This document shows positions 1 through 64,000 of a stretch of 64,000 nt of DNA, in pieces. The notes below the pieces were generated by a model. The model saw only the letters and a list, made by a program, of their open reading frames with translations, searched no databases and had not been told where the DNA came from. The DNA is from Verrucomicrobiota bacterium (GTDB lineage: Bacteria > Verrucomicrobiota > Verrucomicrobiia > Limisphaerales > UBA1096). The stretch is from contig JACNJE010000133.1 of the NCBI GenBank assembly GCA_014382705.1, positions 15,964-79,963 of the forward strand, in the 5' to 3' direction. The first letter of the stretch is position 1. Each line of letters opens with the position of its first letter. A program made the translations under genes and the position numbers.

Positions 1-39
1 CTGATCGCTGGGACGCACAATCGAATTTCGCACCCAAGC

Positions 40-64
40 AGCCGGCGTGAGTCGGCTCTTTTTT
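40..64 (+). terminator. Rho-independent terminator of an upstream gene outside the window
   Basis: 7-bp stem AGCCGGC/GTCGGCT (one G-U pair) with a GTGA loop, followed by a T6 run. It lies about 20 nt upstream of the first CDS. Confidence 0.55.
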
Positions 65-84
65 ACTCCAAAGGAACTCACGAG

Positions 85-3000
85 ATGATTCGCCGCTTCA
101 CCCTTCTTGCGCTTGGCCTCGGCCTGCTGCCGTTCGCCGCGCTTGGCCAAGCGCCCGCCAAGCCAACCCGGGCAACCGTCGTCACGCCCGCTGTCAGGGT
201 GAAGCCGGGCGTGCCCGCGAAACCGATACGCGCCCTCCCGGCGAAGGCACCCCAGCCAACGGCCACTCCCGACCGTGGTGACCCACCGCCGCCACTCAAG
301 GCGGCCAAGCCGGAGACGCCGCAGGAAAAACTGCACGCCGCGTTGACGGCGGTGAAGTTTGACCGCACGCCGGACGGCATCCTCGACGCGCTCGACGCGT
401 TGACAAAAAAAACCGAACCACAAAAGGAAAAGGCCGAGGCGGCGGCGGAGCGGTTCCGGCTGCTCGCCAATGCCGGAATTTGGGGGGAATTGGGCGAACT
501 CATCCGGTCGCTGCCGTTCGACGGCTCCGCCGAGAAGGCGTACCGCCACCTCATCACCGCCCTGCTCCGACCGCCCTCAACCCGTCCCGCGCCCACGATG
601 CCGAGCGGCATGCCGGCCATGCCGGTCGGTGCCCCGGTGCCACCGAAACCCACCAACAAGCCGCGCCCGATGCTCACGCAGGAGGATTTTGTCGAGATTT
701 TGAAACTGGCCCCGGCCGAGCCCAACGAGACCGATGTCGCCGCGCTGGGCAATCTGCTGCGTGGCGTGGGCCAGCCGAATTTGTCGCGCCTGGCCGAACG
801 GCTCGAGGCCGGCGTCGGCCAGTTCGGCGGCGACACGCCGGACGGCCGCAAGCGCGCCGCGCAACTGCTGCAGCCGTTGGCGAACAAATCCCAAGCCCGG
901 ATCGCGCTGAAGTTTGTGCCGGAGAGCGATGACGATTGGGCGCTCGAGATGCGGGCCAAGCTGCTCACCGAGGTTTGGCTCAGCAAACCCAGCCCCGCCA
1001 ACTTGTCCGCCGCGTGGCAGGCCAACGAAAAACTGATCGCCACCATCGACGACGACGCCAAGCGGCTCGACGGCATCAAGCGCGGCTTCACGCTCGTCGC
1101 GAAACTGCCCAAGACGACAGCCGACGACTGGATGAGCCGGCAATTCCGCGAGGGCGGCTCCGGGCTGAAACTGATCCAGCTCGTGCAGTCCGACGTGCAG
1201 CGCAATATTCGCAGCACCAACTTCACCGCGCGTGGCGAAAACCTGCGCAGCCTCAAGCAGATCGTCGGCGCGCTGCTTGCCGAAGCCGGCAGCGACTTGG
1301 CCAAGTGGCAACTCCCGCTGACCATCGCCGCCGAGGCGTGGCTCATCGAGGCCGAAAACACGGTGAACAATTTCCGCCCCACCCTCAACCGCAGCAACCC
1401 GATGGTCTACAATCCAGTTTACGAGCAGCAACGGATGTTGGCCCAGCAGAATTCCAGCCGCTACAAGCCACTTCAACCGGCCATCCTTCTTGAGCACGCC
1501 CCCGGCGACGCGTGGCTCGCCGCCCTGCCGGGAAGCCGCCGCGCCCGTGCCATGGCGGCGCTTGCCGAGACGCTGCTCAAGGCCCGGAAAATCGTCGAGG
1601 CCCTCGCCGCGATCGAGCGCTTGGCCAAGCACGACCCGAGAATAGCCAACTTGATTGCCAACACACTTTTGTCCTCCTGGGCGCAGGCCCGTAACCCCAA
1701 CCGCGGCGCGCCGCCGCGCATGTCCAATATCGGCATGCCGATGTACATCCCGTCACGGCCAAGCGGCACGCCCCTCACCCGCGCCAAGCAGAAACGCAAC
1801 CTTCGCGAGCTGGGCGAAATCCTCGTGCGCCTGGCCAAGCTGCCAATCGATCCGCCCAAGCCGCAGGCTGTCGTCGCCGCGTTCGAGGGCGCGCACAGTT
1901 TCGCCGAGGTGTACAAGCTCGACGACATTCGCGCGGTGTTCGGCGAGCCGGAAAAAATGCCGGTTGAGTCGCTGGCCACGCTGGTGAACTCGATGCGCCA
2001 GCGCCTGGCCACCTCATGGCGCGCGCCGCAGGTTCAGCAACAGGCCGGCACCAAGCGCGGTGATTCGCAGATCAACGCCGAGGTGCTTGCCGGTTACGAC
2101 ACGCTGCTGGCGCTGCTCGACGCCGGGCTTGCAGCCAAGCCGGATGTTTGGCAACTCCGGCTGCAGCAGGCCGCCGCGAACTTCGACCTCGCCGAGTACC
2201 AGTACGGCAACAAGGCCGATCTCGACGTGTACGTGAAGCACCGCGAGGCGGCGTTCGACGGCTTCAGCGAGGCCGCCGCGCTGTACACGCTGCAAACCGC
2301 CGCCGCCGCCGACAAGCCCAGCGCGCTCGTCTTTCAGCTTTGGTTCAACGCCAACCTCGGCGCGAGCGACCTGTCGTACGTCACCCGGCAGCAGATCCCG
2401 GAGATCGGCAACCTGCAGAAAATCCGTGACGCCATCCTCGTGCTGCCGGACTCGGAGGGTCACCTGAAGGCGTTCGGCGAGTCGGTGACCAACACGTCGC
2501 GCCAGCTCACGCCGGAGTTGAAGCCGCGCTACCTCCGCGCCTCGCTCGCCGTGCTCGAGGGTCATCCCGCCGGCGAGCCGGCCCGCGAACTGGTGCAGCA
2601 TTACGACGATTTGCTCGACGAGGTGGAACTGGTCGCGCGCATTGACGGCAGCGACGCGATCGGCCACACGGTGCCGTTCGGGCTGTTCATCGGCCTGCGG
2701 CACACGAGCGACATCGAGCGCGAGGCCGGCGGCTTTTCGCGCTACCTCGTCGGCGGCAGCAGCACCGGCACGCCGTATTTTTACCCGCGCTACCCCGGCC
2801 AGCGGCAGGCGCCGCGAGACGATCTCGAGGAGCATCTCGGCGAAAAACTCGGTGAGAATTTCGAGGTGCAGTCGATCACGTTTCACGACAACAAAATCCA
2901 GTCGCGCACCGTCGGCCAGCCGGGCTGGCGCGAGACGCCGCTGGCCTACGTGCTGCTCAAGGCAATGGACGCCTCGGTCGACCGCATCCCGGAACTGCAG

Positions 3001-3819
3001 ATGGATCTCGATTTTTACGACTCGCTTGGCCCAGTGCTGTTGCCGGTGACCACCGCGACGCAGATTGTCGATGCCCGCCCTGTGGCCGCCCCCGCCCGGC
3101 CGGTGGACAAGCTGGAACTGACGCAGACGCTCGACGCCCGCCTCGCCGGTGAAAACGCGGAACTGACGCTCGAGCTGCACGCCACCGGCAAGGGGTTGAC
3201 GCCGTCGCTCGACAAGCTCGTCGCGCTCGACATTCCCGGATTCGACATCGCCAAGACCGACGATCAAGGATTGTCGGTCGCGCGGGTCGAGTCGGGCGCG
3301 TCGGGCGTCAACGCCGTGAGCGAACGCACTTGGCTGCTCACGCTCAAGCCAAGCGGCGACGCCGGCGACTCGCTCGCGTTCAAGTTTCCGCAACCGACCG
3401 GCTTGGTGGCCAAGACCGTTTTCAAGCAATTCAGCGACGCCGACCTCGTGGAGGTGGAGAGCGAACTGGCGCTGGCCGGGCTGGTGCTGAATCCGCCGCC
3501 GGTTTGGCCGTGGATCGCTGGTGGCGCGGTGACACTGCTGCTTGGCCTTGGCGCGTGGCGCGTGGCCAAGCGCGACGATGGCCAGATTGCAACACCGGTT
3601 TACCGGGTGCCGGAGGAGTGCACGCCGTTCGCCGTCATCGATCTGCTGCAACGCATCGATGCCGCCCCGCCGAAGTCGCTGGCGGCCTCCCATCGCGACC
3701 AGCTGCAGGGCACCATTCGTGAACTCGAGCAAATCCACTTTGCGCCCGGCGCCACGCAGGCCAACGGCCACGGTGACTTGCAGGCCATCGCCCACGACTG
3801 GGTCGGCAAGGTGAGCTGA
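85..3819 (+). CDS. Large secreted/membrane-anchored protein of unknown function (1244 aa)
   Basis: ATG at 85 is preceded by a purine-rich AAAGGAA. The N-terminus looks like a signal peptide (MIRRFTLLALGLGLLPFAALGQA) and is followed by a Pro-rich linker. The long body has ordinary amino-acid composition, unlike the Arg/Ala/Pro-rich shadow ORFs on the opposite strand. One TM-like helix sits near the C-terminus (WPWIAGGAVTLLLGLGAW), followed by a tail of about 100 aa. No family recognised. Confidence 0.75.
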   Translation: MIRRFTLLALGLGLLPFAALGQAPAKPTRATVVTPAVRVKPGVPAKPIRALPAKAPQPTATPDRGDPPPPLKAAKPETPQEKLHAALTAVKFDRTPDGILDALDALTKKTEPQKEKAEAAAERFRLLANAGIWGELGELIRSLPFDGSAEKAYRHLITALLRPPSTRPAPTMPSGMPAMPVGAPVPPKPTNKPRPMLTQEDFVEILKLAPAEPNETDVAALGNLLRGVGQPNLSRLAERLEAGVGQFGGDTPDGRKRAAQLLQPLANKSQARIALKFVPESDDDWALEMRAKLLTEVWLSKPSPANLSAAWQANEKLIATIDDDAKRLDGIKRGFTLVAKLPKTTADDWMSRQFREGGSGLKLIQLVQSDVQRNIRSTNFTARGENLRSLKQIVGALLAEAGSDLAKWQLPLTIAAEAWLIEAENTVNNFRPTLNRSNPMVYNPVYEQQRMLAQQNSSRYKPLQPAILLEHAPGDAWLAALPGSRRARAMAALAETLLKARKIVEALAAIERLAKHDPRIANLIANTLLSSWAQARNPNRGAPPRMSNIGMPMYIPSRPSGTPLTRAKQKRNLRELGEILVRLAKLPIDPPKPQAVVAAFEGAHSFAEVYKLDDIRAVFGEPEKMPVESLATLVNSMRQRLATSWRAPQVQQQAGTKRGDSQINAEVLAGYDTLLALLDAGLAAKPDVWQLRLQQAAANFDLAEYQYGNKADLDVYVKHREAAFDGFSEAAALYTLQTAAAADKPSALVFQLWFNANLGASDLSYVTRQQIPEIGNLQKIRDAILVLPDSEGHLKAFGESVTNTSRQLTPELKPRYLRASLAVLEGHPAGEPARELVQHYDDLLDEVELVARIDGSDAIGHTVPFGLFIGLRHTSDIEREAGGFSRYLVGGSSTGTPYFYPRYPGQRQAPRDDLEEHLGEKLGENFEVQSITFHDNKIQSRTVGQPGWRETPLAYVLLKAMDASVDRIPELQMDLDFYDSLGPVLLPVTTATQIVDARPVAAPARPVDKLELTQTLDARLAGENAELTLELHATGKGLTPSLDKLVALDIPGFDIAKTDDQGLSVARVESGASGVNAVSERTWLLTLKPSGDAGDSLAFKFPQPTGLVAKTVFKQFSDADLVEVESELALAGLVLNPPPVWPWIAGGAVTLLLGLGAWRVAKRDDGQIATPVYRVPEECTPFAVIDLLQRIDAAPPKSLAASHRDQLQGTIRELEQIHFAPGATQANGHGDLQAIAHDWVGKVS
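139..154. repeat. Perfect 16-bp copy of the iterated palindrome GCGCTTGGCCAAGCGC (inside a CDS, read as A-L-G-Q-A)
   Basis: Read directly from the sequence. It is its own reverse complement. Confidence 0.95.
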
Positions 3820-3828
3820 CCGCCGCCG

Positions 3829-4758
3829 ATGCCTCCAACGCGCATCCTGCTCATCGCCAACCCAGAGGCCGGGCGGCACCGGGGGGAGCGCCGGTTGGCC
3901 GAGGCGCAGGCCCAACTCGGGGCGCTTGGCCAAGTGGTGACCCCCGCGCTGACTGAATCCCCCGGGCACGGCTCCCGCTTGGCCAAGGCAAACGCCCCCG
4001 ACTTCGAGATCGTCGCCGCGCTGGGCGGCGACGGCACGGTCAACGAGGTGGCCAACGGACTGATGGCCGTCGAGCCGGGCGAGCGCCCCGCCCTCGCCGT
4101 GCTGCCGGTCGGCACTGGCAACGACGTTGCCCTGACCTTCGGCTTGGCCAAGTTCGGGACGGCCCTCGCCGCCTTGGCCAACGGCAACACCCGGACGCTC
4201 GACATCGTCCGCGTGCAATTGGTGCGGGACGGGGAACCGATCACGCGGCACGCGCTGCTTTTTGCCGCCGCCGGGTTCGCCGCCGAGGTAATCCGCAAAA
4301 CCGGGCCGTGCGTGAAGCGATTTTTTGGGCGGCGATTCAGTTATTCAGTCGGGCTGTTCCGCGCGCTGGCCGGCTATCGCGCGCCGGAGTTTTCGGTGCA
4401 GTGGGACGGCGGCAAACGGTCGGGCCGGATGTTTCAGGTCTGCGCCGGCAACACCGAGTTTGCTGCGGGCGGCGTGATGCGCGTCTCCCCCGGCGCGCGG
4501 CCGGACGACGGCCTGCTCAACATCAGCCTGGTGGACGCGCTGGGCCGGCTGCAGATCGTGCGGCGGTTCCCCAGCATCCTCAGCGGAAGTTACGTCGAGG
4601 ACGAACGCGTCGACTACTTCACCGGAAAACGCCTCGAGATCGATGCCAAGCCAACGGCCGAACTTCAGGCCGACGGCGACATCATCGGCACCACCCCCGC
4701 CACGATCGAGCTGCTGCCGGGCGCGCTGCGCCTGGTCGTGCCACCGCAAAACTCATAA
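3829..4758 (+). CDS. Diacylglycerol/lipid kinase family protein (YegS/BmrU-like)
   Basis: Carries the GGDGTVNEV and LPVGTGND motifs of the DAG-kinase catalytic domain. It starts 10 nt after the preceding stop, so it is probably co-transcribed. Confidence 0.85.
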   Translation: MPPTRILLIANPEAGRHRGERRLAEAQAQLGALGQVVTPALTESPGHGSRLAKANAPDFEIVAALGGDGTVNEVANGLMAVEPGERPALAVLPVGTGNDVALTFGLAKFGTALAALANGNTRTLDIVRVQLVRDGEPITRHALLFAAAGFAAEVIRKTGPCVKRFFGRRFSYSVGLFRALAGYRAPEFSVQWDGGKRSGRMFQVCAGNTEFAAGGVMRVSPGARPDDGLLNISLVDALGRLQIVRRFPSILSGSYVEDERVDYFTGKRLEIDAKPTAELQADGDIIGTTPATIELLPGALRLVVPPQNS

Positions 4759-4792
4759 TTGCCTTTGCCGTCCCGTTTGATAGCCTGACGCC

Positions 4793-4999
4793 ATGCGAGC
4801 GTTCACGGCTGTGGTTGAAAAATGTCAGGAAACCGGTTTTTTCGTGGGATACGTGCCCGGATTTCCCGGTGCACACACCCAAGGCGAAACCTTGGATGAA
4901 CTGCAAAGTAACCTTCAGGAAGTCATCGCCATGCTTTTGGAGGATGGAGAACCTCGGCTGAACACGGAATTTGTGGGTACGCAAACCGTAAGCGTATAA
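4793..4999 (+). CDS. hicB: HicB-like antitoxin (UPF0150 family)
   Basis: A 68-aa protein (MRAFTAVVEKCQETGFFVGYVPGFPGAHTQGETLDELQSNLQEVIAMLLEDGEP) typical of short HicB-like antitoxins. It lies 5 nt upstream of a HicA-like ORF, and the locus has locally lower GC. Confidence 0.75.
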   Translation: MRAFTAVVEKCQETGFFVGYVPGFPGAHTQGETLDELQSNLQEVIAMLLEDGEPRLNTEFVGTQTVSV

Positions 5000-5004
5000 C
5001 CCAA

Positions 5005-5230
5005 ATGTCCCGCATCCCCATCCTGAAACCACGAGAGGTGATGCGGATGTTGAACAACCTCGGATTTTCACAAGTTCGCCAACGGGGTTCCCACTGTCAG
5101 TTTCGACACGCTGACGGCAGACAAACGACTGTGCCAAATCACAAGGGCCGGGATATTTTCCCCGTTTTTGCTTCGTCAGGTTTCAAAAGATATTAACCTG
5201 ACAATCGAGAAGTTTATCGAAAGCCGTTGA
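5005..5230 (+). pseudogene. hicA: HicA mRNA-interferase toxin, frameshifted
   Basis: The N-terminal 52 aa (..KPREVMRMLNNLGFSQVRQRGSHCQFRHADGRQTTVPNHKGRDI) are HicA-like. After the T4 run at 5156-5159 the annotated frame gives an unrelated tail (FPVFASSGFKRY*). The +1 frame from 5159 instead reads SPFLLRQVSKDINLTIEKFIESR*, ending at 5230, which is the expected HicA C-terminus. Confidence 0.7.
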
Positions 5231-5245
5231 CCGCATTTGGCGGTC

Positions 5246-6565
5246 TCACGGGCCGCCGCCGCCGCTGGTGATGACCTGGAAGGTCGGCTTGACGATGGGA
5301 AGCGGGTTGACGCGGCCGAGGTTGTTGAGCCAGTTCCGCCCGCCGGCCTGGCCCTGCAACGCCGCCGCCCCCGGGCCGCCGAGCATCGACTCAATGCTGA
5401 GCGAAGTCGCGTTGTGAATCTGGCCCAGCTGCATCTGCCGCTCCTCGACGGACAGGCCGGTGTTCATGCGGATCTCCCTCGCAAGCTCCTCGGCGCTGCC
5501 CTTCATCTCGTACACCTGCGCGGAGATGTTTTCCCCCAGCCCCTGCCGCTCGGCGATCTTGTGGATCGACTTGTAGTCGTAGTCGACATGGCGCATGTAA
5601 TCCTGATAACGGTCGTCGCCCAGCGAGGTGCGAATCTGCTCGTTCATCTCCCACTCGGCGAGTTGGCGTACCTCGGCGTCGGCAGGTGAGATGCTCGAGC
5701 CGGGCACCGTGCCATACTCTTCGTCGAACCCCTTGCGCGCCGTGAAGATGTCGCGGAACTCCTCCTCACTCGGATCGAACCCATCCATCTGCAGTCTCAT
5801 GTTTGCCGCCGTGGGCGACTTGCGCAGATCGTACTCCGTTTTCTGCTCGGGGGTCAGCATCGTGGCGATACGGGTGTCGCGCTCCTGCCGCAACTGGCGG
5901 ATTTCGGCCATGTCCTGCGCGTCGCTCGCGCCTTGGGCCATTTTCCGGAGCAGCTCGCTGCCGAACTCCTGCTCGAGGCTGTTCAACTCAGCCTTGGTCT
6001 CCTCCGGGATGAAATCCATCGCGTAGCCGCTCTTGGCCTTCGATCGGGCGCGAGCCAACGGGCCGGGCCGGTTGATGGCCGTCACGCCCTCCGCTCCGAA
6101 CAACTCGCCGAGCAGTTGGTTTTTCTCATGGTCGAGCTTCGCCATCTGCGAGCGCGTGGCGCCGGACGGCTGGGAGAGGGTGCTGGGATGGCCGGTTTTC
6201 CAAAAATCCTTCCGAGCGGGGGCCTTGGTCAAGATTTCGGCCTTGCGCTGGTCGTACGCTTTGTCGAGATCCTGCTTCACGAGGTCGCGGATGGTTTCCT
6301 CCGGGCAGCCGATCCGGCGCAGGTTCTCGACATAGGTCTGGTAGTCGTCGGCCTCGACCTGGCTCCAGTGAAACGGCTCGACCTCGCGCACGACCCGCTC
6401 GACCGGCGCCGCTTGGCCAAGCGCTTGGCTTGGTGCGGCAGCAACCGGAAACTGCTGGCTTGATCCCGTTGACGGCTGCCGGTCGGTGGACAGCCAAAAC
6501 AGGCCAACGAGGCAAACCAGATTTGCCACGACCGAAATCAACAATAGCCGCTGGAGTTTCATCAA
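5246..6565 (-). CDS. Hypothetical membrane-anchored/secreted protein (439 aa)
   Basis: N-terminal hydrophobic anchor (MMKLQRLLLISVVANLVCLVGLFWLS), then a charged helical body with normal composition. No family recognised. Confidence 0.65.
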   Translation of the reverse strand: MMKLQRLLLISVVANLVCLVGLFWLSTDRQPSTGSSQQFPVAAAPSQALGQAAPVERVVREVEPFHWSQVEADDYQTYVENLRRIGCPEETIRDLVKQDLDKAYDQRKAEILTKAPARKDFWKTGHPSTLSQPSGATRSQMAKLDHEKNQLLGELFGAEGVTAINRPGPLARARSKAKSGYAMDFIPEETKAELNSLEQEFGSELLRKMAQGASDAQDMAEIRQLRQERDTRIATMLTPEQKTEYDLRKSPTAANMRLQMDGFDPSEEEFRDIFTARKGFDEEYGTVPGSSISPADAEVRQLAEWEMNEQIRTSLGDDRYQDYMRHVDYDYKSIHKIAERQGLGENISAQVYEMKGSAEELAREIRMNTGLSVEERQMQLGQIHNATSLSIESMLGGPGAAALQGQAGGRNWLNNLGRVNPLPIVKPTFQVITSGGGGP

Positions 6566-6683
6566 ACAGGAACGAAAATAACCATCACCGACGGGTGATG
6601 CAACTCATTGAAACAACGCCGCTTGGCCAAAGTTGCGCTTGGCTTGAGGGAGGCGCGATCGCCCGCTTGGCCACGCGCTTGGG

Positions 6684-7682
6684 TTATTCTTTCGTTGGGG
6701 CGGATCGCTTGAGGTAGCGGAAAAAGTCCGAGTCGGTGGAGAAAATTAGAGTGTCATCCTTGGACAGCGTGGATTCCAGAGTTTCCATAGTCTTGAGGAA
6801 CTCGTAAAACTCACGGGCCTCGGCATTTTGGTCGAATGCCTCGGCATAGATGGCCACCGCCTTGGCATCGGCCTCACCCATAATCTGTTGCTTCCCAAGA
6901 TAGGCCTTTGACGTGATTTCTTTTAACTCCTTCTGCTGCAATCCCTTGATATTTTCGGCCTCGGCGGCGCCCTCGGCACGAAATGTGGCGGAAATCCGGG
7001 AACGCTCTGAAATCATGCGATCAAAAATTGTCTTCTGAACATCCGGATTGTAGTTAATCCGCTTGAAGCGGAAATCCAGCAACTTGATGCCTAACTGCAA
7101 CAGGTTTTTGTTAGCGTCTTCTATCACCAACTGTGCCAGCTTCGAGCGGCCATGCGTGAACATCACTAACTGGGAACCGTCGTCCAGCACCTGATCATCA
7201 GCGACAACGCTCTCCCGTTGATGGGAACGGACGACCTCCACGAGATCGTTCGCCGCGATGACATTACGCACGGCACCGTCGAGTATGCCATTGAGTCTCA
7301 ACTTGGCAAAATCCACGTCTCCTAAATTTTTGTAGAAGATCTTGGCGTCCACGATACGCCATCGTGCGTAAGTGTCGATGTAGATGAACTTCTTTTCCTT
7401 GGTACTCACCTCGTTGGGCTTGCCGTCCCACTCGAGGTAGCGTTTATCAAACGAACGAACCTTATCTACAAACGGCACACGAAAATAATAACCAGCTTGG
7501 CTTGGTTTTTCCTCTCCATCTTTGGTCTCAGGGGCATTGATTGGTTCGCGTACCGTTTTGCCAAACCTCGTCACAAAAACTTGTTCTGTTTCATCGACGA
7601 TATAAATCGACGAGAAAAATGTGATAACCGCGATGAATATCCCGATTCCGAAAAAAGTTGGAATAAGTTGCTTAAACATCAT
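6684..7682 (-). CDS. hflC: Protease modulator HflC (SPFH/band-7)
   Basis: N-terminal TM segment plus an SPFH domain. The C-terminal ..STDSDFFRYLK resembles the HflC C-terminus as I recall it from E. coli. It overlaps hflK by 4 nt (ATGA). GC is clearly lower than in the flanks. Confidence 0.9.
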   Translation of the reverse strand: MMFKQLIPTFFGIGIFIAVITFFSSIYIVDETEQVFVTRFGKTVREPINAPETKDGEEKPSQAGYYFRVPFVDKVRSFDKRYLEWDGKPNEVSTKEKKFIYIDTYARWRIVDAKIFYKNLGDVDFAKLRLNGILDGAVRNVIAANDLVEVVRSHQRESVVADDQVLDDGSQLVMFTHGRSKLAQLVIEDANKNLLQLGIKLLDFRFKRINYNPDVQKTIFDRMISERSRISATFRAEGAAEAENIKGLQQKELKEITSKAYLGKQQIMGEADAKAVAIYAEAFDQNAEAREFYEFLKTMETLESTLSKDDTLIFSTDSDFFRYLKRSAPTKE

Positions 7683-8683
7683 TTGGCCTCCTGATTCAAG
7701 TTTAACAGCGGAAGCAGCCCCTTGGCATCTTCATCCATGATGATCTTGCGGGGCCCCTGATCCACGACAAACCCTCCCTCGCCGTCATCTCTCTGTTGCG
7801 TGGCAAGAACCTTGCCGATGGTCTCAAGGTAGATTCGTTTTCGGGTGATCTCGGGCGCCTTTTGGTAGGCGCTGAAAACCTGCTTGAACAGGTCCGCGTC
7901 ACCTTGGGCGTTATTTTCGCGCTCAATGGCATACCCCTCGGCATCTAAAATTGTTCTCTTGGCTTCGCCTATAGCTTTGTAAATGACCGTGTTTTTCTCT
8001 GCCTCGGCCTTGTTGATCATCGAGGATTTTTCCTGCTGGGCCTTGTTGACATCGTTCCATGATTCCTTGACAGACTCAGGCGGATAGACGTCCTGCAGGA
8101 TTACCTGGGTAATCATGATCCCCAGTTCGTACTTGTTGACCATTTCCTGTAACGTCTTCTTCACCTCATCCTGAATTTCGGTGCGCCCCACGGTGAGCAC
8201 CTCGTTGATCGTACGATCCCCCACCACTTCACGCATCACCGCCTCGTTCATGTCTTGAAATGTGTCTTCCGCATTAAGCACTTTGAAAAGATAATTGTAT
8301 GCCTTTTCAACCCTGTACTGCGTGAACCACTGGACATCGGCGATGTTGAGGTCGCCAGTGACGATCTGGGCTGCCGCCCTCTGGGCAGGGGTGCGTGACC
8401 TCGCGGACGTTTCGTCGAACCCGAACATTGCCTTGCGCAACTCAGTAACCTTGACCTTTGTCACCCGGTCGATGCCAAACGGCCAGTTGAATTTCAAGCC
8501 CTCCTCCACGACCGGGTTGCCGATGTACCTGCCCAGTCTCAGCACGATAGCATGCTCGCCGGGGTTGATCTTGTAAAAACTGCTCATTACCCCGAAGCCG
8601 ACCAGCAGCACCACCACCCCACCAACGATTAATTTGTTAACGGCAGCCGGGTTGATTCGTATCTCGTTTGGAAAATCAGCCAT
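7679..8683 (-). CDS. hflK: Protease modulator HflK (SPFH/band-7)
   Basis: N-terminal TM segment plus an SPFH domain (..INPGEHAIVLRLGRY..), located immediately upstream of hflC and overlapping it. Confidence 0.9.
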   Translation of the reverse strand: MADFPNEIRINPAAVNKLIVGGVVVLLVGFGVMSSFYKINPGEHAIVLRLGRYIGNPVVEEGLKFNWPFGIDRVTKVKVTELRKAMFGFDETSARSRTPAQRAAAQIVTGDLNIADVQWFTQYRVEKAYNYLFKVLNAEDTFQDMNEAVMREVVGDRTINEVLTVGRTEIQDEVKKTLQEMVNKYELGIMITQVILQDVYPPESVKESWNDVNKAQQEKSSMINKAEAEKNTVIYKAIGEAKRTILDAEGYAIERENNAQGDADLFKQVFSAYQKAPEITRKRIYLETIGKVLATQQRDDGEGGFVVDQGPRKIIMDEDAKGLLPLLNLNQEAK

Positions 8684-8729
8684 GACTCAAAGAGGCCGAG
8701 TCTGCTGGGAGCCATTGCTGGTGGCGAGT

Positions 8730-10337
8730 TTATTCGCTCTTGCGACCAAAAACCTGCGAAGCCCCCAAGCCGATGAGGAAAATCGACAGCGTGCCGATGA
8801 TCGAGGTCATGTGCGCGTGGAACGGGCTGCGCAGCCACTCGAGGTCGCCGGTGAACTCCGGCGAAAACGTCAGCCACAGGATCACCAGCAGGCCCACGAC
8901 CGCGCCGAGGACGGCCCCGGCGTTGTTGGCACGACGGCTGATAAAGCCCAGCAGGAACAGCCCCAGCATGCCGCCGGCGAACACGCCGCTGAGCTTCCAC
9001 CATACGTCGAGGATGCCCTGCACGTCGATCAGCGCCAGCGCCACGCCGGTGCCGATGACCCCCCAGACAACGGTCATCACCCGGAGAAACAGCAGGCTTT
9101 GCGCCTCGTCGGCACCCGGCTTGGCCCAGCGCCGGTAAAAATCCTGCAGCGCGATGGTCGAGGAACTGTTCAGGCTCGTGTCGATGCTGCTCATCGCGGC
9201 GGCGAACAGCGCAGCAATCAGCAACCCGGCCAAGCCGGCGGGGATTTTGTTCGCGATGAAATGCGGCAGCACCTTGTCGCCGTACTGGTTTGGCGCCAAC
9301 TCCTCGGCCAAGCGCTTGGCCTCGGCGAGCGCCTCCGGCGACCCCTTGGCCAAGCCTAAGTCCTCCACCACCATCTCATTTGCCTTGGCCAATTTCACTT
9401 CCTGTAACAGGTCGGGTTTGGCCTCGTAGTAGGAAAAGAGGATGGCCCCGATGAAAAAGAACATCAGCGCCACCGGCATGTACATCAGCGCCCCCATCCA
9501 GACGGAACGACCGGCCGCCTTCTCTGAATCGGCGGCGTGGTAGCGTTGCACGAAATTCTGGTCGATGCCGAAGTTGGTGAGGTTCATCACGATGCCGTAC
9601 GCGAGCATGACCCAGAAGGTGGATTGTGCAAACGGCTTCACCGGCGCGAGACTGGCACCGAAATCCCCGAAGCTGAACTTGCCGGCCTCGCCGGCCAGTC
9701 GAAGCGCCTCCCCCGGCCCCTCCGGCATGCCGGTGAGGATCAGCACGACCACCACGATAGCCCCCAGCGTGAGGATCACGCTCTGGATGGCGTCGGTCCA
9801 GATCACCGCCTCGATGCCGCCGAGCAGCGTGTACAGTGTCACGGCGAAGCCGGAGACGAGAATGATCGCCGCGATGTCCCAGCCGGTCAGCGCGTGCAGC
9901 CCCATCGCCACGCCAAACATGATCGTCCCCACCCGTGACACCTGCGTCAGCAGATAGCAGACCACCGCATACACCCGCGCCCAGGCACCGAAGCGGGTCT
10001 CCAAATGCTCGTAGGCCGACAGCCCGGCGTGCCGGCGGTAAAATGGCACGAACCACTTCACCGCGATGAACGCCGCGATCGGCAGTGACAAACTGAAAAC
10101 GAACCCGTTCCAGTTGGTGCCATAAGCCTGTCCAGGCACGCCGATAAACGTGTTGCTGCTCAGGTAGGTGCCAAAGACCGACAGGCCGACCACCCAGCCC
10201 GGCAACGAACGGTTGGCCACGGTGAACCCATCCACCGTGCCGCTGCGCTTGCGAAAGTAGAATCCTGCCCCGATTAAAACCGCGAAGTAGACAAACAGGA
10301 CAACGACATCCGCTGTTCGCAACGCAGCCAGCATCAT
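8730..10337 (-). CDS. Sodium:solute symporter (SSF) family transporter
   Basis: Polytopic membrane protein with an SSF-like sequence. I moved the start to the ATG at 10337 (MMLAALRTADVVVLFVYF..), which overlaps the upstream sulfatase stop by ATGA. The track start at 10403 only adds an Arg-rich leader. Confidence 0.85.
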   Translation of the reverse strand: MMLAALRTADVVVLFVYFAVLIGAGFYFRKRSGTVDGFTVANRSLPGWVVGLSVFGTYLSSNTFIGVPGQAYGTNWNGFVFSLSLPIAAFIAVKWFVPFYRRHAGLSAYEHLETRFGAWARVYAVVCYLLTQVSRVGTIMFGVAMGLHALTGWDIAAIILVSGFAVTLYTLLGGIEAVIWTDAIQSVILTLGAIVVVVLILTGMPEGPGEALRLAGEAGKFSFGDFGASLAPVKPFAQSTFWVMLAYGIVMNLTNFGIDQNFVQRYHAADSEKAAGRSVWMGALMYMPVALMFFFIGAILFSYYEAKPDLLQEVKLAKANEMVVEDLGLAKGSPEALAEAKRLAEELAPNQYGDKVLPHFIANKIPAGLAGLLIAALFAAAMSSIDTSLNSSSTIALQDFYRRWAKPGADEAQSLLFLRVMTVVWGVIGTGVALALIDVQGILDVWWKLSGVFAGGMLGLFLLGFISRRANNAGAVLGAVVGLLVILWLTFSPEFTGDLEWLRSPFHAHMTSIIGTLSIFLIGLGASQVFGRKSE

Positions 10338-11659
10338 CGGTTGCGGCTGGCAGCGGCGTGGTCCGGCTGCGGCGTGGCGCCGGTGGCGACGTCCCGTTTC
10401 CACGCCTCCAGCGCAGCCGCCATGCGCTTGGCCCGGGCGGGATGCCGCTTGGCCAAGTCGATCGACTCGCCGGGGTCGTCATCGAGGTTGAACAGCCCGC
10501 CCTTGTTGCCGACCACGAATTTCCATGGACCGTCGCGGTGCGCCTGGCCTTTCCAGAAAAACCGCCGTTGGCCAAGCGATCCGCCATCGAGCAGCACCGG
10601 CCGCAAGCTCACACCATCCAGCGCGTGCCCCTTGGGTGCCTCGACCCCGGCCAAGTCGAGCATCGTCGGCATGAGGTCGAGCGAGATGACCATCTCGTCG
10701 CTCACCTGCCCCGGCGCAATCCGGCCCGGCCACCAGGCGATGCCCGGCACACGGTGGCCGCCCTCCCACACCGAGCCTTTTCGGCCGCGCAACGGGAAGC
10801 GGTATCCCTCCGGGCCGCCCATGTAAGCATGGCCGTTGTCGGAGCAGAAAATCACAAGCGTGTTTTTCTCCAGCTTCAGCTCGACCAACTTGTCGAGCAC
10901 CTGCCCGACGCATTCGTCCATCGCGCTCATCATCTGCACGAAGGCTTCCTCGACCGGGGTTTTCTTTTTGCTGCGATCCTTTTTCGGGCCGCGTTCGATC
11001 GGGCTGTCCGGCCCCTGGAACGGCGAGTGCACCGCCTCATGCGCGACGTACAGGCAGAACGGCCGCGCCTTGTTTTCGTCGATGAATCGCAGTGCGTGCT
11101 TTGTGATGAGGTGCGTCGAGTAGCCCTCCTCCTCGGCCGTTTCCAGGCCGTCCCACCAGTCGTACACCTCCATCCGGTCGTAGTGCGACCGGTAGTCGAT
11201 GTTGCCGCTGATGAATCCGCGAAACTCCGCGAAGCCGTGGTGCATCGGGTTGAACTTCTTTTTGTAGCCGAGATGCCACTTGCCAAAAATGGCCGACGAG
11301 TAGCCGGCCTTGGCCAGCAGCTTCGGGAACGTCCGCTCGCCGGGCCACAGGCCGCGGTGATGATCCGGCACCTTCGGGTCGGCGTTGATGACCGACGGCA
11401 CGCCGGCGCGCTCCTGATAACGGCCGGTGAGCAACCCGGCGCGCGTCGGGCTGCACACGACGCCGCTCGAATGGTAGTCGGTGAAGCGCATCCCCTCGCG
11501 CGCCATGCGGTCGAGGTGCGGCGTTCGGAGCCAGCCGCCGTAGGCACTCGTCGCGTTGTAACCCATGTCGTCCGCCATGATGATGACGAAGTTCGGCTTG
11601 GCGGCACCGGCGCACCACGCCGCGGCCAAGGCAGTGATGAGACAAAGAGAGGTTTTCAT
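10334..11659 (-). CDS. Arylsulfatase-family sulfatase (formylglycine-dependent)
   Basis: Signal peptide, an N-terminal IIMADDMGY metal-site region, and a C-x-P-x-R formylglycine motif (VVCSPTRAGLLTGRY). Confidence 0.9.
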   Translation of the reverse strand: MKTSLCLITALAAAWCAGAAKPNFVIIMADDMGYNATSAYGGWLRTPHLDRMAREGMRFTDYHSSGVVCSPTRAGLLTGRYQERAGVPSVINADPKVPDHHRGLWPGERTFPKLLAKAGYSSAIFGKWHLGYKKKFNPMHHGFAEFRGFISGNIDYRSHYDRMEVYDWWDGLETAEEEGYSTHLITKHALRFIDENKARPFCLYVAHEAVHSPFQGPDSPIERGPKKDRSKKKTPVEEAFVQMMSAMDECVGQVLDKLVELKLEKNTLVIFCSDNGHAYMGGPEGYRFPLRGRKGSVWEGGHRVPGIAWWPGRIAPGQVSDEMVISLDLMPTMLDLAGVEAPKGHALDGVSLRPVLLDGGSLGQRRFFWKGQAHRDGPWKFVVGNKGGLFNLDDDPGESIDLAKRHPARAKRMAAALEAWKRDVATGATPQPDHAAASRNR

Positions 11660-11665
11660 TTCAAA

Positions 11666-14600
11666 TCAATTTCGACCCTGCCCGGCAAGGAAGCGAATCA
11701 AATCGCGCAACTGCCCGCGCTTCAAGCCCGCGGTGAGCCCGGCCGTCATGGCGCTGCCCAGCTGCTCCTGCGAGCGGATGGTGTCGCGCGGGATCCGGAT
11801 CGTTCCCGGCTGGCTGAGCGGCCGCAGGAACACGTCGTCCGAGCGCGACCGCTGCTCGTAGCCCGCGTGCACATCGCCGGCTTTCGTGGTCACCCGCGTC
11901 AGGCTGTATCCCTCCTTCACGTGGCGGCCCGGCCAAAGCACCTCCTCAATGATCCGCTGCGTGCTGAGCGTGTTGCCGATCGTGTCAAGAGCCGGCCCGA
12001 TGAACGGGACGCCGCCATTCGTCGCCGGGCCGATCCGATGGCACACCGCGCAGCCGACGGCCTGAAACAGCCGGTGACCGTTCGCGGCGTCGCCCATTGC
12101 CGACTCGCGGGCCAACACCGCGACAAACTCCGCGCTGTACGGCGGCACACTGTTTTTGATGCCGGCCACCTGGCTCAGGTAATCGATCAACGCCGCCTCA
12201 CCGCTGCCCAACGACTGCAGCTTGGCCAAGGCCGCCGCCGCCGCTGCCGGGCCAACGTTGCGCTTGGCCAAGGCGGCCCTCAGCGCTGCGCCGCCACCCT
12301 CACGGTTCAAAAACGGGGAAAGCACCCCGGTCGTCGCCTGGCCAAGTGCCAGCCATTCCGCGCCCCGGGCCGCCGCCGCGCTCATGTCCAGACGGCACAG
12401 GCTGTCTAGCGCGGCGAGTTTCAGTTTCTCCGACGCGTCGGCGGAGTCGATCAGCTTGGCCAGGCGCCGGGCGTCATCGCCGCCCAGTTGGCCAAGCGTG
12501 CGAACCGCCGCCAAACGGATCGCCGCCGGTGTTTGTTTTTGATCCACCAATGCCGCCACTGCGGCGTGCAACTCGACCACCCGCCAGCGGCCGGCCAGGC
12601 CAAGCGCCTCCACCGTCAATGGCGCTTGGCCACCCGCTAGGGCTGGGCGAAGGCTCGCCGCCAGGTCGCCCTCCGGCCTCACACCGCGCGGGGAGGCGTT
12701 CAGCACCGCCCACGCTGCGGCCTGACTTTCGGGTGTCTTGTGGAAGCTCGGCTCGAAAAGCAGGCGCAATTCTCCCGGCCCGCCGAGGCTGGTGATGCCC
12801 TGAAAAATCCCCTTCAGCCCGTCGGCCCGGATCCCGTCGGCCTGGGCCAAGCTGATCAACTTGGAAAGCATTTGTTTCGAGCCGCCCTTCTCCAGCACGG
12901 CCGACAGCGCGCGGAGATTGTCCCCGAAATCCAGTTCGCCACTCGTCAACGCCGCCATCCAAACCGGCTCCTGATGCCGCACCGCCTGCGTGAAGGCGTA
13001 GTCGATCCACTTGTCGCGCGGATGATTCGTCACGGCAAGGGCGGCCAACTTGATGCACGCAGCCTGCGGCACCTGCCCGCAGGCCAACACCGCCTCGAGC
13101 CGCACAAGCGGATGGGCGTCGCCCGCCGCGATGTTCAGCAGGCCGGGCGCGTCGGCGAGGCGATCGTGCCAGCGCCCCGCGATGCGGGCGGCAAACGCGC
13201 GCGCCCGGGGGTCTTCCGCGCGCAGCACGCGCTCGAGCAGGCGCGGCTCCACGGCCTCGGCCATCGCACAAAGCGCCAGGGCCTCGAGCAGGTGACGGTC
13301 GTGCCGCGGATCGTCCTTCTCCAGTTCGGCCACAAAATGACCGGCCAAGTTGCCCACTTGAGATGGTTTGTAGTGTCGCACAAGCTGGAACTTGGCCTGT
13401 TGCCGCGTCCACCGCTCAGGGGACTTGAGCAGACCCACCAACTCTGTCGAGTCGGCCCCTTCAAACTTTGGCCTGGGGGCAAGCGGGCGGTTGTTCACCG
13501 TCAACCGCCAGATGCGGCCGTGGTGCAGGTCGCGTGCCGGGTCGCGGAAGTAGTCGTCCTGATGGCAGATGATCGTGTTGTAAAAGTCGGCGATGTAAAT
13601 CGCGCCGTCCGGGCCAATGCGAATGTCCACCGGCCGAAATTTCCTGTGGCTCGATTTGAGCACCGGTTCCTTCCAGTCGAGCCGGTAGCCGGAGCCGTCC
13701 GGCGTCAGCGCGAAACGGCGCACAGAGTTCGACTTGTAATCGTTAAGCACAAACTGGCCGCGCATCGGCTCCGGCCAATGCCGGCCGTTGATCATCTCCA
13801 CACCGCAGTAACCGCCCGGCTTGCCGATGCGGTCGAGCCGCAGCCGGTGCTTTGCGGGAATTGATGCCGGCGTGAGATAAGAGATGCCTCCCGCGCCATC
13901 GACGACCAGAGACTGGCCCCAGTCGTCAAACACCACGCCCCACGGATTCCCCGGCCCCATGAAATCGTCAAGCAACCCGTGGAGTTGCAGGCGGGACGGC
14001 CGCAGCCGATACACCCCCGCTTGGTATAGCGACGAAACGCCCCACGGCGTCTCCACCCGTGACTCGATGCCGTCGCCCTGGCAGAAGAACAACTCGCCGT
14101 CCGGGCTCCACGTGAACGAGTTGATCGCCTGATGCGTGTCGCCCGTGCCGAAGCCGCTCAGCAGGACTTGCCGCTCGTCTGCATGGCCGTCGTCATCAAG
14201 ATCCCTCAGAAAAAGCAAATCGGTCGCCTGTCCCACATACACGCCACCATCGGCGGTCTCCAGCCCTGTTGGGATGTTGAGGCCGTCAGCAAACACTGTT
14301 GAGCGATCCGCCTGGCCGTCCCCGTCGGTGTCGGTGAGCTGGATGATTTTGTCGTTAGGAATCTCGCCCGGCTTCAGATGCGGATACGACCAGGTGCAGG
14401 CGACGTACATCCGCCCCTGCGCATCCCAGCGCATCGCGAGCGGATTGGCCAAGCCGAGCGCCTCCGACGCGAACAGGTTCACGGCCAGCCCGTCCGCCGG
14501 CTGGAACGCCTTCAATTCCTCCTCCGGGGAACTCGCCGGAGTCGGCGGGGGCAACTCCGGCTGCGCCGCAACCTTCGGCTTGGCCAAGCCGTTGGCCACC

Positions 14601-15514
14601 GCGGCCACGTTTGCCTCTGCGGCGGCGATCAGTGCCGGGAGCTTGTCCCGCTCGTCGCGGATGCTCGGGACGTTTTTCCGGTTGCCGATACTGAACACGC
14701 GCCGGTTGTCGTCGCCGAACAGGCATTTCCAGTTGGCCGGACGCCAATAGTCGTACCACAGCCGGTGCTTCTCCCGTACCGCCGCCCGCAATGCCTCGAG
14801 GCCGGCGAACCGGCCCGGCCGCTCCACGCCCAGCGCCGCCGCCAGGTGCAGGGCAAACGCCGCCTGTTGGTCCGGCGCAATATGCTGGCCATTGCGCGTG
14901 AACGCCGCCTCGGCCCCGGTGAACAGGTCGACAAACATCGCCCCGTGTTTTTCCGCCCGTGACCGGAGCGCGTCGACGTAGCGGCCAAGGTCGGCGTTGC
15001 GCTCGCGCAAATTAGGCAAAAGTTGTCCATTGTTTTCGTTAACCGTCTCCCCGAACGGGGTTGGTGATACCACCACCAGTCTGCAACCGTCGCCACGGAG
15101 ACGGCCGAACAACCGGTCGGTCGCCTGGCCAAATGCATCGACCCCGGCGGCCCCGGCAAACGCCTCGTTTTTGCCCAGCTGCACGATCACGACCGTCGCC
15201 TTGAGCTTGGCCAGTTGCGCCTCCAGGTTGCCCAGTCCCTTGACGCCGCGATAGCCGCCACTGCGCCAGCGGTCCGTCTCCGTGCCCAGCGCAAACACCG
15301 TGTCGGCCTCCCACGACAGGTCGCGGAACCGGGGTGGATCATCCTTGAAACGCCACGCCAGCAGCGTCTCCAGGTGGCCGCTGCGCTGGGCGCGCACCAT
15401 GTCTGTGCCGCCGAGGAACACGACGACATCCTCCCCATCCAGATTCAGTTTCGGGCCGGCGGCGGCCAAACAGAGGCCGCCGACCAGCAGACAAAGGCAT
15501 AAAACCATTTTCAT
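11666..15514 (-). CDS. Multidomain PVC-type protein: SGNH/GDSL-like N-terminus, beta-propeller dehydrogenase-like domain, HEAT repeats, C-terminal cytochrome c (CxxCH)
   Basis: Signal peptide MKMVLCLCLLVGGLCLAAA. I start at 15514; the track start at 15592 is a TTG inside a palindrome copy. The central region resembles the putative membrane-bound dehydrogenase domain common in Planctomycetes/Verrucomicrobia. CAVCH haem-binding motif near the C-terminus. Confidence 0.8.
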   Translation of the reverse strand: MKMVLCLCLLVGGLCLAAAGPKLNLDGEDVVVFLGGTDMVRAQRSGHLETLLAWRFKDDPPRFRDLSWEADTVFALGTETDRWRSGGYRGVKGLGNLEAQLAKLKATVVIVQLGKNEAFAGAAGVDAFGQATDRLFGRLRGDGCRLVVVSPTPFGETVNENNGQLLPNLRERNADLGRYVDALRSRAEKHGAMFVDLFTGAEAAFTRNGQHIAPDQQAAFALHLAAALGVERPGRFAGLEALRAAVREKHRLWYDYWRPANWKCLFGDDNRRVFSIGNRKNVPSIRDERDKLPALIAAAEANVAAVANGLAKPKVAAQPELPPPTPASSPEEELKAFQPADGLAVNLFASEALGLANPLAMRWDAQGRMYVACTWSYPHLKPGEIPNDKIIQLTDTDGDGQADRSTVFADGLNIPTGLETADGGVYVGQATDLLFLRDLDDDGHADERQVLLSGFGTGDTHQAINSFTWSPDGELFFCQGDGIESRVETPWGVSSLYQAGVYRLRPSRLQLHGLLDDFMGPGNPWGVVFDDWGQSLVVDGAGGISYLTPASIPAKHRLRLDRIGKPGGYCGVEMINGRHWPEPMRGQFVLNDYKSNSVRRFALTPDGSGYRLDWKEPVLKSSHRKFRPVDIRIGPDGAIYIADFYNTIICHQDDYFRDPARDLHHGRIWRLTVNNRPLAPRPKFEGADSTELVGLLKSPERWTRQQAKFQLVRHYKPSQVGNLAGHFVAELEKDDPRHDRHLLEALALCAMAEAVEPRLLERVLRAEDPRARAFAARIAGRWHDRLADAPGLLNIAAGDAHPLVRLEAVLACGQVPQAACIKLAALAVTNHPRDKWIDYAFTQAVRHQEPVWMAALTSGELDFGDNLRALSAVLEKGGSKQMLSKLISLAQADGIRADGLKGIFQGITSLGGPGELRLLFEPSFHKTPESQAAAWAVLNASPRGVRPEGDLAASLRPALAGGQAPLTVEALGLAGRWRVVELHAAVAALVDQKQTPAAIRLAAVRTLGQLGGDDARRLAKLIDSADASEKLKLAALDSLCRLDMSAAAARGAEWLALGQATTGVLSPFLNREGGGAALRAALAKRNVGPAAAAAALAKLQSLGSGEAALIDYLSQVAGIKNSVPPYSAEFVAVLARESAMGDAANGHRLFQAVGCAVCHRIGPATNGGVPFIGPALDTIGNTLSTQRIIEEVLWPGRHVKEGYSLTRVTTKAGDVHAGYEQRSRSDDVFLRPLSQPGTIRIPRDTIRSQEQLGSAMTAGLTAGLKRGQLRDLIRFLAGQGRN

Positions 15515-15580
15515 GTTGCGGAAAAAATGTTGCGGCACGCAATTGAGCCACAGTTGCCGCGCCGAAACGAGTCCCGTTTT

Positions 15581-15596
15581 GCGCTTGGCCAAGCGC
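15581..15596. repeat. Perfect 16-bp palindrome copy, intergenic
   Basis: GCGCTTGGCCAAGCGC lies 3 nt downstream of the prepilin-like gene stop (minus strand). Its TTG creates the false MAKRK start of the track ORF. Confidence 0.95.
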
Positions 15597-15598
15597 GT

Positions 15599-16423
15599 TC
15601 AGCGGCGGGGACGCTTCGGCGGAGCGGAACGTTCCTGTAGCCAGAGGATGTCGTCGTTCCTTGGCGAAGGAACGAAGATCGGGATATTGACCCCTTTGCG
15701 GATCGGCACCGAGGTGCGCGGGTCGAGCCACTTTTTGATGACCGCGTGTCCGTCGGCCAGCGTCACGCCGGCGGCGTTGTTGTGGTAGCTGGCCGGGTAA
15801 TCGACCCATCGCGTCGAGCTGGGAATGCGGGGATTGTAGCCGGTCATGTCCACGGCGAAATAGCCGTTGTTGATGCGATCCTCCCGCTGGTCGAGCACGA
15901 CGTACAGCTTGCTCAACGACTTGCCGGTGGCATCGGAGAGCTTGCGGATCGGCCGGAAGCCGGCCTGCCATCCCTGCAACGCCGGCGGATTGAGGAAGCC
16001 GTTCATCGCGATGCTCCGCACGCGCGGCAATTGCTTGCCCCCGTGCCGCGACGTGCTCATGTCAGCGGGGCATTTCCACACACCGAGACTCCGGTGGTAC
16101 GGCCAGAGATGGCTTTGCATGAGGTACACGGTGTTGGTGTTGTCCGGCACCGGTTGCGCGTAATTGAGCCACCCCCTCACCCACGACCGGTTGCGCGTCG
16201 GGAACACCGCGTTCGGCACAAGCCGGCCGTCGTGGTCATCCGCGTACATCGTCCACGAGAAACTCATCTGCCGCAGGTTGTTCATGCAGCTGATGCCGGT
16301 TGCCTTGGCCTTCGCCTTGGCCAGGGCAGGCAGCAGCATCCCGGCGAGGATTGCGATGATGGCGATCACCACCAGCAACTCGATCAGCGTGAAGCCGCGA
16401 AGTTGGCGCTTGGCCAGGCGCAT
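15599..16423 (-). CDS. Prepilin-type N-terminal cleavage/methylation domain protein (pseudopilin-like, PVC paralog family)
   Basis: The N-terminus [41 protein letters not shown] is the classic type IV pilin/pseudopilin leader plus hydrophobic helix. Confidence 0.85.
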
Positions 16424-16426
16424 GGG

Positions 16427-16993
16427 TCAGTCGTCCGACGGGGCACTGCCGCCCATGACCTTGGCCAAGACCAGCCCGACCAGCGCCCAGCCGACGATCT
16501 GCTCGCCAACTTGGCGGCCAACGTAATCCAGGCTGTTCCCCCACCAGTTCCAGCTCGGGATCAACTCGGTCAGCACCGCGAACACCGCGAAACAAAGCAC
16601 CAAGGCGATGCGACTGCCCAGCGTGCGCGGATTGGCCGCCAGCAACACAAACATCAGCACCGCCGAGGCGAGCACATTGACGGCGAACTGAACGCCGAGC
16701 ATGGCACCGAAGCCGTGTCTCCCGTCACGGTTCACCGTGCCAAACAGGCTGAAGCCGGTGGTTAGTTTTTCCATCGCCTCGGCTTCGGCTTCCGAGTCGC
16801 CCGGTTCGGGCAGCGGAATCAGAATCATCCCGCTGCCTTCGAGATTCTCCTTCAACACCGCCTCCACGGCTGCGGGATCCTTCAGTTTCACAAAGGCATC
16901 GTCATACACCCCGAGCGCCATGTGTACAGCTGACTGCCACACGAACAAAACCACGCCGCCGAGCAGCGCGCCGGTGATCACTTTTTTGCACAT
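16427..16993 (-). CDS. Hypothetical integral membrane protein
   Basis: Several hydrophobic helices. The probable start is MCKKVITGALLGGVVLFVW at 16993 rather than the track start at 17065. Its stop is 3 nt upstream of the next gene's start. Confidence 0.6.
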   Translation of the reverse strand: MCKKVITGALLGGVVLFVWQSAVHMALGVYDDAFVKLKDPAAVEAVLKENLEGSGMILIPLPEPGDSEAEAEAMEKLTTGFSLFGTVNRDGRHGFGAMLGVQFAVNVLASAVLMFVLLAANPRTLGSRIALVLCFAVFAVLTELIPSWNWWGNSLDYVGRQVGEQIVGWALVGLVLAKVMGGSAPSDD

Positions 16994-17140
16994 AAGATTT
17001 CGTTTCGGTTGTCGGTCGGGCAAACCCTCCCCCCATCCGCACCCGAACGCAACGCCAAATACCACTCCCGTTGCCGTTCCCTGATGGCTTGACCCGGCCC
17101 GGGCGTTCCGACACGCTTTGCGGACTCAAATCCTGCTGTC

Positions 17141-18643
17141 ATGAGTACACGAACCATTGCCGGCCAAGCCCTGCTGCCCGAGGTGGAGGCGTTTCTTTCG
17201 AAAGATATCCACGGTGCCGCGATCGGCGGCCGGGAGGTGTTCGCCTCAAACGGGGACACGTTCGACACCCACGACCCCGGCACCGGTGAAACGCTGGCCA
17301 CCGTGGCCAATATGCAGCCGGACGACGTCGAGCAGGCTGTCGCGGCAGCGCAGGAAGCGTTCGACAAAGCCGACTGGGCGCGACTGCCCGCGAACGAACG
17401 CGGCGTGCACCTCATGCGACTCGCCGATGCCGTCGAGCAGCACAGACTCGTCATCACCCAAATCGAGTCGCTGGACTGCGGCAAGATCGCGGCACAGGCG
17501 GAGGAGGATGTTCAAAACTTCATCGATACCATCCGGTATTTTTGCAACCTCGCTCAAGGGCTGTCTCTCGACACCGCAATCCCGGTGGCTGGTCATGAGG
17601 CGTCGGTGGTGCGGCACGCCTGGGGGCCGTGCGGGTTCATCGTCCCGTGGAACTTTCCCTTCCTGCTCTGTGGCTGGGGCATAGGCCCGGCAATGGCCGC
17701 CGGCAACACCTGCGTGGTGAAGCCGGCCGAGGACACGCCACTCTCCACCCTGTACGTCGCGCACTTGGCCAAGGAGATCGGCATCCCGGACGGCGTGATC
17801 AACGTCATTCCCGGCGTCGGCGAAGTAACCGGCGCCGCCCTGTCCAAAAACCGGAATCTCCGCCGGATGTCCTTCACCGGCTCACCGGAGGTCGGACGGA
17901 TGGTGGCGCGGGAATGCGGTCAAAACCTGATCCCGGTAAAGCTTGAGCTTGGCGGCAAAGGCGCGGCGGTCGTGTTCGACGACGTCGACATCCCCGATGC
18001 CGCCGACAAACTTGCCCAAGCCATCACCTTCCACACCGGTCAGGTCTGTTGCGACGCCACACGCTGGCTGGTGCAGAAATCGATCTACGACGATTTTGTG
18101 AACACCGCCGTCGAGCGGCTCAAGGCGGTGCAGATCGGGCATCCGCTTGGCCAAGCGACCCAAATGGGGCCGGTCGTCAGCGACACCCAGCACAAGCGGG
18201 TGCTCGGCTATCTTGAGAAAGGCACCGCAGCCGGCGCGGAAACCGTGCTCGCAGGCGGTGCTGCCAAGGTCGAGGGATGCGACGGTGGCCACTACGTCAA
18301 ACCCGCGCTGCTGGCCGGTACATTGGACAACCTCGCCGCAAGGGAGGAGATCTTCGGCCCGGTGGCCTATCTCGCCCCGTTCAGCGACGAGAGCGAAGGC
18401 ATCCGCTTGGCCAACGACACCGACTACGGCCTGGCCAACAGCGTCTGGTCCAGCGACCTCGCGCGGTGCAAGCGGGTGGCCTCCCTATTCGAGGCGGGCA
18501 ACGGCTGGATCAACTCGCACAACGTGGTCGTCCACGGCGTCCCCTATGCCGGCGTCAAAAAAAGCGGCATGGGCGGAGGCGTCGTCAGCCTGGAAACCTT
18601 GCTCGACTACTACCGCAGCATCTCCGTCATCCGCCCACTCTAA
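17141..18643 (+). CDS. NAD(P)+-dependent aldehyde dehydrogenase
   Basis: ALDH-family length (500 aa). Catalytic Glu region LELGGKGA and catalytic Cys region FHTGQVCCDATR. Confidence 0.9.
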   Translation: MSTRTIAGQALLPEVEAFLSKDIHGAAIGGREVFASNGDTFDTHDPGTGETLATVANMQPDDVEQAVAAAQEAFDKADWARLPANERGVHLMRLADAVEQHRLVITQIESLDCGKIAAQAEEDVQNFIDTIRYFCNLAQGLSLDTAIPVAGHEASVVRHAWGPCGFIVPWNFPFLLCGWGIGPAMAAGNTCVVKPAEDTPLSTLYVAHLAKEIGIPDGVINVIPGVGEVTGAALSKNRNLRRMSFTGSPEVGRMVARECGQNLIPVKLELGGKGAAVVFDDVDIPDAADKLAQAITFHTGQVCCDATRWLVQKSIYDDFVNTAVERLKAVQIGHPLGQATQMGPVVSDTQHKRVLGYLEKGTAAGAETVLAGGAAKVEGCDGGHYVKPALLAGTLDNLAAREEIFGPVAYLAPFSDESEGIRLANDTDYGLANSVWSSDLARCKRVASLFEAGNGWINSHNVVVHGVPYAGVKKSGMGGGVVSLETLLDYYRSISVIRPL

Positions 18644-18681
18644 CGCTTGGCCAGGCGTGGTTGCGTGTTTGACAACTGCCG

Positions 18682-19119
18682 ATGGGATGCAATCCTTGGG
18701 TTGGAATGATCATGCAAAAAGTTCTCGCAGCTATTTTGGGTGCAATTGTTGCCTCGGCGGTCTTTTTTCTCGTTGCGTTTGTCGATAATGCCGTGCGGCC
18801 GACGCCAGTTGAGTTGATGGATCCAGCCACGCCGGAAGCAGTGGCCGAGCGGGTGGAATCCACCCCGGTGAGCAAATGGCTCGTGGTGATGTTCGGGCTT
18901 GCGCTCGGTTCGTTTGTTGGCGGCATCACCGGCGCGAAGGTTGCCGGTGGGAAAACGGTCTGCGTCGCGATCAGCATCGGCCTGCTGCTGACGCCCTGGG
19001 CCGGTTACACATTTTACGTCGTCTATCCAGCGGTGCTGTGGGTGCCAATAGGAATGCTGATCTCGGTCTTTCTTTTCTCCTATCTTGGTGGGTGCGTGGT
19101 GCGGAGCCACAACAAATGA
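18682..19119 (+). CDS. Small hydrophobic membrane protein
   Basis: Four hydrophobic segments. The start could be the internal ATG (MIMQKVLAAILG..) at 18706. Its stop overlaps the next start (ATGA at 19116-19119). Confidence 0.55.
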   Translation: MGCNPWVGMIMQKVLAAILGAIVASAVFFLVAFVDNAVRPTPVELMDPATPEAVAERVESTPVSKWLVVMFGLALGSFVGGITGAKVAGGKTVCVAISIGLLLTPWAGYTFYVVYPAVLWVPIGMLISVFLFSYLGGCVVRSHNK

Positions 19120-19601
19120 AAGACAAGAAAAAGATTATTGTGCTGGCCGGAATCGCTGCCGTCTTGGCCATCGCGATGCAGGTTTTCGCCAAGCCGTTCC
19201 GGGTGCGTGGAGACTGCATGGCACCAGCAATCAATGATGGGCAATGGTGCTTTGTCAACCGCGCAGCCAGTTGGAGCTTCGAACCGGTTCGTGGCGAGAT
19301 TGTGATGTTCGATCACGAAACCAAAACATGGGTATCGAGAGTTGTCGCAGTGGCAGGCGACGAGATACAAATTGATGAAGGATCGATCGCCGTGAATGGG
19401 AAAGTGTTGACGGAGAAAGGGGTTGAGAGGGATTGGACGGCTTGGCGGCAAGGTTCGTATGCCATTGACCAACCGTGCCGCGTGCCGCCGGGACACATGT
19501 TTGTATTGTCCGACAAGCTGTCGGCACAGAGCGATGACAGCCGGGTGTTCGGCCCGATCAAGATTTCCCGGGTAGTCGGCCGGCCGTTGTTTGGGAACTA
19601 G
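19116..19601 (+). CDS. Signal peptidase I (S26) homolog with substituted catalytic dyad
   Basis: Colinear with SipS/LepB boxes B, D and E. GDCMAP replaces GDSMxP (Cys34 codon TGC at 19215-19217). WVSRVVAVAGDEI replaces (Y/V)VKRIIGLPGD (Ser74 codon TCG at 19335-19337). VLSDKLSAQSDDSR replaces GDNRxxSxDSR. Confidence 0.75.
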   Translation: MKDKKKIIVLAGIAAVLAIAMQVFAKPFRVRGDCMAPAINDGQWCFVNRAASWSFEPVRGEIVMFDHETKTWVSRVVAVAGDEIQIDEGSIAVNGKVLTEKGVERDWTAWRQGSYAIDQPCRVPPGHMFVLSDKLSAQSDDSRVFGPIKISRVVGRPLFGN

Positions 19602-19614
19602 CGAAAGTCCCTCG

Positions 19615-21246
19615 ATGATGCAAAACATTGGCCAACTCGCCCTCTCACGGTTGCTCAATCCAATGGCCATTCCGATTGCAGGGGTGCTTCTTTCGGGATG
19701 CGCCACGACGCGAATGGGGGTGGATGCGCCCGATGTGCCGCAATTCGCCTTTGAGCAGCACGAGATCGTCACCGGCACGGTGGAACACCAGACTGTTTTG
19801 ACCGGCTTTTTCCTCGGCGGCACCATGGCGGAAATCGCCGTGCTGCACCTCGACGAGGACGGTAGCCGGCGCCTGCGTCTCTTCGCTTTCGGCGACAGCG
19901 GTTGGGTACCAAAACTCGACACCAAGCTGCGGCGCGGGGTGTCGTTTGTGGACGTGGCCCGCATCGGCGGTCGTGACAGGTTGATCACGCATGAGCCCGG
20001 GCGGCTGAATTGGTTCGACCCGGAATCGGGAAAAGAGCGCCCGCTGCTGGACGTCGCATTGGACTACCGGCCGCCGCGCGACGGCAACCTCCCCCGCGTT
20101 GACATCACACGGGATCTGACTGGCGACGGCTCCGACGACATCGTGGTGCCGGCTGCCAACGGCTTTTGGGTGTTTGTCCAGACGGGCGACGGCACGTTTG
20201 CCGACGGCGTGAAACTTGGCCCGCCCGAGCCGTTCCTCGACGCGATCGCCATGGACGACTCGCGCACTTACGGCGAGGTCGGCCTGAACCCGCTGACCAT
20301 CCCGTGGTACCTGAACCGCATCCGGCAGATGGACCACAACCGGGATGGCCGCATCGATCTCGTGTTCTGGAACGGGGATCACTTCGATGTCTATCACCAA
20401 AATGAACAGGGGCTGTTTGATTCGCAGGCCAAGTCGTTCACCACCGACGTGCCGTTCGACTCGGACGGAGCCTACTCGCTCGTCTTCGGGTTCACCGGCA
20501 AAAGCCCGTGGTCGCTGCTCTTGGGCCTCCGGCGGCGCACGGAACTGACCGTGCTGCAAACGATCACCGACATGAACGGCGACGGCATCGCGGACATGGT
20601 CACCCACACCCTCACAGGGCGCAGCCCCCTCAAGATGCGGAGCCGGTACAGGGTTTACTTCGGCCACGGTAGCGAGAATGAAATCCGGTTCTCGGCAAAC
20701 GCCAACACGGCGGCGTTCCCTGGCGGCAAATCCGGCGGGGCGGAGTCGGGGGGATACTCCTCCCTCTGGCTGAAGGACATGGATGGCGACGGCAAAACCG
20801 ACATCGTGCGGGGCGACATCCGGCTGAGTGTCGTCACGATGCTCCGGGTTCTGGTCGCACGGTCCCTCGTAATGAAGCTGGAGTGCTTCCGGATGGAGGG
20901 CGACGCCTTCCCGGCCAAGCCCGACGCCCGGCGCTCCGCCAAGGCCAACTTCGACATCCGCGGGGAGAACCGCGGCTTTTACCCGTCGGTTTTGCTGGGG
21001 GACATGACCGGCGACAACCGCACCGACGTCGTCGTGGGGAAAAACCGCGGCGCCCTCTATTTTTTCCCGGGCCTGCCCGCGCCGGATCTGCTGGCGGCTG
21101 AGCCGCAAATCATCGAGGTCGATGTGCCCGGCAACGAAACGCAGTCACGGCTGGCCGACCTCAACGGGGACGGCAAACAGGATCTCCTCTTGCACCACGC
21201 CTCCGCCACCAAGCCGAACCGCGTGATCCTGCTGATTTCCCGATAG
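19615..21246 (+). CDS. FG-GAP/VCBS repeat lipoprotein
   Basis: Lipobox-like LLSGC near the N-terminus. Repeated integrin-alpha-type Ca-binding loops (DLTGDGSDDIVV, NRDGRIDLVFW, DMNGDGIADMV, DMDGDGKTDIV, DLNGDGKQDLLL). The track start at 19591 is a TTG. I use the ATG at 19615, and an ATG at 19663 is also possible. Confidence 0.8.
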   Translation: MMQNIGQLALSRLLNPMAIPIAGVLLSGCATTRMGVDAPDVPQFAFEQHEIVTGTVEHQTVLTGFFLGGTMAEIAVLHLDEDGSRRLRLFAFGDSGWVPKLDTKLRRGVSFVDVARIGGRDRLITHEPGRLNWFDPESGKERPLLDVALDYRPPRDGNLPRVDITRDLTGDGSDDIVVPAANGFWVFVQTGDGTFADGVKLGPPEPFLDAIAMDDSRTYGEVGLNPLTIPWYLNRIRQMDHNRDGRIDLVFWNGDHFDVYHQNEQGLFDSQAKSFTTDVPFDSDGAYSLVFGFTGKSPWSLLLGLRRRTELTVLQTITDMNGDGIADMVTHTLTGRSPLKMRSRYRVYFGHGSENEIRFSANANTAAFPGGKSGGAESGGYSSLWLKDMDGDGKTDIVRGDIRLSVVTMLRVLVARSLVMKLECFRMEGDAFPAKPDARRSAKANFDIRGENRGFYPSVLLGDMTGDNRTDVVVGKNRGALYFFPGLPAPDLLAAEPQIIEVDVPGNETQSRLADLNGDGKQDLLLHHASATKPNRVILLISR

Positions 21247-21270
21247 GGGGAGGGCAGCGACCGAACGCCC

Positions 21271-22599
21271 TCACCCGGATTTCCGGTACTGCTGCACAGG
21301 GCAGGAGAGCCAGCCGGTCACTTGGCCAAGCCGCACGCGGGTGCGGATGTAATAATGCAACCGGCCAAGGTCCGCACCCTTGGTTTCCAGCGTGGCGGTG
21401 TAGTGGCCGTTGCGCTTGGCCAAGGGGGTGGTTTTCCACTCGGCGTTCTTGTGCGGCATGCGCTCGCGGCTGGCCGGGCCGGGCCACGGTTTCTCGCGGT
21501 AAAACGCATGGCAAAGCTCCACCGCCTCCACGCCCTTGGGCTGCTTGATGATGGCCCGGAAGCCAAGCGAGTCCTCCCCCGCCTCGACCACCGGTGGGCG
21601 CACGTCCGGCAACGGGTCACCGAAGAAGACGTGCCGCAGCCACAGGCGCATGGCCGCCACCTGCTGCGGCGCCAGCGCGGGATGCTCGCCGTTGGGATGC
21701 ACGTAAATCCGCGCGTCTCCCCGGAGTTGCTCCATCACCAGCCGCGCCTCGGTGGGATGGGCGTTGAAGTCATTCGAGCCGAGGTTGAACAGGATGGTGT
21801 CGCTGGCGATGTCGCTTGGCTTGATTTTGAACTGCTCCACCAAGTGCGGCGTGAGCGGGTCACGCACGGTGAGCTTGCGGAGCATCGCCGGCGAGGCAAA
21901 CGGGATCGATCCGGACGACACCACCGAGACAATGCGCGGGTCGTATTTCATCATCGCCCGCACCGACAAGCCGCCCTTCGAGCCGCCGGCCAAGATTACC
22001 TTGTCGAATTCTTTCCCAGACACCGCCTCCGCCGCCGTCCACGCGCGCCACTTGGCTTTCATGATGCCGGCAAACGACACCACGTTTGCGTCGCCGCTCT
22101 CGCGGAACCGATCGAACGTGGCGTCCTGCCACTCGCGCTCCGAGTTCAGGCCGGTGCGCTTGGCGAACTCCTGCTGCACCGGGTTCGGCTTGAACACCAG
22201 CACCGGCACGCCGACGCGCGCCGCCGTCTGCCGCCCGTAACCGTCGAGCAGCACACCGGGAACCTTGCGCCAGTTCACCACGTGGCTGGCGAGGAACAGT
22301 TTGCCGTTGGCCGCGTCCGGCAACTTCACCGGCATGAACAAATGTGCGTCGTGCCACCAATCCTCGTCCATGAAACGCTGGCTGAAAAACCGGAACACAA
22401 AATGCCGCAACGCCACCTCCCGGCCGTCGACATCGACGGTCTCCTCCCGGTCGGACTTGCGCTCGAGCCGCAGCCCCTCCGGCGACTGCAGCGCCTCGAG
22501 ATCCACCCGCAGCGGCGTCAGTTTTTCCGGCTTGGCCGCCGGCGCAAACTGCAGCGCGCCGGCCAGCAACGTGAGCGACGTGAGTGCGACCGCTTTCAT
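21271..22599 (-). CDS. Secreted alpha/beta-hydrolase-like protein
   Basis: Signal peptide MKAVALTSLTLLAGALQFAPA (start moved from 22680). G-x-S-x-G-like nucleophile elbow ILAGGSKGG. The family assignment is tentative. Confidence 0.5.
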   Translation of the reverse strand: MKAVALTSLTLLAGALQFAPAAKPEKLTPLRVDLEALQSPEGLRLERKSDREETVDVDGREVALRHFVFRFFSQRFMDEDWWHDAHLFMPVKLPDAANGKLFLASHVVNWRKVPGVLLDGYGRQTAARVGVPVLVFKPNPVQQEFAKRTGLNSEREWQDATFDRFRESGDANVVSFAGIMKAKWRAWTAAEAVSGKEFDKVILAGGSKGGLSVRAMMKYDPRIVSVVSSGSIPFASPAMLRKLTVRDPLTPHLVEQFKIKPSDIASDTILFNLGSNDFNAHPTEARLVMEQLRGDARIYVHPNGEHPALAPQQVAAMRLWLRHVFFGDPLPDVRPPVVEAGEDSLGFRAIIKQPKGVEAVELCHAFYREKPWPGPASRERMPHKNAEWKTTPLAKRNGHYTATLETKGADLGRLHYYIRTRVRLGQVTGWLSCPVQQYRKSG

Positions 22600-22705
22600 G
22601 ACCGCGCCAACCATGAGACAGGCGACCGCGGCAGGCAACGGCTTATCGTGCGCGAACACCCAAGTTTTGAATTGAACCATGAAGGCTCAATGATAGGCTT
22701 TTCGC

Positions 22706-23074
22706 ATGGGCACATTTCACGTCGGCTGCAAAGTGGAAAACCATGTGAACCGGAATCGCACCGTGCGCTTGGCCAAGGCGTTGGTGGACACCGGCAGCGA
22801 GTACACATGGGTGCCGAGCAAAAAACTGGAAAAGATCGGCGTGGAACGGGAGAAGAAAGACATGCGGTTTGCGATGGCCAACGGCCAAGTGATTACTCGC
22901 AGCGTGGGGTTTGCCATCCTCCGCGTGGCCAATGCCTTCACAATCGACGAGGTCGTCTTTGCCGAGCCGGGCGATCAAACCCTACTCGGCGCTCGAACCC
23001 TTGAAGGGCTGAACCTTGTGGTGGATGCGGCCAGAAAAAAACTCGTTGCTGCCGGACCGCTGCCGGCCGCTTGA
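22706..23074 (+). CDS. Retropepsin-like (clan AA) aspartic protease
   Basis: A 122-aa protein with a D-T-G-S active-site motif (ALVDTGSEYTWVP), typical of the small bacterial retroviral-like protease family. Confidence 0.7.
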   Translation: MGTFHVGCKVENHVNRNRTVRLAKALVDTGSEYTWVPSKKLEKIGVEREKKDMRFAMANGQVITRSVGFAILRVANAFTIDEVVFAEPGDQTLLGARTLEGLNLVVDAARKKLVAAGPLPAA

Positions 23075-23124
23075 CTGCATGATTGCTTTGCCGCTTGGCC
23101 AAGTTGGCTTAGCGTCGGGGCGTC

Positions 23125-24435
23125 ATGTCATCGCCCAATGCCCCGCTTGGCCAGGCGGACCGCACCGAGGGGGACGTCAACCTCTCCGGCCGCCGCCTCG
23201 CCTGGCAGCAGGCCAACGTGAACGACGCGACGCGCGAGACGCTCGCCCGCGACTCCGCCGCCTTTCTGCACCAGTCGCTCTCCACGCCGTGCCTCACTGA
23301 GTTGACCGGCTGCGACGGCATATACCTGACCGATGCCACCGGTCGCCGGTACATGGACTTTCACGGGAACAGCGTCCACCAAGTCGGCCACGCACACCCA
23401 AGGGTCATCGAGGCGGTCAAGCGGCAACTCGACGACTTGGCCTTCTGCCCGAGGCGGTTCACCAACCGGCCGGCCATCGCCCTCGCCGAGCGCCTGGCCA
23501 AGCTCGCGCCGGGCAACCTGGCCAAGGTGCTGTTCGCGCCGGGCGGCACGGCGGCCATCGGCATCGCGATGAAGCTCGCCCGCTACGCCACCGGCCGGCA
23601 CAAGACGATCTCGATGCGCGGCGCGTTTCACGGTGCGTCACTGGACGCCATCTCGATCGGTGGCGAGGCGCTGTTTCGCGACGGACTCGGGCCGCTGCTG
23701 CCCGGCTGTTTTCACGTCGCTTGGCCAAGCGCGGCGGCGGACGCCGAGGCCATCGAGAAAATCCTCGTCGAGGAGGGGGACGTCGGCGCGGTGATCGCCG
23801 AGCCGATGCGCTGCACCACGATCGACCGGCCGCCGGATGCGTATTGGCGGCGCGTGCGCGAACTGTGCGACCGGCACGGTGCGTTGCTGGTGTTCGACGA
23901 AATCCCGCTCGCGCTGGGCCGTACCGGCCGGATGTTTTGCTGCGAGCACAGCGGCGTGACGCCGGACATCCTCGTGCTCGGCAAGGGCCTCGGCGGCGGC
24001 GTGATGCCGATGGCCGCGACGATTGCCCGCGCCGATCTCGACATCGCGCCGCACCGCGCGCTGGGTCATTACACGCACGAGAAAAGCCCGCTCGGCGCAG
24101 CAGCCGCGCTGGCCACGCTCGACGTGATCGAGTCGGAAAACCTGCTCGAGCGCTCCCGCGAACTGGGTGCCAAAACCGTCTCGCGGCTGCGAGAGTTGCA
24201 GCAGCGCCACAACGCCGTCACCGACGTGCGCGGACTCGGCCTCGCGATGGGCGTGGAGTTGAGCAGCCCCAACGCCGCCGAGCGCGTGCTGTACGACAGC
24301 CTCGCCAACGGCCTGAGTTTCAAGGTCTCCGGCGGCACCACCCTCACCCTCACCCCGCCCCTAACCATCACCGACGAACAAATGGCCGACGCCCTCGCCA
24401 TCCTCGACACCGCGCTTTCGAAAGTGAAGTTGTAA
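23125..24435 (+). CDS. Class III PLP-dependent aminotransferase family protein
   Basis: Length and motifs of the aminotransferase class III fold: GGTAAIGIAMKLAR, VFDEI, and the PLP-lysine region LVLGKGLGGGVMP. Confidence 0.85.
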   Translation: MSSPNAPLGQADRTEGDVNLSGRRLAWQQANVNDATRETLARDSAAFLHQSLSTPCLTELTGCDGIYLTDATGRRYMDFHGNSVHQVGHAHPRVIEAVKRQLDDLAFCPRRFTNRPAIALAERLAKLAPGNLAKVLFAPGGTAAIGIAMKLARYATGRHKTISMRGAFHGASLDAISIGGEALFRDGLGPLLPGCFHVAWPSAAADAEAIEKILVEEGDVGAVIAEPMRCTTIDRPPDAYWRRVRELCDRHGALLVFDEIPLALGRTGRMFCCEHSGVTPDILVLGKGLGGGVMPMAATIARADLDIAPHRALGHYTHEKSPLGAAAALATLDVIESENLLERSRELGAKTVSRLRELQQRHNAVTDVRGLGLAMGVELSSPNAAERVLYDSLANGLSFKVSGGTTLTLTPPLTITDEQMADALAILDTALSKVKL

Positions 24436-24508
24436 CGTCTTGCCGATGAAATTGAGCCATGCCACGGTTCGGGCGCAGTTGTTATAGCCACCCAAAGGGG
24501 GTTCTGAA

Positions 24509-24712
24509 ATGATTCACGCCGTTGAAGATATTGAAAAGGCAATCGAGCAATTGCCCGAAAACAAATTGCAGCAGTTTCGCGCCTGGTACGAAAAGTTTGA
24601 TATGGAACCGTGGGACAAGCAAATTGAAGAGGATGCCAACTCAGGAAAACTGGACGCGATCACTCAAGCTGCCCTCGCTGACCACAAAGCAGGAAAATCG
24701 AGTGAGTTATGA
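24509..24712 (+). CDS. Type II antitoxin (partner of a RelE/ParE-superfamily toxin)
   Basis: A 67-aa acidic protein (..LPENKLQQFRAWYEKFDMEPWDKQIEEDANSGKLDAITQAALADHKAGKSSEL). Its stop overlaps the downstream toxin-like start (ATGA at 24709-24712). Low-GC locus. Confidence 0.65.
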   Translation: MIHAVEDIEKAIEQLPENKLQQFRAWYEKFDMEPWDKQIEEDANSGKLDAITQAALADHKAGKSSEL

Positions 24713-24966
24713 CTCACTTTGCCAGTCCATCGTTTTGGTCTGCATATCATTCCCTCCCTGTCCCAGTTCAAAAAGTCGCTGACAAAAACTTCGAACTACT
24801 CAAGAAAAGTCCGAGCCACCCTTCTCTGAATTTCAAAAAAATCCGGCGTTAATGGGCCGTCCGCGTTGGCATCCATTACAGAGCGCTCGCCGTGGAAGTG
24901 GAAGGCGGTCTGCTTTGGTTTTGGATTGGAAGCCACACCGAGTACGACAAACTGATCAAGCCGTAA
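24709..24966 (+). pseudogene. RelE/ParE-superfamily toxin interrupted by an in-frame TAA
   Basis: My own translation gives MTHFASPSFWSAYHSLPVPVQKVADKNFELLKKSPSHPSLNFKKIRR*WAVRVGIHYRALAVEVEGGLLWFWIGSHTEYDKLIKP*. The pattern HPSL.FKK....W.VRVG..YRAL....G..WFWIGSH.EYD is toxin-like. The internal stop is at 24850-24852. It is absent from the ORF track because both halves are short. Confidence 0.65.
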
Positions 24967-24990
24967 ATCCAGCCGCCCGTCCTATCGACA

Positions 24991-26433
24991 TCAGCGGGTG
25001 TGCTTCCGGGTGGTTTGCATGAGTCGCTGCATTCGCTTGATGGTTTTTTGGGATGAGGGGTGCTTGGCCAGGTTGGTGTATTCGTCCGGGTCGGTCTGGT
25101 AGTCGTAAAGCTCGATGCCGTGTTTGCCATCGCCCCACTCGGTGTAGCGGTAGCGCTGGGTGCGAATGGTGTGGCCAAGCGGCTTGCGGCCCCTGTGGCC
25201 GGGGATGTTGCCCCGCGAGTTGGACACGGTGAAGGCAGCTTGGCGCACTGCGGCCCCGGGATCGTTCAGCACCGGCTCGAGGCTTTGGCCCTTGAGGTGG
25301 CCCGGCTTGGCCAAGCCGCAGAGGCCGGCCAGCGTGGGGTAAAGGTCGGTCAATTCCGCGAGCGAGCCGCTGGCCTGCCCGGCGTTTTTCATGCCGGGAA
25401 CGGAGAGGATGAGTGGCACGCGGGCGCTGCCCTCGAACAGGTCGCTCTTCTGCCACAGGCCGTGTTGGCCAAGGTGGTAGCCGTGGTCGGAGAAGAAAAC
25501 GACGATCGTGTTGTCGGCGAGCTTGAGCCGGTCGAGCGCGTCGAGCAGTTTGCCGACGCAGGCGTCCATCAGCGTGATCGAGGCGTAGTAGGCCTGGATG
25601 ATTTCCCGGCGCTTGGCCAAGCTCAACTCGCGCTGGTGCGCCCGGTCGGCGAGGGCGGCGGGCGGGATGTCGTCGCGGTCGCCGGGCTGCTCCAGCACGG
25701 GATCGATCTTGTCGAGCGGGTAGAGCTTGGCGTAATGCGCCGGGGCGACGTACGGGGTGTGCGGCCGGAAGAAGCCCATCGCGAGAAAGAACGGCTTGCC
25801 GGTTTTGTCGGGGTGGTTTTGCTCGATCAACCGGATTGCCTCGAGCGCGCCTTTGCCGTCGGTGTGGTCCTCGTCGCGGCTCTCGACGATGCGCCAGCTC
25901 AGCGTGCCGCCGTACTTCCCCTTTTGCAGCGTGGCGACCGGCTCGAGTTCGGTGCGGTCGATGCCGATCGGGTTGGCGACGGTGTTCCACGAGGCCGGGT
26001 CGTCCTTGCCGTCGGTGCCGATCTGCAGCGGCACGCCGTAATGGTAAATCTTGCCGACACGCGCGGCGAAGTAGCCGTTGTTCATGAAGTGCTGCGACAG
26101 GGTGGTGATGTCCGGGTGGCGCTTGCGGAAGTCGCCGGCGTTGGAGAGCACGCCGGTTTGCTCCGGGTAAAGGCCGGTCATGAGCGAGGCGCGGCTCGGG
26201 TTGCAGACGGGGTATTGGCAGTAGGCGCGATCGAAGCGCATGCCGCGCCGGGCCAAGCGGTCGATGTTCGGCGACTGGACGAGCGGGTGGCCGTAGCAGC
26301 CGAGGTCGTTGTTGAGGTCGTCCACGGCGATGAACAGCACGTTTGGCTTGGCCTTGGCCGCCGGTTCCGGCTTGGCCAGGCAGAAAAATGCGAGCGCGGC
26401 GGCGAGGGAAAAAACAGTTTTGCGGAACAGCAT
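24991..26433 (-). CDS. Sulfatase (iduronate-2-sulfatase-like, formylglycine-dependent)
   Basis: Signal peptide MLFRKTVFSLAAALAFFCLA, FIAVDDLN, and formylglycine motif PVCNPSRASLMTG. The upstream 200 aa of the 688-aa track ORF are antisense to the desaturase gene and were discarded. Confidence 0.9.
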   Translation of the reverse strand: MLFRKTVFSLAAALAFFCLAKPEPAAKAKPNVLFIAVDDLNNDLGCYGHPLVQSPNIDRLARRGMRFDRAYCQYPVCNPSRASLMTGLYPEQTGVLSNAGDFRKRHPDITTLSQHFMNNGYFAARVGKIYHYGVPLQIGTDGKDDPASWNTVANPIGIDRTELEPVATLQKGKYGGTLSWRIVESRDEDHTDGKGALEAIRLIEQNHPDKTGKPFFLAMGFFRPHTPYVAPAHYAKLYPLDKIDPVLEQPGDRDDIPPAALADRAHQRELSLAKRREIIQAYYASITLMDACVGKLLDALDRLKLADNTIVVFFSDHGYHLGQHGLWQKSDLFEGSARVPLILSVPGMKNAGQASGSLAELTDLYPTLAGLCGLAKPGHLKGQSLEPVLNDPGAAVRQAAFTVSNSRGNIPGHRGRKPLGHTIRTQRYRYTEWGDGKHGIELYDYQTDPDEYTNLAKHPSSQKTIKRMQRLMQTTRKHTR

Positions 26434-26586
26434 CCGAAAAAAGTAGCGAAAACAGGCCAAGTGGGAAGGTTTTTTGGCGTAATTTGAGGCATGAATTCGT
26501 GCAAAAAAAGTGTTTACACCCCCCGGATGCAGATGCACCGTCTCCGCGTCCGAGGCTGGGTCGACCCGACGATCCACCCCAATACC

Positions 26587-27750
26587 ATGAACATACAATA
26601 TCGTTTGCAGGATTTGCGCTGGCCAAGCGCGATCTTCCTCATCGGCACCGTGTTGACCACCCTCATCGGCCTGCCGGTTTTCCTTTACCACTTTGGCGGC
26701 CAGATCAACTGGTGGCTGCACGGCGCGCTTTTCACCGGGATGTTCATCGCCTCCGGCCTGAGCATCACGCTGGGGTATCACCGGCTGTTCTCCCATTTGT
26801 CGTTCAAGGCGAAGTGGCCGGTGCGGCTGTTCACGCTCATCTTCGGGGCCACCGCGATGGAAAACTCCGCGCTCGAGTGGTGCTCGGATCATCGCCGCCA
26901 CCACAAGCACACCGACGACGATGACGACCCGTACAACATCCAGAAGGGGTTCTTCCACGCGCACATGGGCTGGGTCATATTCCGCCCGATCGGCGGCGAC
27001 GTGCCACTGACCAATGTCAACGACCTGAAGGCCGACCCGCTGCTTCGCTGGCAACACAAATGGTGGGGGATGATCGGGATCGGGGTCGGTTTCGGCCTTC
27101 CCGCGCTTATCGGCTGGCTAGCCGAAGGCGGTGTCGGCGCGGCGGCCGGGTTGCTCATCGGTGGCGTGGCCCGGCAGGTGATGGTTCATCACATGACTTT
27201 TTTCATCAACAGCCTCTGCCACACTCTGGGCGGCCAGCCGTACTCGAACCGCTGCTCGGCCAAGGACAGCTGGTTCATGGCGCTCTTCACCTTCGGCGAG
27301 GGGTATCACAATTTTCACCACGAGTTTCAGCACGACTACCGCAACGGCGTGAAGCCGTGGCAGTTCGACCCCACCAAGTGGAGCATCCGCGTGCTCGAGA
27401 AACTCAGGCTCGTCTCGGGTCTCCGCCGTGTCCCGAATGAGACCATCGCCGTGGCGGAGATTCACGAGAAACAGCGGCGGCTCGACGAGCGGCTTTCCGT
27501 CCACAAAGAGACCATTTGCGAGAAGGCCCAGCGCCTCTTCGCCGAGGCCCAGGAGGAACTCGCTGCGGCGCACGAGACCTGGGAACAATCCAAGAAGGAA
27601 TACACCCGTGCGCTGCGCCAACAGCTCGACACCACCAAGGAACAACTGGGCGAGTTGAAACAGCAGATGGAACAGTCCGTGCTGGAGTTGCGCCAAGCGA
27701 TCCGCGACTGGCACGACGCCCACCAGGGGCTCGTACTCCAGCTCGCCTGA
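26587..27750 (+). CDS. Acyl-CoA/acyl-lipid delta-9-type fatty acid desaturase with C-terminal coiled-coil extension
   Basis: Three histidine boxes (HRLFSH, HRRHHKHTD, HNFHHEFQHDY) and N-terminal TM helices. The probable start is MNIQYRLQDL at 26587; the track start at 26491 is also possible. Confidence 0.85.
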   Translation: MNIQYRLQDLRWPSAIFLIGTVLTTLIGLPVFLYHFGGQINWWLHGALFTGMFIASGLSITLGYHRLFSHLSFKAKWPVRLFTLIFGATAMENSALEWCSDHRRHHKHTDDDDDPYNIQKGFFHAHMGWVIFRPIGGDVPLTNVNDLKADPLLRWQHKWWGMIGIGVGFGLPALIGWLAEGGVGAAAGLLIGGVARQVMVHHMTFFINSLCHTLGGQPYSNRCSAKDSWFMALFTFGEGYHNFHHEFQHDYRNGVKPWQFDPTKWSIRVLEKLRLVSGLRRVPNETIAVAEIHEKQRRLDERLSVHKETICEKAQRLFAEAQEELAAAHETWEQSKKEYTRALRQQLDTTKEQLGELKQQMEQSVLELRQAIRDWHDAHQGLVLQLA

Positions 27751-27781
27751 GCCAAGCGCTTGGCCAAGCCCACTTTGCAGG

Positions 27782-27809
27782 ACGGCGCCTCACGCGCCGT
27801 TTTGTTTTT
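27782..27809 (+). terminator. Rho-independent terminator of the desaturase gene
   Basis: Stem ACGGCGC/GCGCCGT with a 5-nt loop, followed by TTTTGTTTTT. It lies 32 nt after the stop. Confidence 0.65.
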
Positions 27810-27929
27810 CACGCCCCCGTCTGGCCATCGACTCAGTCGATACATCCATTGATTTTATCGATGACCCGGTTTTGGCGAACCTGCATTAAATTAACGCCTG
27901 CCAGCCGTGGCTGGCTCATTGCTCAACAG

Positions 27930-27966
27930 CCCCGTCCGCGAGAAATCGTGGGCGGGGTCACTTTTT
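27930..27966 (+). terminator. Second terminator-like hairpin in the desaturase-MBL spacer
   Basis: 12-bp stem CCCCGTCCGCGA/TCGTGGGCGGGG (two G-U pairs) with a GAAA loop, then TCACTTTTT. No annotated gene ends here. Confidence 0.4.
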
Positions 27967-28042
27967 AATCCAATCGCACCCGGCCAAGCGCAACAACGGG
28001 TTTGCCTCCCCCCTGCCCTTCCGTCACCATCCGGCCACGACA

Positions 28043-29110
28043 ATGTTTCGAATGAAAATCAAACCGTTTGTTAAAACAATTCCGGCGGTGTTGGCGTTGG
28101 CCTTTGGCGGCCCTGCAGTCGCCAAGGATTCCAAGACTCTCGACGTTTACTGGGTGGACGTCGAGGGCGGCGGCGGCACGCTGATCGTCACCCCCGCCGG
28201 CGAGTCGATCCTCATCGACACCGGCATGCCGGGCGGGCGTGATCCCGGGCGCATCCACAAGGCAGCCACCGAGGTCGCCGGCGTGAAGCAGATCGACCAT
28301 CTCATCGTCACGCATTTTCACATCGACCACTTCGGCGGGGCGGCGGAGTTGTCGCAAAAAATGCCGATCAAAAACGTGTGGGACAACGGCATCCCGGAAC
28401 GCGACCCGGACGGCCGGGCCAACTCCAGCTTTTTGCTCCGCATCAAGCCGTACCGGAACATGAGCGTTGGCAAGCGCCACGTCATCCGGCCCGGCACCGA
28501 GCTGCCTCTCAAACAACTGCCCGGCCAACCCAAGGTGCGCGTGCGGTGCATGGCAGCGATGCAGCAGTTCGTCGATGCCCCCAAGGGCACGCCGCGCAAC
28601 CCACTCACCGACCAGGTCAAGTGGATCAAGGAGGACACGACCGACAACGCCAACAGCATCGCCGTGGTGGTCGAGCTGGGCGGCTTCCGGTTCTGGGACG
28701 GCGGCGACCTCACGCAGAACACCGAGGCGCGCCTCGTCACGCCGCTCAACCGCGTGGGCACGGTGGACGTGTACCAGGTGAACCATCACGGGCTGGACTT
28801 CAGCAACAACGCCGTCTTTGTCCGGAGCCTCGCGCCGACCGTCTCGGTGATGAACAACGGCGTGACCAAAGGCTGCGGTGCCTCCTCCTTTGCGGCCGTC
28901 AAGGGCGCCGGGGTCGGCGCGATGTATCAGCTCCACAAAAACCTGCGGGCCGACATAGAGAACAACACGGCGGACGAATTCATCGCCAACCTCACGCGCG
29001 ACTGCGACGCGCACCACATCCACATGTCCGTCGCCCCCGATGGGCAGCAGTACACCCTCCGCATCCCCGCCAACGGGCACCGCCGCACCTTTAAGACGCG
29101 CAGGCATTGA
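28043..29110 (+). CDS. Secreted metallo-beta-lactamase-fold hydrolase (ComEC C-terminal-domain-like)
   Basis: Signal peptide, and an HxHxDH motif (VTHFHIDHFGG). Confidence 0.8.
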   Translation: MFRMKIKPFVKTIPAVLALAFGGPAVAKDSKTLDVYWVDVEGGGGTLIVTPAGESILIDTGMPGGRDPGRIHKAATEVAGVKQIDHLIVTHFHIDHFGGAAELSQKMPIKNVWDNGIPERDPDGRANSSFLLRIKPYRNMSVGKRHVIRPGTELPLKQLPGQPKVRVRCMAAMQQFVDAPKGTPRNPLTDQVKWIKEDTTDNANSIAVVVELGGFRFWDGGDLTQNTEARLVTPLNRVGTVDVYQVNHHGLDFSNNAVFVRSLAPTVSVMNNGVTKGCGASSFAAVKGAGVGAMYQLHKNLRADIENNTADEFIANLTRDCDAHHIHMSVAPDGQQYTLRIPANGHRRTFKTRRH

Positions 29111-29144
29111 CCGCGACCACCGGCCAAGCGCCCGCCGGGCCAAG

Positions 29145-30302
29145 ATGATTTACCTCGACCACCTCACCACCACCCCGCCGCTGCCGGCAGTGGTCGGTGC
29201 CATGCAGCCTTGGCTGGGCACGCAGTTCGGCGCGCCCGCCTCGCTGCATCGGTACGGCCTTGAGGCGCGCGACGCCATCGACGAGGCCCGGGCGCGCCTG
29301 GCCAAGCGGGTCAACGCCGACGAGCCGGAGGAGATGCTGTTCACCTCCAGCGGCACCGAGGCGATCAACCACGCCGTCAAGGGCGCCGCCTTGGCCAAGC
29401 GGCGTTTTGGCAGCCACATTGTCACCACCCCGATCGAGCATCCGGCTGTCCTTGGCTCAATCGCCTGGCTGGAGAGCCACGGCTTCAGCCACACGCAGGT
29501 CGGCGTCGACGGCCAAGGCCGGGTCGATCCCGCCGCGCTTGGCCAAGCGATGACCGACGAGACCATTCTCGTCTGTCTGCATCACGCGAACCTTGACCTC
29601 GGCACTATTCAGCCGGTCGCGGAGGTGGCCGAACTCACCGGCGCGCGCGGCATCCCGCTGTTCGTGGATGCCACCGCCAGCGGCGGCTGGCTGCCCATCG
29701 ATGTCCAGCAAATGGGCACCGATCTGCTGGCTCTGGCCCCGCACCGGTTTGGCGGCCCGAAAGGTGCCGGCGTGCTGTATCGGAAACGACGCACCGGCGT
29801 GGAAAATCTCATCCACGGCGGCATGCAGGAGAATGAGTTTCGCGCCGGGACAGAGAACGTGGCCGCCATCGTCGGGGCCGGCGTGGCCGCCGAACAGGCC
29901 ATGGCCGCGCTTGGCCAAGCGGCGGCCGATGCGGCCAAGCTGCAGGTGCGGTTGCTCGACGGCATCCGCCGGGCCGTCGACGGGGTTCAGTTGAACGGCC
30001 CCGAGCCGGGCACCGAACGGCTGCCGCATCAACTCAGCCTCAGCACCGAGGGTGTCGAGGGCGAAGGCCAGGCGCTGATGCTGGATCTGCGGGGCATTGC
30101 GATCGCTGCCGGGGCAGCGTGCACAACCCGGTCGATGCGCCTGCCCCCCGCCCTGCGCGCCATCGGGCGAGACGCCGACCTGGCCAGGGGCACGACGCTG
30201 TGGGGCATCGGTCGCGACACCACCGAGGCGGAGATCGACCGGGCGATCGAGTCGTTCGCCGCCGTCACCGCCAAGCTGCGCGCCATGTCCCCGGCGGGTT
30301 GA
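29145..30302 (+). CDS. NifS/IscS-like class V aminotransferase-fold protein lacking the PLP lysine
   Basis: Colinear with IscS (FTSSGTEAINHAVKGAA, FVDATASGGWLPID, AAGAACTT). The HK(I/F)xGPKG motif reads APHRFGGPKG, with His200 and Arg201 (CGG at 29745-29747). The start is moved to the ATG at 29145 (MIYLDHLTTTPP). Confidence 0.8.
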   Translation: MIYLDHLTTTPPLPAVVGAMQPWLGTQFGAPASLHRYGLEARDAIDEARARLAKRVNADEPEEMLFTSSGTEAINHAVKGAALAKRRFGSHIVTTPIEHPAVLGSIAWLESHGFSHTQVGVDGQGRVDPAALGQAMTDETILVCLHHANLDLGTIQPVAEVAELTGARGIPLFVDATASGGWLPIDVQQMGTDLLALAPHRFGGPKGAGVLYRKRRTGVENLIHGGMQENEFRAGTENVAAIVGAGVAAEQAMAALGQAAADAAKLQVRLLDGIRRAVDGVQLNGPEPGTERLPHQLSLSTEGVEGEGQALMLDLRGIAIAAGAACTTRSMRLPPALRAIGRDADLARGTTLWGIGRDTTEAEIDRAIESFAAVTAKLRAMSPAG

Positions 30303-30382
30303 TTTTTCGCCGGCGACGACAAAGTTCCCTTGAAACCGGCCGGCGCAGCGTGTAAACACCTCGGCGCGAAATTGATTTCGAC

Positions 30383-30619
30383 ATGGCTGAACTAGAGGAC
30401 AAATACGAGGACAACGTCGCTGGCAAGTTTTTTGTGGATGAACAGTGCATCGACTGCGATCTCTGCCGCGAAACCGCACCGACCTGCTTCACCCGGAACG
30501 ACGACGGCGGCTACTCTTTCGTCGCCAAGCAACCGGAAAACGAGGAGGAGGAGGAACAGTGCAAGGAAGCCATGGAGGGTTGCCCGGTGGAGGCCATCGG
30601 CGACAACGGTGCCCAGTAG
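30383..30619 (+). CDS. Small ferredoxin (single Fe-S cluster type)
   Basis: A 78-aa acidic protein with CIDCDLC....C...CP cysteine spacing. Confidence 0.8.
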   Translation: MAELEDKYEDNVAGKFFVDEQCIDCDLCRETAPTCFTRNDDGGYSFVAKQPENEEEEEQCKEAMEGCPVEAIGDNGAQ

Positions 30620-30631
30620 TCCCCGGTTTCT

Positions 30632-31903
30632 TCAGTCGTTTTTCTGCAGCCTGCGCCGCAGCAGGTCCAACGCCTGGTGCGCCGTGGCTTGCTTGAACAC
30701 CTCGCGCCCGAAGGGGTGAAACTTCCGGATCGCCAGCGGACGCCGCCCCGTTGAGGCCAGGCCAAGCCAGACGGTGCCAACCGGCTTCTCCGGCGTGCCG
30801 CCGTCCGGCCCGGCGATGCCGGTGACGGAGAGGGCATGATCGGCCCCGCTCACTTCCAGCGCGCCCGCTGCCATCCCGAGAGCCACCGGTTTGCTCACCG
30901 CGCCGTGTTCCGCAAGAGTTGATTCGCTCACGCCGAGCAGTTTTTGCTTCAACGCGTTGCTGTAGGACAGCACGCCGCCGGCGAATGCGGCGGACGCCCC
31001 GGGCACGTTGGTGATGTGGTGCCCGAGCAACCCGCCGGTGCACGACTCGGCGACAGCCACGGTTTTGCCGGTGGCGATCAACCGCCCGACCACCGCCTGC
31101 GCGATCGTCTCGTCGCCGGTGCCGTAAATATGTTTGCCAATCGCCGCGCGGACCGCCGCCTCCGCCTCCACGAGGAGAGCGGGCACGTCCGGGCCGCTCC
31201 CGCTGAGCCGGATGTCGACCTGCCCGATGCGCGCGCAATAGCCCAGCTCAAGCCCGCGCGCCACCAGCGGCCGGAGCGGTCCGCGAAGCGTCTCCTCCAC
31301 CATCGACTCGCCGATGCCCAGGCTGCGCAATATCCGGCAGTGAAAACCGTGCCGCAGCGGCCACTGCTTTTCGAGGAACGGCAGCACCTGCTCCTCGAAC
31401 ATGGGGCGCAGTTCGCGCGGCGGCCCGGGCAGCAGGATCAGCCACGCCGGTTCGCCTCCTGCCTTGAACGGGTTGGGCGACACCTCGATGGCCAGGCCGG
31501 GCGCGGTGCCGTGCCGGTTCGGGAGCACCACCGCGCCTTCCGGCACCTGCGCCTGCACCAGCACCGACTCCGGCATGGGGCGGTTGCGCTGCCTGAAGAA
31601 GTCGGCGATCTGCGCCGCGACCGATGCGTCCCGGCCCAGCGGTCGGCTCAAGAGATCAGCCAGCAGCTGTCGTGTCAGGTCATCGTCGGTCGGGCCAAGC
31701 CCGCCGGTGGTGATGACGAGGCCGGCCCGGCCCAGCGCGGTTTGCACCGCCCCGCATATCGCCGGGCCGTCGTCCGGCACAGTGGACTGCCGGGAAAGTG
31801 GACGGCCGCGCCCGGCCAGGCGCTGGCCAAGCCACTGCTTGTGGGTGTCATGCACCTGCCCTAGCAACAGCTCGGTGCCGATGGTGATGAGTTCGACCTC
31901 CAT
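30632..31903 (-). CDS. cinA: CinA family protein (MoCF-like domain plus nicotinamide-nucleotide amidohydrolase PncC domain)
   Basis: MEVELITIGTELLLGQVHDTH.. is the canonical CinA N-terminus, and the C-terminal half is CinA/PncC-like (ESCTGG). The start is moved from the track's 32104 to 31903. Confidence 0.85.
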   Translation of the reverse strand: MEVELITIGTELLLGQVHDTHKQWLGQRLAGRGRPLSRQSTVPDDGPAICGAVQTALGRAGLVITTGGLGPTDDDLTRQLLADLLSRPLGRDASVAAQIADFFRQRNRPMPESVLVQAQVPEGAVVLPNRHGTAPGLAIEVSPNPFKAGGEPAWLILLPGPPRELRPMFEEQVLPFLEKQWPLRHGFHCRILRSLGIGESMVEETLRGPLRPLVARGLELGYCARIGQVDIRLSGSGPDVPALLVEAEAAVRAAIGKHIYGTGDETIAQAVVGRLIATGKTVAVAESCTGGLLGHHITNVPGASAAFAGGVLSYSNALKQKLLGVSESTLAEHGAVSKPVALGMAAGALEVSGADHALSVTGIAGPDGGTPEKPVGTVWLGLASTGRRPLAIRKFHPFGREVFKQATAHQALDLLRRRLQKND

Positions 31904-32006
31904 CCTCGGCCGGCCAGTATCGGGGCGAGCCGCCGCCAAGGGCAAGCTTGGCCAAGCGGCCGACCCGCAGTTGACCTTGGCCAAGCGCGGTCGCATCCTT
32001 CCGCCC

Positions 32007-32381
32007 ATGCAACATGCTCCCGGTTTTTTGGTGGTGGTCGATGAGGCGCGCGAGCGGGTCAGCGAGATCGACCTGGCCCAGGCCCGCGAACGCTTGGCCG
32101 GCAACCCGGACGCGATCCTGATGGACGTGCGCGAGGATACGGAATGGCTGGCCAGCCACGCGGCGGGCGCAGTTCATCTGGGCAAGGGCATCCTCGAGCG
32201 CGACATCGAGTCGGCGGTGCCGGACAAGGGCGCGGAGGTGATCATGTACTGCGGCGGGGGCTTCCGCTCGGTGCTCACGGCGGAGGTGGCCGGGCGGATG
32301 GGTTACACGAACGTCCACTCGCTCATCGGCGGCCACAAGGCGCTCGTCAGTGCGGGCTGGGAAATGGCGGGCGGTGAATGA
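32007..32381 (+). CDS. Rhodanese-domain sulfurtransferase
   Basis: A 124-aa protein with the active-site loop CGGGFRS. Only the 3' end of track ORF 31401..32381 looks like real protein. Confidence 0.8.
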   Translation: MQHAPGFLVVVDEARERVSEIDLAQARERLAGNPDAILMDVREDTEWLASHAAGAVHLGKGILERDIESAVPDKGAEVIMYCGGGFRSVLTAEVAGRMGYTNVHSLIGGHKALVSAGWEMAGGE

Positions 32382-32388
32382 CACGCCC

Positions 32389-32412
32389 GCGCTTGGCCAA
32401 GCGCTTGGCCAA
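32389..32412. repeat. Tandem (12-bp register) double copy of the palindrome
   Basis: GCGCTTGGCCAAGCGCTTGGCCAA fills most of the 36-nt gap between the convergent rhodanese and korB stops. Confidence 0.95.
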
Positions 32413-32417
32413 TGGGA

Positions 32418-33335
32418 TTACTTCATCCTGTTGAAGGTGGCCTGAAGAATGTCGGAGGACGGCTGGCCCTCGAATTTGCCTTGGGCGGCCTCGATGACGC
32501 CGGCCTCGAGAGCGTTCTTTGTCGGGCGCTGCACCTGGTAAAAAATGCCGAAACGGCCGGGGAAATCTTCACTGGACAGGGCGTACGCCGCCGCCTCGTC
32601 GGTGGGGTCGTGATCCTCCGGCACGAGGTTGAACTCGCCGCCCTTCCGGGGATTGGAACTGTCAAATGCGCCGGCGTAAAACTCGGTGCACTCGCTCAGG
32701 CACTCGATGAAACTGAAGCCGTCGTGATCCATCGCGGCGTCCATCATCTCGAGCAGGTGCTTGGGGTTGGTGTGCGTGGTGCGGGCCACGAACGTCGCCC
32801 CGGCCGAGATGGCGAGCTTCATCGGGTTGATCGGCCTGTCGAGCGCTCCCCAGCCGTCGGTCTTGCTCTTGAAGCCCAGCGGCGAGGTCGGCGAAGTCTG
32901 TTTCTTGGTCAGGCCGTAGACGAAATTGTCCATGACCAAGTAGGTCATTTTGACGTTCTTGCGTGCGGTGTGGACGAAATGGTTGCCGCCGATGGAGAAG
33001 GCGTCGCCGTCGCCGCCGAAGGTGAACACGTGCAGGTCGGGCCGCGAGATCGACAGGCCGCTGGCGAACGACAACGCGCGCCCGTGGATGTAATGCACGC
33101 CGTGGGCCTGCACGAAGTACGGGAACCGGCTTGAGCAGCCGATGCCGGCCACGGTGGTCACGTTCTCGTGGGGAATATTCCGCTTCTGGATCAGCTTGTA
33201 GTAGATGGAGAGTACGGAGAAATCACCGCAGCCGGGGCACCAGGTTGGGTGATCGGCGGTGATCTCCTTCTTGGTCACCGGCTGGCGTTCCCCGGCGTCC
33301 TGCGGGGGCTGCTCCAATGTCGCGCTGTCACTCAT
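32418..33335 (-). CDS. korB: 2-oxoglutarate/2-oxoacid:ferredoxin oxidoreductase beta subunit
   Basis: TPP-binding beta-subunit sequence (WCPGCGDFSVL, GIGCSSR, GGDGD). Start at MSDSATLEQ (33335), 16 nt after the korA stop. Confidence 0.9.
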   Translation of the reverse strand: MSDSATLEQPPQDAGERQPVTKKEITADHPTWCPGCGDFSVLSIYYKLIQKRNIPHENVTTVAGIGCSSRFPYFVQAHGVHYIHGRALSFASGLSISRPDLHVFTFGGDGDAFSIGGNHFVHTARKNVKMTYLVMDNFVYGLTKKQTSPTSPLGFKSKTDGWGALDRPINPMKLAISAGATFVARTTHTNPKHLLEMMDAAMDHDGFSFIECLSECTEFYAGAFDSSNPRKGGEFNLVPEDHDPTDEAAAYALSSEDFPGRFGIFYQVQRPTKNALEAGVIEAAQGKFEGQPSSDILQATFNRMK

Positions 33336-33351
33336 GTTGTTTAAAAATGTA

Positions 33352-35175
33352 TCAGGCTGCTGCGGTTTCCTCTTCCAGGCGCGCCTTGACGCGCTCGATG
33401 ATCTCCGAAACTTTCCAGCGCCGGGCGGCGGTCTTGTTGATGCCCTTGATGCGCGCATCGGCATACCGGGCGCGCAGGATGCCAGCCAACTGGCCGTAGC
33501 CGTAAACGCCGCCGTCGTTCATTTCGACGATATACACCGACTTGAACCGCGGGAGAATATCCTCCAAGCCGGTTGGCAATGGGTTGATGTGCTTGATGTG
33601 CATCGAGGACAGGGTGTAGCCCTCGTTGCTGAGTTGTTGCACCGCCTCGTGGAGCGGCCCCTTGGTCGACCCCCAGCCCACCAGCAGCACATCGCCGGAG
33701 TCCTCCCCAAACACCTCCGGAACGGGCAGGGTGTCCGCAAGTGTCTTGAGCTTGTTGCGGCGCTTTTTGGTCATGTTGATGTGGTTCACCGCATCCCCGC
33801 TAGGATGCCCCGACTCGTCATGCTCCAGGCCGGTCACCACGGGGTAACGGCCATCCTCGACCCGTGTACCGGGAGCCCGGTGTTGGCTGAGCCCGTCCCC
33901 GGACGACAAGTCGTACGGCTTGTGAGACGGAACGGGGCTCAAATCCAACTCGATGTCGTTGCAAATCGTGCTCAAATCCGGCTCGTTGAACGCCTCGATG
34001 CGGGTGGCTATGGCCTGGTCGCTAAGCACGAAAACGGGGACGCTGTATTTGCGGGCGATATTCACCGCCTCGATGGCGGTGTAAAAACAATCCTCCACGT
34101 CGGAGGCGGCCAGCACCACGCGGGGCGAGTCACCGTGGCCCCCGTAACAGGCGATGTTGAGGTCGGACTGCTCGACATCAGTCGGCAACCCGGTGGAGGG
34201 GCCGCCACGCTGCACGTCGATCACCACCAGTGGCATTTCTGCCATGACCGCCCAGCCGATGGCCTCCGCCTTCAGGGAGATCCCCGGGCCGCTCGAGCCG
34301 GTGACCGCCACGTTCCCGCCGTAGCTCGCGCCGATCGCCATCGAGACAGAGGCGATCTCATCCTCGCACTGGATGAACGACCCGCCGTACTTGGGCAGCT
34401 CGCGCCGAAGCAGCTCCATGATGTCCGACCACGGCGTGATCGGGTAACCGGCGCCAAAACGCACCCCGGCGGCGATCAACCCGTAGCCGATCGCCTCGTT
34501 GCCAGACATCACCACCTGGTTTGAGCGCTCCGCACCGCCCCGGGCCAGGCGAAACAGGTTGGAGATATTGTCGGACTGATAACGATAACCCGCCTGGAAG
34601 GCGTCCATCGCCGTCTTGACGACGCTTTCGCCCTTGCCGCCGAACCGCTCGTTGATCAGCCGCTCCAGTTTCGCCGTGTCGAGGCTGAACATCCGTCCGA
34701 TCAAGCCAAGCGCAAAGATATTCTTGCCCTTGTCACGGGCCGTGCCGCCGATCGCCTCGATGGTCAGGCTGGAGATGCCGATGCCGATGTGCCGGTACTT
34801 GGTCAGCCATTCTTCATGCGGCTCCACGTGGTCGCTGTCGTAGACCAGGATGCCCCCCTTCGCCAGGTTGTTGACGTGGTTGTCGTAGGAGTGCTGGTAA
34901 AAGGCAAACAACACATTGGCCTTGTCACCGGGGCTGAGCACCTCGCCGGAGCCGAGGCGCACCTGAAAAATGGACGACCCGCCCGAGATGGTCGACGGGA
35001 TTGTCATCATCGTCATGACCTCCCGCTCACTCCGCCCGGCCAAGCGAGCCAAGAACCCGCCGATGGACTGGATACCATCCTGAGAGTTGCCCGCGAGGCG
35101 TATCGTCACCTCTGAAATGTCGGAGGGCTGGGAATCGCACCCCGTTTTGGCCTCCGAAGCAGTCGTCTCGCTCAT
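33352..35175 (-). CDS. korA: 2-oxoglutarate/2-oxoacid:ferredoxin oxidoreductase alpha subunit
   Basis: Typical KorA length and sequence, directly upstream of korB. I prefer the ATG at 35175 (MSETTASE..); the track start at 35202 is a TTG. Confidence 0.9.
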   Translation of the reverse strand: MSETTASEAKTGCDSQPSDISEVTIRLAGNSQDGIQSIGGFLARLAGRSEREVMTMMTIPSTISGGSSIFQVRLGSGEVLSPGDKANVLFAFYQHSYDNHVNNLAKGGILVYDSDHVEPHEEWLTKYRHIGIGISSLTIEAIGGTARDKGKNIFALGLIGRMFSLDTAKLERLINERFGGKGESVVKTAMDAFQAGYRYQSDNISNLFRLARGGAERSNQVVMSGNEAIGYGLIAAGVRFGAGYPITPWSDIMELLRRELPKYGGSFIQCEDEIASVSMAIGASYGGNVAVTGSSGPGISLKAEAIGWAVMAEMPLVVIDVQRGGPSTGLPTDVEQSDLNIACYGGHGDSPRVVLAASDVEDCFYTAIEAVNIARKYSVPVFVLSDQAIATRIEAFNEPDLSTICNDIELDLSPVPSHKPYDLSSGDGLSQHRAPGTRVEDGRYPVVTGLEHDESGHPSGDAVNHINMTKKRRNKLKTLADTLPVPEVFGEDSGDVLLVGWGSTKGPLHEAVQQLSNEGYTLSSMHIKHINPLPTGLEDILPRFKSVYIVEMNDGGVYGYGQLAGILRARYADARIKGINKTAARRWKVSEIIERVKARLEEETAAA

Positions 35176-35233
35176 CGAGAATATTGAATAATAATGCCCC
35201 AATCGCCCCCAAGGGACGGGGGCGGCGTCGGCG

Positions 35234-35261
35234 AAAGTAGCAATCTTTTTGGGCGTGTCAA
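35234..35261 (-). promoter_or_regulatory. Sigma-70-like promoter candidate for korAB
   Basis: The minus strand reads TTGACA, then 16 nt, then TACTTT. It sits in an AT-rich patch about 60 nt upstream of the korA start. Confidence 0.35.
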
Positions 35262-35337
35262 ACGATTATCCATCTTAATGAAAAAAATTTTACCAACCTC
35301 TCCGATGGAACCGTTCCGAGCATTAACTTGGCCAAGT

Positions 35338-35952
35338 TCACGCCTCGAGCTCGGCCCGAATCAGGGCCATCAATCCACCGTATCCCTCAGCCGATTCAAA
35401 CTGCGGAAACTCGGCCCTGACGTTGTCCGGGGCCCGGAACAGGAATCCAGTGTCGGCCTCGCCGAGCATGGTCGTGTCGTTGTACGAGTCCCCGGCGGCG
35501 ATCACCCTGTAGTTCAGCCCGCGAAACGCCGCCACGGCCCGGCGTTTCTGATCCGGCTGGCGCAGCCGGTAGTTGGCCACCCGGCCGTCGGCGTCGATCT
35601 CGAGCCGGTGACACAACAAGGCCGGCCAACCCAGTTGCCGCATCAGCGGCGCGGCAAACTCCTCGAACGTGTCCGACAGGATGACCACCTGCGTGATCGA
35701 GCGCAGCTCGTCGAGAAACGCCCTGGCCCCCTCCAGCGGCTCGAGCGTGCCGATCACCTCCTGAATGTCCGCCAGCTTGAGACCGTTCTCGGCGAGGATG
35801 GCCAGGCGGCCGCTCATCAGTTCGTCGTAGTCCGGGATGTCGCGCGTGGTCAGCTTGAGCCGCTCGATCCCGGTTTTTTGCGCGACGGCAATCCAAATCT
35901 CCGGCACCAGCACCCCCTCGAGATCGAGCGTGACGATGGTTTGTTGCTTCAT
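35338..35952 (-). CDS. thrH: Phosphoserine phosphatase / homoserine phosphotransferase ThrH
   Basis: LDLEGVLVPEIWIAVAQKTGIERLKLTTRDIPDYDELM and VIAAGDSYNDTTML closely resemble Pseudomonas ThrH as I recall it. Start at MKQQTIVTLDLEGV (35952). Confidence 0.85.
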   Translation of the reverse strand: MKQQTIVTLDLEGVLVPEIWIAVAQKTGIERLKLTTRDIPDYDELMSGRLAILAENGLKLADIQEVIGTLEPLEGARAFLDELRSITQVVILSDTFEEFAAPLMRQLGWPALLCHRLEIDADGRVANYRLRQPDQKRRAVAAFRGLNYRVIAAGDSYNDTTMLGEADTGFLFRAPDNVRAEFPQFESAEGYGGLMALIRAELEA

Positions 35953-36110
35953 ATCCGTGTGCACCCCGCCAATCGGCGACGGCGCGCACGGTTGTCCGTG
36001 CCACCGCCCAATCAATCAAGCCGAATCGCGCCTGGCCAAGCGCTGAGCTTCTGGCCACCCTGTTTCTTTTTGCGCAGGGGAACCAAGATGGCACAGCCGT
36101 CCGCCGGGCC

Positions 36111-36126
36111 GCGCTTGGCCAAGCGC
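36111..36126. repeat. Perfect 16-bp palindrome copy, intergenic (thrH-glnII spacer)
   Basis: GCGCTTGGCCAAGCGC. A one-mismatch copy, GCGCCTGGCCAAGCGC, lies at about 36028-36043. Confidence 0.95.
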
Positions 36127-36220
36127 TGGCCCAATTGATTCGGGAGAACCGCCTCGTTTGCGCGGAAAACTGGATTCAATGGCGTTGTCACCCCGGCGCG
36201 ACGGCGGGAGCCGGGACGCT

Positions 36221-36236
36221 TGGCACGGAAAATGCC
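36221..36236 (+). promoter_or_regulatory. Sigma-54-type (-24/-12) promoter candidate upstream of glutamine synthetase
   Basis: TGGCAC-GGAAA-ATGC has the correct GG/GC spacing, about 180 nt upstream of the GS start. Caveat: CGCTTGGCAC may simply be a decayed copy of the iterated palindrome. Confidence 0.3.
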
Positions 36237-36416
36237 ATCTCCGGGATGGCGGAGCGCTGTGGCGGGTGGAACAGTCCGGAGGGCGGGTTGCCGCCAAAAA
36301 AGACTTGATAACCCAAGTCATAAGCACCCCTAATGGGCCGGGGCCTTAAACAGGCCCTTGTTTTGTCGCTTGGCATGGTTGCGGGCGGCTTGGCGCTTTT
36401 TTACCTGTTACTAATC

Positions 36417-37433
36417 ATGAGCAAAGCAAAACTGGAATACATCTGGCTGGACGGCTACAAGCCGACCCAAAGCCTGCGAAGCAAGACCAAGGTCGAGACC
36501 GACTTTGATGGAACATTGGAAAAATGCCCCGAATGGGCCTTTGACGGCTCCTCCACGGAGCAGGCGGAAGGCAACGCGTCCGACTGTCTCCTCAACCCGG
36601 TTGCCCTCTATCCCGACCCGGACAAGGTCGGCTCCGACAACTGGCTGGTGATGGCTGAAGTCATGAACGCCGACGGCACCCCGCACGAATCCAACGGCCG
36701 GGCGACCATCGACGACGATGACGACGATTTCTGGTTCGGCTTCGAGCAGGAATATGTGCTTTGGGACCTCGACACCAGCCTCCCCCTTGGCTTCCCGAAG
36801 AACGGCTTCCCCGGCCCGCAGGGACCGTACTACACCTCCGTGGGCGCCGCCAACGCGGTCGGCCGCGACATCGTCGACGAGCACCTACAGATCTGTCTGG
36901 ACGCCGGCATCAACGTCGAGGGCATTAATGCCGAGGTGATGATGGGCCAATGGGAGTTCCAGATCTTCGGCAAGGGCGCCGGCCGCGCCGGCGACGAAGT
37001 CTGGTTGGCCCGGTATCTTCTTGAGCGGATCGGCGAACGGTACGGTGTCGCGGTGAACTGGCACCCAAAACCGGTCACCGGCGACTGGAACGGCTCCGGC
37101 ATGCACGCAAATTTCTCCAACGGAGCCATGCGGGATCAGGGCGGCAAGGATCTCATGACGAAGATTTGCGAGGAGTTCGGCAACAACATCGCCGAGCACA
37201 TCGACGTGTACGGTGCCGACAACAACCAACGCCTCACCGGGCTTCACGAGACGCAGTCGATTGACAAGTTCAGTTACGGCGAATTCGACCGTGGCGCATC
37301 GATCCGCATCCCCGTGGCCACCATCCAGAACGACTGGAAGGGCCGACTGGAGGATCGCCGCCCGGCGTCCAACGGCGACCCGTACAAGATCGCGGCGGCG
37401 ATCATCAAGACCACCAAAAAGGCGCTGGCATAA
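36417..37433 (+). CDS. glnII: Glutamine synthetase type II (eukaryote-like GlnII)
   Basis: A 338-aa protein with KLEYIWLDG.., FGFEQEY, NAEVMMGQWEFQI and NGSGMHANFS motifs. Start at MSKAKLEY (36417) rather than the track's 36333. Confidence 0.9.
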   Translation: MSKAKLEYIWLDGYKPTQSLRSKTKVETDFDGTLEKCPEWAFDGSSTEQAEGNASDCLLNPVALYPDPDKVGSDNWLVMAEVMNADGTPHESNGRATIDDDDDDFWFGFEQEYVLWDLDTSLPLGFPKNGFPGPQGPYYTSVGAANAVGRDIVDEHLQICLDAGINVEGINAEVMMGQWEFQIFGKGAGRAGDEVWLARYLLERIGERYGVAVNWHPKPVTGDWNGSGMHANFSNGAMRDQGGKDLMTKICEEFGNNIAEHIDVYGADNNQRLTGLHETQSIDKFSYGEFDRGASIRIPVATIQNDWKGRLEDRRPASNGDPYKIAAAIIKTTKKALA

Positions 37434-37460
37434 GCCCAGGCTCGAACCCTTTAAACCAAA

Positions 37461-37489
37461 GACCGGCGATCAATCGCCGGTCTTTTTTT
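37461..37489 (+). terminator. Rho-independent terminator of glnII
   Basis: Perfect 9-bp stem GACCGGCGA/TCGCCGGTC with a TCAA loop, followed by T7. Confidence 0.8.
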
Positions 37490-37842
37490 GTGGCCAAGCC
37501 CAATACAAAGCACCGAAGGTGCGGTCATGTGACAGCCCAGAGTGCTAACTCCAGGTAAAGTGCCCAACGAAAACAAGCCCCGAGAATGGGGGCAAAATAA
37601 CTTACCCGGTAGACGTCGCGAGCAGGAAATTGAGGGGTGATGACAGGAGGCGAAGGCATGGCTTCATGCCGACCCTGCCGGGGATGAAGCCGGAGGCGTG
37701 AATCACGAACCGTGCATTGCCTCAAATTCGGGCCGGCCGCTTGGCCAAGCGCCGTACCGAGAATAGACATGGTTCAGCCAACATGGCTATTCAGTCTTGT
37801 ACTGTTTTAATGGTTCTCTATTATTTAACGCACGTCAGGACT

Positions 37843-38787
37843 ATGAAACGACCACGAACAACAATCGCAGCCGTGCTTCTGGTGGTGTGTGTGGAGGCTC
37901 AAGAGTCGTCTCCTCCACCAGAAACACAATCTGCTGAACCCACTGCGTGCTCCCAAGCGCAGGATGTTAAACCCGCAAACCCAAAAGCAGACCGTGCGCT
38001 AATTGAGGCTGTGCGGAAAAGCTCCAAAAAAACGGTAAATATTAAACCGGTAAAACAGGCGATTGCTGCTGGTGCGGATTTGAATGCGAAGATGCAGGGC
38101 GGATATACTCCTTTGCATCTTGCGGCGATTTACGATCACAAGGGAATCGCCGAAATTCTAGTCGCCGAAGGTGCGGATGTGAATGCGAAGAATAAGCGGG
38201 ATATGACTCCTTTGCACCAGGCGGCTCTTTCTGGTCGCAAGGAAATCGCTGAACTGCTCATCGCCAAAGGTACGGATGTGAATGCGAAGGATGAAAACAG
38301 CCTTACCCCGCTAGATCATGCCACTCAGCGCAAAAAAGCCGAAATAGCCAACCTCCTCCGCAAACATGGCGGCAAAAGAGGCGCAGAACTATCCATTCAT
38401 GTTGCCGCAAAAGGTGACATCGAAGCCGTCAAGCAACACTTGGCTGCTGGTACTGATGTGAACGCAAAGTCTGATGATGGCGGGACTCCTTTGCTTTATG
38501 CGGCGGCTTACGGTCACAAGGAAATCGTCGAACTGCTGATTGTCGCAGGTGCTAATTTAAATTTGAAGAATGAGGATGGAAAAACATCGTTGCATTTTGC
38601 GGCATTGAACGGTCGCAAGGTAGTCGTCGAACTGCTCATCGCCAAAGGTGCGGATGTAAATGCGAAGGATGAAGATGGGGAAACGCCGCTAGACGCTACC
38701 TCTGTTTTTAACAAAACCGAAACCGCTGACCTCCTACGCAAACACGGCGGCAAGACGGGTGGAAAACCGAAAGCTGATAGGAAGTAA
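37843..38787 (+). CDS. Secreted ankyrin-repeat protein
   Basis: Signal peptide MKRPRTTIAAVLLVVCVEAQ, then about 7 ankyrin repeats (G.TPLH.AA..GHKEI.ELLI..GADVNAK). GC is much lower than the window average. Confidence 0.85.
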   Translation: MKRPRTTIAAVLLVVCVEAQESSPPPETQSAEPTACSQAQDVKPANPKADRALIEAVRKSSKKTVNIKPVKQAIAAGADLNAKMQGGYTPLHLAAIYDHKGIAEILVAEGADVNAKNKRDMTPLHQAALSGRKEIAELLIAKGTDVNAKDENSLTPLDHATQRKKAEIANLLRKHGGKRGAELSIHVAAKGDIEAVKQHLAAGTDVNAKSDDGGTPLLYAAAYGHKEIVELLIVAGANLNLKNEDGKTSLHFAALNGRKVVVELLIAKGADVNAKDEDGETPLDATSVFNKTETADLLRKHGGKTGGKPKADRK

Positions 38788-38815
38788 AACACCTCATCCT
38801 CACATTCGCCCTTGA

Positions 38816-39187
38816 TCAAGAGTGAAGGTGAAAAACCTTGTTCATTATTTTCCACTCACCATCGACCTTAAGCAATGAGAGGAAGTCTGTATACTTGTGA
38901 CCAGTCCAGTTGTCACATTCAAGCCGAGCCATAGCAATGGTTTCAAAGATATCGACGCCAACAACTCGAATCACTAATTCCTTTGCTGGGCCGTTCTGAT
39001 CATTCCAATCAAAAAGCCCTTGAATTGGGCCAGCGAACAACTCATCCCCGACATAGCCAAAAATTGTTGCACCTTCATGAAACGCCGGTTTCATATCTTC
39101 TCCACGACCTGATATTGCTCCATCAATGTAGTGCTGGATGGTCCTCTTGATCGCTTCGTCATCCTCAACCTTTTTAGATGCTTCCAT
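38816..39187 (-). CDS. NTF2/SnoaL-like (lumazine-binding-like) small protein
   Basis: A 123-aa protein with an N-terminal DDEAIKRTIQHYIDG helix and a C-terminal ..DGEWKIMNKVFH, typical of the SnoaL_3/NTF2 fold. Low GC. Confidence 0.65.
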   Translation of the reverse strand: MEASKKVEDDEAIKRTIQHYIDGAISGRGEDMKPAFHEGATIFGYVGDELFAGPIQGLFDWNDQNGPAKELVIRVVGVDIFETIAMARLECDNWTGHKYTDFLSLLKVDGEWKIMNKVFHLHS

Positions 39188-39385
39188 AGCGCAATTTTAG
39201 GTGTTTGATAAATAAGATCGACAAAAACCCACGCCAGCCATTGCCAGTGAGAGTGGAGTGCCCCCGTTTTGCCGTAGTTCTCCAGCAACGATTGGATCCG
39301 TTCGTCGCCTTGAAGCGCCTCCTGATATTTCGGGTTACCTTGAACAATCAGCCGTATGAATTGCATCGTCTTCGACGCGCGACCA

Positions 39386-39490
39386 CCGGGATGACCTGTC
39401 CCACAACCGGGATGACCTGTCCCACAACCGGGATAGCCTGTCCCGCAACCGGAAAGGCCTGTCCCGCGATCAGGATGACCTGTTCCTCGA
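39386..39490. repeat. 21-bp tandem repeat array (5 copies, progressively degenerate)
   Basis: CCGGGATGACCTGTCCCACAA occurs at 39386 and 39407 (identical). Variants follow at 39428, 39449 and 39470. On the minus strand the array reads as in-frame heptads CGTGHPG within ORF 39091..39546. Confidence 0.85.
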
Positions 39491-39639
39491 TCGGAACACC
39501 TTCTGACGCCAAGGGGATGGCCCGTGATGACGGGGGAATTGGCCATGACGCAATAGGAACGAAACCTGTCGCAGGCGTAAGGGATGATCCCTAAAGAGTA
39601 TCTTCTCCGGTGGTCGCAGGCCGAATGAGGGTGAACGCC

Positions 39640-39663
39640 CGCTTGGCCAAGCGCTTGGCCAAG
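39640..39663. repeat. Tandem double copy of the palindrome at the right edge of the low-GC islet
   Basis: CGCTTGGCCAAGCGCTTGGCCAAG lies 7 nt downstream of the LysE-family gene stop (minus strand). Confidence 0.95.
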
Positions 39664-39669
39664 TGGGCG

Positions 39670-40335
39670 TCAACTGCCCTGCCGGGCGACGGTGTCGATC
39701 AGGCGAACCGCAATCACGACCGACAGCAACAGCAGGAGTATCCCCGAGACTTGAGAAAACCGGACGAGCGTCTGGTCGGAGAAGCGGTTCCGCACCCGGG
39801 CGCTTCCAAACACAAGCAGCAGGAACCAGGCGGCAATGCCCAAGCCGGCCCCGGCGACGCACGACATCCGGCTTTGCCATGCCGGTTGCAACGTCCCGTT
39901 GGCCAGCAGCACCGCCGAGATCATGATCCAGAACAGGAGCACGTTGGGGTTGACGAGCACCCGGACGAAGCCGGTCCAGAACATGGTGTGTGGGTGCAGC
40001 CGCTGCTCGATCATCCGGGCGCGCTTGCCCTGCACGGTCACGGTATCCGTCATCAGGTAGCGAATCCCGAAGAAGGTCACCGCCAGGAAACTGACCAGTT
40101 CCACCGTCGCCCGGAGCGTGGGATCCTCGAACAGGTTGGCAAACCCGCCGAAGGCGATGACGCAATAAATCATCTCCATCAGCAGCGCCCCCACCGCGAT
40201 GATCAGCGCCCGTTTCCGGCCGGTGTGGATGCCCTCCTCCATGATGGCGACATTGATGGGGCCGACCGGCACCGCACACACGAACCCGGTCAGCACCCCG
40301 GCACCGACCGCCATGGCATAATCGGCGGGAGTCAT
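39670..40335 (-). CDS. LysE/RhtB family amino-acid efflux protein
   Basis: A 221-aa protein with about 6 TM helices and the N-terminus ..GVLTGFVCAVPVGPINVAIM typical of LysE-type translocators. Confidence 0.75.
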   Translation of the reverse strand: MTPADYAMAVGAGVLTGFVCAVPVGPINVAIMEEGIHTGRKRALIIAVGALLMEMIYCVIAFGGFANLFEDPTLRATVELVSFLAVTFFGIRYLMTDTVTVQGKRARMIEQRLHPHTMFWTGFVRVLVNPNVLLFWIMISAVLLANGTLQPAWQSRMSCVAGAGLGIAAWFLLLVFGSARVRNRFSDQTLVRFSQVSGILLLLLSVVIAVRLIDTVARQGS

Positions 40336-40353
40336 GGAAGCCGCCTCGCGGGA

Positions 40354-41220
40354 TCACTCGTCGTCAAAGTCCTCCTCAATTTCCCTCCTCAGTTTTCGCG
40401 ACAACCGTGGCCGCACAAACCCGTAAACCAGGTACGACGTGAAGATCAGCGGCAGCACGATCGGCACGAGGTATTTCCACAAAAAAACGAAACAGGCCAC
40501 CACCACCACCGCGACGACAAACTTCGTGAATGGCCGGCGCGACCGAAAATCCAGTTTTTTGAATGATGGGTACTTAACCTCGCTGACCATCATCACCGAG
40601 AGAAACACCAACACCGCCAGCAGCACCCAGCGCCAGGAGCTGGTGGGCAAATTTTTCTCCTCGAGCCAAACCAAGAACATCGTCAACGACGCCACCATCG
40701 CCGCTGAGGCCGGGATGGGGAAACCGAGGAACTCCCGGTTGTTCCCGGAGTCGGGCATCGCCGCGAGGCAGTTGTAACGAGCCAACCGCAGTGCGCCGCA
40801 CAGCAGATAGACCGACGCCACAACCAGACCAAGCCGTTCGCTCACAATGTTAAAGTCGTGCAGGATCACCCTCTGCATCAGGAACGCCGGCGCAACCCCA
40901 AACGAGATGATATCCGCCAGCGAATCGAACTGAAGCCCGAACGGGCTCTCCTTGCCAACCAATCGCGCGATCCGCCCATCCAGTCCGTCGAACACAAACG
41001 CCCCCATAATCAGCCAAAGGGCGTTCTTGATTTTCTCGATGTCCGCAGCACTGAAAACCGGCCCCGCAGACCCGGCCGGATCGGGAACCACCTGCACGAT
41101 GAACGTCAGCGCGAGGAACCCGCACAACAGGTTGCCCGCCGTCATCAGGTTGGGCAGGAAATAAATGTGCAGCCGCTCCCCGCTGGGAGGTGTGTCCGGT
41201 TGTGGTGTCTCGTTGCTCAC
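40354..41220 (-). CDS. pssA: CDP-diacylglycerol--serine O-phosphatidyltransferase
   Basis: CDP-alcohol phosphatidyltransferase motif DGLDGRIARLVGKESPFGLQFDSLADIISFG. The GTG start at 41220 overlaps the upstream stop (GTGA). The track ORF extends upstream into the neighbouring gene in another frame. Confidence 0.85.
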   Translation of the reverse strand: MSNETPQPDTPPSGERLHIYFLPNLMTAGNLLCGFLALTFIVQVVPDPAGSAGPVFSAADIEKIKNALWLIMGAFVFDGLDGRIARLVGKESPFGLQFDSLADIISFGVAPAFLMQRVILHDFNIVSERLGLVVASVYLLCGALRLARYNCLAAMPDSGNNREFLGFPIPASAAMVASLTMFLVWLEEKNLPTSSWRWVLLAVLVFLSVMMVSEVKYPSFKKLDFRSRRPFTKFVVAVVVVACFVFLWKYLVPIVLPLIFTSYLVYGFVRPRLSRKLRREIEEDFDDE

Positions 41221-42404
41221 GATGCTGCGGGTGCCCCGCTGGAATGCACCCGGTCCTTCCAGACGTAACGGAACATCAGCGTCCGCAGCGCGGCGGTCAA
41301 CGGGATGGCCAGCACTCCGCCCATGATGCCCCCCAGCAGGGTGGTTCCGACCATCACGGCGACAATGATTGTCAGCGGATGCAACCCGACCCGGTCGCCA
41401 ATGATCTTGGGCGAGATGAACAGCCCCTCCATCGCCTGCACCACCGCAAACCAAACCAAGACGAGCACCGGCATCAGCCAGCCGCCATCCGGCACGAACT
41501 GAATCATCGCCAGCACGAACGCCGGGATGATGCTCAACGCCACACCGAGATACGGAATGATGCCCAGCAGCCCGGCCATGACGCCGAGCAGGATGGCGTA
41601 ATCCAGGCCGAACATCAGGAACCCGGCGGTCAGCAGCGCCCCGACACACATTGCCACCAGCACCTGCCCCCGGAAAAACACAATCAGGCAGTCGTTGATT
41701 GATCGCAGCACAAACACGATCTCCTCCTTCACCTGCGACTCGCGCACCGGCAGGTAGTCGGTCCAGTTGCGCTTGATGCCGCGCTTCTCCAGCAGGAAGT
41801 AAAACACATACACCGGCACCAACGCCAGACCGGCCAGAAAGCCAAACAGCGACATGACCTTCTTCAACTGTTCCAGCGCCCAGGCCGATATTTTTTTCAC
41901 GGCGTCCACCGTGAACTCACGCGCCTTCTCGTTGGTCACGCCGACGTTCTTTATCCACTCCCGCGGGGCCTCGAACCAGCCCGGACTGGCCGGCGCGTTG
42001 GTGGAGGTGTTGGCCGGGCTGACAATCGAACTGACGCTTTTCTGGAACTGTTCGGCCTTCTTCGGGAACTCGGTGGAGAGCTTGCCCACCTGCGAAATCA
42101 ACGACGGCACCACCGAGGCCACCATGCCCCCCACCAGCAGCACCGCAATGCAGAACACCATGATGATCGCATTCTGGCGCTTGAAGCCGCGTTTTTTCTG
42201 GAACCAGTCCACGATCGGGTCAAGCAGGTAGGCGATGACCCCGGCAATCGCCAGCGGGATCAAGACCGAGGAGAGCGTATTGACCCCCCAGGCGATGCCC
42301 AGTGTCAGCAGGGCTGCCAGGGCCAGTAACACCCCCACCGCCAGCGCCGTCACCGAAGTCCAGAGGATCCGGGCCTGCTTCTCGGTTGGTGGGGGGTACG
42401 CCAT
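41217..42404 (-). CDS. AI-2E family transporter (PerM/UPF0118)
   Basis: A 395-aa polytopic protein with AI-2E family sequence character (..LGGIMGGVLAIPLTAALR..). Confidence 0.75.
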   Translation of the reverse strand: MAYPPPTEKQARILWTSVTALAVGVLLALAALLTLGIAWGVNTLSSVLIPLAIAGVIAYLLDPIVDWFQKKRGFKRQNAIIMVFCIAVLLVGGMVASVVPSLISQVGKLSTEFPKKAEQFQKSVSSIVSPANTSTNAPASPGWFEAPREWIKNVGVTNEKAREFTVDAVKKISAWALEQLKKVMSLFGFLAGLALVPVYVFYFLLEKRGIKRNWTDYLPVRESQVKEEIVFVLRSINDCLIVFFRGQVLVAMCVGALLTAGFLMFGLDYAILLGVMAGLLGIIPYLGVALSIIPAFVLAMIQFVPDGGWLMPVLVLVWFAVVQAMEGLFISPKIIGDRVGLHPLTIIVAVMVGTTLLGGIMGGVLAIPLTAALRTLMFRYVWKDRVHSSGAPAAS

Positions 42405-42410
42405 CGGTGC

Positions 42411-43226
42411 CTACTCCTGTCCCAGCTCGACCGCCCGCTCCGTCGACGCGCGCACGGCGTTGATGAGCGCGCTGCGCACGCCGCCCTCCTCCAGCTCGTG
42501 CACGCCCTCGATCGTCGTGCCACCCGGGCTGCAAACCATGTCCTTCAATTCGCCGGGATGCAGTCCGGTCTCAAGCACCATCCTCGCCGCGCCGAGCATC
42601 GTCTGTGCGGCCAGCTTGGTCGCGATGTCCCGGGGCAGGCCAGCTGCCACGCCGCCGTCGCTCAACGCCTCGATGATCATGTAGCCGTACGCCGGGCCGC
42701 TGCCGCTCAGGCCGGTCACGGCATCGATCAACGGCTCCTTCACCTCGTACGCCATGCCGACGGCGGAGAGCAGCCGCTCGACCAACGCACCGTCGTCCGC
42801 CGTGGCCGCTTGGCCAAGCGCATAGCCGCAGGCGCCCTCGCCGACCAGCGCCGGCGTGTTGGGCATCACGCGCACCACCCGCGCCTGGCCACCGCACGCC
42901 TCATCAAGCCTGGCCAGCCGCACGCCGGCCAAGATGGAAATCACAAGGTGGCTTTCGTCGAACTGATCGCGCACGGGCTCGGTCGCCTCGTCAAGCTGAT
43001 GCGGCTTGAACGCCAGCACAACGACCTTGGCCTTGGCCAGGACATCCGCGTTTGTATCGGTCGCCTTACAGCCAAGCGCTTGGGCAAAAGCCTCGCGCCC
43101 GGCCGGAACCGGATCACTGGCAATAAGGTTATCCGGCAGAACCAGGCCGGCGTTCACGAAGCCCCGGGCCAAGGCGGTCGCCATTCGGCCGGCACCAATG
43201 AACCCGATGGAGGGCATCTCACTCAC
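42411..43226 (-). CDS. proC: Pyrroline-5-carboxylate reductase
   Basis: N-terminal Rossmann motif IGFIGAGRMATALARG and a C-terminal ProC dimerisation region (SPGGTTIEG). Confidence 0.9.
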   Translation of the reverse strand: MSEMPSIGFIGAGRMATALARGFVNAGLVLPDNLIASDPVPAGREAFAQALGCKATDTNADVLAKAKVVVLAFKPHQLDEATEPVRDQFDESHLVISILAGVRLARLDEACGGQARVVRVMPNTPALVGEGACGYALGQAATADDGALVERLLSAVGMAYEVKEPLIDAVTGLSGSGPAYGYMIIEALSDGGVAAGLPRDIATKLAAQTMLGAARMVLETGLHPGELKDMVCSPGGTTIEGVHELEEGGVRSALINAVRASTERAVELGQE

Positions 43227-43280
43227 ACACGTTGCGTATCAAAATCCTTCCCTGTCGTAAAGCCAAATTGGCCGGACGGG

Positions 43281-43940
43281 TCAACGCCCCGGACTGGCTT
43301 TCAATTCAGCCAGTTTGTCAGCGAATCGCTTGGCCAAGCGCTCCAGTTCGGCCCAGTTTTCCCCGGCAACCAGTTCCTTTTTCAGCAGGGCCGAGCCGAC
43401 GCCCAAGGCCGCCGAGCCGGCCGCGAGAAACGCCTCCATCGTGTCGAGGTTCACCCCGCCGGTGGGGACGATTCTCAGGTGCGGCAACGGCGCGAGCAGC
43501 GACTTGATATAGCCCGGGCCGAGCGTGTCGGCCGGGAAAATCTTGACGAAGTCCGAGCCGGCCTCGTGCGCTGCCTGCGCCTCGGTCGGCGTGTAGGCGC
43601 CCAGCATCACCGGCCGATCCAGCGCGTGCGCCGCCGCGGCGAGCGACGGGCGGGTGATCGGGCTGATCACGTACCTGGCACCGGCGTCGATCGCCGCGCG
43701 GCAGGTGTCGTCGTCGGTCACCGTGCCGACGCCAAGCAGGATGTCGCCGCCCAGCTCGCGATCCACCGTGCGGATCGCCTCGAGCGCGTTGGGAATGCTC
43801 ATCGTCAGCTCCACCGCCCGGATGCCGCCCGCGACGAGCGCCTTGGCCAGCGGCAACGCCAGTTCCGGCCGGGGCACGCGCACGATCGCCACCAGCCCGT
43901 CGGCCACGATTTGTGAGGCGATTTGTTCCCGCTCGCTCAC
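43281..43940 (-). CDS. eda: KDPG/KHG aldolase
   Basis: A 219-aa class I aldolase: GGIRAVELTM, GVGTV, and Schiff-base Lys context FVKIFPA. The GTG start overlaps the upstream stop. Confidence 0.85.
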   Translation of the reverse strand: MSEREQIASQIVADGLVAIVRVPRPELALPLAKALVAGGIRAVELTMSIPNALEAIRTVDRELGGDILLGVGTVTDDDTCRAAIDAGARYVISPITRPSLAAAAHALDRPVMLGAYTPTEAQAAHEAGSDFVKIFPADTLGPGYIKSLLAPLPHLRIVPTGGVNLDTMEAFLAAGSAALGVGSALLKKELVAGENWAELERLAKRFADKLAELKASPGR

Positions 43941-44680
43941 TTGGTTTTCTTGAACCAGTTGGCCGTCTCCTTGACGTTGTGCTTCACCGACTCGAGCCGG
44001 ATCGTGAACGCCGCAAACGACGGCTCCACCAGTTCCAGCACGTGCGGGATCTTCACCCCGTCCACCGTTTTGTAGTCCCGAAACAGCACCTTGGTTTTCA
44101 CCTCCCGCCCCTGCATCTCGGCGGTGGAGAAAATCCCGGCCACCAGCCCCGTTGCCGCATCAAAGTAAAACGTGTCTGCGTCCCCCTTCTTCGGCGTCAT
44201 TTTCACGGCAAATACTTTTTTGCCGGCGACCTCTTTCATCCCCTGCAGTTCCATCTTGGGATAGTTTTTTTTGAAGTTCAGGTAGGCGTAAAAATCGGCG
44301 TCGATTTTCTTGTTGGCCCGTTCGCGCTCTTTTTTTTCGATGACGTTCCCGTCCGGTGTTTCCGTCCAGCCCTTGCGGCCGGTGAACACGTCTCGAATCG
44401 TCCCCAGCCCCTCGATGGTCAGCTCCATCATTTCCTTGTTGGGCGCTGCGTGTCGCAGGACGACCGGGATCGCCGCGCCGAACGCCGCCAACTCGATCTT
44501 CCCCCGGGCCTCCCGATTCTTGAGCTGGCGCATCGCTTTCTCGCCACCCAGCGCCTTGATGTTCCGCTCGAGAATGACCTCCACCGACGGCAGCTTGGCC
44601 GGTGGCTCGGCCTGTCCTGCGGCGACCAAAATGCTCAACGCCGCCGCCACGGCTGCGCTGCGCTTGATAGTCATTTTCAT
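43937..44680 (-). CDS. Hypothetical secreted protein (LolA-like size and composition)
   Basis: Signal peptide MKMTIKRSAAVAAALSILVAAGQA (start moved from 44836). Lys-rich beta-type body. Family uncertain. Confidence 0.55.
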   Translation of the reverse strand: MKMTIKRSAAVAAALSILVAAGQAEPPAKLPSVEVILERNIKALGGEKAMRQLKNREARGKIELAAFGAAIPVVLRHAAPNKEMMELTIEGLGTIRDVFTGRKGWTETPDGNVIEKKERERANKKIDADFYAYLNFKKNYPKMELQGMKEVAGKKVFAVKMTPKKGDADTFYFDAATGLVAGIFSTAEMQGREVKTKVLFRDYKTVDGVKIPHVLELVEPSFAAFTIRLESVKHNVKETANWFKKTK

Positions 44681-44786
44681 TTGGGCAGCGGCAGTCTGTC
44701 GCCTGGGGGGAGTTTTGGCAATGAAGTTCGCGCTTGTATGCCTACCGTAAAAAAGGTAGCAAATCCGGGCCGGGTCACGGTGCTGG

Positions 44787-45260
44787 ATGCATATCATGGA
44801 GTTGGCTGATTTTCTCACCAAGGAACAGGTTGTCACGGACTTGAAAGCCTCCGACCGCTGGGAGGCGATCGAGGAACTGATCGACCTGCTCGTCGCTAAC
44901 GGGCAAGTCGACTCCGATCACCGCGAGGCGATCGTTTCCGTCGTCAAGAAACGGGAGACCTCGATGAGCACCGGCATCGGCTTTGGCATCGGGATCCCGC
45001 ACGCCTCGACCGACCTGATTGACGATGTCACCGGCGCGTTTGGCCGCAGTCGTGGCGGCGTGAACTTCGACGCGCTCGACAACCAGCCGGTCAACCTCGT
45101 GATGCTCTTCCTCGTGCCGCAGGGCCAGTTCCAGAAACACCTCCACACGCTGGCCAAGATCGCGAAGGTGCTGCACAAGAAGGAATTTCGCAAGTCGCTC
45201 GAGGAGGCCGAGGACGCGGCCGAAATGTACCAGATCATCCGCGACGCGCAGGAGATCTGA
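44787..45260 (+). CDS. ptsN: PTS EIIA(Ntr)-type nitrogen regulatory protein
   Basis: A 157-aa PTS EIIA type-2 fold with the phosphorylatable His context TGIGFGIGIPHAS. Confidence 0.8.
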   Translation: MHIMELADFLTKEQVVTDLKASDRWEAIEELIDLLVANGQVDSDHREAIVSVVKKRETSMSTGIGFGIGIPHASTDLIDDVTGAFGRSRGGVNFDALDNQPVNLVMLFLVPQGQFQKHLHTLAKIAKVLHKKEFRKSLEEAEDAAEMYQIIRDAQEI

Positions 45261-45321
45261 GCCTCGCCTTTTTTCACTCACCCAAGCCGTCCACACTGCG
45301 CTTGGCCAAGCGATACGAATC

Positions 45322-47040
45322 GTGATCCATCTCGCCCTCCAGGAAAAACTGCAACGGGCCGTCCACGCGCTCCTGCCCGACGCCGATGTCTCGAGCGTCC
45401 TCGTCCGGCCGTGCGCCGAGCCGAAGTTCGGCGACTACCAGGCCAACGCCCTCATCGGCTTGGCCAAGCGCAACCAGCTCAACCCGCGCGAGTTCGCCGC
45501 CCAGGTCATCGAGCAACTCGACGTCGCTGACTGCTGCGAGCCGGTCACGATCGCCGGGCCGGGTTTCCTGAATTTCCGGCTCAAGACCGAGGCCCTCTCC
45601 GAGGTCCTCGTTGGCGCAGCCAAGGGGGAGCACCTTTTTTACCGCACGGCCGCCGAGCCGCGCACGATCGTCATCGACTACTCGTCGCCCAACGTGGCCA
45701 AGCCGATGCACGTCGGCCACATCCGCTCGACCATCCTCGGCTACACCTTGGCCAAGGTCTTCCGGCTGCTCGGCCACAACGTCGTCACCGACAACCACAT
45801 CGGCGACTGGGGCACGCAGTTTGGCAAACTGCTCGTCGGCTGGAAGGAACACCTCAACAAAGACGCCCTTGGCCAGGACGCCCTCGCCGAGATGGAGCGC
45901 CTGTACAAGCTCGTCAACACCGCCTGCGACGCGGATGAAGCCGTCCTCACCCATGCCCGTAACGAACTCGTAAAACTGCAGGACGGCGACGCCGAAAACC
46001 TCGCCATTTGGCGCGAAATGATCAACCTGTCGCGACACCAGTTCGATGAAATTTACGGCCGGCTCGGCGTCAAGTTCGACGAGACGCTGGGCGAGAGTTT
46101 TTACAACGACCGCCTCAAGGGCGTCGTCGACGAACTCATCACCCAAGGCATCGCCGAGGAAAGCGACGGCGCGCAGGTCGTCTTTTTCAACGACCACAAG
46201 TCGCTCAAAAAACATCCGGCCATCGTTCAAAAAAGCGACGGCGCGGCCAACTACACCACGACCGATCTCGCCACGCTCGAGCACCGGCAAAACCGTTGGC
46301 AGCCGAGCGAGGTTATTTACGTCACTGACGGCCGCCAGCAACTGCACTTCCAGCAACTCTTCGAGCTGTACACACGCTGGAAACCAAGCCACGGCATGAA
46401 GCTCAACCACGTTTGGTTTGGCACGATCCTCGGGGAGGACGGCAGGCCGTTCAAGACGCGCAGCGGCGAGATCATCCGCCTCTCCGGTCTGCTCGACGAA
46501 GCCGAGCAACGCGCCTTCGACGCTGTCAGCGAAAAAAACCCCGACCTCCCTGAAGAGCAGCGGCACACCATCGCGCGCGTCGTCGGCCTTGGCGCGATCA
46601 AGTACGCCGACCTCTCCGGCAACCGGCAGAGCGACTACGTGTTCAGTTGGGACACCATGCTCGCACTCGTCGGCAACACCGCGCCGTACCTGCTGTACGC
46701 CTACACGCGCATCCGCAGCCTCTTCCGCAAGCTCGGCGACGAGTCGCTGACACGGCCCGCGACGTTCGCGCTTGGCCAAGCGGAAGAACTTACGCTGGCC
46801 AAGCACCTGTTGCGCTTTGGCCTCGTGCTCGAGTTGGTCATCGACGAGTGCCGGCCGAACTATCTCTGCAATTACCTCTACGAACTCGCCGGTTTGTTCG
46901 GTTCGTTTTACGAGAATTGCCCTGTGCTTCAGGCCGAGGGCGACACCCGCACGCAGCGACTCGCCCTCTGCGATCTCACCGGCCAAGTGCTTAACACCGG
47001 CCTCGAGACGCTTGGCCTCGAGACCACCGACCGCATGTGA
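45322..47040 (+). CDS. argS: Arginine--tRNA ligase
   Basis: Class I HIGH-type motif ([13 protein letters not shown]), typical ArgS length, and the C-terminal anticodon-binding DALR region. GTG start. Confidence 0.92.
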
Positions 47041-47043
47041 GCC

Positions 47044-49698
47044 GTGGCTGCGCGGAGCAAAACGCCGGCTGACTCCCGCTGGATCACCGTCGAGGGCGCC
47101 CGCGAACACAACCTCCGCGGCCTCTCCGTCCGCATCCCGCGCAACCAGCTCGTCGTCGTCACCGGCGTCAGCGGTTCCGGCAAAAGCACCCTCGCGTTCG
47201 ACATTCTTTTCTCCGAGGGCCAGCGCCGGTTCCTCGACTCGCTCAACGCCTACGCCCGGCAATTCGTCGAGCAAATGCCCCGGCCCGACGTCGATGCCGT
47301 CCACGGCCTGCCGCCCACCGTCAGCATCGAGCAGCGCATTTCGCGCGGCGGCGGCAAAAGCACCGTCGCCACCGTCACCGAGATTTACCACTTTATCCGC
47401 CTGCTCTACACCAAGCTCGGCGTCATCCACTGCCCCGACTGCCAGTTGCCGGTGCAGGCGCAAACGCTCGACTCACTCGTCCGCAGCCTAATCACACAGG
47501 CCAAAAAGCGCGGCGACCTGCTGCTGCTCGCCCCGCGCGTCCGCGACCGCAAAGGCTTCCACACTGACGTCGGCGAATGGGCCGCGCGGCACGGCTACGA
47601 ACAGGTCCGCGCCGACGGCGAGTTTCATCCCACCGCCGAGCCGTTGCGGCTCGACCGTTACAGCGAACACGACGTCGAGGCCGTCGTCGGTCGGCTCAAA
47701 AAACGCGGCGCAAAGAACGCCACCGAACGGGTCGCCGAATGCCTCGCCGTTGGCCAGGGTACGCTCTTCGCCGTCGACGACTCCGGCGGCGAGACCGTCC
47801 ATTCGACGAGCAATTCGTGCGGCGGCTGCGGCCGGTCGTTCGCGCCGCTCGATCCGAAAGATTTCAGCTACAACTCCGCCCGGGGCTGGTGCCCGACCTG
47901 CCGGGGCTTCGGCGAGACCTTTTACATCCCGAACATCGAGCGGGGCGACGCACAGGAAGCGGTCGAGGAAACGTGGTTCGGCTGGCAGGAGGACAGCCGC
48001 GAAACCTGCCCCGACTGCAACGGCGCGCGGCTCGCTCCCCTCGCCCGCGCCGTCCGCCTGCCGCTGCCGCGCTTGGCCAAGCGCAACTTTCCCGCCGAGC
48101 CAACGATCGACGCCTTCGCCCAAGCCGGTGTCGGGGCGGCGAGCGAGCTGTTTGCCACGCTCAAGTGGCGGGGGCGCGGCGCGGAAATCGCCCGCGACAT
48201 TTTGCCGGAGATCGCCTCGCGACTGACTTTTCTGCGCGAGGTCGGCCTCGATTATCTGCAGCTTGGCCGCGCGGTGACCACGCTCAGCGGCGGGGAGGCC
48301 CAGCGCATTCGCCTGGCCGCGCAGCTTGGCTCGAACCTGAGCGGCGTGCTGTACGTGCTCGACGAGCCGACCATCGGCCTGCATCCGCGCGACAACCAGC
48401 AACTGCTCGGCGCGCTCGAGCAACTCCGCTCGCGCGGCAATTCGGTCGTCGTCGTCGAGCACGACGAGGACACGATGGCACGCGCCGATCACATCATCGA
48501 CCTCGGCCCCGGCGCCGGCGCCGAGGGCGGCCACGTCGTCGCCGCCGGTTCGCTGAAACAGATTTTGCGAAACAAAAAATCGCTGACCGGCATCGAGTTG
48601 GCCCGCCAACACGAACGTGGCCAGGCGCTTGGCCAAGCGCGACCGACCGCCCCGCCCCTGACCCGGCGCGGTGCCAGCCAAAGAAACAAAACGCCGTCGC
48701 TCGTCTTTCGCGGCTTGAGCAAAAACAATTTGAAAAACCTCTCCGTCGCCGTGCCGCTTGGGCGGTTCACCGCCGTGACCGGCGTGAGCGGTTCCGGCAA
48801 AAGTACGCTCGTGCGCGAATGCATCCTGCCCACCGTGCAGGCCGCGCTGAAGGCCAAGCGCAAAAAAACAACCGGCGGCATCGAGCAAATCAAAGCCGTG
48901 CACGAGGTCGATCAGTCGCCGATCGGCCGCACGCCGCGCTCGGTGCCGGCGACGTATGTCGGTTTTTTCGACACCATCCGCCAACTGTTCGCGCAGGTGC
49001 CGGAAGCCCGGATGCGCGGCTTCGGCCCGGCGCGGTTTTCGTTCAACAGCCCGCAAGGCCGCTGTCCCGAGTGCAAGGGCGCAGGGATCGTGAAGCTCGA
49101 GATGAATTTCCTCCCGCCCGCCTTCATGACCTGCGACACCTGCGCCGGCAACCGCTACAGCCCGGAGGTATTGGACATCGTTTACAACGGCGAAACCATC
49201 GCCGGGGTACTCGAGTTAAGCGTCAACGAGGCGGCCGTTTTTTTTGGGGCCATCCCAAAAATACACCGTGCCCTAAAGGCGCTGAAAGATACCGGCTTGG
49301 GCTACCTCAAGCTGGGCCAAACCAGCCCCACGCTCAGTGGCGGCGAAGCCCAGCGTGTCAAGCTCGTCACCCACCTGCTCAGCGGCTTGAGCGACAGCAC
49401 TCGCCTCAAAGCCGACACCAAAAAGAATCTGTTCCTCCTCGAGGAACCGACGATCGGACTGCACATGGCCGACGTGCGCCGCTTGGTCGGGGTGCTGCAT
49501 CGCCTGGTCGAGGGCGGCCACACGGTGCTGGTCATCGAGCATAACCTAGACCTGATCGCCGCGGCTGACTGGGTCATCGACCTCGGCCCCGAAGGTGGCG
49601 AGGCCGGCGGCCAAATCATCGCCCAGGGAACGCCGCCCGAGATCGCCCAAGCCAAAAACTCCCACACCGGCTGTTTTCTAAAACGGTTTTTTAATTAA
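47044..49698 (+). CDS. uvrA: Excinuclease ABC subunit A family protein (UvrA, short insertion-domain region)
   Basis: Two ABC modules (GVSGSGKST twice, LSGGEAQR twice) and Cys-pair zinc modules. It is 884 aa, versus about 940 aa for E. coli UvrA as I recall. Confidence 0.85.
48069..48084. repeat. Perfect 16-bp palindrome copy inside uvrA (read as R-L-A-K-R)
   Basis: Read directly from the sequence. Confidence 0.95.
48625..48640. repeat. Perfect 16-bp palindrome copy inside uvrA (read as A-L-G-Q-A)
   Basis: Read directly from the sequence. It is preceded by a half copy (GTGGCCAG). Confidence 0.95.
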
Positions 49699-49759
49699 CA
49701 TGGATGGACAGGATGAACAGGATGAGAAAAATTATTCCTGTCCACCCTGTCCATCCATG
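49699..49759. terminator. Long hairpin between convergent uvrA and metalloprotease genes (bidirectional terminator candidate)
   Basis: Perfect 14-bp inverted repeat CATGGATGGACAGG (49699-49712) / CCTGTCCATCCATG (49746-49759), plus an inner 6-bp stem ACAGGA/TCCTGT. AT-rich flanks on both sides. Confidence 0.55.
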
Positions 49760-49781
49760 TTTGAATTCTCCTCTCTAAAAA

Positions 49782-51551
49782 TCAAGGAAGAGCTTCTACT
49801 CTGTAAAACTGAAATTTCTCCCGCTCGCTGGGGTCGATGAAAAACGTAAACGACCGGCGGGCGGTGACCGGGGCGCCTACTTTGCTCCACTTGGCCAGGG
49901 CGGCGTCCGGCTTGCTCCAGACTTGGTAGCGCTTGCCGGGGACGCTGCCCCACTGGATCGTCGTGCCTTGTTCATCGACCGTGATGCTGCCGATTTCCAA
50001 CAGCGGAAATGAGTCGGCGTCCGTCGGGTTTTTCCCGGTTAAAAACTCCTCACGATTGGTGTAGCCGTCAGCGTCGGCGTCGGCGTCGGCGTGGGCCTCG
50101 GCGCTGGAAAAAACGGCGAACTGTTCCCGCTGCCAGCGATCGTCCAAGCCGTCGAAGTTGTAATCCTCCTCGCCGGAAAGAATCTCCACGAAGCCGTTGA
50201 GTTGCGCCACGTCGTTTCCTTTTTGCACGAACAGACTCCGCACGCCCGGCTCGGCATTCTTCGACACGGTCACTTCAACGGAGATCAGGTTGAAGCCGTC
50301 AAATGCGTTTCGGTCGTAGGTCGTTTTTCCGTAAACCACCCCGTCGCCGGTGAGCCGCACGGTCGCCCCGCTCGTCGGCAGCGTCGGGGAGTACACGCCG
50401 ATCGTTAGTTTTTTGCCGGTACGCTCGAGCGCGAACGGCTCGAACGCCAGCTCAAGCAAATTTTGGTTTTTCGTGGGCGGCCTCACTGCCGAGATATAAA
50501 ACGGTGCGCTGCCCTTGGTGACCGCGAAATCCAGCGTCGCCGATGATCCGGGGTGAACCACCGCTTGCTTGACTCCGGTTGGCCGGAAATTGGTCTCGGA
50601 ACCGTCGTGCTCAATCGAGATGTCGATGTCGCGAACGAGCGGCTGGGGCTGTGTGTCCGGCGAATGTAGCGGAGCCACGCGCAGCCGGTACGTCGCCGGG
50701 GGGAGTGCGGTCAGTTCGTACCGGCCGTTGCGCTCGGTGACGGTCGACTGGATGATATTCCCGTGCGCATCCTCGGCCAGCACGATGGCCCCGAAAACGA
50801 GGCCGCGCCCCATCGTCACTTTGCCGGCGATCGAGCCGAGCCTGGCCAAGGCGGCCGACTCGCCGTAAAGCGCCTGCGCGGCAGCGACCTCGTCCTTCAA
50901 CAGGCCAACCGCAAGGCTCACGCCGGCACCGGTTCGCGAAAACATCGTCGCCGCCCCCAGCGGCGAATGCTGTAGCCCGATGAAATGGCCAAACTCATGC
51001 AGCGCGACTGCCTCGACAAAGTTGTCGGCGGAGAACGAATTGTCGTAGTCGGCAAACCATCGGTGATCGACCCCATTGAAAACCATGTCCGCCTCGACGA
51101 TCGTGTGGTCGTCGAAGTACATCGGGAACGTTACCGCCAACGCGCCGCTGATCTCCGTCCGCTCGTTGTTGACCCACACGGCCCCGTTCGCGGCCGCCTG
51201 CTTCACCCAGTAAACGACGTTCGTGTTGTCCTCGCCGTTGACGTCCACGCCAGGCGGCACCAGGCCGGCCTCCTCGAATTTCAAGATCGTCCCCGGCACC
51301 GACTGCCATTGGCCAAGCGCGGCGCGCACAGCGTTTAATTCGGTCTCGGCATTTTTTGCCGACCCAGCGTCCTTGGCCAAGTAGTAGCGAACGGCGCGGG
51401 TGTCACGGTTCACCACGTTGGAATGCACGAGTGGATCCAAGTCGTCGAGCCGCCAGCGCAGCGCCTGGCCGTCGTCGTTTTTGAAAAGCACGAACGCCGT
51501 GGCGGCATGGGCCAAGCCAAGCGTGGCGGCGATTGCGAGCCAGCGACTCAC
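49782..51551 (-). CDS. Secreted matrixin-like (metzincin) zinc metalloprotease with C-terminal Ca-binding/TSP3-like repeats
   Basis: Signal peptide, HEFGHFIGLQHS (HExxHxxGxxH), a carboxypeptidase-regulatory-like middle region, and DADADADGYTNREEFLTGKNPTDADS near the C-terminus. Confidence 0.85.
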   Translation of the reverse strand: MSRWLAIAATLGLAHAATAFVLFKNDDGQALRWRLDDLDPLVHSNVVNRDTRAVRYYLAKDAGSAKNAETELNAVRAALGQWQSVPGTILKFEEAGLVPPGVDVNGEDNTNVVYWVKQAAANGAVWVNNERTEISGALAVTFPMYFDDHTIVEADMVFNGVDHRWFADYDNSFSADNFVEAVALHEFGHFIGLQHSPLGAATMFSRTGAGVSLAVGLLKDEVAAAQALYGESAALARLGSIAGKVTMGRGLVFGAIVLAEDAHGNIIQSTVTERNGRYELTALPPATYRLRVAPLHSPDTQPQPLVRDIDISIEHDGSETNFRPTGVKQAVVHPGSSATLDFAVTKGSAPFYISAVRPPTKNQNLLELAFEPFALERTGKKLTIGVYSPTLPTSGATVRLTGDGVVYGKTTYDRNAFDGFNLISVEVTVSKNAEPGVRSLFVQKGNDVAQLNGFVEILSGEEDYNFDGLDDRWQREQFAVFSSAEAHADADADADGYTNREEFLTGKNPTDADSFPLLEIGSITVDEQGTTIQWGSVPGKRYQVWSKPDAALAKWSKVGAPVTARRSFTFFIDPSEREKFQFYRVEALP

Positions 51552-52096
51552 TTCGCGCCCCTCCTCACGTGGCGCTTCAACTCGGCGAGCGTCAGCGGCT
51601 TCGCTTGGCCAAGCGCGCGCTTGACCACCGCACGCGGGTCGTCCCGCTTGGCCAAGCCGTGGAACGGATTCCGTACCGTGGCCAAGCCGCTCTCCGGTTG
51701 TTTGGCGACGTCGAACTTGCCCTGATTCATCCCCAGCGTCACCGCCTCGCCCCGGCTATTGACCATCACAAACACAACCACCTCGCCGCCGACCCGGTAT
51801 GTCGGCTGGAGCGGCGAGCGGGCGATCCGCCGACCCAGCACGCCGCCGCCCTGCACGACCACCAGCGTCCCGCCGCGCTGCCGGCCCTTCACCTGCTCGA
51901 GGATCTGCAAATGCACCTTGGTGAAAATCCGTCCATCGTCGTCGCGCTGGCAGGTCATGCGGACAACCTTGCCGTGCACCACCGCGTCGGCCTTGGCCGC
52001 CATCGACGTGATCGACAACGGCACTTGGCTCGCCGCTTGGCCAATCGCGGCTCCGGCCAGCAAGGCTGCGAGAATTGCGTACGACCTTCCATTCAT
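51548..52096 (-). CDS. Hypothetical secreted protein, translationally coupled to the metalloprotease
   Basis: Signal peptide MNGRSYAILAALLAGAAIGQA (start at 52096). Its stop overlaps the protease start by 4 nt. The remainder of track ORF 51548..52747 is antisense to the DUF218 gene. Confidence 0.55.
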   Translation of the reverse strand: MNGRSYAILAALLAGAAIGQAASQVPLSITSMAAKADAVVHGKVVRMTCQRDDDGRIFTKVHLQILEQVKGRQRGGTLVVVQGGGVLGRRIARSPLQPTYRVGGEVVVFVMVNSRGEAVTLGMNQGKFDVAKQPESGLATVRNPFHGLAKRDDPRAVVKRALGQAKPLTLAELKRHVRRGAK

Positions 52097-52171
52097 GCTG
52101 CCGCGAAGGTTGCTCGCTTGGCCGGGAAAACTCAATCCGGCGTTTTGTGCTGGGCAACGACGGCCCATTCG

Positions 52172-52945
52172 ATGAAGCATGCGCGCCGCGTGATGTATTT
52201 TTTGTCGAAAACCGTGGGACGACTGGTCGAGCCGATCGGGTTTATTTGGCTGGTGCTGCTCATCGCCTGCATCCGTGCGTTGATAAAAAAAGAGCGCCGA
52301 CAGGCGATGTTCACCGGTGGGTTGGCGCTGTTCATCACCCTCGTCGGCAGCACGAAACTCCCCGCCTATCTTTTGGCCGGCCTCGAGAAGCCGTACGCCA
52401 TCGAGGACTTGGGTGCGCTGCCCAGGTGCGATGCGGTGGTCGTGCTCGGCGGTGGGCACAGCTACGTTTCGAGTGCGCCGTTCAACATCGAAATGCACGA
52501 TGCAGCGGATCGCTACGTGATGGCGGCCGAGTTGGTGCGGCTCGGGAAGGGAGGCGCGCTGGTGATCGGTGGGAGCCATGGGGAAGGAACGTTGCTGAAA
52601 AACTGGCTCGAGAGTTGGAAGCCGTTTCAACAGCCGATTTTCGATATGAGCGCAAACCTGCACACGCGGGATGAAGCGACAAACACCGCCGCCTTGGCCA
52701 AGGAGCAGGGCTGGAACAAAATCATACTCGTGACGTCCGCGTGGCACATGCGCCGCTCGGTGGCGTTGTTTGAAAAAGTTGGCTTGGAGGTGGTGCCAGT
52801 CGGAGCGGATTTTGTCGGCACTTCAGCGCTGGAAACGCATTGGGGTTTTTATCTCGTGCCGTGGTATTCTGGATTTCGCACCTTGGCAATGTACGCGCAC
52901 GAGCAGTTGGGGTGGCTTTACTACAAGCTGCGGGGGTGGATTTAG
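52172..52945 (+). CDS. YdcF/ElyC (DUF218) family protein
   Basis: N-terminal TM helices, then the DUF218 core (DAVVVLGGG.., ILVTSAWHMRRS). Confidence 0.8.
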   Translation: MKHARRVMYFLSKTVGRLVEPIGFIWLVLLIACIRALIKKERRQAMFTGGLALFITLVGSTKLPAYLLAGLEKPYAIEDLGALPRCDAVVVLGGGHSYVSSAPFNIEMHDAADRYVMAAELVRLGKGGALVIGGSHGEGTLLKNWLESWKPFQQPIFDMSANLHTRDEATNTAALAKEQGWNKIILVTSAWHMRRSVALFEKVGLEVVPVGADFVGTSALETHWGFYLVPWYSGFRTLAMYAHEQLGWLYYKLRGWI

Positions 52946-53052
52946 GCCAAGCGGGAAGCGCCCGCGTGCCGCCTTGGGCGCGGGAGGGGCAAGTTCCACC
53001 TTGCCCGTTTCGATGTTAATTGGGACGAGGTGGAACTCGTCCCTCCCAAAAG

Positions 53053-54297
53053 TTACCGGCGGCGCTTGCGGCCTCCGCCCTTGCGGGTGGACATGCCGAA
53101 GGAGTAGCCCCGCCCAACGGAGCCACCGCGGAATCGCGGAGTCGATCCATGTTTCCCGTCATCGAAGAGCGAGGTGTATTTGTAGTCGAAGCCGTCCATT
53201 TTTTCGCGGTTGATTTTTTTGCCGATGAACCGCTCGACCGCCTCCATATGCTGGCGATCCTCGGCCACCATGATGGTGAAGGCATCGCCAGTGGCGGCGG
53301 CCCGCCCCGTCCGGCCGATGCGGTGCACGTAGTCCTCGGGGTGCTGCGGCACGTCGTAGTTGACAACGTGGCTGACGTTGGCGATGTCCAGCCCGCGCGA
53401 GGCGATGTCGGTAGCGACAAGCACCTCAAATTTCCCATCCCGAAAGCCGTTAAGAGACCGTTCCCGCTCGGCCTGGGTTCGGTTCGAGTGGAGGATGGCC
53501 ACGGAATGATTCTGGCGTTTCAGCAGGCTCCCCACCTTGTCGGCGCCCACCTTCGTACGGCAAAAGACGATGACCGAATCAAAGTCCACCTTCCCGAGCA
53601 GCGCCAACACGAGGTCGTTTTTCTGGTCGAACGCCACCGGATAAACCGCGTGCGATACGGTGTCGGCCACGGAGCGGCGCATCCCGATCTCGACGGTCTC
53701 CGGGTCTTTCATCGCCCACTGGATGATCGTCTCGATGATCGGCGGGATGGTCGCCGAAAAGAGTGACGTGTGCCGTTTCTCCGGGCATTTCTGAATGATC
53801 TTCTTGACGTCCGGCATGAAGCCCATGTCGAGCATCCGGTCGGCCTCGTCGAGCACGAGGTACTCTATGTTTTTGAGCGTCAGGTTTTTCTGGGACACAT
53901 GGTCGAGCAACCGCCCCGGCGTGGCGACGACGATATCCGTTCCGTTGTTCAACGCGTCGGTCTGCTTGCCGTATTTGACGCCGCCATAAAGCACCGTCGT
54001 CCGCAGGTCTGAATACCGTGAGAAATCCCGGAACGCTGTCTCGACCTGCGAGGCGAGTTCCCGCGTTGGCTCGACGATCAGCGCGCGCGGCGTGTCCGAC
54101 GGCTTGTCGAGTTTCGTGAGGATCGGCAGGCCGAATGCCGCCGTCTTGCCGGTGCCGGTCTGCGCGCTGCCGATCAGGTCGCGCCCCTCGAGGAACAGCG
54201 GGATGCCACGCAGCTGGATCGGCGTCGGGTCCTCGTAACCCATCGCGCGAATCCCCTTGAGAATGTTGTCGGAAAGCCCCAGCGAACTGAATGACAT
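53053..54297 (-). CDS. DEAD-box ATP-dependent RNA helicase (RhlE-like)
   Basis: Q motif (..FSSLGLS..PTPIQ), AQTGTGKT, DEAD (VLDEADRM), SAT, HRIGRTGR, and an Arg/Gly-rich C-terminal tail. Start at MSFSSLG (54297). Confidence 0.92.
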   Translation of the reverse strand: MSFSSLGLSDNILKGIRAMGYEDPTPIQLRGIPLFLEGRDLIGSAQTGTGKTAAFGLPILTKLDKPSDTPRALIVEPTRELASQVETAFRDFSRYSDLRTTVLYGGVKYGKQTDALNNGTDIVVATPGRLLDHVSQKNLTLKNIEYLVLDEADRMLDMGFMPDVKKIIQKCPEKRHTSLFSATIPPIIETIIQWAMKDPETVEIGMRRSVADTVSHAVYPVAFDQKNDLVLALLGKVDFDSVIVFCRTKVGADKVGSLLKRQNHSVAILHSNRTQAERERSLNGFRDGKFEVLVATDIASRGLDIANVSHVVNYDVPQHPEDYVHRIGRTGRAAATGDAFTIMVAEDRQHMEAVERFIGKKINREKMDGFDYKYTSLFDDGKHGSTPRFRGGSVGRGYSFGMSTRKGGGRKRRR

Positions 54298-54349
54298 GGC
54301 GGAGGGGTGTAACAGAAATGCAGCCGATGGGAAACGCAAATCACCAATC

Positions 54350-54365
54350 GCGCTTGGCCAAGCGC
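54350..54365. repeat. Perfect 16-bp palindrome copy, intergenic (helicase-methyltransferase divergent spacer)
   Basis: Read directly from the sequence. Confidence 0.95.
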
Positions 54366-54388
54366 CCGGCCAAGGCTAAAACGCCTGC

Positions 54389-55195
54389 GTGGAAATCACC
54401 CAGGACCACAACCGCCGCGTCTGGGACGAACGCGCCCGGCACGGCCTGCTGCACACGCGAACCGCGCGAGACGACGAGTTCGCCGACCCGCTGAAGGCCA
54501 TCAACGGCCGGGGCTGGATCGACGGCGGGCTCGAGGACAAACGGGTTCTCTGCCTCGCCGGCGGCGGCGGGTTGCAGGCACCGCTTTACGCCGCCGCCGG
54601 GGCCAAGGTGACGGTGGTGGACATCAGCCCGGCGATGCTCGAGCAGGATAAACGTGTTGCCCGCGAGCGCGGTCTCGAACTGCAGACCATCGCCGCGTCG
54701 ATGGACGATCTGCCGATGCTCGCCGACGCGTCGTTCGACCTTGTCACCCAGCCGGTCAGCACCTGCTACGTGCCAAGCTTGGCCAAGGTTTACGACGGGA
54801 TCGCCCGCGTGCTGCGCGTCGGCGGGCAGTACCTCAGCCAGCACAAACAGCCGCTCAACCTCCAAGCTGCGCCGACGCCGTTCCCGAACGGCTACGCCGT
54901 CACCGAGGGTTATTATGCCACGGGGCCGGTGCCGCCGCTGCACGGCGAGTTCGAGCATCGGGAAAAGGGCGCGCTCGAGTTCGTGCATCGCTGGGAGGAA
55001 CTGGTCGGCGGACTGTGCCGCGCCGGCTTCGTGATCGAGGATGTTGCCGAGCCGAGGCACGGCGATCCCGCCGCCGAGCCGGGAACGTTCCGGCATCGCA
55101 GCCAATACATTCCACCGTACGTCGCCATCAAGGCGCGTCGTGTTGCCACCCCCGTGCTTGGCCAAGCGGCGGCGGCCGGCATCGTCATGCCGTGA
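54389..55195 (+). CDS. Class I SAM-dependent methyltransferase
   Basis: Motif I VLCLAGGGGLQAPLYAAAGAKVTVVDIS. Substrate unknown. Confidence 0.8.
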   Translation: MEITQDHNRRVWDERARHGLLHTRTARDDEFADPLKAINGRGWIDGGLEDKRVLCLAGGGGLQAPLYAAAGAKVTVVDISPAMLEQDKRVARERGLELQTIAASMDDLPMLADASFDLVTQPVSTCYVPSLAKVYDGIARVLRVGGQYLSQHKQPLNLQAAPTPFPNGYAVTEGYYATGPVPPLHGEFEHREKGALEFVHRWEELVGGLCRAGFVIEDVAEPRHGDPAAEPGTFRHRSQYIPPYVAIKARRVATPVLGQAAAAGIVMP

Positions 55196-55237
55196 AACGG
55201 CTTGGCCAAGCCGCAGGCCAACGGTAGCTTGGCGGCC

Positions 55238-57355
55238 ATGTTGATTCGCATCGCACTGTTTATTGTCGCCGGCACTCTTGCCGCCTGTTCCACCCCAAAA
55301 AATACCAGCACCCCCGCCGGGTTCTCCGGCGACTGGGCGGAGTTCAAGCGCTTGGCCAAGCGCAACGGCACGCAGGTCTCGCTGCCGCCGTTTGAGACCA
55401 CGCCGCAGGCCTCGCTCGACGCCGTCGGCGCAGCCATCGCAGCAGCCGACAAGCGGCTCGACGCCATCGGCACGATCAAGCCAAGCGAGGCGACCTTCGA
55501 TAACACGCTCGGCGCGATCGACGATCTGGCGTTTGACCTGTCGCTCGTGGCCAACCGCACCTACATGCTCAAGGAAACCAGCGAGAACGCCGAGCACCGC
55601 GCCCAGGCCACCGAGGCAATCAAGCGGTTCGACGAGTGGGCCGTCGGCCTCGACTACCGCGAAGATGTTTATCGCGTGATCAAGGCGTACGCCGACTCGA
55701 AGCCCAAGCTGAGCGGCGAGGCCAAGCGACTGCTCGAACAGACGCTGCGCGACTACCGCCGGGCCGGGTTGCACCTGGCCAAGGCCGAGCGGGATGAGGT
55801 TGAGCAACTCCGCAAGCAACTTTCCGCCGCGACGACCGAGTTTCGCACCAACATCACCAATGCCAAAAAGGAACTGAAGTTCACCGCCGCACAACTCGAG
55901 GGGGTGCCGGGGAGTTTCCTCGAGCAGGTCAAGACCGGCGACGACGAATACACGCTGCAGGCCAACGTGACGTTTCACTACCTCAACGTCATGCGCAGTG
56001 CCAAGCCGGAGGCGACGCGCAAGCGGTTCTCCGGCGAACGCAAGCGGCTCGCCCGCGAGCAAAACATTCCGCTGCTAAAAACGGTCCTGCAACTCCGTGC
56101 CACCATCGCGGCCAAGCTCGGCTACAAGACATGGGCCGACTACCGCTGCGAAGTCAAGATGGCCGGCAATGGCACGACGGCGCGCGAGTTTTTGATGAAC
56201 CTCAAGAGCGGCCTCGAGCCGAAGTGGCAGGCCGAGCTCGCGCAGTTCAACACGCTGAAACGCCGCGAGACCGGCGACCCCGACGCCACCCTGAAAATGT
56301 GGGATGCCTTTTACTACATGAACCTGCTGAAGAAGGAAAAGTACTCCGTGGACACCGAGCAGCTTCGCGTGTTTTTCCCGTACGAACAGACGCTGCACGG
56401 AATGTTTCGCGTGTACGAACGCATCTTCGGCCTGAAGATTGTGGCGTCCACCGCGCCGTACAAATGGCACGAGCAAGTGACGCTGCACCTTGTTTACGAC
56501 GCCGCCACCGGCAACCCGCTGGGTGCGCTGTACCTCGACATGTTCCCGCGCGACGGCAAGTACAATCACTTCGCGATGTTCCCGCTGATCTCCGGAAAAC
56601 GGCTGCCGGACGGCACCTACCAGCGGCCCACCGTCGCGCTGATTTGCAACTTCCCCACGCCGGGGAAGGACACCCCGTCGCTACTCTCGCACGACAACGT
56701 CGAGACGTTGTTCCACGAGTTTGGCCACGCGCTGCACGGCATCCTCACGCAGACTCGGTTCACGCGTTTCGCCGGAACGAGCGTGCCGCGCGACTTCGTC
56801 GAGGCGCCGTCGCAGATGCTCGAGAACTGGATTTGGGACAAGACTGTGCTCGACTCCTTCGCCGCCGACTACCGCGATCCGTCGAAAAAAATCCCCGAAG
56901 CCGTGCTGGCAAAACTGAAGGAGGCAAAGAAAGCCACCGTCGCCCGGCACTACCGCGGCCAATTGTCGTACGGGCTGGTTGACCTGACTCTGCACTCGCT
57001 GACAGAGGAGGAAGCCAAGATCGTCGAGCCGGTGGCGTTGTCCAACCAGATCACCGAGGCCGTCTATCTCAAGCCGCAAGAGAACACGTCATTCGTCGGC
57101 TACTTCGGCCATCTCATGGGCTACGACGCCGGCTACTACGGCTACGCCTGGGCCGACTCGATTTCCGCCGACATGGCCACGGTTTTTGAAAACGCGCCGG
57201 AGCGCTACTTCGACGCAACAGCCGGACAGCGACTGCGGCGGGAGATTTACGAAGTGGGCGACTCTCGCGATGTCAGCGAGTCGATCGAGAAATTCCTCGG
57301 CCGCCCCCGCTCGCTCAAGCCGTTCCTCCAAGACCTCGGCATCCTCGACGAATAG
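55238..57355 (+). CDS. M3 family zinc metallopeptidase (oligopeptidase/Dcp-like) lipoprotein
   Basis: HEFGHALH zinc motif and M3 length. Lipobox MLIRIALFIVAGTLAAC. The track start at 55202 is a TTG inside a palindrome copy. Confidence 0.88.
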   Translation: MLIRIALFIVAGTLAACSTPKNTSTPAGFSGDWAEFKRLAKRNGTQVSLPPFETTPQASLDAVGAAIAAADKRLDAIGTIKPSEATFDNTLGAIDDLAFDLSLVANRTYMLKETSENAEHRAQATEAIKRFDEWAVGLDYREDVYRVIKAYADSKPKLSGEAKRLLEQTLRDYRRAGLHLAKAERDEVEQLRKQLSAATTEFRTNITNAKKELKFTAAQLEGVPGSFLEQVKTGDDEYTLQANVTFHYLNVMRSAKPEATRKRFSGERKRLAREQNIPLLKTVLQLRATIAAKLGYKTWADYRCEVKMAGNGTTAREFLMNLKSGLEPKWQAELAQFNTLKRRETGDPDATLKMWDAFYYMNLLKKEKYSVDTEQLRVFFPYEQTLHGMFRVYERIFGLKIVASTAPYKWHEQVTLHLVYDAATGNPLGALYLDMFPRDGKYNHFAMFPLISGKRLPDGTYQRPTVALICNFPTPGKDTPSLLSHDNVETLFHEFGHALHGILTQTRFTRFAGTSVPRDFVEAPSQMLENWIWDKTVLDSFAADYRDPSKKIPEAVLAKLKEAKKATVARHYRGQLSYGLVDLTLHSLTEEEAKIVEPVALSNQITEAVYLKPQENTSFVGYFGHLMGYDAGYYGYAWADSISADMATVFENAPERYFDATAGQRLRREIYEVGDSRDVSESIEKFLGRPRSLKPFLQDLGILDE
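55348..55363. repeat. Perfect 16-bp palindrome copy inside the M3 peptidase gene (read as R-L-A-K-R)
   Basis: Read directly from the sequence. Confidence 0.95.
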
Positions 57356-57371
57356 CGCTTGGCCAAGCAGC

Positions 57372-59549
57372 TCAACCAGCGGCTTTGTTCAGGGCGCTCA
57401 GGACGATATCGGGAGTCAGCAACTCGGGCAGCATCTCCGGTTGTGATGTTTTGTCGCGCGGAAAAACCAGCACCAGTGGCACACCCGCCCTGCCCCGGCG
57501 GTGCAGTTCTTTCGTAATATAATCCGGTCGGCGCGTGTAGTCGGCCCGGAACACCTTAAAATTTTTCTTCGCCAACAGGGTGCGCACCGACTCGATGTCG
57601 AGGCTCGTTTTTTTGTTGGCAATGCAGGTGAGGCACCACTTGGCCGTGAAGTCCACCAGCACCGGTTGGCCCGCTTCGCGCGCCTCGGCCACGGCCTCCA
57701 GTGACCAGCGGTGCCAACGGATGCCGCCGGGGAAATCCTGCACCACGTCGGCCTTGGCCTGTGACGGATCAACCGGCGTTCGCCACTGCATCTGCCCCTC
57801 GAGGCCGAACACGACCCCGCCCAACGCCAGCGCCCCAGCGATGCCTAGCGCCAAGCCGCGCCGCTTGATGCCGCGCTGAAAAAACTCGCCGAACACCCAA
57901 GCGGCCATCGCAATCACGGTCAGGAAAATGCCGAACCACAATACCCGGCCGCCGTAATAGTCGATGCTCACCGTGAACAGCCAAATGCCCGTGGCCAACA
58001 TCGGGAAACCCATCGCCACCTTGAATCGCTCCATCCACGACCCCGGCTTGGGCAGGAAACGCAGCAGCTTGGGGTTCCAACTCAGCACGACGTACGGGAA
58101 CGCGAGGCCAAGCGCGACGGTGACAAACATCAGCACGATCACGGCGGCGGTTTGCGTGAAGGCAAAGCCCAGCGCCGGCGCGAGGAACGGTGCCGTGCAA
58201 GGCGTCGCCAAAACCGTGGCCAGCACGCCGTTGAAAAACGCGCCCCCTGCCCCCTCCCGGCCCGCCACGGACCCGGCCGCAACGCCAACCGAGCCGAGCG
58301 TGACCTCAAACAGGCCGAACAGATTCAGCGCCACCAGCAGGATGAGGACGGTCAGCAACACGACGAACTGCGGGTTCGACATCTGCATGCCCCAGCTTGC
58401 CAGTTCGCCCGCGCTCTTCACGCCGATCACCACGCCGGCCAGCACCAAAAACGACACGACCACCCCCGCGCCGTACAGCATTCCGAGCAGCCGCACGCGC
58501 GCCGGCGACTCCCTGCTTTGGTTGACGAACCCGAGAATCTTCAGCGAGATCACCGGCAGCACACACGGCATGACGTTCAAAATCAGTCCGCCGATGAAGG
58601 CGTACAGCAACATCCGCCAGAGCGGCCTGTCGGCTCCGGGCGGGGTCTGCAAAACCGTCGTCCCGGCATCGCCCGAGGTGAGGGTGTAGATCGGGAACTT
58701 GACCTCGAATGCTTCTGTCTTGTCGTGATCCTTCAGGTTGCGAACGGCCAAGCCGGAGACTTCGCTTGGCCAAGCGCCCTCAAACTTCATCACCGTTTTT
58801 TTGATGCGAACGTTTGCAGCGCCGGCGGCGGCCACCTCGCTTTCCGGCGACACCTCAAACCCGTCGGACGGCAGTGCGAAAAAATCGGCGTCGGTGCCCG
58901 CTTGGCCAGCGTCAAACTCGATCAGCAACGATCGCTCATCCTCCTTGGCCTCGCCATCCCACCGAGCGCTGACGGCCAACTTCGCATCGACTTTCGGGAG
59001 TTTCTGTTTTGCGGCATCCAGCTTGGCGGCGTCCGCCGAGCGTGCGTCTCTCCCTGCGATCGTCAACATTGCACTCACCTGCTGGTCGCGCGGGATGCAG
59101 AGTTCCTTGCACTCAAGCCAACTGACCTTGCCGGAGATCGTCGCTTGGCCAAGCGCGGCGTCAGCGCCGATGGTGAGCGGCACGAGCAGGATTGTTTTGT
59201 CGTGGTAACCGTAGCCGATCGAGCCAAGCGCGGTGAACTTCTCCGGCGTTGGCCACTGGATCGGCCCGGCACTCACGCCGTTGGGCAGCGTCCATTCGAC
59301 GTCGGTCGCGATGCCGGCCTCGCCGGGGTTGATCCAGTACGTGTGCCAGCCGTCGTCCATTGTCAACTCCAGCCCGGCCATCACCGTCGAGCCCGGCTTA
59401 GCCTCGGAGTGGGACAGCAGCAGCTTGGCCACGGTCGCCGGCTTGGCGATGCCGCCGGCCTGGCCGCCGCCGAACGGGTCGTCAAACTGCGCGTTGAGGT
59501 TGCCTGCAAGTGACAGCAGGAAAAGGTAACCGAGACCACTGGCTCTCAT
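57372..59549 (-). CDS. dsbD: Thiol:disulfide interchange protein DsbD-like
   Basis: Signal peptide, an N-terminal DsbD-alpha-like domain, a central TM domain with conserved Cys (NVMPCVLPV, LATPCTAPFL), and a C-terminal thioredoxin domain (WCLTC). Confidence 0.88.
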   Translation of the reverse strand: MRASGLGYLFLLSLAGNLNAQFDDPFGGGQAGGIAKPATVAKLLLSHSEAKPGSTVMAGLELTMDDGWHTYWINPGEAGIATDVEWTLPNGVSAGPIQWPTPEKFTALGSIGYGYHDKTILLVPLTIGADAALGQATISGKVSWLECKELCIPRDQQVSAMLTIAGRDARSADAAKLDAAKQKLPKVDAKLAVSARWDGEAKEDERSLLIEFDAGQAGTDADFFALPSDGFEVSPESEVAAAGAANVRIKKTVMKFEGAWPSEVSGLAVRNLKDHDKTEAFEVKFPIYTLTSGDAGTTVLQTPPGADRPLWRMLLYAFIGGLILNVMPCVLPVISLKILGFVNQSRESPARVRLLGMLYGAGVVVSFLVLAGVVIGVKSAGELASWGMQMSNPQFVVLLTVLILLVALNLFGLFEVTLGSVGVAAGSVAGREGAGGAFFNGVLATVLATPCTAPFLAPALGFAFTQTAAVIVLMFVTVALGLAFPYVVLSWNPKLLRFLPKPGSWMERFKVAMGFPMLATGIWLFTVSIDYYGGRVLWFGIFLTVIAMAAWVFGEFFQRGIKRRGLALGIAGALALGGVVFGLEGQMQWRTPVDPSQAKADVVQDFPGGIRWHRWSLEAVAEAREAGQPVLVDFTAKWCLTCIANKKTSLDIESVRTLLAKKNFKVFRADYTRRPDYITKELHRRGRAGVPLVLVFPRDKTSQPEMLPELLTPDIVLSALNKAAG

Positions 59550-59610
59550 CGCGGTTTAGGATGCCCTCGTGGCACGGCCTGTTCAATTCCCGACGGGCCA
59601 ATCGCCAATA

Positions 59611-61719
59611 TTATACAATCTCGGTCGGGCATTTTGGGAGGGAGTCGATGAAGATTTTTCCGTAGCGCTTGGTCAACACGCGGCTGTCGAGCACGACGAC
59701 GATGCCCTCGTCGCTCTTGGTGCGGATGAGCCGGCCGACGCCCTGCCGGAATTTCAGCACTGCCACCGGCAGCGAAAACTCCATGAACGGATTGCCGTCG
59801 CGAGCCTCGATTGCCTCGATCGCTGCCTCGACCAACGGATGATCCGGCACGGCAAACGGCAGCCGAGTGATGATGACATTTTGCAGCGCCTCACCCGGCA
59901 CGTCGACGCCCTGCCAAAAACTGTCCGTGCCGAACAGTACCGACTGCTCGTCGCGCTTGAACCGCTCAAGCATCGTCGAGCGCGGCACGCCGGCACCCTG
60001 CACGAGACAGTCCCAGCCGTGATCGGCGAAGAAGCCCTCAAGTTCCTCCGCCACCTCGCGCATCAGCTTGAAGTTGGTGAACAGCACGAAGGCGCGGCCA
60101 CCGCTCATTTCGATGAAGTGGCGGAGCTGCCCTGCGAGGGCATCGCGATATTCCGGCTCGCGCGGGTCCGGCATCTTGCCGGCGATGTACAGTTTCATCT
60201 GCCGCTCGTAGTCGAACGGCGAGCCGACCTGCAGTGCGTTGACCTGTTCCGCGCCGACTTGGCCAGCGAAATAATTGAGTCCGTTTTTTTGGGGTGAGGT
60301 GGTACTCGCCCCTCCCGAGGTGGAATCACTCAAGGCCAGGGTGGCGCTCGTCAGCACGACCGGCGAACTGCAGCGGAAGAGGCGACGGCGCAGATGAACC
60401 GCCACATCCACCGGCGCAGCGTTGAGCGACAAGGTCATCCCGGCCTTGCCGGATTTTTCCACCCAGTAAACGTGCTCGTCCGACGCCTGCGAGAGGAACA
60501 ACAGCACACCGTCACGCAGCTCGCCAACGCGCCGGTTGAACTCCGCCAACTCCTGCCCGGTGTCGGCGTCATCGATCCCGTCGCGGGCCTGAACCAGCGC
60601 CTCGCGCACCCGCTGGAGCGACAGCGTGAGCGTGTCGTCGACCAGACCGGGGTTGCGCACGCGCAACTCCTTCCAAATGCGGTTTTTGTTCCCGCCAAAT
60701 TTGCTGGCCTTGGCCTGCTTCTCGCCGAGTTCATCGCACGCCACCTCGAGTTCGCCGAAGAACTGCTCCATCGCTGCCGAGGCGTCCTCGACCATCCGCG
60801 TCGCCTTCGCCTCGCGCAGCAGGCCAAGCAGCCCCTTGTTGGTTTTCGGGTTCCACAGCCGCTGCAGGTTGAACCGAATCTGGCCGCTCGAGACGCTCAC
60901 GCCCATGTGCCTTGAAGCGACCGGGCCGACGTTGTGCGCCTCGTCGAGAATCACGAAATCGTTTTTGAACAGCACGCCCTCCTCCTCACGGGGCTCATCG
61001 TCGTCGCGCCCGTCGTCGCCGAGCAGGCTGAAAAACAAAGAATGGTTCAGCACCAGCACATCGGCGGAGAGAATCCGGCTGCGGGCACGTTGGTAAAAAC
61101 AGGTCTGCCCCGTTTTCCCAAAGTCGGAGCCGTGGCCGCACAGCTTGGTGGAGCAGAGGCCGCGCTCCGAGTTGACGAGGTCCCACACCTTCGGGTCGGG
61201 CGTGATGTCGAAATCGGACAGGCTGCCGTCGGTGGTCTCCTTCGCCCATTCGGTGATGCGTGCAAGTTCCTCAATCTCGGAGGAGGTCAGCAGTGTCGCC
61301 GCCTGTTGCCGCGCGCGCTGCAATCGCCGGGTGCAGAGATAGTTCCCACGGCCCTTGAGCATCGTGTAAGAAAACTCCACCGGCAGGATCTGTTTCAGCA
61401 TCGGCAGATCCTTCTCAGTGAGCTGCTCCTGCAGGTTGATCGTGTGGGTCGAGATGACTGCTTTTTTATTTTGGCCGACCGCGTGAAGGATGGCCGGGAC
61501 GAGATAGGCCAGGCTTTTGCCAACGCCGGTGCCGGCCTCGACGATGAGGTGCTCGCTACCCTTCAGCGCCTTGGCCACGGCGACAGCCATCTCCTGTTGC
61601 TCGGGTCGGAACTCGAAATTGTTCGCCTGCGACAACCGGCCGGTCTCGGAAAAAAACGCCTCGATCTCGACAACGAGGTCGAGCCCGGTGCTCTGCTCCT
61701 CATCGATGAACCGGATCAC
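59611..61719 (-). CDS. dinG: DinG/Rad3-type ATP-dependent DNA helicase
   Basis: Walker A AGTGVGKS and DEAH box (ILDEAHN). C-terminal helicase motifs (LFGTDSFWQGVD, ..RLIR). Confidence 0.88.
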   Translation of the reverse strand: MIRFIDEEQSTGLDLVVEIEAFFSETGRLSQANNFEFRPEQQEMAVAVAKALKGSEHLIVEAGTGVGKSLAYLVPAILHAVGQNKKAVISTHTINLQEQLTEKDLPMLKQILPVEFSYTMLKGRGNYLCTRRLQRARQQAATLLTSSEIEELARITEWAKETTDGSLSDFDITPDPKVWDLVNSERGLCSTKLCGHGSDFGKTGQTCFYQRARSRILSADVLVLNHSLFFSLLGDDGRDDDEPREEEGVLFKNDFVILDEAHNVGPVASRHMGVSVSSGQIRFNLQRLWNPKTNKGLLGLLREAKATRMVEDASAAMEQFFGELEVACDELGEKQAKASKFGGNKNRIWKELRVRNPGLVDDTLTLSLQRVREALVQARDGIDDADTGQELAEFNRRVGELRDGVLLFLSQASDEHVYWVEKSGKAGMTLSLNAAPVDVAVHLRRRLFRCSSPVVLTSATLALSDSTSGGASTTSPQKNGLNYFAGQVGAEQVNALQVGSPFDYERQMKLYIAGKMPDPREPEYRDALAGQLRHFIEMSGGRAFVLFTNFKLMREVAEELEGFFADHGWDCLVQGAGVPRSTMLERFKRDEQSVLFGTDSFWQGVDVPGEALQNVIITRLPFAVPDHPLVEAAIEAIEARDGNPFMEFSLPVAVLKFRQGVGRLIRTKSDEGIVVVLDSRVLTKRYGKIFIDSLPKCPTEIV

Positions 61720-62420
61720 CCGGCGGCCTCCCGTTTTTCGACCCCCGCCAGCTCGGTTTTGTGTTTGACCCAGCGCCTGTCCGGCAGCACGCCGGTGAAG
61801 GTGACGTTCGGGTACAGCAGGCAGTCCCGGCCGATGATCGCGCCGGGGTTGAGCACGGCGTTGCAGCCGATCTCGGTCCGGTCGCCGATCAACGCGCCAA
61901 ACTTGGCCAAGCCGCTGTCGAGCGTCCCGGAGGCCGTGCGGACGTTGACGTTGCCACGGATCAGCCGGTAGTTGGACAGCATCGCGCCGGCGCCGAGGTG
62001 GACGCGGTGGCCCAGTACGGAGTCGCCGACGTAGTTGAAGTGCGGCACGTCGCAGCCGTTGAACAGCACCGCGTTTTTCAACTCGACCGCGTGACCGACC
62101 ACGCAGTCGTCGCCAACAATCACGTTGCCGCGCAGCGTCGCCCCGTGGCCGATGCAGCAGTTGCGGCCGATCCAGGCCGGCCCACGGATCAGCGCCCCTG
62201 CCTCGATCACCGTGCCTTCGCCGACGAACACATCACCCTCGATCACCGCCTGGGCGTGCGCTTGGCCAAGCTGTGCCACCCGCAGGGTGTCGCGAAGATA
62301 GTCGCCGATGCGCGGGAGCACCTCCCACGCCTGGCCAAGCGAGTCGAACAGGCTCGTGTGCTCCGTCTGGCCAAGGTCGAACAACGCCTCGGCTCGGGGG
62401 ATGTGTGATGCGGACTCCAT
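61716..62420 (-). CDS. Left-handed beta-helix (hexapeptide repeat) transferase
   Basis: Runs of hexapeptide repeats (..IGHGATLRGNVIVGDDCVVGHAVELKNAVLFNGCDV..). Its stop overlaps the dinG start by 4 nt. The probable start is MESASHIP at 62420. Confidence 0.7.
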   Translation of the reverse strand: MESASHIPRAEALFDLGQTEHTSLFDSLGQAWEVLPRIGDYLRDTLRVAQLGQAHAQAVIEGDVFVGEGTVIEAGALIRGPAWIGRNCCIGHGATLRGNVIVGDDCVVGHAVELKNAVLFNGCDVPHFNYVGDSVLGHRVHLGAGAMLSNYRLIRGNVNVRTASGTLDSGLAKFGALIGDRTEIGCNAVLNPGAIIGRDCLLYPNVTFTGVLPDRRWVKHKTELAGVEKREAAG

Positions 62421-62478
62421 GTGCGCTTGGCCAAGTGGAAACAAAAAAGCCCTCCGGGTGGAAGGGCTTTTTGCCGGG

Positions 62479-64000
<1,522 letters not shown>

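Follow-up and report, generated by a model that had tools for sequence, protein, structure and literature searches.

A hyper-iterated 16-bp palindrome with helically phased neighbouring copies in uncultured marine Verrucomicrobiota

Why does a stretch of a Verrucomicrobiota genome repeat one palindrome, (GCGC)TTGGCCAA(GCGC), up to 16 bp long and at about one copy per kb? The first-pass annotation of this stretch (the window, 64 kb analysed as a whole) reported 70 octamers TTGGCCAA (the first at 143-150, the last at 62427-62434), 22 14-mers CGCTTGGCCAAGCG and eight 16-mers GCGCTTGGCCAAGCGC (139, 15581, 32389, 36111, 48069, 48625, 54350 and 55348). All of these counts and coordinates proved exact, and its estimated G+C content of 60 to 65% agrees with the computed 62.8%. 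The 10-mer CTTGGCCAAG occurs 58 times and GCTTGGCCAAGC 34 times. The copies are listed below with their length, the gene and its strand, and the residues encoded; L numbers denote relatives.

139..154, 16 bp, hypothetical 1244-aa gene (+), LGQA
1296..1305, 10 bp, hypothetical 1244-aa gene (+), LAKW
1619..1630, 12 bp, hypothetical 1244-aa gene (+), LAKH
3925..3934, 10 bp, DAG-kinase/YegS gene (+), LGQV
3978..3987, 10 bp, DAG-kinase/YegS gene (+), LAKA
4143..4152, 10 bp, DAG-kinase/YegS gene (+), LAKF
4174..4181, 8 bp, DAG-kinase/YegS gene (+), LANG; 30 bp from copy 4143..4152
6410..6423, 14 bp, hypothetical gene (-), LGQA
6623..6630, 8 bp, intergenic; gene start 58 bp downstream
9345..9354, 10 bp, Na:solute symporter gene (-), LAKG
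9385..9392, 8 bp, Na:solute symporter gene (-), LAKA
10448..10457, 10 bp, sulfatase gene (-), LAKR
10568..10575, 8 bp, sulfatase gene (-), LGQR
12221..12230, 10 bp, PVC heme-binding gene (-), LAKL
12263..12272, 10 bp, PVC heme-binding gene (-), LAKR; 42 bp from copy 12221..12230
12488..12495, 8 bp, PVC heme-binding gene (-), LGQL
14445..14452, 8 bp, PVC heme-binding gene (-), LANP
14578..14589, 12 bp, PVC heme-binding gene (-), LAKP
15581..15596, 16 bp, 5' end of PVC heme-binding gene (-), LAKR
16460..16469, 10 bp, hypothetical gene (-), LAKV
17764..17773, 10 bp, aldehyde dehydrogenase gene (+), LAKE
18144..18157, 14 bp, aldehyde dehydrogenase gene (+), LGQA
18407..18414, 8 bp, aldehyde dehydrogenase gene (+), LAND
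19628..19635, 8 bp, FG-GAP gene (+), IGQL
21321..21330, 10 bp, PhoPQ-related gene (-), LGQV
21415..21424, 10 bp, PhoPQ-related gene (-), LAKR; 94 bp from copy 21321..21330
22768..22777, 10 bp, intergenic, divergent region
23094..23103, 10 bp, intergenic; 30 bp upstream of aminotransferase start
23718..23731, 14 bp, aminotransferase III gene (+), AWPS
25305..25316, 12 bp, sulfatase gene (-), LAKP
25465..25472, 8 bp, sulfatase gene (-), LGQH
25611..25622, 12 bp, sulfatase gene (-), LAKR
27758..27769, 12 bp, intergenic; desaturase stop codon 10 bp before
29390..29399, 10 bp, aminotransferase V gene (+), LAKR
29536..29549, 14 bp, aminotransferase V gene (+), LGQA
29908..29921, 14 bp, aminotransferase V gene (+), LGQA
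31946..31957, 12 bp, CinA gene (-), AWPS
31976..31985, 10 bp, CinA gene (-), LAKV; 29 bp from copy 31946..31957
32389..32412, tandem tile, two copies 12 bp apart (GCGCTTGGCCAAGCGCTTGGCCAA), intergenic, directly past stop codon
35327..35336, 10 bp, intergenic; HAD gene stop codon 2 bp before
36111..36126, 16 bp, intergenic, divergent region
37738..37751, 14 bp, about 30 bp upstream of likely ankyrin-gene ATG; intergenic if this start is right
39640..39663, tandem tile, two copies 12 bp apart, intergenic; LysE stop codon 7 bp before
42807..42820, 14 bp, P5C reductase gene (-), LGQA; common to L081, L083, L084
43327..43340, 14 bp, KDPG-aldolase gene (-), LAKR; common to L081, L084
45299..45312, 14 bp, intergenic, 20 bp upstream of ArgRS start; L081 has a copy too
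45458..45469, 12 bp, ArgRS gene (+), LAKR; octamer kept in 6/8 genomes
45747..45756, 10 bp, ArgRS gene (+), LAKV; common to L001, L085, L086
46769..46782, 14 bp, ArgRS gene (+), LGQA; common to L084; L081, L083 have TTGACCAA
48069..48084, 16 bp, UvrA-like gene (+), LAKR
48625..48640, 16 bp, UvrA-like gene (+), LGQA; common to L001, L084
51309..51316, 8 bp, peptidase M10 gene (-), LGQW
51372..51381, 10 bp, peptidase M10 gene (-), LAKD; gain, this genome only
51602..51615, 14 bp, hypothetical gene (-), LGQA
51646..51657, 12 bp, hypothetical gene (-), LAKR; 43 bp from copy 51602..51615
52037..52044, 8 bp, hypothetical gene (-), IGQA; kept in 7/8 genomes
52693..52702, 10 bp, DUF218 gene (+), LAKE; this genome only; amino-acid change, relatives L-A-E/R/Q
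54350..54365, 16 bp, intergenic, about 30 bp upstream of UbiE-like gene
54778..54787, 10 bp, UbiE-like gene (+), LAKV; this genome only
55156..55167, 12 bp, UbiE-like gene (+), LGQA
55200..55211, 12 bp, between UbiE-like stop and likely peptidase M3 start; 44 bp from copy 55156..55167
55348..55363, 16 bp, peptidase M3 gene (+), LAKR; L083 N-I-A-K, L084 S-I-A-E
57357..57368, 12 bp, 16-bp gap between convergent genes; L081 has a copy too
58763..58776, 14 bp, DsbD gene (-), AWPS
59142..59155, 14 bp, DsbD gene (-), LGQA
61902..61911, 10 bp, hexapeptide-transferase gene (-), LAKF
62260..62271, 12 bp, hexapeptide-transferase gene (-), LGQA
62426..62435, 10 bp, hexapeptide-transferase gene (-), LGQA

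Abundance, limits and distribution of the motif

Base composition predicts about 0.74 octamers by simple arithmetic, 100 dinucleotide-preserving shuffles gave 1.59 (sd 1.31, maximum 5), and Markov models of order 1 and order 3 predict 1.4 and 4.6; the 70 observed copies are hence a 15- to 95-fold excess. For the 10-mer, 58 copies against 0.09 to 0.55 expected represent a 100- to 600-fold excess. TTGGCCAA ranks first among the palindromic octamers of the window, and the runner-up has 23 copies. The maximal-order Markov test proposed in the first-pass annotation predicts 64 copies; it is uninformative rather than a refutation, because nearly all 7-mers TTGGCCA and TGGCCAA fall within the motif. 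Other G+C-rich palindromes are strongly avoided in the same genome (GGGCCC, 2 versus 40 expected; CCGCGG, 17 versus 76), in line with the earlier remark that palindromes of the restriction type are usually depleted.

The information in the motif is symmetric and stops exactly at 16 bp. Neither the window copies nor 686 pooled sites show conservation past this point, which bears out the view that MITEs and IS termini do not account for the motif; the metagenome loci were picked for the perfect 16-mer, and this makes the flanks look slightly more conserved in the pooled logo than they are. Change is tolerated at outer positions only: variants with one mismatch at the outermost position are enriched (CTGGCCAA/TTGGCCAG, 33; GTGGCCAA/TTGGCCAC, 20; about 3 to 6 expected), and inner variants stay at background (0 to 8 each).

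The motif is not confined to the window but is present genome-wide and clade-wide in uncultured marine Verrucomicrobiota. Syntenic relatives of 56 to 59% G+C carry 0.84 to 0.97 copies per kb, and relatives of 42 to 51% G+C still have it as their most frequent palindromic octamer. Among 120 metagenome contigs fetched via the 16-mer, 68 unrelated marine contigs hold 571 sites in a total of 561 kb. Only 0 to 2 copies (about 0 per kb) occur in Verrucomicrobiota with a UvrA-like protein that is at most 65% identical.

Over distances of kilobases, the copies are distributed more regularly than chance would have it, both in the window (2-kb bins, chi-square 13.2 versus 31 expected, P = 0.002) and in the other loci with 4-kb bins (P = 0.0008), though not significantly at every bin size (other loci, 3-kb bins, P = 0.37). 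Two stretches are free of the motif, and both are probably recent acquisitions:

6684..8683, minus strand, two Band_7/SPFH genes, third-position G+C 0.58-0.69 versus about 0.83 elsewhere
37775..39196, ankyrin-repeat and lumazine-binding genes, third-position G+C 0.43-0.48

A DNA-level property that overrides codon usage

Fifty-five copies (79%) lie inside genes on both strands, close to the three quarters estimated at first, and all three reading frames are used. The remaining 15 (21%) are intergenic, in DNA that makes up 7.6% of the window, so that the density is 3.1 per kb in intergenic versus 0.93 per kb in coding DNA. Within genes the motif reads L-A-K/N (31 copies), x-G-Q (21) or W-P (3). 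With ORF-based gene starts, 33 of 58 L-A-[KN] tripeptides are spelled with TTGGCCAA, where codon usage predicts 4.9, and 21 of 40 [LIVF]-G-Q tripeptides are spelled with the motif, where it predicts 0.8. The tripeptides are themselves in excess (LAK, 50 observed versus 10.4 expected; LGQ, 29 versus 6.5). The motif overrides codon usage and distorts the proteome; it belongs to the DNA itself rather than to the proteins or RNA that the DNA encodes.

Orthologous codon alignments contain gains and losses of sites through substitution, without indels, including gains specific to the window, and amino-acid changes accompany the motif at 52694 and 55352. As judged from these alignments, and as first suggested, copies are made by point substitution at ordinary gene positions, against codon usage, and not by insertion. 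The octamer is kept at 12 of 19 sites relative to L081 (0.32 for all 8-mers) and at 9 of 16 relative to L084 (0.14), and synonymous codon identity within the motif is 44/49 versus 31.4 expected for L081 and 34/40 versus 19.9 for L084. The octamer at 54350..54365 upstream of the UbiE-like gene is present in 7/7 genomes checked (the window, L081 and L083-L087), and it is retained even in A+T-rich spacers, genomes of 41 to 44% G+C included. These comparisons show that a copy, once it exists, is kept better than the sequence around it.

Neighbouring copies at whole helical turns

Neighbouring copies cluster locally at whole-helical-turn spacings, which is a new result. The periodogram of inter-copy distances has a sole peak at 10.4 to 10.6 bp, with a power of 21 to 25 versus a 95% null level of about 6, and power outside 9.5 to 11.5 bp is at most 3.8. 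Across 60 loci, 90 of 113 pairs (80%) no more than 110 bp apart fall within a quarter turn of whole turns (P = 7e-11). When the data were split into halves, each half showed the phasing, and so did the window by itself (P = 0.004).

Phasing is absent from the same tripeptides in other codons (mean cosine -0.06, n = 49), from L[AG][KQNRED] (0.03, n = 344), and from all leucines, non-motif AA/TT and other frequent words. The signal comes mostly from same-ORF pairs (n = 133), the coding calls in metagenome loci being crude; in the small subset of pairs not sharing an ORF and at most 120 bp apart, the mean cosine is 0.35 (P = 0.006). Perfect copies are in phase with the outer one-mismatch variants (P < 0.0004) but not with the inner ones. 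This refines the initial view of one-mismatch variants as decaying or nascent copies: the outer variants are more than decaying copies.

A proposed duplex-binding protein and its rivals

The earlier comparison with HIP1 and DUS is supported, and the motif is lineage-wide at about one copy per kb. The unexplained palindrome HIP1 of cyanobacteria is the same kind of phenomenon, a hyper-iterated palindrome. The motif appears to be undescribed, as first claimed: full-text matches to the 8-mer and 10-mer were primers only, and the HIP literature covers cyanobacterial sequences only.

Whole-turn spacing of neighbours points to a DNA-binding protein. The phasing makes a protein that binds the duplex likelier than two rival explanations, a signal for DNA uptake and a by-product of repair alone. 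A repair process that restores near-sites could, as well as selection, lie behind the above-background retention. The window encodes no candidate for the binding protein, and no methyltransferase or restriction gene was found in it. The known sites of sequence-specific nucleoid proteins (parS, NBS, matS and SBS) are far sparser than this motif, which occurs inside genes at 1/kb, and this difference counts against a nucleoid protein.

We give an even chance to the proposal that the motif is a lineage-specific HIP-like element serving as the duplex binding site of a putative dimeric, cooperatively binding protein. The two-fold symmetric 16-bp word would be the site of a dimer reading duplex B-DNA, which would bind cooperatively to neighbouring sites that face the same side of the helix, a logic comparable to the way SeqA recognises phased GATC pairs. 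The system may also include cytosine methylation of the TGGCCA core. The putative binder would act as a nucleoid-associated or chromosome-marking protein with sequence specificity, and selection for its binding would maintain about one site in each kb.

The palindromic word and its consensus

An exact recount found 70 copies of the octamer TTGGCCAA in the window (64,000 bp, 62.8% G+C), the first at 143-150 and the last at 62427-62434, in agreement with the first-pass annotation. Its figures for the longer forms also stood, with 22 copies of the 14-mer CGCTTGGCCAAGCG and 8 of the 16-mer GCGCTTGGCCAAGCGC, the eight 16-mers falling where it had placed them. The 10-mer CTTGGCCAAG has 58 copies, where 0.09-0.55 are expected, and 12-mers have 34. 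Dinucleotide-preserving shuffles yielded 1.59 octamers on average (sd 1.31, maximum 5), Markov models of order 1 and order 3 predict 1.4 and 4.6, and the runner-up among the palindromic octamers of the window reaches 23 copies. The excess extends to 680 kb of pooled related DNA, metagenome contigs of the clade included, with 687 octamers against 17-52 expected, and to the core TGGCCA, which occurs 151 times in the window against 21-47 expected. A maximal-order Markov test, suggested in the first-pass annotation, gave 64 expected against 70 observed and is uninformative, because almost all TTGGCCA and TGGCCAA in the window belong to full copies and these 7-mers are thus the motif itself. A nested motif escapes such a test, which leaves the enrichment unrefuted.

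A number of other G+C-rich palindromes are markedly avoided. In the window, GGGCCC occurs 2 times (about 40 expected), GAGCTC 3 times (18 expected) and CCGCGG 17 times (76 expected), and hexamers containing CTAG occur 0-1 times; in the 680 kb of clade DNA there are 39 copies of GGGCCC against 340 expected. This looks like the avoidance of restriction targets, here of the ApaI, SacI and SacII type. Since the same genome shuns other G+C-rich palindromes, the build-up of TGGCCA is therefore a real exception.

The 70 window copies, and then 686 copies from the 680 kb, share a symmetric consensus of 16 bp, GCGC-TTGGCCAA-GCGC. Positions 1 to 4 outside the octamer carry about 1.0, 0.5, 0.4 and 0.2 bits and positions farther out carry zero, values that are slightly inflated by the choice of metagenome loci via a perfect 16-mer, which leaves the spacing unaffected. 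One-mismatch variants are enriched in the window when the mismatch falls on the first or last position of the octamer (CTGGCCAA, 33 copies, and GTGGCCAA, 20 copies, against 3-6 expected); variants with a mismatch elsewhere are at background, and the 680 kb show the matching pattern. Two copies can also overlap at 12 bp to form a tile, TTGGCCAAGCGCTTGGCCAA, which creates a second palindrome center, AAGCGCTT. The pooled loci contain 14 such tiles, with a spike at exactly 12 bp, and AAGCGCTT is among the commoner palindromic octamers of the relatives. Both tiles of the window are intergenic and directly follow stop codons:

32389-32412, tile of two overlapping copies
39640-39663, tile of two overlapping copies

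Copies in genes, spacers and related genomes

The genes of the window are ordinary housekeeping and envelope genes, among them those for ArgRS, a UvrA-like ATPase, sigma-70, DsbD, aminotransferases, sulfatases and a PVC-type heme-binding protein, and 79% of the copies lie inside genes. The 70 copies comprise 31 that read L-A-K/N (TTG GCC AAn), 21 that read x-G-Q (nTT GGC CAA), 3 that read W-P and 15 that are intergenic, two of these hinging on the choice of start codon. Coding copies occur on either strand and in three frames, giving three unrelated peptides, and are spread evenly along genes, with no enrichment at gene ends (7 and 7 copies against 5 expected). The density in the window is 3.1 per kb between genes and 0.93 per kb within them.

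How far does the word reshape the coding sequence? Of 58 L-A-[KN] tripeptides, 33 have the motif spelling, where codon usage predicts 4.9 (with ORF-based starts), and TTG makes up only 17% of the leucine codons; of 40 [LIVF]-G-Q, 21 are spelled with the motif, where 0.8 would be expected. The tripeptides are themselves in roughly 5-fold excess (LAK, 50 against 10.4 expected; LGQ, 29 against 6.5). Two gene pairs with a third-position G+C far below that of their neighbors are free of the motif (P = 0.04 for zero sites), and both were probably acquired recently. The ankyrin pair is absent from the synteny of the relatives, in which LysE directly follows glutamine synthetase.

6684-8683, motif-free pair, two Band_7/SPFH genes
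37775-39196, motif-free pair, ankyrin-repeat and lumazine-binding genes

The best protein matches of the window genes (91% identity and below) are MAGs labeled Verrucomicrobiota or Verrucomicrobiales, and Verrucomicrobia bacterium UBA673 comes closest among species representatives. We compared the syntenic regions of seven relatives, in which the gene order is conserved and the G+C content ranges from 63% to 41%. The octamer is the top or joint-top palindromic octamer in every syntenic locus except L087, and in L085 all 5 of the 5 TGGCCA sites are full octamers.

Octamer density and G+C content of the window and of the syntenic loci of its relatives, with the conservation of motif copies and of all 8-mers in the alignments
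Window: 1.09 per kb; 62.8% G+C
L081: 0.97 per kb; 59.0% G+C; motif copies conserved 12/19, all 8-mers 0.32
L084: 0.93 per kb; 58.3% G+C; motif copies conserved 9/16, all 8-mers 0.14
L001: 0.84 per kb; 56.5% G+C; motif copies conserved 8/18, all 8-mers 0.27
L083: 0.35 per kb; 50.7% G+C
L085: 0.34 per kb; 43.5% G+C; motif copies conserved 3/14, all 8-mers 0.03
L086: 0.20 per kb; 41.8% G+C
L087: 0.09 per kb; 40.7% G+C

The clade with this gene order (L001 and L081-L087, compared with window positions 39600-62000) spans 41% to 63% G+C at a nucleotide identity of 64-85%. Such a compositional shift within one clade is unusually large, and lower G+C goes with lower motif density.

Other Verrucomicrobiota loci (Akkermansia, Chthoniobacter, Opitutaceae and others, with a UvrA-like identity of at most 65%) have 0-2 copies each, or about 0 per kb. 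A scan of metagenome contigs with the 16-mer found at least 120 loci. Among the matches listed, 68 contigs are motif dense, with 571 sites in 561 kb (about 1 per kb); their genes are varied and their records look marine. The possibility raised in the first-pass annotation that the copies are confined to the window thus falls away, the motif being present in the syntenic genomes and in these 68 unrelated contigs. A scan of a viral collection with the 14-mer gave nearly exclusively single matches by chance, and only contig L156 (IMGVR_UViG_3300032087_002358) had many copies. This phage-like contig of 13.7 kb and 54% G+C encodes a terminase large subunit and a DnaB helicase, has 8 copies of TTGGCCAA over its length (0.59 per kb) and zero GGGCCC, and is presumably a phage or prophage of this clade with the word usage of its host.

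In codon-anchored alignments of 17 window genes with those of relatives, copies sit at orthologous codons without gaps, and the differences are substitutions. Some copies are old, such as those at 45460 (6 of 8 genomes) and 52037 (7 of 8), and the spacer copy upstream of the UbiE-like gene is present in 7 of the 7 genomes checked, A+T-rich spacers included. Those at 51373, 52694 and 54779 were found in the window genome only. Gains can change the protein, from L-A-E/R/Q to L-A-K at 52694 and from N-I-A-K or S-I-A-E to R-L-A-K at 55352. Losses are mostly G-to-A or C-to-T changes at any of the four central G/C positions, chiefly in lineages drifting to low G+C, and a tally of the losses in relatives revealed no position-specific deamination hot spot, both C positions being equal. 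Within the same alignments, the octamer is more conserved than all 8-mers (L001, L081, L084 and L085). Where the amino acid is conserved, codons within the motif are synonymously identical in 44 of 49 cases in L081 (31.4 expected) and in 34 of 40 in L084 (19.9 expected), the expectation being that of the same codon types outside the motif. The strains behind L081 and L082 show 6 differences in 17 kb, none of them at a motif site.

The neighborhood of these copies held further features. The spacer between the DEAD helicase and UbiE-like genes, 49 bp long in the window, measures 270-335 bp in four relatives and contains blocks conserved across them, for example, AACGGTTGCGGTT ... AAGCTTAATGCTTATTGCTCA; it is perhaps a small RNA or a regulatory region that lacks annotation, and an Rfam search of the conserved spacer of L087 gave no match, as was the case for the window.

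L084, 17141-17412, DEAD helicase/UbiE-like spacer
L085, 9050-9380, DEAD helicase/UbiE-like spacer
L086, 9349-9676, DEAD helicase/UbiE-like spacer
L087, 15573-15907, DEAD helicase/UbiE-like spacer

At 49699-49781 of the window, between the convergent UvrA-like and peptidase M10 genes, lies a long inverted repeat, CATGGATGGACAGGATGAACAGG ... CCTGTCCACCCTGTCCATCCATG, which is probably a bidirectional terminator with no relation to the palindrome. The UvrA-like protein itself (47044-49698) is short, at 884 aa compared with 1350-1540 aa for forms outside the clade, and its gene starts 3 bp after ArgRS in all relatives; the protein may be a UvrA paralogue and not a canonical excinuclease subunit.

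Helical phasing of neighboring copies

Copies cluster locally: pairs within 300 bp number 282, and a Poisson distribution would give about 168. The periodogram of distances from 13 to 210 bp has its sole peak at 10.4-10.6 bp, with a power of 21-25 where the 95% level of the null is about 6; the best power outside 9.5-11.5 bp is 3.8, and 0 of 2000-3000 randomizations that keep the mod-3 classes reached the observed power. After the removal of homologous duplicates, which left 203 pairs from 60 loci, 90 of the 113 pairs up to 110 bp apart (80%) lie within a quarter turn of whole 10.5-bp turns (P = 7e-11). Splitting the data into halves left the phasing intact in either half (P < 0.0004), and the window shows it by itself (n = 16, P = 0.004). 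Helical phasing of neighboring copies is a new result of this work.

Could the encoded proteins account for this period? Motif pairs in one ORF have a mean cosine of 0.38-0.45, compared with -0.06 for the same tripeptides without the motif (n = 49), 0.03 for L[AG][KQNRED] (n = 344) and 0.00 for all leucines, and these peptide controls rule out the 3.6-residue periodicity of alpha-helices as the source of the 10.5-bp signal. Pairs outside one ORF and up to 120 bp apart, for which coding calls are crude and gene calls outside the window heuristic, give 0.35 (n = 34, P = 0.006), an effect of equal size. Outer variants stand in helical phase with perfect copies (0.23, P < 0.0004); for inner variants, the value is not significant (0.09). 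A general curvature periodicity of AA/TT was rejected as the cause: AA/TT outside the motif has an amplitude of 0.01, the motif one of 0.38, and the values for other frequent words do not rise above noise.

At the kilobase scale, the counts in the window vary less between 2-kb bins than a Poisson distribution would have them (P = 0.002). In the other loci, evenness varies with bin size (P = 0.067 for 2 kb, P = 0.37 for 3 kb and P = 0.0008 for 4 kb); the range of this analysis was 64 kb in the window and at most 23 kb in the other loci.

Known systems and alternative explanations

The overall phenomenon is that of cyanobacterial HIP1, GCGATCGC, of which the alternates TCGATCGA, GGGATCCC and CAGGCCTG are known (PMC4390886, PMC5861425). 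Like HIP1, the motif is a G+C-rich palindromic octamer found about once per kb, 15- to 300-fold above expectation (PMC4390886, PMC5861425), its copies are kept between genomes above control words (PMC5861425), and its one-mismatch variants gather at the first and last positions (PMC4390886). It also resembles HIP1 in lying in genes in all frames as well as in spacers, in having a classical methyltransferase or restriction target as its core and in being shared genome-wide by relatives, with no local repeat (eight syntenic genomes and 68 metagenome contigs among the matches listed). Unlike HIP1, the motif is TTGGCCAA and not GCGATCGC, its host belongs to the Verrucomicrobiota and not to the cyanobacteria, and its consensus reaches 16 bp. 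A cognate DNA methyltransferase for the internal sequence goes with HIPs (PMC4390886); none was found for the motif in the window or by a weak pattern search of 0.56 Mb of clade contigs. HIP1 is reported to be distributed periodically at 10-90 kb (PMC5861425); neighbors of the motif lie at whole helical turns, a spacing on which the HIP1 selection paper is silent. The motif has the properties of a HIP but differs in sequence and host, and we therefore call it HIP-like and not HIP1. Full-text literature searches for the 8-mer and the 10-mer returned primer sequences only, and the words of the HIP literature are all cyanobacterial, which bears out the earlier view that the element had not been described. 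The HIP-like element is therefore new in phylum, word, 16-bp extent and helical phasing.

SeqA of Escherichia coli, which is limited to some Gammaproteobacteria, binds pairs of hemimethylated GATC and needs at least two sites that lie on one helix face, separated by a few turns. Like GATC, the motif is a short palindrome that is abundant chromosome-wide with neighbors in helical phase, and it shares the whole-turn spacing of SeqA and looping-repressor sites, the controls being negative; GATC is only 4 bp long, however, and not hyperabundant for composition. Among known systems, SeqA on GATC offers the best precedent for palindromes that are phased genome-wide. The 16-bp two-fold symmetry is also that of parS, the NBS of Noc, the SBS of SlmA and the matS of MatP, sites of ParB-family and other nucleoid proteins that measure 12-16 bp, are two-fold symmetric, are read by dimers and organize the chromosome. 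These sites number a few to about a hundred per genome and mostly spare genes, whereas the motif would number thousands and reshapes coding sequence. Our evidence is what one expects of a duplex site for a dimeric protein, because of the 16-bp two-fold symmetry, the tolerance of mismatches at the outer positions only, the synonymous retention, the conserved spacer copy, the whole-turn spacing and the kilobase evenness. The protein that we infer would act as a dimer, cooperatively on one helix face, and the nearest known logic is that of SeqA on phased GATC pairs.

The alternatives fare less well than such a duplex-binding protein. Copies could accumulate without function as a by-product of methylation and biased mismatch repair, along the lines of Elhai's HIP1 ratchet or of the Dcm/Vsr system, if an orphan methyltransferase marked TGGCCA or GGCC and a repair activity tied to it turned near-sites into sites. 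TGGCCA, the core, ranks among the classical type II targets and enrichment is nested around it, one-mismatch variants are enriched at the first and last positions only, and the presence of the motif in the phage-like L156 fits a host-imposed process. HIP1 variants are likewise found at the first and last positions, around a methylated core (PMC4390886), and a methylated TGGCCA motif (m5C) with no REBASE match has been reported from marine pelagic metagenomes, whereas the five Verrucomicrobia MAGs of the same study, perhaps of another clade, had zero methyltransferase genes (PMC8919816). No methyltransferase, Vsr or restriction gene turned up when essentially all genes of the window were scanned against Pfam and NCBIfam, and a weak search of all ORFs of 77 clade loci (0.56 Mb) found no m5C or N4/N6 methyltransferase or Vsr patterns, the three matches all being false (one was a seryl-tRNA synthetase). 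The deamination products are not depleted in the 680 kb (observed/expected of 1.9 for TTGGTCAA/TTGACCAA and 3.4 for TTGGCTAA/TTAGCCAA) and are commoner relative to expectation than transversion variants, the opposite of a Vsr signature; losses in relatives fall equally on both C positions. With Dcm/Vsr, a methylated palindrome, CCWGG, is over-represented through biased T:G repair. Over-representation is common to both cases, but that of the motif is larger by orders of magnitude, its C-to-T products are not depleted, its 16-bp specificity exceeds that of usual methyltransferase sites, and a repair ratchet forecasts neither helical phasing nor kilobase evenness. We consider this origin rather unlikely. 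Unlikely, too, is a signal for DNA uptake or self-recognition in natural transformation, as for the DUS of Neisseria and the USS of Pasteurellaceae, in which a surface or periplasmic receptor would favor motif DNA and uptake with recombination would raise the density by molecular drive; such a function was recently proposed for HIP1. The motif is lineage specific and, like DUS, USS and HIP1, occurs about once per kb, with a strong core and weaker flanks; it distorts the choice of codons and the tripeptide content, in all frames and at the expense of protein sequence, as does the USS, and, as with DUS and USS, it is under-represented in recently acquired DNA, being missing from the two low-G+C gene pairs of probably recent origin. 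The CinA and prepilin-type genes of the window are weak pointers, as both are common and not specific. DUS and USS, however, are asymmetric and often form inverted pairs that serve as terminators, and both go with competence that has been demonstrated, DUS also with the ComP receptor, whereas the motif is perfectly palindromic, its intergenic copies have no T-run, and its clade is not known for competence or for such a receptor. The density in L156 also speaks against uptake, which does not predict whole-turn spacing or phased outer variants; to our knowledge, uptake sequences are not helically phased.

Selection might instead act on a favored peptide (LAK, LGQ) or on an RNA hairpin, with the DNA word as its shadow. 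The 5-fold excess of LAK and LGQ would agree with this, as would five intergenic copies of the window that lie 2-13 bp past stop codons and the potential of the 16-mer to fold into a 6-bp stem with a GGCC loop. But the hairpin is weak (-5.5 kcal/mol, z = -1.8), there is no T-run at intergenic copies, which occupy divergent, convergent and codirectional spacers, and the real terminator-like hairpin of the window is quite unlike the motif. When symmetric flank positions were tested for compensatory covariation, the four pairs of the consensus were complementary slightly more often than expected (e.g., 0.58 against 0.51) and pairs farther out were not; the choice of loci confounds this test. One word serves three frames and both strands, spells unrelated peptides, uses the rare TTG codon in 33 of 58 L-A-K/N, is 3-fold denser between genes and loses its phasing when the same peptides use other codons. 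These frame and codon tests contradict a signal at the protein or RNA level, which we regard as very improbable. Still more improbable are remnants of a tiny mobile element (MITE, REP or IS ends) and a duplication restricted to this one region. The many copies of a palindromic word and the tandem 12-bp tiles in two intergenic regions call such elements to mind, but REP- and MITE-type repeats are intergenic, have units of 20-40 nt or longer and spread by insertion, and the motif fits none of these: conservation stops at 16 bp in 686 sites, most copies are genic and replace orthologous codons by substitution, and unrelated contigs have an equal density. The flanks and alignments contradict a mobile origin.

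We tentatively propose, as a possibility rather than a settled view, that this marine Verrucomicrobiota clade has a hitherto unrecognized, sequence-specific chromatin-like system in which a putative abundant dimer occupies thousands of 16-bp palindromes under selection that overrides codon usage. The sites would be even at the kilobase scale and whole helical turns apart locally, and selection for them would enrich LAK and LGQ five-fold in the proteome.

It is about thirty years since HIPs became known in cyanobacteria, and no function has been agreed upon; methylation-linked repair, chromosome structure and DNA uptake have been proposed. An independent case with another word in another phylum means that the HIP phenomenon is not peculiar to cyanobacteria. 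The relatives at 41-63% G+C, with their graded density, and the motif-free sister lineages form a natural comparison set, and phylogenetic profiling for the responsible protein is therefore feasible. Contigs and phages of the clade can easily be binned by the motif, which also illustrates how strongly a signal at the DNA level can reshape protein sequences. Helical phasing favors a cooperative duplex-binding protein, a concrete and testable prediction that can be checked directly in HIP1-rich genomes. If HIP1 were phased too, this would provide a first mechanistic handle on the purpose of hyper-iterated palindromes.

Follow-up and report, generated by a model that had tools for sequence, protein, structure and literature searches.

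The window analysed here (the whole 64-kb stretch of a marine Verrucomicrobia genome) contains 45 genes by our own calling, and Pfam matches back most of those scanned. The organism is uncultured and is known only from metagenomes. Scattered through the genes and the DNA between them are 70 exact copies of the 8-base palindrome TTGGCCAA, including two close doublets (Table 1). Reading frames were assigned from our own gene calls and checked against Pfam and against the calls of the public assembly. Under our own calls, 57 copies are intragenic: 34 are read as TTG-GCC-AAx (L-A-K/N; frame 0), 21 as xTT-GGC-CAA (frame 1; 20 encode L-G-Q and one I-G-Q), and two as xxT-TGG-CCA-Axx (W-P-S; frame 2). 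The 5′ part of one call, 51569-52945 on the plus strand, was wrong; it was replaced by two calls of the public assembly that are conserved in GC-poor sisters (51548-52096 minus and 52172-52945 plus), and the M3 peptidase start at 55238 was adopted from the same source. With the assembly's calls the split becomes 32/22/2 for frames 0, 1, and 2, with 14 copies intergenic; the assignment of copies 15585 and 55202 is ambiguous because each overlaps a candidate TTG start codon. An earlier note on this DNA had counted about 52 intragenic copies (roughly 30, 20, and 2), slightly low but essentially right, and had located W-P-S at exactly the two sites found here.

Table 1. Copies of TTGGCCAA in the 64-kb window and the features that contain them (positions within the window)
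Feature	Position	Strand	Detail
All 70 exact TTGGCCAA copies	143..62434	.	
Frame 0, TTG-GCC-AAx (32), part 1	1297, 1621, 3979, 4144, 4174, 9346, 9385, 10449, 12222, 12264, 14445, 14580, 15585, 16461, 17765, 18407		
Frame 0, TTG-GCC-AAx (32), part 2	21416, 22769, 25307, 25613, 29391, 31977, 43330, 45460, 45748, 48073, 51373, 51648, 52694, 54779, 55352, 61903		
Frame 1, xTT-GGC-CAA (22)	143, 3926, 6413, 10568, 12488, 18147, 19628, 21322, 25465, 29539, 29911, 31948, 42810, 46772, 48629, 51309, 51605, 52037, 55158, 59145, 62262, 62427		
Frame 2, TGG-CCA (2)	23721, 58766		
Intergenic (14)	6623, 23095, 27760, 32393, 32405, 35328, 36115, 37741, 39643, 39655, 45302, 54354, 55202, 57359		
Exact 16-mer palindrome GCGCTTGGCCAAGCGC	139..154	.	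one of 8 in the window
Other seven exact 16-mers, starts	15581, 32389, 36111, 48069, 48625, 54350, 55348		
Doublet GCGCTTGGCCAAGCGCTTGGCCAA, 12-bp spacing	32389..32412	.	between convergent genes whose stop codons lie 11 and 5 nt away
Second 12-bp doublet	39636..39669	-	7 nt downstream of the stop codon of a LysE-family gene
Frame-2 copy, A-W-P-S (HVAWPSAA), class-III aminotransferase	23721..23728	+	GTC GCT TGG CCA AGC GCG
Frame-2 copy, A-W-P-S (EGAWPSEV), DsbD	58766..58773	-	GGC GCT TGG CCA AGC GAA
ArgS copy L47-A48-K49	45460..45467	+	helix 43-50, AlphaFold model
ArgS copy L143-A144-K145	45748..45755	+	helix 131-149, AlphaFold model
ArgS copy L484-G485-Q486	46772..46779	+	last residues of loop 471-486, directly ahead of helix 487-496, AlphaFold model
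Four copies, YegS/DAGK-family lipid kinase	3926..4181	+	3926, 3979, 4144, 4174

The palindrome is about 25-fold over-represented in this genome. Its density in the window is 1.1 copies per kb, and dinucleotide-preserving shuffles average 1.59 copies and never exceed 5, where 70 are observed; in the window and its relatives together, 523 exact copies compare with 39 expected under a third-order Markov model, a 13-fold excess over an expectation that is itself inflated by the motif. Most of the twelve classes of one-mismatch variants lie at 0.8-2 times expectation, and the two classes at 3-4 times are likewise raised in motif-poor control genomes, so the enrichment peak is sharp on the exact word. 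The octamer forms the centre of a longer palindrome of 14-16 bp, (G)CGC-TTGGCCAA-GCG(C), which is perfect out to 16 bp; GCGC flanks are found on both sides in every frame and in the intergenic copies (the window holds 58 copies of the nested 10-mer, 34 of the 12-mer, and 22 of the 14-mer).

Information content drops to zero beyond ±8 bp in each class of copy, and a larger mobile element was rejected for that reason. A repeat of the REP, BIME, or MITE type (longer than 20 bp, intergenic only, and conserved beyond the palindrome) was also rejected, given that about 80% of copies are intragenic, the flanks carry no information, and an Rfam scan of the whole window returned no matches; a tRNA scan found none. 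Spacing between copies averages 903 bp and is near-exponential (CV 0.97) in a window that, at 64 kb, is short for kilobase-scale periodicity. Intergenic DNA is about three times denser in copies than coding DNA, with 14 copies in 5.07 kb of noncoding sequence (0.07 expected from composition) and 56 in 58.9 kb of coding sequence.

The motif-rich clade comprises marine Verrucomicrobia labeled in databases as Pedosphaera sp. or Verrucomicrobiales MAGs. Copies number 0.33-2.25 per kb in the clade MAGs and the closest syntenic relatives (L116 and L117) but 0.05-0.14 per kb in those syntenic sisters that have 40-42% GC; two outgroups (62-63% GC, 67-69% ArgS identity) have none. Viral contigs searched for the 16-mer gave 27 matches, nearly all single chance copies, and no motif-rich virus. 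A megablast search of ArgS-UvrA against plasmids returned generic uvrA similarity only.

The uneven use of the three frames is real, but it is what ordinary codon usage predicts. Counts of 34/21/2 in the window (own gene calls) compare with 1.37/0.47/0.024 (74/25/1.3%) expected from independent codons. A larger sample of 70 loci (424 kb in all, drawn from about 17 MAGs of related marine Verrucomicrobia, with our own uncurated gene calls) contains 206/109/9 copies (63.6/33.6/2.8%) against 9.16/3.50/0.35 expected (70.4/26.9/2.7%). These loci were gathered by a 16-mer match; without the copies so used the counts are 179/91/9 and the result is unchanged, and it is stable across gene-length and GC classes. 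A tripeptide-aware expectation derived from motif-free proteomes gives 73-78/21-24/1.9-2.8%, and the skew recurs (28/5/1) where the 16-mer occurs by chance in 41 unrelated genomes. In the larger sample the split differs from one third each (p ~1e-34 to 1e-40), as the earlier note had supposed; the equal thirds that it took as its null are, however, the wrong baseline for any octamer in coding DNA.

Observed/expected ratios for frames 0, 1, and 2, pooled over the window and the 424 kb of relatives, are 22.6 (95% CI 19.8-25.7), 33.0 (27.6-39.2), and 29.4 (14.7-52.6, from 11 copies only). The W-P-S frame is thus enriched as much as the others, and the scarcity of W-P-S comes solely from that of Trp, CCA, and NNT codons. 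The codon fit is imperfect: frame 1 is enriched 1.4-2.6 times above frame 0 (chi-square p = 0.02-0.0002), which indicates a second-order effect. The exact 14-mer is retained in 42% of frame-1 (A-L-G-Q-A) copies and 20% of frame-0 (R-L-A-K-R) copies, and the surplus probably reflects better tolerance of the former pentapeptide than of the latter.

The palindrome has a marked footprint in the proteome. Relative to amino-acid expectation, LAK is over-represented 4.4-5.0 times, LGQ 4.3-4.7 times, WPS 2.7-4.2 times, and AWPS 16-26 times; ratios for neighboring tripeptides (LAR, LGE, VAK, and others) are mostly 0.8-1.5. The recurrence of two pentapeptides in unrelated proteins, remarked on earlier, is borne out, with six occurrences of RLAKR and nine of ALGQA against 0.04 and 0.08 expected from amino-acid composition. 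Codon and peptide frequencies explain the skew between frames but not the absolute abundance of LAK and LGQ. Residues of the motif core are 57% and 50% identical to those of sisters, compared with 68% and 67% for random tripeptides of the same genes (p = 0.06 and 0.01), a weak effect.

Individual copies show how the word fits into proteins. The aminotransferase copy is conserved in the L077 ortholog (VAWPSA), and the aligned counterpart of its segment in E. coli putrescine aminotransferase (4uox) is P-F-G-N, so the position varies in distant homologs. GC-poor sisters have Q-W-P-V and E-W-P-S at the DsbD site, so this copy occupies a W-P dipeptide that was already there. The first LAK tripeptide of ArgS is conserved in 120 of 120 homologs examined, so the copy there arises purely from codon choice (L120 has CTC GCC AAG and L121 CTG GCC AAA); the second lies at a conservative K/R position where relatives mostly have L-A-R; and at the LGQ site relatives have LDQ, LTQ, LSD, ISA, or LAE, so this tripeptide arose by amino-acid replacement in a variable linker. 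At 3926 and 4144 in the lipid kinase, most clade relatives carry L-G-H and L-A-H, respectively; both copies were therefore completed in the lineage of the window (H>Q and H>K). Copies arise in two ways: by codon choice on an existing LAK or WP, or by amino-acid replacement at variable sites.

Synonymous sites inside the copies are conserved above background. In a small sample (about 30 kb of aligned DNA from relatives whose proteins are about 85-90% identical), 22 of 32 copies persist, while control octamers do so in 37.5% of cases (p = 4e-4). At peptide-identical sites 20 of 27 copies are kept against 52% of controls (p = 0.03), and the rare CTT codon is kept in nine of nine cases inside copies against 39% outside (p = 5e-4). 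A comparison with L116 only (7 of 17 copies kept, not above controls) is superseded by this larger test with corrected gene calls.

As RNA, a single copy folds weakly (-5 to -7 kcal/mol, z near 0). The doublet between convergent genes is predicted to form an 8-bp stem with flanking pairs (-16 kcal/mol), and flanking complementarity lengthens the predicted hairpin of the doublet behind the LysE-family gene (-25.8 kcal/mol, z = -5.3 against shuffles). An intrinsic-terminator scan of 19 kb (22000-41000) found no motif copy that fits the stem-plus-T-run pattern, and a terminator role for single copies was rejected on that scan; a hairpin role is possible for the doublets alone.

Abundance and frame skew are together likely to be explained by enrichment at the DNA level multiplied by a codon-usage baseline. 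A force on the DNA word itself would raise the odds of the exact sequence some 20-30-fold wherever it is possible, and the encoded peptides would not be its target. Inside genes, such a uniform boost would multiply a baseline probability that differs strongly between frames. At a GC3 of about 0.83, TTG-GCC-AAR calls for common residues and a preferred Ala codon, and xTT-GGC-CAA for a T-ending codon and the minor Gln codon. Frame 2 (xxT-TGG-CCA-Axx) combines a T-ending codon with Trp, which is rare, and with the least used of the Pro codons; scaling up this baseline would give the split of about 60/37/3% that is observed. By analogy with what has been discussed for HIP1 and uptake sequences, we infer that the force is selection for, or molecular drive toward, the exact word.

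One possible driver, on the unlikely side in our judgment, is biased DNA uptake with recombination: the word would act as a signal for uptake, as USS and DUS do, and would spread by molecular drive while coding constraint shapes which copies persist. Paired uptake sequences form hairpins just after genes, and the doublets described here make hairpins just after stop codons. A density of about one per kb, frame use that follows codon usage, enriched encoded tripeptides, and a preference for less conserved residues all match features reported for USS/DUS (PMC2817400), and a role in uptake has been suggested for HIP1 too (bioRxiv 10.64898/2026.06.24.733823). However, the uptake sequences known so far are asymmetric and not palindromic; no competence machinery could be linked to the motif; and the weak one-mismatch halo fits strong maintenance without pointing to uptake specifically.

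Methylation or repair is a slightly weaker candidate for the driver and also unlikely; an orphan methyltransferase would give the site a function, or a repair bias of the very-short-patch type would regenerate it. The specificity of 14-16 bp reaches far past a methyltransferase site of 4-6 bp, and no depletion is seen for TTGACCAA/TTGGTCAA, the variant of the deamination type (O/E 1.22, like other one-mismatch variants). On the other side, the core is palindromic with a GGCC centre and contains TGGCCA and GGCC, which are typical type II methyltransferase sites; HIP1 is associated with orphan methyltransferases that recognize internal sub-sites (PMC4390886), and the conservation of synonymous sites would be in keeping with such a process. 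A regex scan of about 0.5 Mb of clade DNA, a search of low power, detected no m5C or N6 DNA methyltransferase and gave one spurious match; in the window and the clade DNA analysed, no methyltransferase, repair, or competence gene is tied to the motif.

The earlier note had read the skew as a strong filter tolerating L-A-K and L-G-Q and nearly excluding W-P-S, in which copies would arise equally in the three frames and W-P-S would then be removed. This is improbable. The uneven absolute counts (32/22/2 in the window, 206/109/9 in relatives), a coding density about one third of the intergenic, and the lower occupancy of peptide-compatible sites in frame 2 (11 of 29) than in frame 0 (240 of 377) would agree with it, but frame 2 makes up 2.8-3.6% of copies where codon and tripeptide frequencies predict 1.3-2.8%, and it does not fall below the other frames in enrichment. 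WPS and AWPS are, moreover, over-represented in the proteome, and the same skew is seen in chance copies from genomes that lack the motif. The data largely refute a motif-specific W-P-S filter. The other half of that interpretation, that the motif is a DNA-level one, is upheld by its presence in all frames and in intergenic DNA, its shared flanks, and the excess of LAK and LGQ.

Since the codon-usage baseline already holds protein and translation constraints, "codon usage" and a "coding-constraint filter" are not fully separable. The protein-level filter that is left is a generic coding constraint, with a modest flank effect and a mild preference for less conserved residues, features already described for uptake sequences (PMC2817400) and HIP1 (PMC5861425). 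The frame skew is itself ordinary, following a rule shown before for both, and should not be taken as special intolerance of Trp-Pro-Ser.

A cause at the protein or RNA level, with selection for L-A-K/L-G-Q peptides or for an RNA hairpin and the DNA word as a by-product, is very improbable: both tripeptides are compatible with helices (as are found at two of the three ArgS copies in the AlphaFold model) and the doublets form stable hairpins beside stop codons, but two unrelated peptides, the third frame, and intergenic DNA share one extended palindrome, the rare codons CTT, CAA, and CCA are used and conserved inside copies, single copies fold weakly, no copy in 22000-41000 matches a terminator pattern, and most copies are intragenic.

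TTGGCCAA is a word of the kind represented by HIP1 and uptake sequences, in a lineage that is new for such words. A marine Pedosphaerales-like sub-clade may have independently evolved an actively maintained system of this kind on the 16-bp palindrome, one that forces rare codons and adds about one L-A-K or L-G-Q per gene; we would put the chance of this a little short of even. More notable than the frame skew is that a palindrome of 14-16 bp is hyper-abundant in a lineage other than cyanobacteria, one that is marine, abundant, and uncultured. The searchable literature on the motif and its extensions, and on Verrucomicrobia and palindromes, yielded only primers and unrelated sequences and no description of the motif. 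Close syntenic relatives nearly or entirely lack it, so the enzyme or uptake system responsible could be traced through the genes that set motif-rich genomes apart from motif-poor ones. If the proposal is true, the clade would provide a second, phylogenetically independent system for finding the gene or genes behind hyper-abundant palindromes, a question that has been pending for HIP1 for 30 years.

Among known systems, Dcm/Vsr sites (CCWGG) are over-represented in enterobacteria through very-short-patch repair. Like them, the motif is a short palindrome with a methyltransferase-type core, raised by a DNA-level process regardless of frame; unlike them, it shows a far larger effect (20-30 times), a specificity of 14-16 bp, and an undepleted deamination-product variant. 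With the USS of Pasteurellaceae and the DUS of Neisseriaceae it shares its density, a strong frame bias correlated with codon usage, enriched tripeptides, and a preference for poorly conserved residues (PMC2817400). It differs from them in being a perfect palindrome, where uptake sequences are non-palindromic and have an orientation, and in its larger proteome footprint, an LAK/LGQ excess of 4-5 times compared with about twofold for USS/DUS; experiments have demonstrated uptake specificity for those sequences, whereas for the word described here it would be a prediction.

The resemblance to HIP1 of cyanobacteria (GCGATCGC) extends to an 8-bp palindromic core, conserved flanks, and about one copy per gene. 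Also like HIP1, the motif is enriched in all three frames and in noncoding DNA, is more conserved between related genomes than control octamers, and has codons that are more conserved inside it than outside (PMC5861425). In contrast to HIP1, it contains no GATC or CGATCG sub-site, has a longer symmetric extension (14-16 bp) and no known cognate methyltransferases, and may lack periodic spacing (CV 0.97 in the 64-kb window). Its range, in addition, is a single sub-clade, and syntenic sisters with 40% GC carry almost no copies. With TTGGCCAA and not GCGATCGC as its core, and with its home in Verrucomicrobia/Pedosphaera MAGs, the motif is an analogue of HIP1 and not HIP1 itself.

The octamer TTGGCCAA occurs 70 times in the 64 kb (GC 62.8%), against 1.59 on average, and never more than 5, in dinucleotide-preserving shuffles of the window. 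Within 45 genes called by a codon-composition model (a Pfam scan of 30 of them matched families in the called frame for 25), 57 copies are intragenic: 34 are TTG-GCC-AAx (L-A-K or L-A-N; frame 0), 21 are xTT-GGC-CAA (20 L-G-Q and one I-G-Q; frame 1), and two are xxT-TGG-CCA-Axx (W-P-S; frame 2). The public assembly's gene calls span 21.7 kb of the window; in place of one of our genes, 51569-52945 (+), the 5′ part of which is wrong, they have 51548-52096 (-) and 52172-52945 (+), conserved even in sister genomes of 40% GC. With the assembly calls at 51548-52945, the split is 32/22/2 and 14 copies are intergenic. The earlier note, which gave about 52 intragenic copies, split roughly 30/20/2 with only two W-P-S sites, was accurate as a description, and the recurring pentapeptides it reported are far above expectation (R-L-A-K-R, six occurrences and 0.04 expected; A-L-G-Q-A, nine and 0.08).

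Between 51548 and 52171 there are long open frames on both strands with similar GC3 (0.70-0.71), and the three copies located there encode RLAKR, PLGQA, and RLANR when the plus strand is read, or ALGQA, GLAKR, and AIGQA when the minus strand is. Conservation in the 40%-GC sisters identifies the 182-aa minus-strand frame as the actual gene; the composition-based caller was misled by a motif-rich antisense frame. Two copies of ambiguous genic status provide the TTG picked as a start codon, so gene starts adjoining copies are uncertain.

Features of the window related to TTGGCCAA, with positions and, where available, homolog comparisons
Feature	Position	Strand	Peptide or product	Observation
Frame-2 copy, class-III aminotransferase	23721		HVAWPSAA	A-W-P-S aligned with P-F-G-N of E. 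coli putrescine aminotransferase
Frame-2 copy, DsbD	58766		EGAWPSEV	On pre-existing W-P; sisters QWPV, EWPS
ArgS copy	L47-A48-K49		L-A-K	Conserved in all homologs; pure codon choice
ArgS copy	L143-A144-K145		L-A-K	K/R-variable
ArgS copy	L484-G485-Q486		L-G-Q	Supplants LDQ, LTQ, LSD, or ISA
DAGK-like kinase copies			LGQ, LAK	LGH to LGQ and LAH to LAK in the window lineage
Copy supplying TTG start	15585-15592		1308-aa DUF7133 protein	
Copy supplying TTG start	55202-55209		M3 peptidase	
Gene missed by our caller	37843-38787	+	314 aa	Without Pfam match
Gene missed by our caller	38816-39187	-	Lumazine_bd_2 protein	
Doublets	32389-32412; 39640-39662			Copies exactly 12 bp apart
Intergenic copies near stop codons	23095, 27760, 32393, 32405, 35328, 39643, 39655, 55202, 57359			25 nt or less downstream of the stop

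Usage of the three frames is far from uniform (p ~1e-34 to 1e-40), as the earlier note held; its null of one third per frame, however, ignores the strongly frame-dependent baseline of any octamer in coding DNA. Independent codons predict 1.37/0.47/0.024 copies for the window (74/25/1.3%), or 1.18/0.41/0.024 once the motif's own codons are taken out. An independent 424 kb of relatives contains 206/109/9 copies (63.6/33.6/2.8%), with a codon expectation of 9.16/3.50/0.35 (70.4/26.9/2.7%); without the ascertained 16-mers the split is 179/91/9, and neither GC class nor gene-length cut-off alters the result. When tri- and tetrapeptide frequencies are taken from motif-free control proteomes and multiplied by the synonymous codon choice of the clade, the expectation is 73-78/21-24/1.9-2.8%, and in 41 unrelated genomes, a control without drive, intragenic chance copies of the 16-mer are distributed 28/5/1. 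The frame skew is that predicted by codon and amino-acid usage, and the "strong frame filter" is ordinary.

Pooled enrichment is 22.6-fold in frame 0 (95% CI 19.8-25.7), 33.0-fold in frame 1 (27.6-39.2), and 29.4-fold in frame 2 (14.7-52.6), so the W-P-S frame is as enriched as the others, contrary to the proposal that it is strongly filtered out. Codon and amino-acid usage leave a residual misfit (p = 0.02 to 0.0002) that is opposite in direction to such a filter, with the rarer frames 1 and 2 slightly above prediction. This residual is most likely caused by the extended motif, which encodes A-L-G-Q-A in frame 1 and R-L-A-K-R in frame 0; the exact 14-mer is kept in 42% of frame-1, 20% of frame-0, and 45% of intergenic copies. 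The motif marks the proteome: observed/expected ratios are 4.4-5.0 for LAK, 4.3-4.7 for LGQ, 2.7-4.2 for WPS, and 16-26 for AWPS, and mostly 0.8-1.5 for neighbouring tripeptides.

The octamer is the centre of a longer palindrome, 58 of the 70 copies being CTTGGCCAAG, 34 GCTTGGCCAAGC, 22 CGCTTGGCCAAGCG, and 8 the full GCGCTTGGCCAAGCGC. In a position-by-position profile the symmetric flanks are alike in intergenic copies and in every reading frame; outside ±8 bp the profile carries no information, which rules out that the palindrome is part of a larger mobile element. Enrichment peaks sharply at the exact word: 523 exact copies are present in the window plus relatives, and of the twelve one-mismatch classes most lie at 0.8-2x; the two that reach 3-4x are raised in motif-poor control genomes as well.

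Conservation supports maintenance of the word as DNA. In comparisons with relatives of ~85-90% amino-acid identity (L116, L067, and L077), 22 of 32 copies from the window survive, as opposed to 37.5% of control octamers (p = 4e-4); at sites encoding the same peptide in both, the figures are 20 of 27 versus 52% (p = 0.03). Codon retention inside and outside copies is 9/9 versus 39% for CTT (p = 5e-4), 82% versus 52% for CAA, and 65% versus 45% for TTG, and copies that differ between species do so mostly by single synonymous changes (e.g., TTG/CTG, CAA/CAG).

The density of TTGGCCAA is 0.95/kb in coding and 2.8/kb in intergenic DNA, and the lower coding density is a general coding constraint. 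Residues of the motif core are somewhat less conserved than random tripeptides of the same genes when compared with the motif-poor sisters (57% versus 68%, p = 0.06; 50% versus 67%, p = 0.01). Individual sites provide evidence of both codon choice and residue replacement as routes of origin (see table); in ArgS, both LAK copies fall in helices of the AlphaFold model, and the LGQ copy closes a variable loop. What stands of the proposal that copies are created at the DNA level and then filtered by proteins is the DNA-level word, the coding constraint, and the preference for less conserved sites; the strong frame filter does not. In one relative (L077), a frame-2 copy of TTGGCCAA reads T-W-P-S where the window has TTGGGTGT (T-W-V-F); four adjacent bases differ, which could be patch-like replacement and not stepwise point mutation, or merely a fast-evolving site.

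A 16-mer scan of GTDB, with one genome per species, returned at least 112 loci. Among those listed, 70 have 0.38-2.25 copies of TTGGCCAA per kb and belong to about 17 marine Verrucomicrobia MAGs, and 41, nearly all from other phyla, have 0.25 per kb or less, usually a single chance copy. The window's ArgS is present on marine metagenome contigs, and the nearest homologs with names come from MAGs designated "Pedosphaera sp." or "Verrucomicrobiota bacterium". In syntenic relatives obtained through ArgS homologs, motif density falls from 0.65 copies/kb (ArgS identity 90%, GC ~61%) to 0.33 (87%, ~58%), 0.14 (80%, 42%), and 0.05 (78%, 40%), and is 0 in two outgroups (67-69%, 62-63%); the motif is therefore a derived trait of a single sub-clade.

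The two GC-poor sisters (L118 and L119; ArgS identity 78-80%) share gene order with window positions 39670-62444 at 40-42% GC versus 62%, a very large shift inside one clade, with the motif nearly absent on the GC-poor side. The lower-GC segment at 37434-39669 (mean 0.56 for the 36-40 kb block), between glnA and a LysE-family gene, looks like a lineage-specific insertion, since the two genes missed by our caller are absent from the closest, otherwise syntenic relatives (L116 and L117).

Doublets (GCGCTTGGCCAAGCGCTTGGCCAAG) occur twice in the window and 12 further times (L016, L024, L027, L038, L056, L078 (two), L094, L101, L110, and others); 14 of the 522 inter-copy spacings are 12 bp, and no other short spacing comes close in frequency. 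As RNA, the paired copies form a hairpin of about 9 bp (-16 and -25.8 kcal/mol, the second with z = -5.3). Of the 14 intergenic copies, nine follow a stop codon by no more than 25 nt, a zone comprising ~23% of the non-coding sequence (binomial p = 0.001). An intrinsic-terminator T-run is absent from all nine. These copies may be 3′-end hairpins, or short spacers may simply offer no other free positions.

The best-supported account is a uniform DNA-level boost, of about 25-fold for the exact word, which would act on an ordinary coding baseline. Among candidate drivers, uptake- or recombination-type molecular drive ranks first and would fit the motif's density, its footprint in the proteome, its bias towards less conserved sites, and the hairpin-forming pairs that follow genes, features that resemble USS and DUS (PMC2817400); an uptake-type role was also recently proposed for HIP1 (bioRxiv 10.64898/2026.06.24.733823). 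The second candidate is a function of the TGGCCA/GGCC core tied to a methyltransferase or to repair, but the deamination-type variant shows no depletion and the specificity covers 16 bp. An RNA hairpin role, ranked third, is plausible for the doublets only. Because the palindrome is independent of frame and is enriched between genes as well, a peptide-level cause is excluded.

No published description of the TTGGCCAA palindrome was found in the open-access literature. Its frame behaviour matches that known for USS, DUS, and HIP1, and the retention of rare codons inside copies parallels a report on HIP1 (PMC5861425). TTGGCCAA differs from HIP1 in sequence and host, and from uptake sequences in lacking their asymmetry, which makes it analogous to both without belonging to either. 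The frame behaviour is already familiar from these systems, and the Verrucomicrobial palindrome beneath it appears to be a new word of a known kind.
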